From: Chitinophagaceae bacterium | GTDB taxonomy: Bacteria > Bacteroidota > Bacteroidia > Chitinophagales > Chitinophagaceae | DNA: 28,256 bases | Direction of reading: 5' to 3' | NCBI GenBank assembly: GCA_036383615.1 | Contig: DASVNY010000082.1 | Location: 1-28,256 of the forward strand | Part shown: one piece after another, positions 1 to 28,256 of the stretch | Layout of the letters: each line of letters opens with the position of its first letter | How positions within the stretch are numbered: position 1 is the first letter of the stretch | Made by a program: the position numbers and the translations under genes | The notes under the pieces: generated by a model | Database searches by the model: none | Told to the model about the DNA's origin: nothing | The model's input: only the letters and a program-made list of their open reading frames with translations

Positions 1-213
1 AGAGAAGCCCAGCTTGACGAGAAAGATTCCTTCAACGAGTATCACATGGCTTTTGCTGAAGTAGAGACAACTTTCTTGCAAAGCAAAAAAACCGGCCGCT
101 GGTGGATGCAATTGCCCAACAAGAGTTATATCGCCTGTAGTTATAAAGATTATTTATTAGCCAGCAGCAATGAGATTCCTGAGCGGTGGTTGCGGGCGCA
201 GGAAAGAAGTTAG
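1..213 (+). CDS. 3' end of a gene cut by the window edge; resembles the C-terminus of Bacteroidota arginase/formimidoylglutamase-family proteins
   Basis: Frame 1 is open from base 1 to TAG at 211-213: REAQLDEKDSFNEYHMAFAEVETTFLQSKKTGRWWMQLPNKSYIACSYKDYLLASSNEIPERWLRAQERS. The SKKTGRWWM...CSYxDY...EIPERW pattern was recognised from memory. Confidence 0.6.
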   Translation, partial: REAQLDEKDSFNEYHMAFAEVETTFLQSKKTGRWWMQLPNKSYIACSYKDYLLASSNEIPERWLRAQERS

Positions 214-214
214 A

Positions 215-296
215 AAAATGTAAAATGTAGAATACAAAATTTAAAAGTGGGTGATTTACTTTTACATTTTATATTCCTTATTTTTTATTTTTCATT
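215..296. repeat. Inverted 7-nt-period repeat array (AAAATGT-like units, then TTACATT-like units)
   Basis: aaaatgt aaaatgt agaatac aaaattt aaaagtg (215-249), then tttactt ttacatt ttatatt ccttatt ttttatt tttcatt (255-296). Confidence 0.6.
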
Positions 297-306
297 AAAC
301 TATAAT

Positions 307-1356
307 ATGACACCTGTTATTCGTACTGGCATCTGTTCCTATGGCATGAGCGGTAAACTGTTTCATGCTCCATTTATCGAAGCACATCCCGGCTATGAAC
401 TGGCTGGTATTGTTGAAAGAAATAATAATGATTCAAGAGAGCGATATCCCAATAGCAAATTGTTTCGTTCTGTCGAAGAGTTGTGTGCGGATAAAGAACT
501 GCAATTAATTGTAGTGAACACGCCAACGCATTTGCATTTCGAACAGGCGAAACTGGTGTTGCAGTCTGGCAAGCACATGATAATAGAAAAACCTTTTGCT
601 ATCACGGTGAAGGAAGCAGAAGAGTTGACGGCTCTGGCCGAAAAAAATAACCTGTTCCTCAGTGTGTATCAAAACCGCCGCTATGATGGCGATTACCGTG
701 CTGTTAAAAATGTAGTAGAACAAAACCTGCTGGGGGAAATAAGGGAAGTTGAAATTCGTTATGACCGTTATCGTCCTGCATTCGGCGGCAAGGCACATAA
801 AGAAGGCCCAATGCCTGGGGCAGGGAACTTGTTTGATCTTTCACCGCACCTCGTTGACCAGGCTATTCAATTATTTGGTTTTCCTAAAGCAATGTTCGCC
901 GATCTTATCAAAATGAGAGATGATGTAGCCGTACCTGATTATTTTGAGATGCTTTTTTATTATGATCGCTTAAGAGTACGATTAAAGGCCACTGTTATAG
1001 CAAGAGAATCCATCTATGCTTATGTGTTACACGGTATGAAGGGAAGTTTCCTGCAACAGCGGTCAGACCAGCAGGAGCAGCAATTATTACTTGGCACAAA
1101 ACCCTCTTTTGAAAACTGGTGCCCTGCATTATCTTCACCCGATGGTTTGCTGCATACAGAGATCAATGGTGAGGTAGTAAGAAAAGAAACCACTTCCACT
1201 CCCGGTAACTATATGGGTTATTATGATGATATTTATAAAGCGTTGACGGGGCAGGGACCCAATCCTGTTCCGGCAGCGGATGGAATAAGGAACACAAGGA
1301 TCATTGAAGCAGCGCAGCAAAGTGTGGTGGAGAAAAGAATTATTAATTTTCAATAA
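307..1356 (+). CDS. Gfo/Idh/MocA family oxidoreductase (YdgJ/IolW-like)
   Basis: Rossmann start GICSYGMSGKLFHAP, EKP motif (IIEKPF), YQNRRYD and C-terminal HLVDQ. ATG 307 is preferred because the longer ORF start runs through the repeat array. Confidence 0.9.
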   Translation: MTPVIRTGICSYGMSGKLFHAPFIEAHPGYELAGIVERNNNDSRERYPNSKLFRSVEELCADKELQLIVVNTPTHLHFEQAKLVLQSGKHMIIEKPFAITVKEAEELTALAEKNNLFLSVYQNRRYDGDYRAVKNVVEQNLLGEIREVEIRYDRYRPAFGGKAHKEGPMPGAGNLFDLSPHLVDQAIQLFGFPKAMFADLIKMRDDVAVPDYFEMLFYYDRLRVRLKATVIARESIYAYVLHGMKGSFLQQRSDQQEQQLLLGTKPSFENWCPALSSPDGLLHTEINGEVVRKETTSTPGNYMGYYDDIYKALTGQGPNPVPAADGIRNTRIIEAAQQSVVEKRIINFQ

Positions 1357-1425
1357 TCAATATTCAATGCTCAATTCACATTTGAAAACGCCGTACCTCG
1401 TACTGCTTACCTCGTACTTGCTCGT
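1351..1425. repeat. 7-nt-period repeats overlapping the dacB start and signal peptide
   Basis: caataat caatatt caatgct caattca (1351-1378) and cgtacct cgtactg cttacct cgtactt (about 1391-1418), the latter encoding YLVLLTSYL. Confidence 0.6.
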
Positions 1426-2695
1426 TTCCTGTTCTGTTCAAAAGCAAATCGCAAAATCGGCAAAGGCAGATGTAATAAGTACTGCGCCATTCAAAGCCGC
1501 TCATCTTGGTATCAGTGTTTATGAACCAGCTACCGGAAAGTACTGGTACGATTACCAGGGTGATAAATATTTTGTGCCGGCCAGTAATACAAAAATCCCT
1601 ACCTGTTATGCGGCGATGAAATATTTGGGGGATAGTTTGATAGCTTTTACATATGATGAACTGCCTGACAGGGTTTACATTCAACCAAATGGAGATCCAA
1701 GTTTCTTATTACCAGAATTCAAAAACCAAGGAGCTTTTAATTTTCTAAATAAATTGAATAAGCCAATAAATATTGATCTAAGTGGCTGGAAATCCAGACC
1801 GCTTGGATCAGGGTGGACCTGGAACGACTATGAAGCAACCTATATGGCTGAAAGAAGTGCTATGCCTATATACGGAAATGTAATTAGCTTTTCTGGTCAA
1901 TTATCAAATCCTAAAATATTTCCGGCAAAAGCCGTTGCCTCAATCAAAGCTGATAGCATTAACTCATCTTCGTTTTTAAAAGAGGTTCATAGAGGCAAAG
2001 CCGACAACGACTACATGATAGTCGGTGGTGGAAAGACCTCTACTACCCAGGAGCTCACATTCGATACAGAAAACAGCAAAATAATAGCGCGGCTTTTAAG
2101 TGATACTTTAAAAATACCGGTTAGTTTTTCTTACCCAACATCGATTGTTCCTTATAAAATATCGCCTGACCGTTCTGTGAAAAGCCAACCCACAGATTCT
2201 CTCCTCAAGCCCATGATGCATCGCAGTGATAATTTTTTTGCAGAACAATCATTACTGATGGTAAGCAATAAACTGTTGGGTGTAATGAACGATTCAAAGA
2301 TCATTGACACATTACTTAAAACGGATTTTAAAGATCTTCCTCAAAAACCACGTTGGGCCGATGGCTCCGGGCTTAGCCGCTATAACCTATTTACACCGCA
2401 GGATTTTGTTGCCATCCTTAATAAGATGCAGAAAGAATTTCCGATGGAAAGGATCAAAACAATATTCGCTACAGGTGGTGAAGGGACCATTAGCAGTTAT
2501 TATAAAGCCGACAGCGGTTATATATATGCCAAAACAGGAACGCTTTCAGGAGTAGTTGCCTTCAGTGGTTTTCTCTATACCAAAAAAGGGAAGCTGCTTA
2601 TCTTCTCTACACTGGTAAATAATCACCAGGCTAATGTAACCGATATAAGAAGGGCCATTGAAAAATTCCTCAAGGGAATTCGTTCCCGATATTAA
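1367..2695 (+). CDS. dacB: D-alanyl-D-alanine carboxypeptidase/endopeptidase, peptidase S13 (PBP4), lipoprotein
   Basis: SxxK (PASNTK), SDN (HRSDNFFAE), KTG (AKTGTL), DGSGLSRYN and a lipobox (LLVSC). Confidence 0.92.
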   Translation: MLNSHLKTPYLVLLTSYLLVSCSVQKQIAKSAKADVISTAPFKAAHLGISVYEPATGKYWYDYQGDKYFVPASNTKIPTCYAAMKYLGDSLIAFTYDELPDRVYIQPNGDPSFLLPEFKNQGAFNFLNKLNKPINIDLSGWKSRPLGSGWTWNDYEATYMAERSAMPIYGNVISFSGQLSNPKIFPAKAVASIKADSINSSSFLKEVHRGKADNDYMIVGGGKTSTTQELTFDTENSKIIARLLSDTLKIPVSFSYPTSIVPYKISPDRSVKSQPTDSLLKPMMHRSDNFFAEQSLLMVSNKLLGVMNDSKIIDTLLKTDFKDLPQKPRWADGSGLSRYNLFTPQDFVAILNKMQKEFPMERIKTIFATGGEGTISSYYKADSGYIYAKTGTLSGVVAFSGFLYTKKGKLLIFSTLVNNHQANVTDIRRAIEKFLKGIRSRY

Positions 2696-2700
2696 GAGAG

Positions 2701-2781
2701 GAGGACACGGATGGCACGGATTTGAAGGATTTACACGGATTAAATCAGTGATAATCCGTTTGATCAGTGTTATCCGTGTTC
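2701..2781. repeat. Palindromic 9-nt-period element (CACGGAT units / ATCCGTG units)
   Basis: cacggat at 2706, 2715 and 2734, aaggat at 2725; inverted atcagtg/atccgtg at 2744, 2763 and 2772. Same layout as 19345-19460. Confidence 0.85.
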
Positions 2782-2877
2782 ATGCTCTGATCAGGACTAA
2801 ATGATAAGCTTGTGTTAGATCTTCATTCACCAATATGAAGAAGATCACTCTCTTGTTCCTTTGCTGTCAGCAATAGC

Positions 2878-4422
2878 TTATGGATTATAGAACTGCCATT
2901 TGCCATCCGGTTGAATAAGAATGGCGATCTCGCTCAAATCGCTTTCATTATTATTTTTTCCGACAGCCGTTACCACATAACGATAAGAAAACTGTTTGGA
3001 AGAAAGTGTATCGGTAAACGTGAAGCCCTCCGGTGTCATATGAAATTTGGAAATGTATTTGGGCACATTGCCAAACAACTCGGTATGTGATTCCACTGCA
3101 TACTTATATACCACATAATATTTGATCGGCACCCTGTTTCTCGGATCAGGAACAACCTTGAATTGTATTGCTGAATCCCTGATCGTTTTTTCTACTATCG
3201 GCGGCCAGGGTTTTTCATTATCAATCCAGCGCATCGGAGGGAGCAACGCCGGGTATTTATAATAATTCTCTCTCAAACTATCGGCCCAACCATTGGGGTT
3301 GCGTTCAAGCGGGCGACTGCTATAATATATGCTTCCCTGCACATTCGGGTATTTGCGTAATAACTTTATCTGGTTGGGGATCTCGTTCGGGTTCTGCCAG
3401 GCTGCTATATTCTCATACTTTTTATAAATACCATGCCCGACATAAATATGTTTGCCATAGCTGTTACGGCTCCACCAGTTCAGCATTTTTTCATAGGCTA
3501 CTTTATCATGCCCTATCTCGAAATAGATCTGTGGAGCTACATAGTCGATCCAGTCTTTTTGCAACCACAATAATATATCAGCATAGAGATCATCATAATT
3601 GGTTTGACCCGCTCTGGTGTCACTGCCTCTTACAGGATCTTTATCCTTATTTCTCCAAACACTAAAAGGTGAAATACCAAAACGGCAAAGCGGTTTTTCT
3701 TCTTTGATAGCGATACTCAGCTTGCGAATGATGCTGTCAACATTGCTGCGGCGCCAATCATCTTTGTTTAGTTTGCTTCCTGATCTTGCATAAGCGGCTG
3801 CATCAGGAAATTCTTTGCCGGGAATACGATAAGGATAGAAATAATCATCCATGTGAATAGCGTCAACATCATAACGCTTCACGATATCACGAACCACTTT
3901 TACCACAAAATCCTGCGCTTCGGTGTTGGATGGTTCAAAATATTTTTTGTCTCCGTAGGTAACAAACCATTCGGGATGAATACGTGTAACATGATTAGCG
4001 GCTATTGAAGAGGTGTTCACATTAAAAACAGCCCTGTAAGGATTTAACCACGCATGAAATTCCATTCCTCTTTTATGCGTTTCCTCGATCATGAACTGCA
4101 AAGGATCATAATAAGGAGATGGTGGTTTGCCCTGCACGCCTGTGAGCCACTGGCTCCAGGGTTCATAAGGAGAAGGATAAAAGGCATCACCGGCCGGTCT
4201 CACCTGCATTATGATAGCATTCATGCCATTTCGCTGGTGCATATCCAGCAAGCGTATAAAATCTGCTTTTTGTTGTTCAGGATCTGTGACTCCGCGCTGT
4301 GGCCAGTCGATATTTTCAACGGTAGCTATCCAAACTCCACGGAATTCATACTTTGGTTGGGCAAAAACGGAAACGAAAGAACTTGCTACTATCAGGAGGC
4401 AGGCAATGACGGATCTTTTCAT
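2878..4422 (-). CDS. Glycoside hydrolase-like family 10 (YddW/DigH-type) periplasmic hydrolase
   Basis: Signal peptide, EFRGVWIATVENIDWP, QVRPAGDAFYPS, EFHAWLNPYR, IHMDDYFYPY and WIDYVAPQIY. Confidence 0.9.
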   Translation of the reverse strand: MKRSVIACLLIVASSFVSVFAQPKYEFRGVWIATVENIDWPQRGVTDPEQQKADFIRLLDMHQRNGMNAIIMQVRPAGDAFYPSPYEPWSQWLTGVQGKPPSPYYDPLQFMIEETHKRGMEFHAWLNPYRAVFNVNTSSIAANHVTRIHPEWFVTYGDKKYFEPSNTEAQDFVVKVVRDIVKRYDVDAIHMDDYFYPYRIPGKEFPDAAAYARSGSKLNKDDWRRSNVDSIIRKLSIAIKEEKPLCRFGISPFSVWRNKDKDPVRGSDTRAGQTNYDDLYADILLWLQKDWIDYVAPQIYFEIGHDKVAYEKMLNWWSRNSYGKHIYVGHGIYKKYENIAAWQNPNEIPNQIKLLRKYPNVQGSIYYSSRPLERNPNGWADSLRENYYKYPALLPPMRWIDNEKPWPPIVEKTIRDSAIQFKVVPDPRNRVPIKYYVVYKYAVESHTELFGNVPKYISKFHMTPEGFTFTDTLSSKQFSYRYVVTAVGKNNNESDLSEIAILIQPDGKWQFYNP

Positions 4423-4459
4423 GTTTTCAGTTTGGGATCAATGAGTAAGTAAAAATACA

Positions 4460-4918
4460 TTATTCACTGCCATCCCGTGCTTTATCGAGGAGATTGCTAA
4501 GCATTTCAGCCTCTTTTTCAGATAAGTTTTGCAAAACGCCATCCATTTCCTGCTGCCGGGCATCCAGTTTCTCCAACAATTTTTGCCCTTTATCAGTGAT
4601 GATCACATCTACAAGGCGTCGATCTGATTTACAAACAACTTTTTTAACCAGTCCCTTGGCTATTAAACGATCAACAATACGGCTGGTATCGCTCATTTTT
4701 TCCAGCATTCTTTCCCTTATTTGTAAAGTAGAAAGTGGTTTAGGGAAACTTCCCCTGAGTATGCGAAGAATATTGAATTGCTGAGGGGTGATATCCTCTG
4801 CTTCAAAAATATGCCGGGTCCGCTCCCTCATCCACCCGATCGTAAAGATGAGGTTGATAGAAGCCTTTTGATAGACATTCCTGAATTTGGCCTGCTGTAT
4901 GTCTTTATCAATACCCAT
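4460..4918 (-). CDS. MarR family transcriptional regulator
   Basis: ITPQQFNILRILRG...SDTSRIVDRLIAKGLV...DRR winged helix. Start at 4918 (MGIDKD) is preferred; 4939 is possible. Confidence 0.9.
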   Translation of the reverse strand: MGIDKDIQQAKFRNVYQKASINLIFTIGWMRERTRHIFEAEDITPQQFNILRILRGSFPKPLSTLQIRERMLEKMSDTSRIVDRLIAKGLVKKVVCKSDRRLVDVIITDKGQKLLEKLDARQQEMDGVLQNLSEKEAEMLSNLLDKARDGSE

Positions 4919-4940
4919 AACTGTTTGCATAAACCACATT

Positions 4941-4962
4941 GATGATATTAGTAAATATTATC
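4941..4962. promoter_or_regulatory. Imperfect palindrome upstream of marR, a possible autoregulatory operator
   Basis: gatgatatt-agta-aatattatc; the arms match at 8 of 9 positions. Confidence 0.4.
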
Positions 4963-4988
4963 GCAGCGGTGTGTGTACTGGTAAAAGT

Positions 4989-5031
4989 AAAAAGTTTCGG
5001 GCTAAGCCAGTAGCCCTGCCCAAAACTTTTT
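4989..5031. terminator. Stem-loop with A and T tracts between the SnoaL gene and marR
   Basis: aaaaagtttcgggcta-agccag-tagccctgcccaaaacttttt. Confidence 0.55.
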
Positions 5032-5055
5032 GGATGAATCAGCTTCTTTGCCGTT

Positions 5056-5409
5056 TTAATTGTTGTAATAGAATTTCTCTTCAACGATCTTGCCATTCTT
5101 CCAGCGCTGAACGGCTATTTGGCGATAAGTACGCACTCCATAATCCTTATGCGTGTAATCAAACCACCATTCTGTAACTGCAAGATCATCACTCACCAGT
5201 GTATTCAGGATCTTAGCGTCGCGGAAATCTGTAAGGCCACCCACAAACGCTTCTTCATACTGGCGGTTAATATCCTTTCCTACACGGGCAGGATAATCAT
5301 TGTCCTGCATAACCACTTCTTCGGAATAAAATTTTTCAAACGCATCAAGGATCTTTCCTTCCAGCACCATCTGGTTGAGCTGGTCAACATTCGTTCTCAG
5401 ATCAGACAT
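5056..5409 (-). CDS. SnoaL-like / NTF2-fold protein
   Basis: 117 aa from MSDLRTN; AFEKFYSEEVVMQ, vicinal TEWWFDYTH and QRWKNGKIVEEKFYY. Confidence 0.85.
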   Translation of the reverse strand: MSDLRTNVDQLNQMVLEGKILDAFEKFYSEEVVMQDNDYPARVGKDINRQYEEAFVGGLTDFRDAKILNTLVSDDLAVTEWWFDYTHKDYGVRTYRQIAVQRWKNGKIVEEKFYYNN

Positions 5410-5451
5410 TGTAATATGTTTTAGTGTGTGATAAAATGAGAACACAAAATT

Positions 5452-5465
5452 AATGTTGTAACATT
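5452..5465. promoter_or_regulatory. Palindrome upstream of the SnoaL gene, candidate operator for the downstream MarR
   Basis: aatgttgtaacatt, self-complementary at 12 of 14 positions. Confidence 0.45.
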
Positions 5466-5530
5466 GAATATCCAAATAAATGTAGTTTTTCAAATAATCC
5501 TTAGCCATTCTTTAACATACGCATAGAGCA

Positions 5531-5705
5531 GGTCATATCAGTCATAGAAGTCATATTGGTCATAGGAGTCATATAAGTCATGGCAGTCATATCGGTCAAA
5601 TGGGTCATGCCAGTCATACAGCAGATTACTTGACCGATATGACCCGTTTGACTCCTATGACCATTTGACCACTATGGCCCTTTGCCCTCTATGACCAATA
5701 TGACC
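5531..5705. repeat. Large inverted 9-nt-period array (10 GTCA units, then 9 TGAC-like units)
   Basis: GTCA at exactly 5532, 5541, ... 5613 (period 9); TGAC/TGGC/TGCC at 5631, 5640, 5649, 5658, 5666, 5675, 5683, 5692 and 5701. Confidence 0.92.
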
Positions 5706-5706
5706 T

Positions 5707-6198
5707 CTATGCCTTTGCTTCTCTTCTTACTTCCGCTGCCAGTTTAAAGATGGTAAAGAGATGATGCGCTTCATGCAGTAAAAAGAAATGAAGCCACTGA
5801 ATAAGATTCATTGTTCCATACACAGGGTGAATAGCCGTTTTTTCATAATCCGACTCACGGAATGAAATAATTTCTGCTGCCATCTCCTTCCTTGTCGTTA
5901 TCATATCCTGCATGATCTCTCTTGATGATTTTTCGCAGTTATCAAGAAACAAAGGATCGCCTTCTGCAGAATAGCGATCGAATATAGGCGTCTTTCCTTC
6001 CAGCATTTGTTTCACCCTGCTGATAAATGTGTGCTGGTAGGTTTGTAAATGCACAATGTTTTCGAAGATGGACCATTTGCCGGGGACAATATGTCTCCTT
6101 ACCTGTTCATCTGTGAGACCATCAATAATATCCACTAATGATTTGTGCTGGTACTGAAGACGTGTAGAAACAGAAGAGGGGATTTGCATAGAATTCAT
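5707..6198 (-). CDS. DinB/YfiT family protein
   Basis: GKWSIFENIVHL, HPVYGTMNL and LHEAHHL metal-binding His pattern. Confidence 0.9.
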   Translation of the reverse strand: MNSMQIPSSVSTRLQYQHKSLVDIIDGLTDEQVRRHIVPGKWSIFENIVHLQTYQHTFISRVKQMLEGKTPIFDRYSAEGDPLFLDNCEKSSREIMQDMITTRKEMAAEIISFRESDYEKTAIHPVYGTMNLIQWLHFFLLHEAHHLFTIFKLAAEVRREAKA

Positions 6199-6224
6199 TT
6201 AAGGTTGAAACAGTCATCTTTTTT

Positions 6225-6300
6225 GAGCTACGAGCCGCGAGCTATTAGCTGCGAGACCAATAGTTCGAAAACGACCTTGAAGCCTCGAAGCTCATAGCTT
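6225..6300. repeat. Inverted 7-nt-period array (GAGCTAC-like / CTCGAAG-like)
   Basis: gagctac gagccgc gagctat tagctgc gag (6225-6255), then cttgaag(c) ctcgaag ctcatag ct (6276-6299). Confidence 0.75.
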
Positions 6301-6311
6301 TTAACTCCTAA

Positions 6312-6407
6312 TCATTGTTCCCAAACCTTTGTGCCTTCCGAACATCCTTCGCTTTGCTCAGGAGGACAGGGCGCTTACTGTTCCCAAACTTTGGTTCCTT
6401 CGGAACA
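6312..6407 (-). repeat. Direct duplication of the last 11 codons of the radical SAM gene, separated by 30 nt
   Basis: 6375-6407 and 6312-6344 both translate to CSEGTKVWEQ*; all 6 differences are at third codon positions. Confidence 0.9.
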
Positions 6408-7403
6408 GTTAGCACATATGTCGATATTCTTTCTGCCTTTTAGAATTTGCTTCCTGAATTTACTGTATTCCCCGTTTCTCCAGATCTCTTTGAATGATTT
6501 TTTCTTGAGGTCACCCAACTGGTGTTGCGCATCTTTATCAAAACAACAAGGTGCCACCAGGCCATCCCAGGTGATAACGGGATCATGCCAGAGCCGCCAG
6601 CAATGATTGGCCAATTTGCCTTTGAATTCATAACCCTTATCCGTTTTTCGATAACGACTAAACTTATCTATCGAAGGGATTAACTGGTTAGGGTCATTTT
6701 CATAATCATATACCTGAGCGGTTTTGAACCATACATCATCCACTCCTATTTCCTTTGCTAATTTCTTTACATCTTCAACCTGGTGTTCATTTGGTTTCAC
6801 CACTAAAAACTGGAAAACAACAAAGGGCTTTTTACTGTTTAATTCTTTTTTCCATTTCACAATATTCTTTGCTCCTTCGATCACTTTATCCAGTCTTCCT
6901 CCAACACGATATTGCTGATAGACCTCCTGCGTGGTGCCATCAATTGAAATGATCAACCTGTCTAAGCCGCTTTCGATCGTTCTTTTTGCATTAGCATCAT
7001 TCAGGTAATGTGCATTGGTAGATGTGGCCGTATAGATCTTTTTCTGTGAAGCATACTTAACCATATCCAAAAAATCAGGGTTCAGGTAGGGCTCACCCTG
7101 GAAATAGAAAACAAGATAGAGTAGCTCTTTATGCAGTTGGTCTATGGTTTCGCTGAAAAAATCTCTTTTCAGCATACCTGTTGGTCTTGTAAATGCCCGC
7201 AGCCCACTTGGGCATTCAGGGCAACGCAGGTTGCAGGAGGTAGTCGGCTCAAATGAAATGGAAAGCGGCAGACCCCATTGCACAGGTTTTTTTGTCCATT
7301 TACTGATATAATAACTGCTAAGCACTTTTATGCCATTCCAGGCACGGCGGGGAGTTATTTTGGACAAAAGATTAATGGTATCGTTCCTGTTCAACTTCGG
7401 CAT
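6375..7403 (-). CDS. Radical SAM protein with SPASM/twitch domain
   Basis: CNLRCPEC (CxxxCxxC), C-terminal CWRLW...APCCFD and ICANC. Confidence 0.92.
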   Translation of the reverse strand: MPKLNRNDTINLLSKITPRRAWNGIKVLSSYYISKWTKKPVQWGLPLSISFEPTTSCNLRCPECPSGLRAFTRPTGMLKRDFFSETIDQLHKELLYLVFYFQGEPYLNPDFLDMVKYASQKKIYTATSTNAHYLNDANAKRTIESGLDRLIISIDGTTQEVYQQYRVGGRLDKVIEGAKNIVKWKKELNSKKPFVVFQFLVVKPNEHQVEDVKKLAKEIGVDDVWFKTAQVYDYENDPNQLIPSIDKFSRYRKTDKGYEFKGKLANHCWRLWHDPVITWDGLVAPCCFDKDAQHQLGDLKKKSFKEIWRNGEYSKFRKQILKGRKNIDICANCSEGTKVWEQ

Positions 7404-7410
7404 CCGGAAT

Positions 7411-7418
7411 CAAAGTTA
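7411..7418 (-). promoter_or_regulatory. Bacteroidota -7 promoter box for the radical SAM gene
   Basis: TAACTTTG on the minus strand, 7 nt before the ATG at 7403. Confidence 0.5.
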
Positions 7419-7444
7419 AGTTGCTATCTTCAAACAGTCATCAA

Positions 7445-8167
7445 ATGAACCAAGCTCCTGCATACAGTATATTTTCTTCTGGCGATGCAGCATTGACCAT
7501 TGATTTTGGCAATGTGATAGACGTTTCTCTCAACGAAAAAGTAATGACGTTGTTCACCGCCTTGCAAAAACAACCTTTGCCAGGCATGATCGAAGCAGTG
7601 CCCGCTTATAGTTCACTTACCCTCTTTTATGATGTTGCAGCTATAAAAAAGAAAGCCGGTAAAGAGGCTTTGGCTTACGATTGGATAAAAGAACAATTAC
7701 AAAAACTGCTTGTCAATACAGCCGAAGCAAATGAGACCAGTTCAAGGTTTTTGCAAATACCGGTATGTTATGAAGCAGCTTTCGCACCGGGTATTAATGA
7801 ACTGGCTAATGCCAAAGGTTTGCCTATTGAAGAAATAATTTCATTGCATGCATCTAAAAAGTACCGGGTTTATATGCTCGGCTTCTTACCCGGTTTTGCC
7901 TATATGGGAGATGTGGATGAGCGAATAAGTATGCCCCGCAAAACCCAGCCTGAAAATGTTGTGGCAGGGAGTGTAGGAATTGCCGGCAAACAAACGGGTA
8001 TCTATCCATTAGCATCGCCCGGTGGTTGGTGCATTATCGGCAGAACGCCATTGAGATTATTTGACCCGGAAGGCGAAGGTGAATCATTATTTAAAGCAGG
8101 CGATACCGTACAATTCATTTCAATTACGCAAAATGAGTTTGAGAGTTATCAAAGGGGGCATTCTTGA
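7445..8167 (+). CDS. pxpB: 5-oxoprolinase subunit B
   Basis: GDAALTIDFG, EAVPAYSSL, VYMLGFLPGFAY, GSVGIAGKQTGIYP and SPGGWCIIGRT. Confidence 0.92.
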   Translation: MNQAPAYSIFSSGDAALTIDFGNVIDVSLNEKVMTLFTALQKQPLPGMIEAVPAYSSLTLFYDVAAIKKKAGKEALAYDWIKEQLQKLLVNTAEANETSSRFLQIPVCYEAAFAPGINELANAKGLPIEEIISLHASKKYRVYMLGFLPGFAYMGDVDERISMPRKTQPENVVAGSVGIAGKQTGIYPLASPGGWCIIGRTPLRLFDPEGEGESLFKAGDTVQFISITQNEFESYQRGHS

Positions 8168-9122
8168 TACGGTGCAGGACATGGGTCGCATCGGTTACCA
8201 GCATCTCGGGATCAATCCCGGTGGTGCCATGGATAAATATGCGGCGCAAATAGCCAATATTCTTGTTGGCAACGACAGCACTGAAGGCGTTATTGAATTA
8301 CACTTTCCTTCTTCCTCATTCATATTTGAACAACCTGCACTGATCGCATTAAGCGGTGCCGATTTTAAAGCAAGCATTAACGGAGAAGAAGTGCCCACCT
8401 TACATCCTCTTTTGCTTGATAAGTATAGCATACTACAGTTTCATGCTATTAAAAATGGAGCAAGAGCTTATATCGCTGTACACGGTGGTTTTGAAATAGA
8501 AAAATGGCTGGGCAGTTACAGCACGCATATTAAGGTGGAGAAAGGTGGTGTGAATGGCAGGGCCTTAAAATCTGACGATGAAATTGCAATCCGCAGAAAA
8601 TCAAAACTGCCTTTTATTAAACATGAAGATGAATTTTATGTGTTGCCCTGGAAAGCGGATACAAACTGGGGGGATCCTTTTGAAAAACATATTGCCATAT
8701 TAGCGGGTCATGAATGGAACCGGCTGACGGATGAAGCAAAGAAAAAATTCCATTGTGGCTCATTGAGTATCACCCGTCGTTCGGACAGGATGGGTTATCG
8801 TTTAAAAGGTGATCCCGTGCAGGTAATAACAAATGAAGAAGTTGTTTCTTCCGCTGTGGGTTTTGGTACGATCCAATTATTACCCGATGGCCAGTTGATC
8901 GTGTTGATGGCAGATCATCAAACAACAGGCGGCTATCCGCGGCTGGCGCATGTGATCACTGCGCATCATTCAAGAATGGCACAAATGAAACCCGGCGATT
9001 CGGTTTCATTCAAACTGACCGATCAGCAAACAGCCGAGAAATTGTATTTAAAACAACAGCAGCATTTAGCGCAACTGCGAAATGCCTGTACTTTCAAGCT
9101 TGAACAATTTTTAAAGCCGTGA
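8133..9122 (+). CDS. pxpC: 5-oxoprolinase subunit C
   Basis: DTVQDMGR.G....GI.PGGAMD, SDRMGYRL, GTIQL.PDGQLIVLMADHQTTGGYP. Confidence 0.92.
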   Translation: MSLRVIKGGILDTVQDMGRIGYQHLGINPGGAMDKYAAQIANILVGNDSTEGVIELHFPSSSFIFEQPALIALSGADFKASINGEEVPTLHPLLLDKYSILQFHAIKNGARAYIAVHGGFEIEKWLGSYSTHIKVEKGGVNGRALKSDDEIAIRRKSKLPFIKHEDEFYVLPWKADTNWGDPFEKHIAILAGHEWNRLTDEAKKKFHCGSLSITRRSDRMGYRLKGDPVQVITNEEVVSSAVGFGTIQLLPDGQLIVLMADHQTTGGYPRLAHVITAHHSRMAQMKPGDSVSFKLTDQQTAEKLYLKQQQHLAQLRNACTFKLEQFLKP

Positions 9123-9901
9123 CTCCTATAAAAAAATACTTTGACAAATTAAGTGACTCGTCGGAAACCCCCTCCTCCGGAGGGGGCTTGGGGGCGGCTG
9201 ATATTAACTGTGATATGGGAGAGGGTATTGGCAATGATGAAGCCATCATGCCTTATATTCATTCAGCCAATATCGCCTGTGGCTATCATGCCGGTGATGA
9301 AAAAACGATGTGGCAAACTATCGAGCTTGCACTAAAACATAATGTTCACGTAGGCGCACATGTTTCTTTTTTAGATCGAAAGAATTTTGGCCGTTCCGAA
9401 ATGAATTTGCCTGTCGAAGATATTTATGAGCTGGTGCAGCAACAACTGATCCTGCTCAATGAAATTGCAGATTCGTTTGAGGTAAACATCCATCATGTAA
9501 AACCTCATGGAGCATTATATAACATGTCGGCAAAAAGCCCTGCCATCGCAAAAGCCATTGCGGCTGCTGTAAAAGACTATGATGCGGGTCTTATTCTTTT
9601 TGGATTGAGTGGCAGTTGTTCTATTGAAGAAGCAAAAACAATTGGACTAAAAACAGCCAGCGAGGTTTTTGCTGATCGCACCTACCAGGATGATGGTTCA
9701 TTAACGTCGCGAACAGCAGCCCATGCGCTTATTGAAGATGTTGACAAAGCAGTCAAACAGGTCATACAAATGATAAAAAAGGGAACTGTAACATCTGTTA
9801 ATGGTAAAACAATTCCAATTCTTGCAGAAACAATCTGTATTCATGGCGATGGTAAACACGCTGTTTCATTTGCAAAAGCTATAAAAGATGCAACCAGATA
9901 A
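9119..9901 (+). CDS. pxpA: 5-oxoprolinase subunit A (LamB/YcsF family) with an N-terminal extension containing a REP-like palindrome
   Basis: DINCDMGEG, SANIACGYHAGD, HVKPHGALYN, EVFADRTY and TICIHGDG; GTGA overlap with the pxpC stop. Confidence 0.92.
   Translation: MTPIKKYFDKLSDSSETPSSGGGLGAADINCDMGEGIGNDEAIMPYIHSANIACGYHAGDEKTMWQTIELALKHNVHVGAHVSFLDRKNFGRSEMNLPVEDIYELVQQQLILLNEIADSFEVNIHHVKPHGALYNMSAKSPAIAKAIAAAVKDYDAGLILFGLSGSCSIEEAKTIGLKTASEVFADRTYQDDGSLTSRTAAHALIEDVDKAVKQVIQMIKKGTVTSVNGKTIPILAETICIHGDGKHAVSFAKAIKDATR
9168..9196 (+). repeat. GC-rich REP-like palindrome in frame within the pxpA 5' end
   Basis: ccccctcc-tcc-ggaggggg (perfect 8-bp stem) followed by cttgggggcg. Confidence 0.7.
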
Positions 9902-11123
9902 AAGCAATTCCACTACTAAACGACCTAAGCCCCCCTTGGGGGGGACGGGGGCTAACTCTGCAATACTTGGCGCTGCTTTTTTAATGGCCACTTCAGCTAT
10001 TGGCCCCGGCTTTCTTACGCAAACAAGTTTATTTACTGAGCAATTGCTCACCAGTTTTGGTTTTGTCATACTCATTTCTATCCTGCTTGATATCGGCGCT
10101 CAATTAAATATCTGGCGCATTGTCAGTATCAGTGAGAACAGGGCACAGGATATTGCAAATAAAGTATTACCCGGTTTGGGGTTTTTTCTTGCCGGCCTCA
10201 TTGCTTTTGGCGGCCTGGTATTCAATATTGGTAATATCGCGGGAACAGGTTTGGGAATAAATGTATTGACAGGTATCAAACCTGAATACGGAGCTGTTAT
10301 CAGTTGCCTCATCGCATTGGGCATCTTCTGGTATAAAGAAGCTGGTAAGCTGATCGATAATTTTTCAAAACTGCTTGGGTTTCTCATGATCGGTCTCACA
10401 ATCTATATCGCTTTTGCATCCAATCCACCTGTTGGCGAAGCATTGTATAGAACAATATGGCCCGAAAAAATTGATGTGATGAAGATCGTGACGCTGGTTG
10501 GCGGCACCGTTGGTGGTTATATTTCTTTTGCCGGTGCACATCGCCTGCTCGACGCAGGAGTGAAAGGAAAAGAAAATTTACCGCAGGTAACCAACAGTGC
10601 TGTGAGTGGTATCGTCATAACATCTGTCATGCGCTTTGTTTTGTTTTTGGCAGCATTGGGTGTGGTTTCGCAGGGAATAAAATTAGCAGCCGGCAATCCT
10701 GCCGCTTCGGTATTTCAATCTGCAGCTGGTGAGATCGGTTATAAATTTTTCGGGATCGTATTATGGAGTGCTGCTATCACTTCAGTAGTGGGAGCATCTT
10801 ATACCTCTGTTTCATTTTGGAAAACATTGGTGCCTGCAGTAGAAAAGCATGAAAAGATCATCATCAGTCTTTTTATTATTCTCTCAACAGTAATATTTGT
10901 ATTCATCGGCAACCCGGTGAATTTGCTTATACTGGCTGGTGCAGTAAATGGCATCATTCTTCCCATTGCTTTAGCAGTTATCTTAATCGCTGCTACAAAA
11001 GCTACCATCGTTAATAATTACAAGCATCCCTTATTGCTTCAATTGTTTGGCTGGATAGTCGTGGCTGTTATGAGCTGGATGAGCTGGTTAACGATAGAAC
11101 AGAGTTGGGGGAAGTTGTTTTAG
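9888..11123 (+). CDS. NRAMP-family (YcsG-like) transporter of the pxp operon
   Basis: GAAFLMATSAIGPGFLTQT, LDIGAQLNIWR, FNIGNIAG and GGTVGGYI; about 11 TM segments; typical pxp neighbour. Confidence 0.88.
   Translation: MQPDKSNSTTKRPKPPLGGTGANSAILGAAFLMATSAIGPGFLTQTSLFTEQLLTSFGFVILISILLDIGAQLNIWRIVSISENRAQDIANKVLPGLGFFLAGLIAFGGLVFNIGNIAGTGLGINVLTGIKPEYGAVISCLIALGIFWYKEAGKLIDNFSKLLGFLMIGLTIYIAFASNPPVGEALYRTIWPEKIDVMKIVTLVGGTVGGYISFAGAHRLLDAGVKGKENLPQVTNSAVSGIVITSVMRFVLFLAALGVVSQGIKLAAGNPAASVFQSAAGEIGYKFFGIVLWSAAITSVVGASYTSVSFWKTLVPAVEKHEKIIISLFIILSTVIFVFIGNPVNLLILAGAVNGIILPIALAVILIAATKATIVNNYKHPLLLQLFGWIVVAVMSWMSWLTIEQSWGKLF
9929..9952 (+). repeat. Second GC-rich REP-like palindrome in frame within the transporter 5' end
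   Basis: gcccccc-tt-ggggggg-acgggggc, encoding PPLGGTG. Confidence 0.7.
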
Positions 11124-11331
11124 CATGTTGCTGGATTATGAATTTTACCTGATTATCAGTGAGAAAATATATCAGCAGTAGCATATTATTTATGTGTCTT
11201 CGTCAATGCCTAACAGTTAGCTAATCCATTCATTTTAATTCACAATTGACAGAGTAAATCGTTAATAAATCTGCTCTTAAAAAGCTAGTCTAAAAGTTTA
11301 AATTGCACAATTACTAAACATATCGGAATTA

Positions 11332-12432
11332 GTGAGTTACTACGATAAAACAAGGGAGTTAATTCAAAAAGTACCAACCACAATAATAAACTGGGAAATT
11401 GAAAGAAAAAGAGGAAAGCCGCCTACCCAGGCTTTTTCAGAATTTCTTACCAATAGAGAACAAGGTGATTGGGCGGAAAATCTAATCTTGCAGGCAATCA
11501 ATGCACTGTCAAAAAAATATGTAGCAGTGCAATATGGCAAGTCAGAAAACATTATTGCTGGCGAACCAGGATTTGAGGAATTTTATGAGCAATATCAAGA
11601 TGAGCTGGAAAGCATAGGTAAAAGGCCAGATGTATTATTGTTTTCCAAAGAGGTTTATTCGGAAGCATGGGGAAATAACATAAGCAATTTCTCTAAAGAG
11701 CAATTGAATGAAATAGTTCCATTGGCTAAAGCCGGAATTGAAGTTAGGTCAAGTGCGTTTTTAGTTGAAGAATACGCCGGGTTTATGCAACAACGGAAGA
11801 GTGAATTAATCGGCAGAGTGCTTCAACTCAAAGCAACCTTGTTAGAAAAATATCACGACATCCTTAGTCAAAAAGCAGGATGGATTGAAAGTCTAAACGC
11901 CATAACTACAGGAACTATTGGTGTTTTAGAAATTAAAGATGCTCCCGGTTGGAGAGGTTCGGAAGAACTCAAAGCCGCAAGTGACCTAATTAAAGAAATA
12001 AATAGCGCCTTGAAAGAATTTAAGAAAAGGGATTTTCTTAGTATTACACCTAAGGTTGAAGATTTGAAAGTTGTATTTAAATGGATTGAAACTTATAATG
12101 TACCACATTATTATTTTCAAGTTTTCTTCGATAAAGTTTATGGCATTTCCTTTCATAAAATACTGGAATTAATATCAACCCCTGAACTAGAAGGAAATAA
12201 ATACTTTATTGGTGATGAGGATAGTAAAAACCAGAACAAATGGACCGTAAAAATTGATTATAAAGAAGGAGAAGAAGTAGCATTTAAGGTTGATATGCCA
12301 AATCATAGCAGTGTAATGCGAAAATTAGGGCGTGGCAGATTACTATTTCATGTCAGATTTAATGGGGGAACTGCCTATTTAGATGTAAATAAATTACGTT
12401 CGATTTTAGGAATAAATGAAACTGAATTTTGA
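11332..12432 (+). CDS. Type II restriction endonuclease, AccI family
   Basis: 366 aa; PTQAFSEFLTNREQGDWAE, IGKRPD.L, GIEVRSSAF, RDFLSITPKVEDLKVV.KWI.T.NVPH.YFQVFFDK.YGISF and RGRLLF.V.F.GG.AYLD match AccI as recalled; GTG start. Confidence 0.85.
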   Translation: MSYYDKTRELIQKVPTTIINWEIERKRGKPPTQAFSEFLTNREQGDWAENLILQAINALSKKYVAVQYGKSENIIAGEPGFEEFYEQYQDELESIGKRPDVLLFSKEVYSEAWGNNISNFSKEQLNEIVPLAKAGIEVRSSAFLVEEYAGFMQQRKSELIGRVLQLKATLLEKYHDILSQKAGWIESLNAITTGTIGVLEIKDAPGWRGSEELKAASDLIKEINSALKEFKKRDFLSITPKVEDLKVVFKWIETYNVPHYYFQVFFDKVYGISFHKILELISTPELEGNKYFIGDEDSKNQNKWTVKIDYKEGEEVAFKVDMPNHSSVMRKLGRGRLLFHVRFNGGTAYLDVNKLRSILGINETEF

Positions 12433-14033
12433 TGACAACAGCAAAGGCATACACAGCTTCAAATGATATTGAAAGTGAGTATTCAAAATTTACTTCAATA
12501 GAGCATAGAAAAAAATTTGCTCAGTTTTTTACCCCCTTCCCCATTGCCAACCTTATGGCAAAATGGCTCTTAGGAAATGAACAACTAAAAGATGTGTTAG
12601 AGCCAGCATTTGGTTTAGGTGTGTTTTCAAGAGCATTATTAAATCACAAAGAAGATCTAAACATCAAGGGCTTTGAGATTGACTCTAACATCTTTGAAAA
12701 ATCCAAGAATATTTTTGAAGACTACGAAAACGTAAATCTTCAACAAGGTGATTACATGTATAATGATTGGGAAAATAAATATGATGGGATTATTTGCAAC
12801 CCTCCTTATTTCAAATTTCATGATTATGATAATAAAAATATCCTGAAGGAAATTGAAGAAAAAATATCTTGGAAGTTAAATGGGTTTACAAATCTTTATT
12901 CATTATTTCTTTTAAAATCAATACATCAATTAAACAGCGGTGGTAGAGCTGCATATATTATCCCCTCCGAATTTCTTAATTCTGATTATGGCACATTAGT
13001 TAAATCATATCTTATTAAAAGCAAAACACTACGTCATATAATTGTGGTGGATTTTGAAGAAAATGTATTTGACGACGCCTTAACAACTGCGTCAATAGTG
13101 CTTTGTGCTAATGATGATAAATCAGGAACAGTTCAATTTAGTAATGTAACCACTCTTGGTGATTTACATAAAATCGGTAGTTTAATAGAAAGTTACCCTA
13201 ATCATTTATTAACTACTCAAATCATAAAACTTGAAGACCTTGACCCGGAGATAAAATGGAGAGCATACTATCAGGAACTAAATGCAATTAAATTTAAACA
13301 TCTTGTTTCGTTCGCAAACTATGGAAAGGTTGTTCGTGGAATAGCAACTGGCTCAAACGAGTATTTTACATTTAATGCATCAAAAGCTCAAGAATATAAA
13401 ATTGATGCTAAATATCTTTTGCCGTGTATCTGCAAAGCTGCAGATGCAAAAAGTTCTTTCTTTACAAAGGAAAGCTTTGAGGAGCTTAAAGCAAATGACA
13501 AATCTGTATTCCTTTTAAATGCTAAAAATCCAACGGGTGAACATATCAAACGCTATATAGAAATTGGAGAAGAACAAGAGATAAATAAAAAATTCCTGAC
13601 TGCTTGCAGAAATCCGTGGTATTCGTTGGAAAATAGACCTCCGTCACCTATTTGGGTTTCAGTTTTTAATCGTAATGGGCTTCGTTTTATACGCAACGAA
13701 GCCGGGCTGTCAAATCTAACGGCATTTCATTGTATCTACTTAAATATGTTCTCTTCCCCTAAGACAGACTTACTTTTTGCTTATCTCTTAACAGACGTTT
13801 CAAGACAAATTTTCGAAGATAATAGACGAGAATACGGAAATGGACTTCAAAAATTTGAACCAAATGATATTAACAGAGCAAAAATGTTAGACTTAGAGCA
13901 AGTTGAACCTGACACGGAAAAAAGAATTTTAGAATACTATCACTTATACAGACAATCTGTTCTCAATAAAAAAACAGACGACAGTTTCATTAGTCAAATA
14001 AATGACATTTTTATTGAGCAATTCGCTTTATAA
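12432..14033 (+). CDS. Cognate N6-adenine DNA methyltransferase (gamma class, M.AccI-like)
   Basis: KKFAQFFTP, motif I (LEPAFGLGVF) before motif IV (NPPY), YIIPSEFLN and C-terminal target-recognition domain; TGATG overlap with the endonuclease stop. Confidence 0.9.
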   Translation: MTTAKAYTASNDIESEYSKFTSIEHRKKFAQFFTPFPIANLMAKWLLGNEQLKDVLEPAFGLGVFSRALLNHKEDLNIKGFEIDSNIFEKSKNIFEDYENVNLQQGDYMYNDWENKYDGIICNPPYFKFHDYDNKNILKEIEEKISWKLNGFTNLYSLFLLKSIHQLNSGGRAAYIIPSEFLNSDYGTLVKSYLIKSKTLRHIIVVDFEENVFDDALTTASIVLCANDDKSGTVQFSNVTTLGDLHKIGSLIESYPNHLLTTQIIKLEDLDPEIKWRAYYQELNAIKFKHLVSFANYGKVVRGIATGSNEYFTFNASKAQEYKIDAKYLLPCICKAADAKSSFFTKESFEELKANDKSVFLLNAKNPTGEHIKRYIEIGEEQEINKKFLTACRNPWYSLENRPPSPIWVSVFNRNGLRFIRNEAGLSNLTAFHCIYLNMFSSPKTDLLFAYLLTDVSRQIFEDNRREYGNGLQKFEPNDINRAKMLDLEQVEPDTEKRILEYYHLYRQSVLNKKTDDSFISQINDIFIEQFAL

Positions 14034-14313
14034 ATTTGCTTACATATTGCACAGGGAAGTATGAAGCCATAGCAAGGGTATTGCTAAAATGCAGCCTGGC
14101 TGAAACTATGTTTCAACTGTAATAGTTCTGCCTGGGTTGTATCTCCAGGTTAACATATCCATAATAAAAAGAAGACTCAAACAACTACAAATGATAATCT
14201 TCTTGTGATCTCCTTTTCACTTTTAATTATTGGACTGCTGTTTCAAATAGGTTCTAATAGTGAAGTATCTCTTGCCTTTTGATAGGAGCTCCGTTGATTA
14301 ATTAAAGGAAGTT

Positions 14314-14355
14314 GAACTTCTAAACAAAACAACTTCGGCCTTTTAAACAAAGCCA
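14314..14355 (+). promoter_or_regulatory. Tandem TAAACAAA operator upstream of the SDR gene (candidate AraC site)
   Basis: taaacaaaacaacttcggccttttaaacaaagcca, nearly identical to 16481-16516. Confidence 0.65.
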
Positions 14356-14401
14356 GTCGTTCTTAATCTTGTCAATTTTGTTTCAACAAAAAACAAATTG
14401 T

Positions 14402-15397
14402 ATGAGACAGAATAATTATGAAGGTGCATTACAGCATCCGATCGGCTCAGGGTTCAACGCCACAAGCACAACCAATGATGTGATCAAAGGGATAGGCCTA
14501 AAAGGAAAAGTTGCTATCGTAACGGGCGGCAATGCCGGTATTGGTCTTGAAACCACCAAAACACTGGCAGCCGCCGGCGCCACCGTGATCGTTCCGGTAA
14601 GGGATATGAAAAAAGCCGTGCAGAATTTGAACGGCATTCCTAATGTGGAACTGGGGATAATGGACCTGATGGATCCCTCTTCCATTGATGCTTTTGCCGA
14701 AAGGTTTTTGACGTCGGGCTCAGCGCTTCATTTGCTGATCAATAATGCCGGCATTATGTGGGTGCCATTGCGCAGGGATAGGCGTGGTATCGAATCACAA
14801 CTCGCCACAAATTATTTGGGCCAATTTCATCTTACAGCCAAACTATGGCCGGCACTTAAAAAAGCAAATGGAGCAAGAGTGATCAACGTATCATCTCATG
14901 GACATCATTTTGCTCCTTTCAATTTTGATGACCCGAATTTTCTTTATAGAGAATATGAAACACTGCAGGCTTATGGCCAATCAAAAACAGCCAGCAATTT
15001 ATTTGCCCTTGAATTGGATAATCGCAGCAAAGCATCTAACGTGAGAGCTTACTCATTACATCCCGGTTCTATCGGTGGAACAGAACTGGCAAGAGAAGCA
15101 CCATTGGAATTATTTATCAGGTTGGGGTTTTGTGACGCTAATGGCAATATTCTCCCGGAAGTAGCCGCCAGTTTAAAAACAATACCACAAGGCGCTGCCA
15201 CAACTGTTTGGTGTGCTACCAGTCCCCTGCTTAATAATATCGGGGGTGTGTATTGCGAAGATGCCGAGATCGCTGAATTGGATGGAGTAAACAACTCGCC
15301 ATCAGGTGTGCATCCTTATTCGCTGGATGAACTGAGCGCAAAAAGACTCTGGGCGTTAAGCGAGAAAATGACAGGCATCACATTTCGCCCTGAATGA
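14402..15397 (+). CDS. Short-chain dehydrogenase/reductase (retinol-dehydrogenase-like)
   Basis: TGGNAGIG, LINNAG, catalytic YGQSK (YxxxK) and LHPG. Confidence 0.92.
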   Translation: MRQNNYEGALQHPIGSGFNATSTTNDVIKGIGLKGKVAIVTGGNAGIGLETTKTLAAAGATVIVPVRDMKKAVQNLNGIPNVELGIMDLMDPSSIDAFAERFLTSGSALHLLINNAGIMWVPLRRDRRGIESQLATNYLGQFHLTAKLWPALKKANGARVINVSSHGHHFAPFNFDDPNFLYREYETLQAYGQSKTASNLFALELDNRSKASNVRAYSLHPGSIGGTELAREAPLELFIRLGFCDANGNILPEVAASLKTIPQGAATTVWCATSPLLNNIGGVYCEDAEIAELDGVNNSPSGVHPYSLDELSAKRLWALSEKMTGITFRPE

Positions 15398-15429
15398 TGC
15401 CTATTTTTTAATTTTAGACGGTGATAGTT

Positions 15430-15493
15430 CCTGCGGATTGAACAGATATTATCAGCGTGATCTGCGTTCAGATCAGCGAAAATCTGCGGAAAA
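15430..15493. repeat. CGCAGAT-family palindromic element upstream of araC
   Basis: tgcggat/aacagat, then atcagcg, atctgcg, atcagcg and atctgcg at spacings 9, 12 and 10. Confidence 0.8.
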
Positions 15494-15509
15494 CCCCAAA
15501 AAGATCAAC

Positions 15510-16325
15510 ATGGAATACACGGCAAAATATATAACTCCCGATATCAAACTCTCCTGTTACGAGGATAGGTTCTTTAAATCGGATATCATGTTTGAGGAGC
15601 ATATACTGGTTTGGTTCATATCCGGTGAAACAAAGATCGTACAGGCTGATGCGACTTTCTGGTTCAAACCTGGTGATATTTTTTTGATCCCAAGAAATCA
15701 ACTCGCGACTATTCTTAATTATCCAAAGGATGGTAAGCCGCATAAGACTGTTACCATGCATCTCACCACGGAAAAGCTAAGAGAGTTTTATGCTGACATG
15801 CCAATAAAACCCAAAGCAACAATCTCTCAAAAGATCCGCCATTTCAACAATCACCCTTTGCTGGAAAGCTGCTTGGCTTCGCTTATTCCCTATTTTGAAA
15901 TGAAAGACATCCCGGAAAATATCGCATCACTTAAATTGACAGAAGCCATCAGCATTCTGCGGGCCATCGATAAAGAGATCGATGATATACTTGCCAACTT
16001 TGAAGAACCCGGCAAGATCGACCTGGTCAGCTACATGGAAAAGAATTTCATGTTCAATATGCCCATGGAAAAATTTGGTTACCTCACAGGAAGAAGCCTC
16101 ACAACTTTCAAACGGGATTTTAAAAAAGCTTTTAATACCACTCCACAAAAATGGCTCACACAAAAAAGGTTGGAGCTGGCACATTACCATTTTGTTGAAA
16201 AGAAGACCAAGCCAATTGATGTTTGTTATGAAGTGGGTTTTGAGAACCTTTCTCATTTTTCTTACGCATTCAAAAAACATTTTGGCTATGCGCCTACGCA
16301 ATTACTTGAAAGAGTAAGCCATTGA
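15510..16325 (+). CDS. AraC family transcriptional regulator
   Basis: C-terminal double HTH: LTGRSLTTFKRDFKK...PQKWL.QKRL...VGFENLSHFS.AFKK.FG. Confidence 0.93.
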   Translation: MEYTAKYITPDIKLSCYEDRFFKSDIMFEEHILVWFISGETKIVQADATFWFKPGDIFLIPRNQLATILNYPKDGKPHKTVTMHLTTEKLREFYADMPIKPKATISQKIRHFNNHPLLESCLASLIPYFEMKDIPENIASLKLTEAISILRAIDKEIDDILANFEEPGKIDLVSYMEKNFMFNMPMEKFGYLTGRSLTTFKRDFKKAFNTTPQKWLTQKRLELAHYHFVEKKTKPIDVCYEVGFENLSHFSYAFKKHFGYAPTQLLERVSH

Positions 16326-16343
16326 GGGGATAGTGATACAGCT

Positions 16344-16444
16344 TGAATGTTTTCCCGCAGATTTTCGCAGATTTAATCGCAGATCACGCAGATACTATCT
16401 GTGATTTAGTAAAATATCTGCGCAGATCAGCGGGAAAACATTCA
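16344..16444. repeat. MITE/REP-like element with perfect 15-bp terminal inverted repeats and internal CGCAGAT units
   Basis: tgaatgttttcccgc (16344-16358) and gcgggaaaacattca (16430-16444); cgcagat at 16356, 16366, 16378 and 16387. Confidence 0.88.
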
Positions 16445-16473
16445 CACGATCCACTACTCGCTAACTCTACATT

Positions 16474-16541
16474 GGCCCTTTAAGCAAAACAAATCAGGCC
16501 CTTTAAACAAAGTCACCGGGTAAAGCTCATTGTAGATTTGT
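16474..16541 (+). promoter_or_regulatory. Tandem operator plus -7 box upstream of the DUF2652 gene
   Basis: ggccctttaagcaaa...ggcccctttaaacaaagtca, followed by TAGATTTG (TAnnTTTG). Confidence 0.65.
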
Positions 16542-16559
16542 TTATCAAAACAATTTGAA

Positions 16560-17195
16560 ATGGAATACACGAATTATCAAAAATTGATCGCCATGAGCCA
16601 GGGTGTTTTTAACGGGCTATTGTTTATTCCCGATATCAGCGGGTTCACAGAACTTGTTCGTTCTACCGATGTGCTCACCGGCAAACGGATCACCTACGAA
16701 TTGCTTTCGGCAGTGATCGGTCAAAATAATCTTCAATTAAATATTGCAGAAGTGGAAGGTGATGCCGTGTTGTTTTATCGTTCAGGCACTGCTCCTTCAC
16801 TTTGTGAGTTGACAGAGCAGTACCAGTTAATGGCCAGTGCTTTTGAATCCAGGCGTAAAGAACTGGAAAGTGCTTTTTCATTTCCACTGAACCTTTCTTT
16901 AAAGGTTATTGCACATTATGGTGCCATGACAGAATATAAAATTGGCCCTTTTAAAAAATTGTATGGTGAAGTGGTTGTAGAAGCTCATCGCCTGCTTAAA
17001 AACTCGATCAATAGTGATAGCTATCTTTTACTGACTGATTCTTTATTAGAAACAGCAGGCCTTGTAAATGATGAAGAGTTGGCAGAGCATGGTATTCGGT
17101 CAAACAAACTTTGTGAAGTGTATGGGAAGATGAGAAATATCTGCTTTACCTATTTTGATTTCAGCGAAGAAAGAATATTAAAACAAGTGGCCTGA
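16560..17195 (+). CDS. DUF2652 family protein (class III nucleotidyl-cyclase-like fold)
   Basis: LFIPDISGFT, EVEGDAVLFY, LSLKVIAHYG and KLYGEVVVEAHRLLKN. Confidence 0.85.
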   Translation: MEYTNYQKLIAMSQGVFNGLLFIPDISGFTELVRSTDVLTGKRITYELLSAVIGQNNLQLNIAEVEGDAVLFYRSGTAPSLCELTEQYQLMASAFESRRKELESAFSFPLNLSLKVIAHYGAMTEYKIGPFKKLYGEVVVEAHRLLKNSINSDSYLLLTDSLLETAGLVNDEELAEHGIRSNKLCEVYGKMRNICFTYFDFSEERILKQVA

Positions 17196-17208
17196 TCATT
17201 TCATACAA

Positions 17209-17248
17209 AAACAAAAGCCCAACCATAGGGTAAGTTGAGCTTTTTGTT
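17209..17248. terminator. Bidirectional terminator between convergent genes
   Basis: aaacaaaagcccaac...gttgagctttttgtt, with A and T tracts on either side. Confidence 0.7.
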
Positions 17249-17274
17249 AATCATCCATCCTTGTGTGTGTCCAA

Positions 17275-17994
17275 TCAGCCGTTTAATATTTTAGATCCTT
17301 TCAGATAGTTCTTCGCCGGGTAATAAATAAAAAGACAGGTTCCGTTTTTGATCGTGTTGATGATCGTTGCATTTTCTTCTTTGGGAACTGCAGGACAACC
17401 GAAGCTGCGTCCTTTCTTTTCATCACCGATATAATCAGCGCCATGGATCACAATAGCTCTGCGCATCGCTTTATCATTAAAGCCCCGCTCCACGCCATTC
17501 AATCTTAATGACAATCCATTGGCGCCATAATATGTTTGCTGTGTAATATAAAAGCCAAGACTGCTTTGTAAAGAAGAAGGTTTGTTGGAAAACTTTACCG
17601 CTTTATCGATCCCGGAGTTGCGACCATGCGCTACCCAGGTGTTCATCAACACTTCATTGTTTTCGAGATCGATAATGTATAATCTCTTTTGCTTTGAAGA
17701 TTGTGTGAAATCGCAGATGGTCAGGTAACGGGTATTCGTTAAAAGTTCTTTTTCCAATAATACCTGGTAGCCTTTGTAAGCATGTTGAAATGCTTTTTCT
17801 GACAATCCCTTTTCCGCAAGCTGGAGGCTGCTATATAAGGAAGAAGCCTTCGCATCAATGATTGTATTTTTATGGATGGCCTTATCATACAGTGGTGCTA
17901 TAGTTCCTGTTGTGTTTGCCGTTGGCACTACTTCGAAGGATGAGTGCAGCACGAACAGGCCGGACATAGATATGACTGCTATGAGGTTTCTCAA
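17275..17994 (-). CDS. Murein L,D-transpeptidase catalytic domain protein (YkuD_2 type)
   Basis: CDFTQSSKQKRLY, VAHGRNSG, SSLGFY, IVIHGADY and GRSFGCPA (His/Cys catalytic pair); TTG start. Confidence 0.9.
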   Translation of the reverse strand: MRNLIAVISMSGLFVLHSSFEVVPTANTTGTIAPLYDKAIHKNTIIDAKASSLYSSLQLAEKGLSEKAFQHAYKGYQVLLEKELLTNTRYLTICDFTQSSKQKRLYIIDLENNEVLMNTWVAHGRNSGIDKAVKFSNKPSSLQSSLGFYITQQTYYGANGLSLRLNGVERGFNDKAMRRAIVIHGADYIGDEKKGRSFGCPAVPKEENATIINTIKNGTCLFIYYPAKNYLKGSKILNG

Positions 17995-18186
17995 AGGGAT
18001 ACAGATTTCAGCTAACTAACGTTATACGAGTCGAAAATATTATCTGTTATTTCAAAATTCAATGAATAAAATACTGTTCTATAATACGTTGCGAACAAAT
18101 ACGCAAAGCAGTTAGGAACAATGAAGAAAAACTACGAGTGGTTATTTCGGAAATAAGTGTTTCTATTAAAATGCGGTTAACCAGGA

Positions 18187-19230
18187 TCAATTCTCCATGA
18201 TCTTATGCGCATCTCTTTGTTTGCTGATAAATTCATTTGAATAGATCTTCAGCAGGAGTATAAATAAAGAAATAACAAGCGGACCAAATATCAACCCGAT
18301 AAAACCAAAGAGGTTCAACCCAATGATAACACCGAATACGGTTGTCAACGGATGCACATCTCCCAACTTTCTTAATAAGGTAAACCGAAGCACATTATCA
18401 ATGCTGCCGATGATACCAAAACCAAAGACCAGCATAGCGATGCCCTGCCAGTTCTGTCCATTGGCTAAAAAGATAACTGCAATAGGAACATAAGCCAGTG
18501 CTGCACCAACAACAGGTATCATCGCTGCTATGCAGGTGACGCCGAACCAAAAGAAAGGTTCTTTCACCCCGATGATCAAATAACCGATCAATGCAATTAA
18601 TCCCTGCACCAATGCGATCACAGGAATGCCAATCGCATTTGACATTACCATTTTATTGATCTCTTTGCCCACTTTGGCAACGTTCTCATCCCGCAGGGGA
18701 ATATATTCATACAATGCATCTTCCATTTTTCTTCCATTCACCAGCATAAAGTAGAGAATGAAATACATAAAGAAGATCGTGGTTAAGATGTTGAACGTGG
18801 AGCCAAGTATTTGCGGCAGGCTTGATGCGATCACATTTCCAAGCTTATTGATATTCTCATCGCTCACAAGCGTTATATCAAATTGCTGCTCCAGGTTGTT
18901 GACCAGCTTCTTTAATGCCGCTACCAGTTCTGATGAATGCTGGATAGCATACGCAACTTTTGAGGAAAGCATGTTGGCCAGCAGGGCCACCGGCAGCAGG
19001 ATGATGATAAAAGAAACGACCATCAGCAATAATGCTGTCCACCCCTTTCGCCATTTTTTCTTTTCGGTGAGATAAAACATCCGGCGATGCAGCAGGATAT
19101 ATAATGTAATCGCCCCCAATAATGCCGGCAGGAAAGAATAAAGTTGAAGGAAAAGCAACAGACCCAGCAACAATAAAAGAAGAATGAAAAATATTTGCCG
19201 TATCCGGTTCTGATCAATGGTGTTCGCCAT
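18187..19230 (-). CDS. AI-2E family transporter
   Basis: Multi-TM protein with IPVVGAALAYVP, IDNVLR and HPLTTVFGVIIGL.LFGFIGLIFGP; start at MANTIDQ. Confidence 0.92.
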   Translation of the reverse strand: MANTIDQNRIRQIFFILLLLLLGLLLFLQLYSFLPALLGAITLYILLHRRMFYLTEKKKWRKGWTALLLMVVSFIIILLPVALLANMLSSKVAYAIQHSSELVAALKKLVNNLEQQFDITLVSDENINKLGNVIASSLPQILGSTFNILTTIFFMYFILYFMLVNGRKMEDALYEYIPLRDENVAKVGKEINKMVMSNAIGIPVIALVQGLIALIGYLIIGVKEPFFWFGVTCIAAMIPVVGAALAYVPIAVIFLANGQNWQGIAMLVFGFGIIGSIDNVLRFTLLRKLGDVHPLTTVFGVIIGLNLFGFIGLIFGPLVISLFILLLKIYSNEFISKQRDAHKIMEN

Positions 19231-19344
19231 GCAGCAGTTAATATGAGCTAAAATTAAAAAAATAAAGGTTGTTTCTGCGAACAACCTTTATTTAAATACA
19301 GGGCAAATGCATTAAAACTTCAAAAGTTGCTAAAACAGATATGG

Positions 19345-19460
19345 GAGAACACGGATGACACCGATTGAACGGATAAACACAGATTTTTTTTAGACTTGTA
19401 GATAACTGACTACTGATCTATCCGTGAAAATCCCTTTGATCCGTGTCATCTGTGTTCTTT
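19345..19460. repeat. CACGGAT-family palindromic element
   Basis: cacggat ga caccgat tga acggat aaa cacagat, spacer, then atccgtg ... atccgtg tc atctgtg ttc. Confidence 0.85.
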
Positions 19461-19599
19461 TTTCACCAATTATTTTTGTGTGTCTGCTCTGTATTTAGGT
19501 AGTGTTCAATTTTCCACAACACAAAATTATTTCTTTGATTTCCTTAGTGATCTTGATGGGAAAAAATTTCATGTCCACGAAAGAACAAGCTTATTCGTG

Positions 19600-21020
19600 T
19601 TATACTTTCACCAATTTCCATTTTCCTTTCTTGAAATAATACCATGCTGCTATAGCCAATGCGGTTTCGGCAACAGGCATAGCGATAAATGCGCCGGTTG
19701 GCCCCCAGTCAAGTGACCGGCAAGCACCCAGGCCAATGGTATCTGGAACAACCAGAAACAAAACAGGTTTATCCAGGTTGGCGTTTTGCTATCACCGGCA
19801 CCGTTCAATGATTGCAGCATCACCATACCGATACCATAAAAAATATACCCGCTGCCGATGATCTGCAGTGCTTGTATAGCAATACCCTTTACTTCCGGAT
19901 CAGTAGTAAATATGCTCACGATCGGCCCGGAGAAGAATACAAATAGTACCGTTACCAGCGCCATGAAAAACACATTGTATTTCGCGGCTAATATCACGCT
20001 TTCAGCTGCACGTTCCGGTTTGCCGGCACCAAGGTTTTGTCCTACCAATGTAGCCGCTGCATTACTAAGTCCCCAGGCTGGCAGAATAAAGAATATTACA
20101 TTCCGGATGGCGATCTGGTAAGCTGCTGATGCTTCTGTATGTCCTGTTGTTGAAACGAGGTAAGCCAATACGATAAAGCTTCCGCTCATAACAAAGAACT
20201 GGACAATGATGGGCCATCCTACCTGCAACAATGTTTTGATCACCGCCGCATCATATTTGAAATGAACAGGTCGAAGCTTGAGGAATCGTTTACCATTAAA
20301 TAAATGATAGCATTGGTATAGTACACCAATACCGCGTCCGATTGTTGTTGCAATAGCAGCGCCTTTTAATCCCAGTTCAGGAAAAGGCCCATAACCATTG
20401 ATCAATAACGGGCAAAGACAGATATTGATGGCGCTGGCTATCCATAAACTGCGCATGGCCATGCTTGCATCACCCACACCGCGAAATATTCCATTGATAA
20501 GAAACAAAAGAATGATAACGATGGAACCGCCAAACATGATCCTTGTGAATACGGCTCCTTCTTTTACTACTTCCGCTGAAGCTCCCATCATTCGAAGTAT
20601 ATCAGGCGCAAATATGGCTCCCCCAATACTTACCACTACGGTTACCCCAAGTGCGATCAATAATGCCTGTGCGGCAGCATGAGCAGCACCTTCCGGGTTT
20701 TTTTCTCCGGTTCGCCTGGCTACTACTGCTGTGGCGCCGGCGCTAAGACCCATGGCGATGGAATAAATGATCGTAATAACTGATTCGGTCAGGCCAACTG
20801 TTGTCAGTGCATTTTCACTATTGGGCAGGTGACCGACAAAATAGAGATCGACAACTGCAAAAAGTGATTCGAGCAACAATTCAAGGATCATTGGGATTGC
20901 CAAAAGAATGATCGCTTTGCGGATGCTGCCGGCTGTATAGTCATGTTCATCTCCCCTGATCGATTGTTTCAGGAGAGAAAAAAAATGTGATAGTTTATTA
21001 GTTGATGTCGGTTGTGACAT
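19600..21020 (-). CDS. MATE family efflux transporter with an apparent 1-nt deletion frameshift near 19711 (sequencing error or recent pseudogene)
   Basis: LAIPMILE, VDLYFVG and TLVGQNLGAG MATE motifs. After ...LAGH the shifted frame continues DWGPTGAFIAMPVAETALAIAAWYYFKKGKWKLVKV* to TAA at 19600-19602. Confidence 0.9.
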
Positions 21021-21029
21021 GATAAAAAT

Positions 21030-21184
21030 CTTTTGAAATTAAATGAAGTAAGCCCTTTGACAAAGAAAGGACCACAGCTGTTGCAAAGCTGTTTGTCTTT
21101 TTTTTAGATAGTCAGGTTCTGTTTAATGGGGGTGAACCTTAGCAGATCTTCATATTCCTTTTATTAAAAACGAAAACAAATGTA
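21030..21184 (-). promoter_or_regulatory. MATE 5' leader: -7 box, MKIC uORF and alternative hairpins
   Basis: TACATTTG at 21184-21177; aaggaat-ATG AAG ATC TGC TAA at 21153-21139; hairpins ggttc..gaacc, acagc..gctgt and ccttt..aaagg. Confidence 0.55.
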
Positions 21185-21273
21185 ACAGAAATAGGTCGTT
21201 GACTGTAAAAGTATTTGAGTGAACAGCGATTTAAGGGGGATGAATACGGGTCCTGGCTGTGTGGACTATAAAA

Positions 21274-21304
21274 TAAAAAAGCCTCTCTTATAAAAGAAAG
21301 GCTA
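21274..21304 (-). terminator. Intrinsic terminator downstream of the tRNA-like RNA
   Basis: Stem agcct..tctt-ataa-aaga..aggct, followed on the minus strand by TTTTTTATT. Confidence 0.75.
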
Positions 21305-21328
21305 TACTAATCACATAAGAAAAAAATA

Positions 21329-21403
21329 GCTGTAGGGGGAGGGGTCGAATGCCGACGCTTCGGCCGGCACCGAGACCAGCAAAGCTGCGTCTCGGCCTCC
21401 ACG
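21329..21403 (-). repeat. Tandem duplicate of the tRNA-like RNA 3' end (T-arm and acceptor strand) with a 46-nt double-hairpin insert
   Basis: 21329-21349 is identical to 21408-21428 (21 bp) and 21396-21403 to 21429-21436; the insert is 21350-21395. Confidence 0.88.
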
Positions 21404-21406
21404 AGT

Positions 21407-21581
21407 TGCTGTAGGGGGAGGGGTCGAACCTCCACGGGGCAGTTAGCTGAAGTACAAAGATTAGTGGTCAACCCTGGTCGGCCTTACCAATGGTAACGTC
21501 GGCTCTATACTTCGTTTATCCTGTGATCCCCACCCCCGAGACGAGGGGGCATGTCTGCCAAAAATTTCATCACCCCACAGT
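21407..21581 (-). ncRNA. Atypical tRNA-like RNA (class II/Leu-type scaffold, GUC in the anticodon position, 99-nt variable arm)
   Basis: Acceptor (A)CTGTGGGG / CCCTACAG(C)+A; D-arm ATG-AAATTTTTGGCAGA-CAT; CCCCC-TCGTCTC-GGGGG; variable arm closed by GGGG/CCCC; T-arm GGAGG-TTCGACC-CCTCC; own promoter and terminator. Confidence 0.8.
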
Positions 21582-21617
21582 GTGTATCAATTGTTCTTTT
21601 TTAAGAGCTTGATAAAA

Positions 21618-21625
21618 CAAATATA
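21618..21625 (-). promoter_or_regulatory. -7 promoter box for the tRNA-like RNA
   Basis: TATATTTG on the minus strand, 36 nt upstream of the predicted mature 5' end. Confidence 0.6.
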
Positions 21626-21733
21626 GGCTGATCGGCTATCCTATTCCAAATTTTCTAATGATTATTTTGAAATTATAGAAAATGTTCAAATATTTGCAGG
21701 ATATAAGAAAAAACTTCAAAAACAAGTTTCAAA

Positions 21734-22198
21734 ATGGCGGGCAAATTAAATCTTGACAAACTGGATCTCCAGATCATTCATCACATGATGGATAATGCAG
21801 GCATCTCCTATGCTGACCTTGGTAAAAAACTGTTTGTCTCCGGGGGTACTATTCATGTTCGTATCAAAAAACTCCAGGAAGCAGGTATCGTTAAAGGTAC
21901 AAAACTCAATGTTGACCTGAAGCAGTTGGGATATGATGTGATCGCTTTTATCGGTATTTACCTAAAGGAAAGTTCACTCTATGATGCGGTGGCGCGGGAA
22001 CTGCAAAAAATGCCCGAGATCGTCAGGCTTAATTATACCACCGGCAACTATAGCATGTTTGCGGAGATAGTTTGTAAGGATATCTCGCAACTACGTTCGG
22101 TATTGCATGATCAACTGCAAAAAATAAAAGGGATCGAAAGAACCGAAACCTTTATTTCACTGGAAGAAAGCTTTAGCCGGAATGCGAGAGTGATGTAG
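21734..22198 (+). CDS. Lrp/AsnC family transcriptional regulator
   Basis: LDKLDLQII...ISYADLGKKL.VS.GT.H.RIKKL...GIV HTH and a C-terminal RAM domain (YTTGNYSMF, IERTETFISL). Confidence 0.93.
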   Translation: MAGKLNLDKLDLQIIHHMMDNAGISYADLGKKLFVSGGTIHVRIKKLQEAGIVKGTKLNVDLKQLGYDVIAFIGIYLKESSLYDAVARELQKMPEIVRLNYTTGNYSMFAEIVCKDISQLRSVLHDQLQKIKGIERTETFISLEESFSRNARVM

Positions 22199-22229
22199 AT
22201 AAAGGCACATCGTTGAAACTAAATATGAA

Positions 22230-23333
22230 TTACAGTCTTCCTCTCACATTCAACGCATCTCTTAGGCCATTTCCCAACAAATTAAAAGCGAGTACCAATA
22301 GCATGATCGCAAAACCGGGAGCCAGTGCCAGCATCGGGTTCTGTGTAATAATAAAATTATAATTCTCCTTTATCATCAACCCCCAACTTGGCATTGGTGG
22401 TTGCACGCCGACGCCTAAAAAACTTAAGCCCGCTTCGATCACAATAGCAGAAGCAAAATTGCTGGCAGCGATCACCATCACCGGCCCCATGATGTTGGGC
22501 CAGATATGCCTTACGATTGTCCTGATATTTGAAAAACCCAAAGCCCTTGTCGCTTCAACATACTCCTGTTCACGGGCCGATAACACTTGCCCCCTTACTA
22601 ATCTTGCTACACTGACCCACATCGTGAGTCCAACCGCAATAAACACCTGCCAGAACCCTTTACCAAGTGCCAGTGTGATAGCAAACACAAGTAATAGTGT
22701 AGGAATGCTCCAGATAACATTGATGAACCACATGATGATATTATCCGTTCTTCCCCGAAAATATCCTGCTAGCGAACCTAATATCAACCCGATACTCAAT
22801 GAAATTATTACTGTGATCAAACCCACACTCAGGCTCACTCTTGTTCCAACGATCAGCCTGCTTAAAATATCTCTTCCAAACTTATCTGTTCCCAGCAAAA
22901 ATTTTTTCTCCTTGATATTTGATTTGATAAAACCAGAGGATGCACCATTGGTCGCATACAACACCGTATCCTGTGTCACTTCATCTATAAAACGATAAAC
23001 ACGTATGCTATCCGATCCGACCATCTTATACCCGTTTACCGGAACAAAATCATAACGATCTTCTTTTCCGCTCACCAATTTTTTTAAAAAATTTGTTGCA
23101 GCAGGTTTTCTTGCTTTAGGCAAAAGCACAAATGTTTTTGTAAAGCCAGGCTTTTCGCCGCCTATTTCAAGAATAATACGATTAGCATTGGGAGAGGGGT
23201 CGGGGGAAATAAAATAAGCGAACACAACTACCAGCACTGCGAGCCCGATCACGATCAATCCAAAGACAGCGCCTTTATTTTTTTTCAACCTTCGCCAGGC
23301 TGCCCGTTGGAATGTAATTGACTCGTGATTCAT
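22230..23333 (-). CDS. Peptide/nickel ABC transporter permease (DppC/OppC-like)
   Basis: LGTDKFGRDILSR, EAA-loop (EYVEATRALG), IRHIWPN and EAGLSFLG...PSWG; start at MNHES. Confidence 0.92.
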   Translation of the reverse strand: MNHESITFQRAAWRRLKKNKGAVFGLIVIGLAVLVVVFAYFISPDPSPNANRIILEIGGEKPGFTKTFVLLPKARKPAATNFLKKLVSGKEDRYDFVPVNGYKMVGSDSIRVYRFIDEVTQDTVLYATNGASSGFIKSNIKEKKFLLGTDKFGRDILSRLIVGTRVSLSVGLITVIISLSIGLILGSLAGYFRGRTDNIIMWFINVIWSIPTLLLVFAITLALGKGFWQVFIAVGLTMWVSVARLVRGQVLSAREQEYVEATRALGFSNIRTIVRHIWPNIMGPVMVIAASNFASAIVIEAGLSFLGVGVQPPMPSWGLMIKENYNFIITQNPMLALAPGFAIMLLVLAFNLLGNGLRDALNVRGRL

Positions 23334-23351
23334 AAAGCCGAAAGATAAGAA

Positions 23352-23427
23352 CAATAGGCAATTGGCAATAGGCAATTGGGTCATTTGTGATGAGATTGTC
23401 TATTGCCAATTGCCTGTTGCCTATTCC
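23352..23427. repeat. Inverted 7-nt-period array (GGCAATA/GGCAATT units and TATTGCC units)
   Basis: caata ggcaatt ggcaata ggcaatt gg, spacer, then ctattgc caattgc ctgttgc ctattcc. Confidence 0.85.
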
Positions 23428-23435
23428 ATCGCCTA

Positions 23436-24554
23436 TTATCTCACCTTTCTTCCTTTCCACTCATACTTACCAAATTGGCCAAAGAGTCCCGAGATGATCG
23501 TATAAAAAATATGAAGCGGTTGAAAAAAGAAGAACAACTTAATCGCCCATTGCTTATCGAAGAATTTTGCTACAGAAATAAAAAGAGGCAGCTCTACCAG
23601 CGTTTTCGCTACCAGAAGTCCCAAAATCCAAAGCCAAAATTCCAAATTCCAAAAACCTGCAATAGCAAGTACCAAAAAAGAGAAATTAAAAAGATAAACG
23701 AGCAAAAGCACCGGAAGTATTCTTTTATCATCATACTTAGCAGCTTTACTAGCCCAGCGGATTCGTTGGTTAAAGAATTCCTTCCATGTTTTAGCTGGTT
23801 GGGTATAAACGGTCGCCTCCTTTGATTTTAAATAATGAATTCCTTCAGGATACTTGTTTGCGATCTTATACATCAACAGCATATCATCACCTGAAGCGAT
23901 ATGGTCAATGCCATTAAACCCATCCACTTCGTTAAAGACATTTCGTTCATAGGCAAGATTAGCCCCATTGCACATATTCATTTGCCTTTTATGAACCACA
24001 GCCCCGGTAATGCCCTGCAACACCATAAAGTCTATTGCCTGGAACATCTGCAGCACCGCAGAACCGCAGTTAATAGCGACCGGTGCGGCAACTAAAACAG
24101 CTTTTCTTTCCTGTTTAAAAGATGCGATTGTTTGAAGCCACACTTCCAGGGGAACACAATCAGCATCAGTAGTAACGATCAATTCACCAGTGGCAGCAGC
24201 AATACCTGTTTCAATAGCTTTCTTTTTATAAGAATTGAGATTATCGTCTTTTAGCTGTATAAGTTTTGCAAATGCAAACTGCTGAACAATAGCCGCGGTC
24301 CTATCGGTAGAGTGATCGTCTATAACAATTACTTCAAACAGCTCTTTACTATATGTCTGCTCCTGCAAAGCTGCTAACAATTGTCCTATGTTTTCTTCTT
24401 CATTACGGGCGGGGATGATAACAGAGATGGTTGTTTGTGTTGCCTGCTTGCCTGGCTCAAAATAGGGAACAGATTTCCAGGTATGCCAGTAATAAAGAAC
24501 AAGACCGGCATAGGCTATAATAAGTATAAGTAAAAAGATGAGAAGCGCAAACAT
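23436..24554 (-). CDS. Glycosyltransferase family 2, membrane-anchored
   Basis: SVIIPARNEE, VIDDHSTD, TDAD (DxD), SGDD and QRIRW (QxxRW). Confidence 0.92.
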   Translation of the reverse strand: MFALLIFLLILIIAYAGLVLYYWHTWKSVPYFEPGKQATQTTISVIIPARNEEENIGQLLAALQEQTYSKELFEVIVIDDHSTDRTAAIVQQFAFAKLIQLKDDNLNSYKKKAIETGIAAATGELIVTTDADCVPLEVWLQTIASFKQERKAVLVAAPVAINCGSAVLQMFQAIDFMVLQGITGAVVHKRQMNMCNGANLAYERNVFNEVDGFNGIDHIASGDDMLLMYKIANKYPEGIHYLKSKEATVYTQPAKTWKEFFNQRIRWASKAAKYDDKRILPVLLLVYLFNFSFLVLAIAGFWNLEFWLWILGLLVAKTLVELPLFISVAKFFDKQWAIKLFFFFQPLHIFYTIISGLFGQFGKYEWKGRKVR

Positions 24555-24628
24555 GAAACAAAGTAATGGATTAAAGCCTGTTTATTAAAGTTACTTTCTC
24601 CCTATTCCACATAATTTTGTTTTACCCA

Positions 24629-25287
24629 ATGACAATCAAATTCATTACTGCCGTTGCATTTACTGTAGTATTAGCAATCAATTATGGTTGCAGTGAAGCA
24701 AAAACAGGTGCTGAAAAAGCTACTGCTTTTGCAAAAAGCGAAACCTTCTTAACAGCTAAGACTGCCATCGAAACTGCTTTTAAAAATGACGGGCTGGAAC
24801 ATGCTATTTGTTTTGGAAAAGATCAGGCCGGTAATAATATCATTTCGGCGATGAGCACCGGTAGCGGGCACAGTTCCTCGCTTGAAACAGTAACGAATAT
24901 GTTGCTGATATCCACAATCATCCTAAAGGAACTCCACCGTCAAGCGGTGATCTGTATGGATTTATTAGCATGGCTACAGAAAACAAAGAGTACGAAACAA
25001 GATATATTATAACAGCTGGTGAAGCTGTTTATGCTTTTGTATTAACCGATCTGAAAACTGCCAGCGAGTTTGTAAGAAAATATCCGAAAGTATCAAACCC
25101 TGGTTTCCAGCCTGGATTTCCTGATTTTTTAGTTGATGAGTTTAACAGGTTGAGAGCCGTTCATGCTGCGAGTGACGAAATGACGATGGCCTTTATTTTA
25201 AAAAAATACAATGCCGGGGTAACGCTGCTAAAGCAGGATGATAAAGGAATCTTTAAATCCATTGAAACAAAAGCATTCGCCGACTAA
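24629..25287 (+). CDS. Predicted lipoprotein with a JAB/MPN-like metal motif, split by an apparent 1-nt deletion at about 24899
   Basis: Signal peptide ending in YGC and EHAICF in the first frame; the second frame reads VADIHNHPKGTPPSSGDLYGFISMATENK... continuously into ORF 24970-25287. Confidence 0.7.
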
Positions 25288-25289
25288 CA

Positions 25290-26102
25290 CTATAGTGCAG
25301 GCAATATCTCCTCCACATGTTTTTCATGCAGCACCTGGTGACCTGAATGAATAATAGTTATTGAACATTGTTCTTCGATCCCTTTTCTGAATTTTTCACC
25401 AACCGAAGAAAGAATGATACGATCATGTTTTCCATAGAGCAGCTTTACCTGTGTGTTATTTTCTTTAATAGATGATCTGATCTTTTTAAGATCAGGTCTA
25501 AGTTTTCGTAAAGCCGTCCATCGGTTATAAAGTTGTTGGCGAACCGTTTTATCACCAATATAATAGTTGACAAATTTGAAGATGCTGGCATTTACAAAAC
25601 CAAGTTTGTTGAGCAACTTTAAAAAACCGAAGAACCAATGCGGTTTCTTCATAGTAAAAGCAAAGAATTTATTTCCCAACCATGATTGAGTAGCCAGCCA
25701 ATACCAGAAATTCACTTTTAAACCATCGGGAGCGAGCAGTATTATTTTTTCTACGGATGCGGGTTGAGATTGATAGAGACTTAGTGCGATGCGGCCGCCG
25801 AGGCTGAAACCAAGATAGGTTAGTTTATTGTTTATGGTTTGTGGTTTATGGGTAAGTATCGCGCCTATTACTTGTTGCAGGTTCTCGTTGGTGAAAGACA
25901 ATCCTTCGTTCCATTCTGTTTTGCCGTGGAAGGGCAGATCGATTGAATAGAAAGTGAATTTATCCCCCGCATATTTTTCGAGAAAACCAAAGGTTGAAGC
26001 CTCTTCACCATATCCATGAAAGCACAGGGCTGTTTGCGGGCCATGGCCAAATTTATAATAGCCGATGACTGAGTTTTTATATGTGATAGAGCAGTATTCC
26101 AT
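25290..26102 (-). CDS. Alpha/beta hydrolase
   Basis: CFHGYGE, IDLPFHGKT, nucleophile elbow GFSLGG, LYGKHD and SGHQVL. Confidence 0.9.
   Translation of the reverse strand: MEYCSITYKNSVIGYYKFGHGPQTALCFHGYGEEASTFGFLEKYAGDKFTFYSIDLPFHGKTEWNEGLSFTNENLQQVIGAILTHKPQTINNKLTYLGFSLGGRIALSLYQSQPASVEKIILLAPDGLKVNFWYWLATQSWLGNKFFAFTMKKPHWFFGFLKLLNKLGFVNASIFKFVNYYIGDKTVRQQLYNRWTALRKLRPDLKKIRSSIKENNTQVKLLYGKHDRIILSSVGEKFRKGIEEQCSITIIHSGHQVLHEKHVEEILPAL
25818..25853 (-). repeat. 7-nt-period array inside the hydrolase coding sequence
   Basis: Minus strand cccataa accacaa accataa acaataa actaacc, encoding HKPQTINNKLT. Confidence 0.65.
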
Positions 26103-26159
26103 GACTACCTGGCGCCTGATTTTTTTGGAAAAATAACTTGGCCATTTCAAAAATAGGAT

Positions 26160-26188
26160 TAATTTTGGATAGTTGCATAAACAACGAT
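26160..26188 (+). promoter_or_regulatory. -7 box and palindromic operator upstream of the second marR
   Basis: TAATTTTG at 26160-26167, then at-a-GTTG-cataaa-CAAC-g-at. Confidence 0.55.
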
Positions 26189-26629
26189 ATGCCAAACAAC
26201 CAATTTAAGAAAGGGGAGTTATACAGCTTTGTAACTGGTAAAGCATCCACCGCTATTGCCAGGAGGTTGCAGAAAAAATTTAATTCAGCCGGGTTGAACC
26301 TGACCATCGAACAATGGAGTGTTTTATATCATTTATGGAAACAGGAAGGTATCAGTCAGCAGGAATTATGCAATGCAACATTCAGGGATAAACCAAGTAT
26401 CACAAGACTGGTTGATAACCTGGAAAAACAAAACCTCGTTAAAAGAGTTGCTTCTGAAACCGACCGGCGTATCAATTTGATCTTTTTGACAAAACAAGCC
26501 CAAAAGTTGCAGGAAGAATCAATGCTGCTCGCCGAAGAAACATTGAACGAAGCATTGGAAACCGTGCCCGCAGATAAAATTGAAGTCTGTAAAGAAGTTT
26601 TGCAGTTGGTGTATGATAATTTGAAATAA
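26189..26629 (+). CDS. MarR family regulator preceding a fatty-acid degradation gene
   Basis: LTIEQWSVLYHLW..EG.SQQEL......DKPSITRLVDNLEK...V.R....DRR. Confidence 0.92.
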   Translation: MPNNQFKKGELYSFVTGKASTAIARRLQKKFNSAGLNLTIEQWSVLYHLWKQEGISQQELCNATFRDKPSITRLVDNLEKQNLVKRVASETDRRINLIFLTKQAQKLQEESMLLAEETLNEALETVPADKIEVCKEVLQLVYDNLK

Positions 26630-26734
26630 GTGAATGGTCAGTGGTGAAAAAAGAAGCTTTCGATATTGAAAAGCATAACTGACTTGATGAATTTTTAAAC
26701 GCATGAAACTCTTAAACCTTTTAAACTCTTTAAT

Positions 26735-28256
26735 ATGAGCACAGCAACAGAAACCAAGACCGTCTTAAAAGGCGGTGAATGGCTGGTGAAGGAATCTTCT
26801 CCATTTGAAACTTTCAGCCCGGAAGATTTTGTTGAAGAACAAACCATGATCAGGGATATGTGTGATCAGTTTCTCGATGCAGAGGTCTATCCTATTCTCG
26901 ACAGGATTGACAATCTTGAACCGGGACTGATGAAATCGCTTGTAACAAAAGCAGGTGAACAGGGTTTATTGTCCGTTTCCTTTCCCGAAGAGTATGGTGG
27001 ATTGGGAAAAGATTTTGTTACCTCTACTATCGTTAATGAATACCTCGGCGCGGGACACTCATTCTCTGTTGCCATTGCGGCACACACCGGTATTGGCACT
27101 CTCCCGATCTTATATTTTGGTACTCCCGAACAAAAACAAAAATATATTCCCAAACTTATCACGGGTGAATGGGCCGGGGCTTATGGATTAACAGAACCCA
27201 ATAGCGGTAGTGATGCATTAGGTGCAAAAACTACAGCCAGGTTGAGTGATGATGGAAAGTATTATATCCTGAATGGTCAGAAATGCTGGATCACCAACGG
27301 AGGTTTTGCACAGGTTTACACTGTGTTTGCAAAAGTTGATGGTGATAAGTTCACAGGTTTTATTGTTGAGAGAGGAACAGAGGGATTTACACAAGGACCA
27401 GAGGAACATAAAATGGGTATCAAAGGTTCTTCTACTGTTCAGTTGTATTTCCAGGATTGCAAAGTGCCTGTAGAAAATGTATTGGGTGAGATCGGTAAAG
27501 GACATAAGATCGCATTCAATATCCTTAACATTGGCCGTTTAAAACTTTGTGCTGCGGCCGTTGGTGGATCAAGAAGAGCGATCACCGATTCTGTTGTGTA
27601 TGCAAAAACAAGAGAGCAGTTCAAACAACCGATTGCCAATTTCGGAGCCATTAAACACAAGCTGGCAGAAATGGCCATACAAATTTTTGTTGCCGAATCG
27701 GCATTATACCGTACAGCAAAATGGATCGATGAAAAAGAGCATGAACTTCTTTCCTCCGGCAAACCATTTAATGAAGCGTTACTTGGTGCAGCTGAAGAAT
27801 ACGCTATTGAGTGTGCTATGCTAAAGGTGTATGGTAGTGAAGCATTGGATTATGTGGTGGATGAAGGTGTGCAAATTCATGGTGGTAATGGTTTCAGTGC
27901 CGAATACAATATTTCAAGAGCTTATCGTGATAGTCGTATCAACAGGATCTATGAAGGAACAAACGAGATCAATCGCCTGCTCACCTTAGATATGACTTTG
28001 AAAAGAGCCATGCAGGGCAGATTGAACCTGATGGGACCGGCGATGGAAGTGTCAAAAGAACTGATGAGCATTCCTGATTTTGGTGGCGATGATGAAGCTC
28101 CGTTTGCAAAAGAGAAAAAACTTATTGCCAATTTGAAGAAAGCTATTCTGCTTACTGCCGGCGCCGCTGTTCAAAAGCTAATGATGAAAATAGAGAACGA
28201 ACAGGAAGTGCTGATGAATATCGCGGATATGGCTATTGAAGTTTTCAATGCGGAAA
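26735..28256 (+). CDS. Acyl-CoA dehydrogenase (long Bacteroidota type), cut at the window end and absent from the ORF track
   Basis: Translated by hand: MSTATETKTVLKGGEWLV..., FPEEYGGLG, AYGLTEPNSGSDA, NGQKCWITNG, EEHKMGIKGSST, LNIGR, QIHGGNGF and RINRIYEGTNEINR. Confidence 0.93.
   Translation, partial: MSTATETKTVLKGGEWLVKESSPFETFSPEDFVEEQTMIRDMCDQFLDAEVYPILDRIDNLEPGLMKSLVTKAGEQGLLSVSFPEEYGGLGKDFVTSTIVNEYLGAGHSFSVAIAAHTGIGTLPILYFGTPEQKQKYIPKLITGEWAGAYGLTEPNSGSDALGAKTTARLSDDGKYYILNGQKCWITNGGFAQVYTVFAKVDGDKFTGFIVERGTEGFTQGPEEHKMGIKGSSTVQLYFQDCKVPVENVLGEIGKGHKIAFNILNIGRLKLCAAAVGGSRRAITDSVVYAKTREQFKQPIANFGAIKHKLAEMAIQIFVAESALYRTAKWIDEKEHELLSSGKPFNEALLGAAEEYAIECAMLKVYGSEALDYVVDEGVQIHGGNGFSAEYNISRAYRDSRINRIYEGTNEINRLLTLDMTLKRAMQGRLNLMGPAMEVSKELMSIPDFGGDDEAPFAKEKKLIANLKKAILLTAGAAVQKLMMKIENEQEVLMNIADMAIEVFNAE

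Follow-up and report, generated by a model that had tools for sequence, protein, structure and literature searches.

Results

Eight Intergenic Hairpins with Periodic Arms. The window analyzed here, the 28,256-nt contig DASVNY010000082.1 of a soil Chitinophagaceae bacterium, carries eight hairpins (starting at 215, 2701, 5531, 6225, 15430, 16344, 19345, and 23352) whose arms are mirror-image runs of 7- or 9–11-base units. All are situated between protein-coding genes, and their loops measure 1–41 nt. A profile search found no PF05635 or PF13366 match anywhere on the contig, in agreement with the first-pass annotation, which had described the arrays as lacking a partner gene.

Arms of 7-mers occur at three positions. 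The element at 215–296 (AAAATGT-type units) starts 2 nt 3′ of the upstream gene's stop; TRF reports period-7 arrays at 215–246 and 266–296, the inverted repeat 217–232/260–275 is 88% complementary (fold z −3.1), and family copies lie on contigs C511, C272, C782, and C731. GAGCTnn units build the element at 6225–6300 (TRF period 7), a lineage-specific insertion with a weak fold (z −2.2) and seven family matches genome-wide. The GGCAATn element at 23352–23427 (period 7), 9 nt 3′ of a glycosyltransferase stop, has 25-nt arms that are 92% complementary (fold z −7.5). At 5531–5714, the unit is a 9-mer of GTCATA plus three variable bases (TRF period 9), repeated ~10 times per arm; this element pairs in several inverted-repeat registers (fold z −4.8) and ends at the DinB stop.

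The remaining arms consist of spaced heptamers. CACGGAT heptamers at 9–10-nt spacing form GxxExxY-type arms at 2701–2781, between convergent genes (inverted repeat 2705–2741/2743–2779; arms 37 nt, 73% complementary; fold z −5.9), and a 90% copy is present on contig C76. A second CACGGAT hairpin (19346–19458; arms 39 nt, 77% complementary; fold z −4.3) belongs, together with its non-periodic loop and flanks, to a 180-nt repeat unit (19295–19476) with four further copies on C168, C283, C447, and C570 that are 86–94% identical, loop and flanks included. CGCAGAT heptamers at 10–11-nt spacing form the element at 16344–16444, 19 nt 3′ of an AraC stop (arms 44 nt, 77% complementary; fold z −8.2); it has 30 family matches genome-wide, among them C30 at 93% over 71 nt. 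The element at 15430–15493 (19 matches genome-wide) is a truncated copy of this family, mostly right arm; across 52 nt, this right arm shows 87% complementarity to the left arm of 16344 (16351–16402). These two copies of one family bracket an ordinary AraC-family gene.

The eight hairpins thus bear out the inverted periodic arrays reported at first pass, but the half-arrays listed with them do not hold. One (1351–1425) overlaps coding features (the stop of GFO, the start of PBP4, and the sequence that encodes the signal peptide), and its alignment to congeners is gap-free; another (25818–25853) lies in frame within an alpha/beta-hydrolase domain, just 5′ of GFSLGG. The last two (26628–26650 and 26703–26733) are weak, three-unit runs without an inverted partner.

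Genome-Wide Abundance and Position. A scan for periodic inverted arrays, as proposed in the first-pass annotation, was run on the genome from which the window derives (G000; only 77% complete), and the frequencies exceed those of a third-order Markov shuffle: 319 periodic-arm hairpins versus 56, 217 versus 4 when loops are limited to ≤100 nt, and 493 TRF period-7 arrays versus 96. We classed 257 loci as gene-less (23 coding, the rest intergenic or contig-edge), distributed over at least 15 core families; such copies are more than 10 times as numerous as gene-bearing cassettes. They are dispersed repeats that retain non-periodic loops and flanks. Most lie ~10–35 nt 3′ of a stop codon (for tandem contexts, the median is 11.5 nt; ≤35 nt in 44 of 53 convergent cases). 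Junctions between convergent genes carry an element about twice as frequently (11.5% vs. 6.1%), and divergent gene pairs host 32 loci.

Association with PF05635 and PF13366 Genes. G000 encodes 12 four-helix-bundle (PF05635) and 10 GxxExxY (PF13366) genes. Inverted repeats enclose 15 of these 22 genes (68%), compared with 64 of 1,428 other small ORFs (4.5%; Fisher P = 3.6 × 10⁻¹⁵), so the association put forward at first pass is borne out. The accompanying pairing of period with gene type stood in part: four-helix-bundle genes are enclosed by contiguous arrays, mostly of 7-mers, and GxxExxY genes by three to four heptamers spaced 9–11 nt, including CACGGAT and CGCAGAT; however, 8- and 9-mers also enclose four-helix-bundle genes, and the partner of the 9-mer GTCATA is one of these. 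GxxExxY proteins are PD-(D/E)XK nucleases, and the motifs G.G..E..Y, R.D, and E.K are retained in 37 diverged proteins; the four-helix-bundle protein shows no catalytic motif.

Every core in the window has a gene-bearing partner cassette in G000 or a congener. Within G000, the GGCAATn core of 23352 flanks a four-helix-bundle gene at C547 (405–719), as does the GTCATA core of 5531 at C754 (3481–3792). The CGCAGAT core of 16344 and 15430 has partners at C54, a GxxExxY cassette, and on C10 of G001; by eye, the 16344 left arm closely resembles the C54 cassette arm over ~45 nt. No CACGGAT, GAGCTnn, or AAAATGT cassette was found in the 77% complete G000 assembly. CACGGAT partners are located on G007:C502 (L040) and G011:C40, and the 2701 arms are near-identical to those enclosing the GxxExxY gene at L040. 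GAGCTnn, the core of 6225, flanks four-helix-bundle cassettes in G004, G012, G005, and G003, and the AAAATGT-like core of 215 has a related, nnATGTT-armed four-helix-bundle cassette in G013 (L100). Since window cores, and partly whole arm sequences, match those of gene-bearing cassettes (C547, C754, C54, L040, L077, L080, L097, and L085), we regard the window elements as gene-less forms, in keeping with their first-pass description as empty; gene-less and gene-bearing copies have homologous arms. Protein identity and arm similarity increase together, mostly via orthologous pairs, and this correlation is therefore not independent evidence of recognition.

Gain, Loss, and Replacement among Relatives. 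Orthologous junctions differ through gain, loss, and replacement of elements, both across species and among near-identical strains; for the window elements, the positional invariance that would have spoken against mobility was not observed. All five comparable window junctions lack the element in four to nine congeners. At the 5531 junction, the spacer of congeners is unrelated, measures 260 nt, and contains a small ORF. The 6225 junction spans 176 nt in G000 versus 24–31 nt in nine congeners and 8–80 nt in 28 of 31 family genomes. The 16344 element is an insertion when compared with G002, G012, and G011, and the 15430 element is absent from the orthologous junction in these three genomes. The 19295–19476 unit is absent at this junction in eight congeners; on a contig of the near-identical strain X2, 33 other letters separate 19295 from 19519. 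X2 also lacks 17 nt at 5647, within the 5531 element.

The comparison of filled, empty, and absent states suggested at first pass is realized at the C547 site. It is filled in G000 and empty in G005, with homologous arms (28/33 and 42/53 identical) and no clear gene remnant in the loop; G001 has a half-array, five genomes carry another family, and G006 and G009 have neither family's array. The C54 cassette is absent from six congeners and is adjoined by an internally deleted copy with a 65-nt gene fragment; gene loss therefore does happen. CGCAGAT double units show lineage-specific bursts, numbering 60 in G000, 32 in G001, and 0 in seven congeners, and both G000 and G001, which have the most, harbor a matching cassette. 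G003 and G008 carry 16 and 10 CGCAGAT arrays, with no matching cassette among the loci inspected. Movement appears slow at best, because some cassettes (C487, L043, L044, and L050) share both site and arms in four species. We found no target-site duplication or precise empty site; of the 19295 unit, three copies were aligned, and none shows such a duplication. Recombination, rather than transposition, could account for the host flank duplicated at C54 and for the family-for-family replacement at one site.

Terminator and RNA-Level Tests. Canonical intrinsic (Rho-independent) terminators have a GC-rich stem, a loop of 3–8 nt, and a T tract. Positions 1–20000, a range that ends short of 23352, contain 18 terminator-like sites (stem plus T tract) against a shuffle expectation of 16.9, and none of the seven elements in that range is among them. 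A conventional terminator (19260–19293) persists beside the 19295 unit. The secondary terminator role advanced in the first-pass annotation thus found no support in the scanned range. Arm mismatches compatible with G:U pairing on the sense strand are as frequent as A:C ones (99 vs. 101); this lack of RNA-strand bias fits a DNA-level origin of the arms.

Discussion

The eight elements are probably gene-less representatives of several palindromic DNA element families, with arms made of inverted short-unit arrays, that act as selfish units and whose encoded proteins are proposed to read their own arms. In the gene-bearing form, the loop holds one small gene, in either of two variants: an Avd/23S-IVS-type four-helix-bundle protein (PF05635) between contiguous 7–9-nt units, or a GxxExxY PD-(D/E)XK nuclease (PF13366) between three to four heptamers placed one helical turn apart. 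Such elements would behave as selfish units at the DNA level, and gene-less copies would arise at least partly by gene loss and then spread. The encoded protein is a candidate binder of the repeated units of its own arms; GxxExxY might cut at these arms or at a hairpin extruded from them, and the cuts would drive copying or recombination. This putative pairing of protein and arm would, by analogy, resemble the REP/RAYT and NTS/Ssn pairs.

Three other accounts can be set against the selfish-unit reading. Hairpins might have come first, with small genes homing as guests into the loops of resident hairpins and the window copies representing unoccupied targets rather than derivatives. Precedents exist: IS1397 goes into REP loops, and homing endonuclease genes go into their own sites. 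The homologous arms of the filled and empty states at the C547 site, together with the lack of a clear gene remnant in the empty loop, are compatible with this order of events, as are the >10-to-1 excess of gene-less copies, several core families without a cassette in G000, and the use of one architecture by two unrelated protein families. We nevertheless consider it unlikely: the internally deleted cassette beside C54 documents gene loss, arms and proteins diverge together with each protein having its own heptamer, and the spread of the hairpins themselves is left unexplained. A purely local origin, by replication slippage and palindrome formation in AT-rich spacers with neither movement nor a gene link, could draw on the unit-number variation between strains (the 17 nt missing from X2), the expanded arrays at C487, and the half-arrays in G001 at the C547 site. 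It is very hard to credit, given that the same arms are encountered both around genes and at unrelated loci and that inverted repeats favor PF05635/PF13366 genes over other small ORFs (68% vs. 4.5%); for the CACGGAT and CGCAGAT families it is contradicted by dispersed copies sharing non-periodic loops and flanks at 86–94%.

A host function at the RNA level, as terminators, mRNA 3′ stabilizers, or RNase III sites like the stems of 23S intervening sequences (IVSs), might instead keep the elements in place, spread being secondary. Their position just 3′ of stops and their enrichment at convergent junctions point in this direction, and RNase III does cut the IVS stems around S23p ORFs (PMC4990558). 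Yet none of the seven scanned window elements matches a stem-plus-T-tract terminator, the conventional terminator beside the 19295 unit has been kept, mismatches that would allow G:U pairing are about as numerous as A:C ones, 32 loci have divergent genes on either side, and congeners manage without elements at the same junctions. We judge this account quite improbable.

We found no published description of the periodic-arm cassette design, and the elements appear to be small mobile elements of a previously undescribed kind. Among known systems, REP/REPIN sequences have as partner a RAYT, a Y1 HUH (IS200/IS605-like) transposase flanked by the repeats. The likeness is in short intergenic palindromes present in tens to hundreds of copies, mostly gene-less, with a partner gene that is itself repeat-flanked. 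The first-pass term "REP/RAYT-like" is apt as an analogy only: the partners here are four-helix-bundle or PD-(D/E)XK proteins rather than Y1 transposases, the arms are degenerate short-unit arrays whereas REP is one conserved palindrome, and many core families coexist in G000. That genome has one clear Y1 gene (PF01797) above the Pfam cutoff, flanked by non-periodic GC hairpins on C673, and two further, weak PF01797 matches (C284 and C664). MITEs, non-autonomous deletion derivatives of transposons with terminal inverted repeats and target-site duplications, are likewise small, multicopy, and gene-less, with ends common to the gene-bearing form, and the copy beside C54 resembles a deletion intermediate; unlike MITEs, the present elements have no transposase family, no target-site duplication that we could find, and internally periodic arms. 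Bacterial heptamer simple-sequence repeats include the cyanobacterial STRR. The TAACTGA heptamers of Beggiatoaceae, Cyanobacteria, and Bacteroidetes share intergenic tandem 7-mers, a patchy distribution across lineages, and no known mechanism, but are described as directly repeated, close to start codons, and proposed to act in regulation; for the 170 sets in that paper only one inverted repeat is reported, and the terms "four helix" and "intervening sequence" do not occur in it (PMC4679880).

Closer in layout are the NTS/SRM repeats, in which a gene for the GIY-YIG single-strand nuclease Ssn is flanked by a hairpin that the enzyme demonstrably recognizes, and SRM also occurs in hundreds of gene-less copies (PMC11893778). 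Both systems combine a small nuclease gene repeat-flanked on both sides with many gene-less copies; they differ in fold (GIY-YIG vs. PD-(D/E)XK or four-helix bundle), in the repeat (one conserved hairpin vs. a periodic array), and in recognition, which is demonstrated for Ssn and putative here. Small GIY-YIG genes in G000 have other flanks, a 30-nt inverted repeat or tRNA halves. The 23S rRNA IVSs of Coxiella and Leptospira place an S23p (PF05635) ORF inside a loop closed by a long stem of terminal inverted repeats, and ORF-bearing forms are regarded as selfish, with an unknown means of movement (PMC4990558). A comparable stem surrounds 10 of the 12 PF05635 genes in G000, all outside the window. 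The elements described here, however, lie between protein genes rather than in rRNA helices, have periodic stems, are predominantly gene-less, and include a second, unrelated cargo family.

A broader proposal, which we offer tentatively and consider doubtful, is that the PD-(D/E)XK nuclease and the Avd-like four-helix bundle each read the units of their own arms and that this reading powers a new class of DNA element, mobile or homing, without a transposase or recombinase of a known family. Gene-less copies, the eight here included, would then be non-autonomous passengers that reshape intergenic regions, and ORF-bearing 23S rRNA IVSs would represent the particular case of an insertion into rRNA.

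PF05635 and PF13366 are large families for which, to our knowledge, no cellular role has been assigned outside DGR Avd; the periodic arms give each a concrete candidate DNA partner. Site or structure specificity, should the nucleases have it, would make them potential tools, as happened with Ssn. The elements break assemblies, as many lie at contig ends, and they replace conserved spacers and small ORFs beside genes and hence matter for annotation and intergenic regulation. Such a system would account for the surplus of heptamer repeats that has long been noted in Bacteroidota and other phyla, and it may account for the origin of 23S rRNA intervening sequences.

Periodic-Arm Hairpins Among Ordinary Genes

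The source assembly comprises 3.96 Mb in 851 contigs and is 77% complete; the window is one entire contig (C82, 28,256 nt), and the best run containing its sequence was a soil metagenome. Its genes serve ordinary housekeeping and regulatory functions, encoding a GFO/IDH/MocA oxidoreductase, PBP4-type peptidase, GHL10, MarR, SnoaL, DinB, radical SAM (rSAM), SDR, AraC, DUF2652, AI-2E, MatE, Lrp, OppC, GT2, hydrolase, and acyl-CoA dehydrogenase. Tandem-repeat (TRF) and inverted-repeat searches recovered eight hairpins with arms of degenerate fixed-period units, named here by start coordinate. Their repeated unit words, or cores, are AAAATGT (element 215, 215–296), CACGGAT (2701, 2701–2781; 19345, 19346–19458), GTCATA plus three variable bases (5531, 5531–5714), GAGCTnn (6225, 6225–6300), CGCAGAT (15430, 15430–15493; 16344, 16344–16444), and GGCAATn (23352, 23352–23427). 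Opposite arms mirror each other at the variable unit positions as well; they are therefore true inverted copies, not independent site arrays. Single-strand folding was far more stable than that of shuffles for five of the eight (z −4.3 to −8.2), moderately so for element 215 (z −3.1), and weakly so for 6225 (z −2.2) and 15430 (z −2.5).

The first-pass annotation had proposed at least nine elements of one architecture; these eight stand, but none of its four half-arrays does. The array at 1351–1425 covers the GFO stop codon together with the start and signal peptide of PBP4 and can be aligned to congeners with no gaps, that at 25818–25853 lies in frame within the hydrolase domain, and those at 26628–26650 and 26703–26733 are partnerless three-unit runs. 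Rfam matches in the window (E up to 1) were at chance level throughout, including a plant miRNA model on 2705–2785 (25.8 bits vs. a cut-off of 83). A 40-nt stretch at 6330–6374 resembles the reverse complement of a unit present twice in the rSAM|DinB spacer of one relative (L111); it is single-copy in the source genome and was dropped as a repeat. Two overlapping ORFs at 24617–25287 (131 and 105 aa) have no Pfam match.

Across the genome, we counted 493 period-7 tandem arrays (96 in a third-order Markov shuffle) and 319 periodic-arm hairpins (56 in the shuffle). With loops restricted to ≤100 nt the hairpin counts were 217 and 4, so that array frequencies lie far above the shuffled control rather than matching it. 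Of the eight window elements, three or four escaped the ungapped detector or scored too low in it (2701 was missed and 16344 fell under the periodicity threshold); these counts are thus underestimates. After merging, 257 gene-less loci remained, with a median span of 84 nt, periods of 7 (130 loci), 8 (71), 9 (34), and 10 (19), and at least 15–20 core families. Cores were grouped by per-element consensus units; single-linkage clustering, which chained 203 loci into one cluster, was dropped.

Window Cores Recur Around Two Families of Small Genes

The source genome encodes 12 PF05635 (23S_rRNA_IVP, four-helix-bundle) genes above the Pfam cut-off and 10 PF13366 (PDDEXK_3, GxxExxY) genes; contig C82 carries neither, as the annotation had stated. 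On inspection of their flanks, inverted periodic arrays surround nearly all 22. In an ungapped search, inverted repeats enclosed 15 of the 22 vs. 64 of 1,428 other small ORFs (Fisher P = 3.6 × 10−15), which bears out an association that the annotation had put forward. The arms of four-helix-bundle genes consist of contiguous units, mostly of 7 nt and also of 8 and 9 nt; those of GxxExxY genes carry three to four heptamers, C[AG]C[AG][AG]A[GT], spaced 9–11 nt apart, about one helical turn. Words such as TTAACC or GGTTAAAA begin or end many of the printed arms, as judged by eye.

Each core seen in the window is matched by a gene-bearing cassette—one of these small genes between inverted periodic arms—in the source genome or in a congener. 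The partners of GGCAATn (C547) and the GTCATA 9-mer (C754) are four-helix-bundle cassettes; CGCAGAT pairs with the GxxExxY cassette C54 and with G001:C10:183149, and CACGGAT with G007:C502, whose arms nearly match elements 2701 and 19345, and with G011:C40:24063. GAGCTnn is found at four-helix-bundle cassettes in four congeners (G004, G012, G005, and G003), and an AAAATGT-like core in a fifth (G013). The proposed assignment of 7-mers to four-helix-bundle genes and 9-mers to GxxExxY genes holds as an association but not as a strict rule: GTCATA 9-mers flank the four-helix-bundle gene of C754, and period is therefore not strictly tied to gene family.

GxxExxY proteins of the genus, often <40% identical to one another, keep G.G..E..Y, R.D, and E.K, a pattern consistent with active PD-(D/E)XK nucleases. 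Protein identity and arm similarity were correlated (Spearman 0.22); orthologous pairs dominate this correlation, and it was therefore not counted as evidence of recognition.

Gene-Less Copies Are Dispersed as Whole Units

The CACGGAT hairpin at 19346–19458 sits inside a 180-nt unit (19295–19476) with copies on four other contigs (C168, C283, C447, and C570) at 86–94% identity, the nonperiodic loop and flanks included. No target-site duplication was found around three long copies of this unit. Elements 2701 and 16344 recur on C76 (90%) and C30 (93%), respectively; by eye, the left arm of 16344 is also closely similar to an arm of the C54 cassette. The gene-less copies are thus dispersed repeats rather than local accidents. 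Neighboring copies of one family can bracket ordinary genes, including AraC in the window and genes on C153, C677, and C364; a gene so bracketed is not cargo.

Copy number is specific to the lineage. The source genome has 60 CGCAGAT double units, with 32 in G001, 16 in G003, 10 in G008, and 0–3 elsewhere (0 for a reversed-pattern control); CACGGAT double units number 16 in the source genome, 10 in G006, 8 in G011, and 0–3 elsewhere.

Elements Are Gained, Lost, and Replaced

We compared orthologous spacers in 13 same-genus genomes of shared synteny (~73–75% nucleotide identity) and in family-wide relatives (Chitinophagaceae MAGs and isolates, Bacteroidota) retrieved via the window radical-SAM gene. 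Positions were not invariant: for five junctions of the window, no congener that retains the junction carries the element. DinB|rSAM spans 176 nt in the window vs. 24–31 nt in nine congeners, AI-2E|MatE 365 vs. 140–220 nt in eight, AraC|DUF2652 234 vs. 109–152 nt, and SDR|AraC 100 vs. 65–78 nt; SnoaL|DinB holds a 9-mer hairpin in the window, in place of the 260-nt congener spacer and its conserved small ORF. In 28 of 31 genomes from across the family, rSAM|DinB measures 8–80 nt, and one other genome carries an independent 7-mer hairpin there. At AI-2E|MatE, other congeners have an ordinary GC hairpin and G003 a different GAGC-type element.

Two side observations concern these junctions. The small ORF of the congeners (L001–L009; ~29 aa, MRVVTESIRSFFEGFASFYTLIYDEMKSW) is absent from window 5509–5706, where the 9-mer hairpin occupies the spacer. 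The G003 locus (L014) has GAGC-type 7-mer elements at both g17|AI-2E and AI-2E|MatE; at these junctions the window and the remaining congeners bear either no element or a different one.

The C547 site spans the whole range of states. It is filled in the source genome (541 nt) and empty in G005 (128 nt), with homologous arms (identity 28/33 and 42/53) and only scattered short matches, no clear gene remnant, in the loop. G001 retains the left array only; five congeners (G011, G013, G004, G002, and G012) carry instead a gene-less AAGAG 8-mer hairpin, from a different family, G010 and G008 also have AAGAG-type arrays, and G006 (47 nt) and G009 (80 nt) have an array of neither family. The C54 cassette is absent from six congeners, whose junctions measure 49–114 nt. 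Directly beside this intact CGCAGAT GxxExxY cassette, at C54:8880–9060, lies a second copy consisting of arm, leader, and a ~65-nt gene fragment, accompanied by a duplicated 45 nt of host flank; it is an internal-deletion intermediate. Some cassettes are old, such as C487: G002, G004, and G007 have its counterparts at a shared site, all with CACAAAG arms.

The cassette found about 1–1.5 kb upstream of the GFO gene is of the GxxExxY type in some congeners and of the four-helix-bundle type in others (G012:C1:169621–169971, G013:C8:8530–8880, G007:C539:2384–2734, G002:C1:311584–311898, and G001:C11:269012–269326). This site, which C82 ends short of, may accept either cargo.

Near-identical sequence also occurs on contigs of three other soil metagenomes. 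In one (X2), position 19295 is joined to 19519 with 33 other letters between, including CACTAAG-type words, and the left break is the exact start of the repeated unit. As the junction has a depth of 5 and a shorter side of 36 letters, we grade this evidence for strain turnover as moderate. X2 also lacks 17 nt within the 9-mer array at 5647; elements 5531, 6225, and 23352 are spanned unchanged by contigs of X2 or of another metagenome (X4).

Position and Mechanism

In tandem contexts, gene-less loci lie a median of 11.5 nt after the stop codon (≤10 nt in 58 of 118). The per-junction frequency is twice as high between convergent genes, and 32 loci lie between divergent genes. A terminator role had been suggested; none of seven elements in a scan of 1–20000 matched a stem-plus-T-tract terminator, and a separate ordinary terminator (19260–19293) is still present, adjoining the inserted 19295 unit. 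Arm mismatches in tandem contexts comprised 99 G:U-type vs. 101 A:C-type on the sense RNA, and thus give no sign of pairing maintained in one transcript.

Alongside the observed arm homology, whole-unit dispersal, gain, loss and replacement, and deletion intermediate, the best-supported reading is that the window elements belong, as gene-less members, to a group of hairpin cassettes with small genes that acts as selfish DNA. As the chief alternative, the small genes may home into hairpins already present. Under the selfish-cassette reading, each protein would recognize the units repeated in its own arms, and the nuclease would cut at those units or at an extruded hairpin and so favor copying or recombination. 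The spacing of GxxExxY heptamers by about one helical turn could reflect cooperative binding to one face of duplex DNA. Family replacement at one site and the duplicated C54 flank are explained by recombination no less readily than by transposition.

Relation to Known Systems

Among published systems, the closest are REP/RAYT, NTS/Ssn (PMC11893778), ORF-bearing 23S IVS (PMC4990558), and the heptamer repeats of Beggiatoaceae, Cyanobacteria, and Bacteroidetes (PMC4679880). The window elements depart from each of them in a trait that defines it, be it the partner protein, the location, or the form of the repeat. Our literature searches turned up no account of such arms flanking PF05635 or PF13366 genes.

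Other pairings were seen in the source genome. In a set of loci comprising C673:2425–2769, C611, and C25, a Y1 transposase gene (IS200/IS605-like, PF01797) has nonperiodic GC hairpins nearby, with words such as GCCCCTACGGGGC in eight copies, and may represent a separate REP/RAYT-type system. Small GIY-YIG genes occur at C324:2530–2739, C484:513–716, C598:1178–1393, and C489:7317–7541. Three lie, by eye, between direct copies of a putative tRNA 3′ half; the C489 gene lies among copies of a 30-nt inverted repeat, whose 17-nt word CGTCGGCAGGACAAGAC occurs 18 times in the genome, an arrangement reminiscent of Ssn/SRM. With Y1 and GIY-YIG genes each beside their own hairpins or flanks, several such pairings thus coexist in this genome, and the window elements are ordinary members of an apparently unpublished phenomenon.

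Follow-up and report, generated by a model that had tools for sequence, protein, structure and literature searches.

In tRNA-dependent asparagine synthesis, an aspartyl-tRNA synthetase (AspRS) of the non-discriminating type works together with GatCAB, and the transamidosome of this pathway is known from Thermus, Deinococcus and Bdellovibrio. To our knowledge, tRNA-dependent amino acid synthesis has so far been found only on tRNAs that also deliver the product to the ribosome. Other molecules with the shape of a tRNA have other uses. The tRNA-like domain of tmRNA, the tRNA-Other of Bacillus cereus and bacterial YrlA are recognized by the tRNA processing or charging machinery. Selenocysteine tRNA (tRNA-Sec) and the allo-tRNAs have acceptor and T helices of 8/5, 8/4 or 9/3 base pairs, and the 8/5 geometry of tRNA-Sec keeps the molecule away from EF-Tu. 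The retention of GatCAB in bacteria that have both AsnRS and GlnRS is a recognized open question (PMC4206432).

The window analysed here is the whole 28,256-nt stretch of contig DASVNY010000082.1 from a Chitinophagaceae bacterium. It contains, on the minus strand, the gene of a tRNA-like RNA that the initial annotation could not place in any named RNA family. This is still the case. ARAGORN reported no tRNA or tmRNA gene in the window and Rfam 15 gave no match for the RNA at gathering scores; when the limit was relaxed to E<=10, Rfam 15 gave only chance-level matches to the terminator hairpin, with the RNA itself unmatched. The RNA family is new to Rfam 15, and a full-text search of the literature found no paper that describes it. 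Several known RNAs were considered by name. tmRNA was rejected because RF00023 has no match at the locus and relatives carry a separate 370-nt tmRNA, and SRP RNA, RNase P RNA and any other Rfam family were rejected because Rfam 15 gave no match. There is also no match to the 6S RNA models RF00013 and RF01685, and the covarying helices are those of a cloverleaf; the 6S test is a weak one, as the two models match nothing anywhere in these genomes and RF01685 is silent in all control genomes.

Structure of the RNA and its gene

The sequence and the covariance model place the mature-size RNA, 172 nt from U1 to C74, at 21408–21579 on the minus strand. The covariance model, R1, matches the window at 21407–21582 with 198 bits. 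All four arms of the minus-strand cloverleaf were found, and the coordinates and features first described are correct. The 5' acceptor strand UGUGGGG (21573–21579) pairs with CCCUACA (21416–21410) in seven base pairs, one of them G.U, and the 3' strand continues with G73 (21409) and C74 (21408), so that it occupies 21408–21416. U8 and G9 lie between the acceptor and the D arm (21551–21570), which has a 3-bp AUG/CAU stem and GG in its loop. The anticodon-like arm (21533–21549) is a CCCCC/GGGGG stem with the loop UCGUCUC, in which G34, U35 and C36 (21542–21540) are followed by U37 and C38. In the T arm (21417–21433), the strands GGAGG and CCUCC enclose the loop UUCGACC. An acceptor helix of 8 bp had been proposed. 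Seven pairs stand, but the eighth, between C at position -1 (21580) and G73, is possible rather than strict, since the base ahead of U1 is C or U in 127 of the 135 family sequences. The gene ends at G73-C74 and the CA of CCA is not encoded, as had been noted, and the tRNA-Asp gene of the same genome likewise ends in G-C without CCA.

Many features of the RNA are those of elongator tRNAs, namely the 7-bp acceptor, the 5-bp T stem, U8, A14, G18G19 and the T-loop sequence UUCRA. Two are not. Elongator tRNAs have U33 and a purine at position 37, whereas the window RNA has C33 and U37 on either side of GUC, in agreement with the loop originally reported. The variable region is 4–25 nt in elongator tRNAs but 99 nt in the window RNA (21434–21532) and about 40–140 nt across the family. 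This giant variable-arm domain consists of the helices V1 (GGGG/CCCC), V2 (CAG/CUG) and V3 (an 11-bp stem), a conserved internal loop GAUAAAC/AGCUAA, a variable hairpin A and a conserved hairpin B with the loop GGGUUGACC. With its invariant internal loops, the 40–140-nt arm is a new structured RNA domain. There are also short paralogues of 113–126 nt that keep only the base of the arm, that is V1, V2, the internal loop and a small hairpin. Some homologues have an extra GNRA hairpin in the D loop.

The promoter claimed for the gene is present as a Bacteroidota-type -7 motif, TAnnTTTG (TATATTTG), at 21618–21625 on the minus strand, 38 nt ahead of U1, and its position implies a predicted 5' leader on the RNA. 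Of 131 homologous loci, 69 have the exact motif no more than 90 nt upstream, where it ends 17–74 nt ahead of U1. A T-run lies within about 17 nt past the 3' end in 54 of the 131 loci, and several others have a hairpin terminator there. Promoter motifs at variable distances, and T-runs or terminators after many of the genes, indicate that a leader and a trailer are made, and thus that processing is needed. In the window the intrinsic terminator of the initial annotation was found as a T-run (21326–21320) and a hairpin (21302–21275), which together end the transcription unit (21275–21326, minus strand). However, it does not directly follow the gene. A genome-specific 3' element (21329–21407, minus strand) intervenes, composed of a 59-nt two-hairpin insertion (21407–21349) and a 21-nt repeat (21349–21329) that copies the segment of the RNA from the T loop to C74. 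This insertion and repeat, 80 nt in all, are absent from the aligned homologues, which have a single 3' end. A similar hairpin element adjoins tRNA genes on contigs C549, C347 and C17.

Conservation, covariation and abundance

Chitinophagales genomes contain more than 130 homologues of the RNA, and four lie on viral contigs of IMG/VR. Together with its arm, the full 175-nt unit is present once per genome in 20 of 24 genomes of the same family at 70–87% identity, and the full-length unit is also found in other families of the order. An exact 29-nt pattern occurs at more than 119 loci, nearly all in Chitinophagaceae or Chitinophagales, and the genera among these matches include Chitinophaga, Niabella, Terrimonas, Ferruginibacter, Hanamia and Sediminibacterium. 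Chitinophaga pinensis carries the RNA. At some loci the RNA is present in tandem, in two to four copies.

Invariance and covariation were counted on an alignment of 135 distinct sequences of the family. U1-A72, G2-C71, U3-A70, G73, C74, U8 and G9 are the same in all 135, as are the D-loop sequence GGCAGA, the T-loop sequence UUCGA, G34-U35-C36, U37 and C38. The base after C74 varies. The anticodon loop reads U-Y-G-U-C-U-C, with position 33 being U in 108 sequences, C in 26 (including the window) and G in one. Compensatory changes affect the helices of the acceptor, the T arm, V1, V2, V3 and hairpin B. The acceptor covaries at pairs 4:69 to 7:66, between GU, GC and AU, and one pair of the T stem (151:165 in the alignment) is found as GC, AU, UA, GU and CG. 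The fifth pair of the anticodon stem (37:47 in the alignment) is UG in 92 sequences, CG in 22 and UA in 21, with no mismatch. The D stem and the other four pairs of the anticodon stem are invariant, so that covariation cannot prove these helices, and RNAalifold favours an alternative local fold in this region. A distant member, from genome G160, keeps U1-A72, G2-C71, G73, C74, GUC and C38; in this sequence the 3:70 pair has changed from U-A to C-G and position 37 is C. The RNA is a real conserved family, far beyond chance. A decayed pseudogene had been the expectation if there were no homologues, no covariation and no transcript, and with more than 130 homologues and covarying helices that outcome was not borne out.

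Family members are also transcribed. Contigs from the metatranscriptomes of four studies cover nothing but the RNA, mapping only to 21408–21581, and the summed depth reaches about 1.2 million in one soil metatranscriptome run. The family is a very abundant RNA, represented in these contigs by relatives and not by the window copy. Three contigs of one run end in ...GCC next to the adapter; the genomes of the source relatives may encode that C. The contigs span the full arm, so the removal of the 99-nt region by splicing, which the initial annotation had left open, does not occur in these transcripts. An intron-bearing tRNA was rejected on this ground and because the arm is conserved and covarying.

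In the four IMG/VR viral contigs the RNA is 146–155 nt long and the AsnC gene, described below, is present in none. Two of the four hold ordinary tRNA genes near the RNA. A blastn search of the INPHARED phages did not find the RNA.

The divergent AsnC-like regulator

The gene of an AsnC-like transcription regulator of 154 aa lies at 21734–22198 on the plus strand, divergent from the RNA gene, and its product has the Pfam domains AsnC_trans_reg and HTH. Its best NCBIfam match is the E. coli-type AsnC family NF008384, with 164.5 bits, which is below the curated cut-off of 227 bits; the next NCBIfam family scores 68.5 bits. The head-to-head arrangement with an Lrp/AsnC regulator was pointed out from the window sequence, and it is conserved. 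An AsnC-like gene lies head to head, 120–370 nt upstream of the RNA, in 127 of the 130 loci with enough flank, and the regulator is specifically AsnC-like. The AsnC-like regulator is likely to be the controller of the RNA gene. In E. coli, AsnC sets the expression of asnA, an asparagine synthetase gene, by the asparagine supply. No downstream partner is conserved across the homologous loci, and a MatE gene is found downstream in only three of them. In families f4 and f18 the AsnC homologue is located elsewhere in the genome and does not adjoin the RNA. Displacement of asnA at the site beside AsnC was considered and rejected, as the AsnC homologue is never within 3.5 kb of asnA in nine genomes.

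Identity elements for AspRS and GatCAB

The identity set of E. coli AspRS consists of G73, G34, U35, C36 and C38, with G10 as a minor determinant. G73, G34, U35, C36 and C38 are all invariant in the RNA (n = 135). Position 10 is an invariant A, which is not the G10 of the minor determinant. Class II synthetases such as AspRS approach the tRNA from the side of the variable arm, and the 40–140-nt arm might clash with this approach. Published work confirms the discriminator base and the anticodon triplet, which has C36 in tRNA-Asp, as the major determinants (PMC9976931).

For bacterial GatCAB, a U1-A72 pair promotes the amidation of Asp-tRNA, and two features of tRNA-Asp, G1-C72 and U20a, prevent it (PMC1635274; PMC9976931). 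All 135 sequences of the family have U1-A72. The D-loop sequence GGCAGA ahead of the 3' stem strand contains no U and possibly one extra nucleotide at the site of U20a, where the numbering is ambiguous. In the genome of the window, tRNA-Asp has G1-C72 and G73, and tRNA-Asn has U1-A72 and G73. Given these two tRNAs and the GUC of the RNA, the RNA, read at the sequence level, joins an aspartate anticodon to an asparagine-type acceptor end. The combination of the aspartate anticodon marks with U1-A72 suggests that the RNA may be charged by AspRS and that GatCAB may then amidate the aspartate to asparagine. The window RNA was also considered as the only tRNA-Asp of this genome, which was rejected since a normal tRNA-Asp(GUC) is encoded on contig C347.

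The RNA looks non-decoding. An invariant pyrimidine at position 37, C33 in 26 of 135 sequences and an arm of 40–140 nt all favour the non-decoding tRNA mimic of the initial annotation.

Co-occurrence of the RNA with gatB, glnS and asparagine synthetase genes

One fixed set of 120 near-complete Chitinophagales genomes was searched for the RNA (with covariance model R1), gatB, asnS, asnA, the AsnB family, glnS, the E. coli-type AsnB and the regulator. The RNA was found in 62 genomes and gatB in 100, counts that, like all those below, ignore kinship and therefore include related genomes as non-independent samples. gatB is present in 61 of the 62 RNA-bearing genomes; the exception is a 96%-complete assembly of 330 contigs. 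AsnRS is above the curated cut-off in 100 of the 120 genomes, and the other 20 have matches under the E-value limit that are probably split.

GlnRS is found in 64 of the 120 genomes, and 18 of the 20 gatB-negative genomes have it. Among these 64, the RNA is present in 43 of the 46 genomes with gatB and in none of the 18 without it. The three genomes with GlnRS and gatB in which the RNA was not found, G207, G248 and G225, are 99%, 96% and 96% complete and consist of 250, 370 and 80 contigs, respectively. In G207 the sequence breaks off at a contig end 253 nt upstream of the AsnC start, and the RNA gene may be situated there or further out. Families that lack GlnRS retain gatB irrespective of the RNA, as expected, because they depend on it for Gln-tRNA. 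Where it is not needed for Gln-tRNA or Asn-tRNA, GatCAB is kept essentially only with the RNA in the Chitinophagales sample.

Losses of the RNA and of gatB coincide in two genera of the home family, in four genomes of family f18, and once each in genus g15, genus g16 and family f11. Within genus g16, genome G028 has the RNA and gatB and no asnA, and G194 has asnA and neither the RNA nor gatB. In the spacer beside AsnC, a stretch of about 290 nt is kept in G194 with about 90% identity, and the similarity stops exactly at the start of the RNA gene; only the RNA gene itself is replaced. G275 has asnA without the RNA or gatB; within its genus, four genomes combine the RNA with gatB and are without asnA, and another two carry the RNA, gatB and asnA together. 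Genus g39 is without GlnRS, and there three genomes that lack the RNA have asnA and one that has the RNA does not, with gatB present in all four. Of the 120 genomes, 11 have AsnA or the E. coli-type AsnB, and eight of the 11 are without the RNA. The E. coli-type AsnB occurs in only two genomes, both without the RNA and gatB, and the RNA and asnA occur together in three.

Genes of the TIGR01536 asparagine synthase family, coding for about 615 aa, occur one or more times in nearly every genome, whether it has the RNA or lacks it. Since almost every genome has several copies, they do not discriminate, and TIGR01536 was rejected as a marker of asparagine synthetase. These genes may be true asparagine synthetases, so the RNA route need not be the sole route to asparagine.

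Outside the order, in other classes of the phylum, about 30 of the sampled genomes have GlnRS and gatB without a match to the RNA model. When five of these were searched again with laxer filters, only ordinary tRNAs were found. With this model, a gatB rule for the whole phylum was rejected for this reason, and the rule is shown for Chitinophagales and their nearest relatives only. Genomes of those other classes may, like Bdellovibrio, rely on tRNA-Asn and an AspRS that is non-discriminating (PMC4206432).

Proposed function and alternatives

What might an RNA with aspartate anticodon marks and an asparagine-type acceptor end do? We give about an even chance to the proposal that it is a non-decoding carrier under AsnC control, used by AspRS and GatCAB to make asparagine off the ribosome. 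Transcription would start at the gene's own promoter and include a leader and a trailer, as the motif and the terminator in the sequence suggest, and RNase P, 3' trimming and the CCA-adding enzyme would turn the transcript into a tRNA-shaped molecule. The aspartyl-tRNA synthetase of the cell may then load aspartate onto the RNA through G73, G34-U35-C36 and C38. GatCAB would convert the bound aspartate to asparagine, as the RNA has the U1-A72 pair required by bacterial GatCAB, a pair that real tRNA-Asp does not have. The RNA would stay off EF-Tu and the ribosome owing to its giant arm, its pyrimidine at position 37 and perhaps the eighth acceptor pair, so that asparagine would not be inserted at aspartate codons. 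The asparagine would then be released or handed on, and the divergent AsnC-like regulator may set the expression of the RNA by the asparagine supply, as E. coli AsnC does for asnA. The evidence that is new here consists of the invariant U1-A72 together with the aspartate anticodon marks, the conditional co-occurrence with gatB and the losses within genera. A wider claim extends this to a bacterial order, which would make asparagine on a dedicated RNA that is derived from tRNA and never enters translation, using a discriminating AspRS and GatCAB, with an arm that bars the ribosome or recruits a release activity and with the RNA gene controlled by AsnC in the manner of an asparagine synthetase gene. 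This is more tentative, and we judge it somewhat likelier to be wrong than right.

Several observations do not fit the carrier proposal easily. Three genomes have both the RNA and asnA, and genes of the TIGR01536 family are found nearly everywhere. A10 takes the place of G10, the D loop may have an extra nucleotide, and AspRS might be hindered by the arm. The link to AsnC also has its exceptions, in that the viral copies are without AsnC, asnA is not beside the AsnC homologue and AsnC does not adjoin the RNA in f4 and f18.

The initial annotation had listed a sensor, a decoy and an aminoacyl donor as possible functions. An amino acid carrier or donor fits best, because the RNA is coupled to GatCAB, and the others rank lower. 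One version of this is that the RNA is an Asp or Asn donor outside both translation and the supply of free asparagine, for example where a lipid, a peptide natural product or part of the envelope is modified; GatCAB would there only prepare the right aminoacyl group. Dedicated non-proteinogenic tRNAs act as such donors in cell-wall synthesis. A donor would agree equally well with the shape of the RNA, its identity marks and its coupling to gatB, and the AsnB-family genes in RNA-bearing genomes would be less puzzling. There is, however, no conserved transferase neighbour; AsnC is the only conserved neighbour. The replacement of a lost RNA by asnA or the E. coli-type AsnB also points to free asparagine. 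We therefore regard a donor of this kind as unlikely.

A regulatory tRNA mimic is likewise improbable in our view. Such an RNA could sense the charging status of Asp or Asn, or divert AspRS, GatCAB, AsnRS or a nuclease directed at tRNA as a decoy or sponge; its role would be to adjust asparagine metabolism or to shield tRNA-Asp and tRNA-Asn, without carrying a product. The conserved regulator next to the gene and the very high abundance would suit this role, and an invariant loop with U37 suits recognition without decoding. The phage copies in tRNA arrays also lie where a decoy for anticodon nucleases would be plausible. A decoy, however, leaves the invariant acceptor end (U1-A72, G73 and C74) unexplained, as well as the loss of gatB whenever the RNA is lost in genomes with GlnRS.

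It is very doubtful that the RNA truly decodes, as a special tRNA-Asp or a recoding tRNA whose variable arm is extreme. The full cloverleaf, the GUC anticodon, the canonical U8, GG and T loop, and the phage copies among ordinary tRNA genes are what one would expect of such a tRNA, but the pyrimidine at position 37 is invariant, C33 is present in 26 of 135 sequences, the arm is 40–140 nt long and the same genome has a normal tRNA-Asp(GUC). Moreover, U1-A72 would expose the RNA-bound aspartate to amidation and would lead to the misincorporation of asparagine. A decayed tRNA pseudogene or integration-site remnant without function, which the duplication of the 3' end around a small insertion could recall, as at the attachment sites of mobile elements, has next to no chance of being correct given that the duplication is private to this genome and that the RNA is conserved at full length across the order and beyond, shows compensatory changes, has a promoter and a terminator of its own and is found in abundance in RNA libraries.

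If the carrier proposal is true, it would explain the retention of GatCAB in many bacteria with AsnRS and GlnRS (PMC4206432). A separate, regulated and highly expressed RNA scaffold of this kind would be a new use of the tRNA fold, and the family would be a new class of housekeeping RNA that is now missed by genome annotation.

Comparison with known systems

The tRNA-like domain of tmRNA, the pseudo-tRNA tRNA-Other of B. cereus and bacterial YrlA are likewise tRNA-shaped and work outside normal decoding. The RNA has no sequence or Rfam kinship to any of them and, unlike tmRNA and YrlA, it keeps all four arms and adds a new domain. It resembles tRNA-Sec and the allo-tRNAs in its long extra arm, and in that it may form a 13-bp stack of acceptor and T helices if the pyrimidine at position -1 pairs with G73 (127 of 135 sequences). 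However, the arm is far larger and the eighth pair is not strict. tRNA-Sec was rejected as an assignment because the anticodon is GUC and not UCA and the 6-bp D stem is absent, with the eighth pair possible in those 127 of 135.

The class II tRNAs, and tRNA-Leu in particular, share with the RNA the 3-bp D stem, the large D loop with GG and the extra arm between the anticodon and T arms. The best match of the covariance model among ordinary tRNAs is tRNA-Leu(GAG/CAG), with 30–40 bits. The initial annotation saw a Leu/Ser-type D arm, and tRNA-Leu is the nearest ordinary tRNA to the covariance model, but the identity marks (G73, GUC, C38 and U1-A72) are of the Asp/Asn type and not of the Leu type. 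In contrast to class II tRNAs, the arm of the RNA is branched, four to ten times longer and has conserved internal loops, and the RNA is missed by ARAGORN and the Rfam tRNA models. It further differs from tRNA-Leu in having G instead of A as discriminator, and its positions 33 and 37 are not tRNA-like.

A further close system is tRNA-Asn as the cofactor of tRNA-dependent asparagine synthesis. Both have U1-A72 and G73, and the presumed chemistry is the same, that is the amidation of RNA-bound aspartate to asparagine. A further shared point is that the RNA is found alongside GatCAB in genomes where AsnRS and GlnRS are already present. The anticodon of the RNA is GUC, for aspartate, and not GUU, so a discriminating AspRS could charge it. 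The RNA also differs from tRNA-Asn in its 40–140-nt arm and its pyrimidine at position 37, it has its own AsnC-linked transcription unit and it probably stays out of translation.

Short paralogues and the spacer

Paralogues of the tRNA-like RNA that are only 113-126 nt long occur in tandem with full-length copies at five loci outside the window (L072:35-475, L106:185-316, L126:1504-1638, L066:4033-4168 and L134:3946-4083). They retain the cloverleaf, both basal helices of the giant arm (V1 and V2) and the GAUAAAC/GCUAA internal loop, and a small hairpin replaces the remainder of the arm. The short paralogues define the minimal conserved arm of the RNA.

Two congeneric species share approximately 90% identity over the intergenic region of about 290 nt between the AsnC-like gene and the RNA (L185:2029-2330 and L184:2135-2430), and the same comparison shows that this spacer on the AsnC side is retained even after the tRNA-like RNA gene has been lost. 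The conserved spacer may contain operator sites or another element. In genome G236, from a family (f58) without the RNA, three 56-nt units spaced by 125 nt are located near an AsnC homologue (L191:1203-1508). These units are weak (12-bit) matches to the covariance model of the tRNA-like RNA.

AsnRS and 6S RNA

Two forms of AsnRS are found across families of the order in the sample of 120 genomes. In one the match is contiguous and scores about 600 bits; in the other it is split by an insertion and scores about 480 bits. The 6S RNA models RF00013 and RF01685 had no match in the Chitinophagaceae genomes G002, G009, G012 and G020 or in the genome of the window, and RF01685 was also silent in the control genomes. 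Thus 6S RNA, if any, is unannotated in these Chitinophagaceae.

Other elements in the window

A small two-hairpin element (21329-21407, minus strand) is inserted at the 3' end of the tRNA-like RNA with a 21-nt target duplication. Its hairpins read GAGACGCAGC...GTCTCGG and GCCGRCCRAAGCGTCGGC on the minus strand. Related sites on other contigs of the same genome adjoin tRNA genes (C549:1291-1338, C347:10860-11017 and C17:1338-1379). A similar copy directly precedes a tRNA-Val gene, whose 5' end is duplicated over 12 nt, and a further two partial matches, both weaker (28 nt, E 0.42), are located next to the tRNA-Gln/Asp/Glu cluster. The two-hairpin sequence appears to be a miniature element with tRNA genes as its targets.

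Elsewhere in the window (21030-21184, 24612-25287 and others) the initial annotation listed a putative uORF attenuator 5' of a MatE gene, a possible frameshifted JAB-like lipoprotein and candidate REP-like palindromes.

tRNA-shaped RNAs on viral contigs

IMG/VR contigs that carry the tRNA-like RNA also encode further tRNA-shaped RNAs of 124-154 nt with long inserts (L172:9975-10118, L172:4583-4712 and L173:5945-6104). ARAGORN made no call for these additional RNAs on the two contigs, and their acceptor is AGUCAGG/CCUGACU. Several types of tRNA-like RNA with a giant arm may occur in the phages that infect these bacteria.
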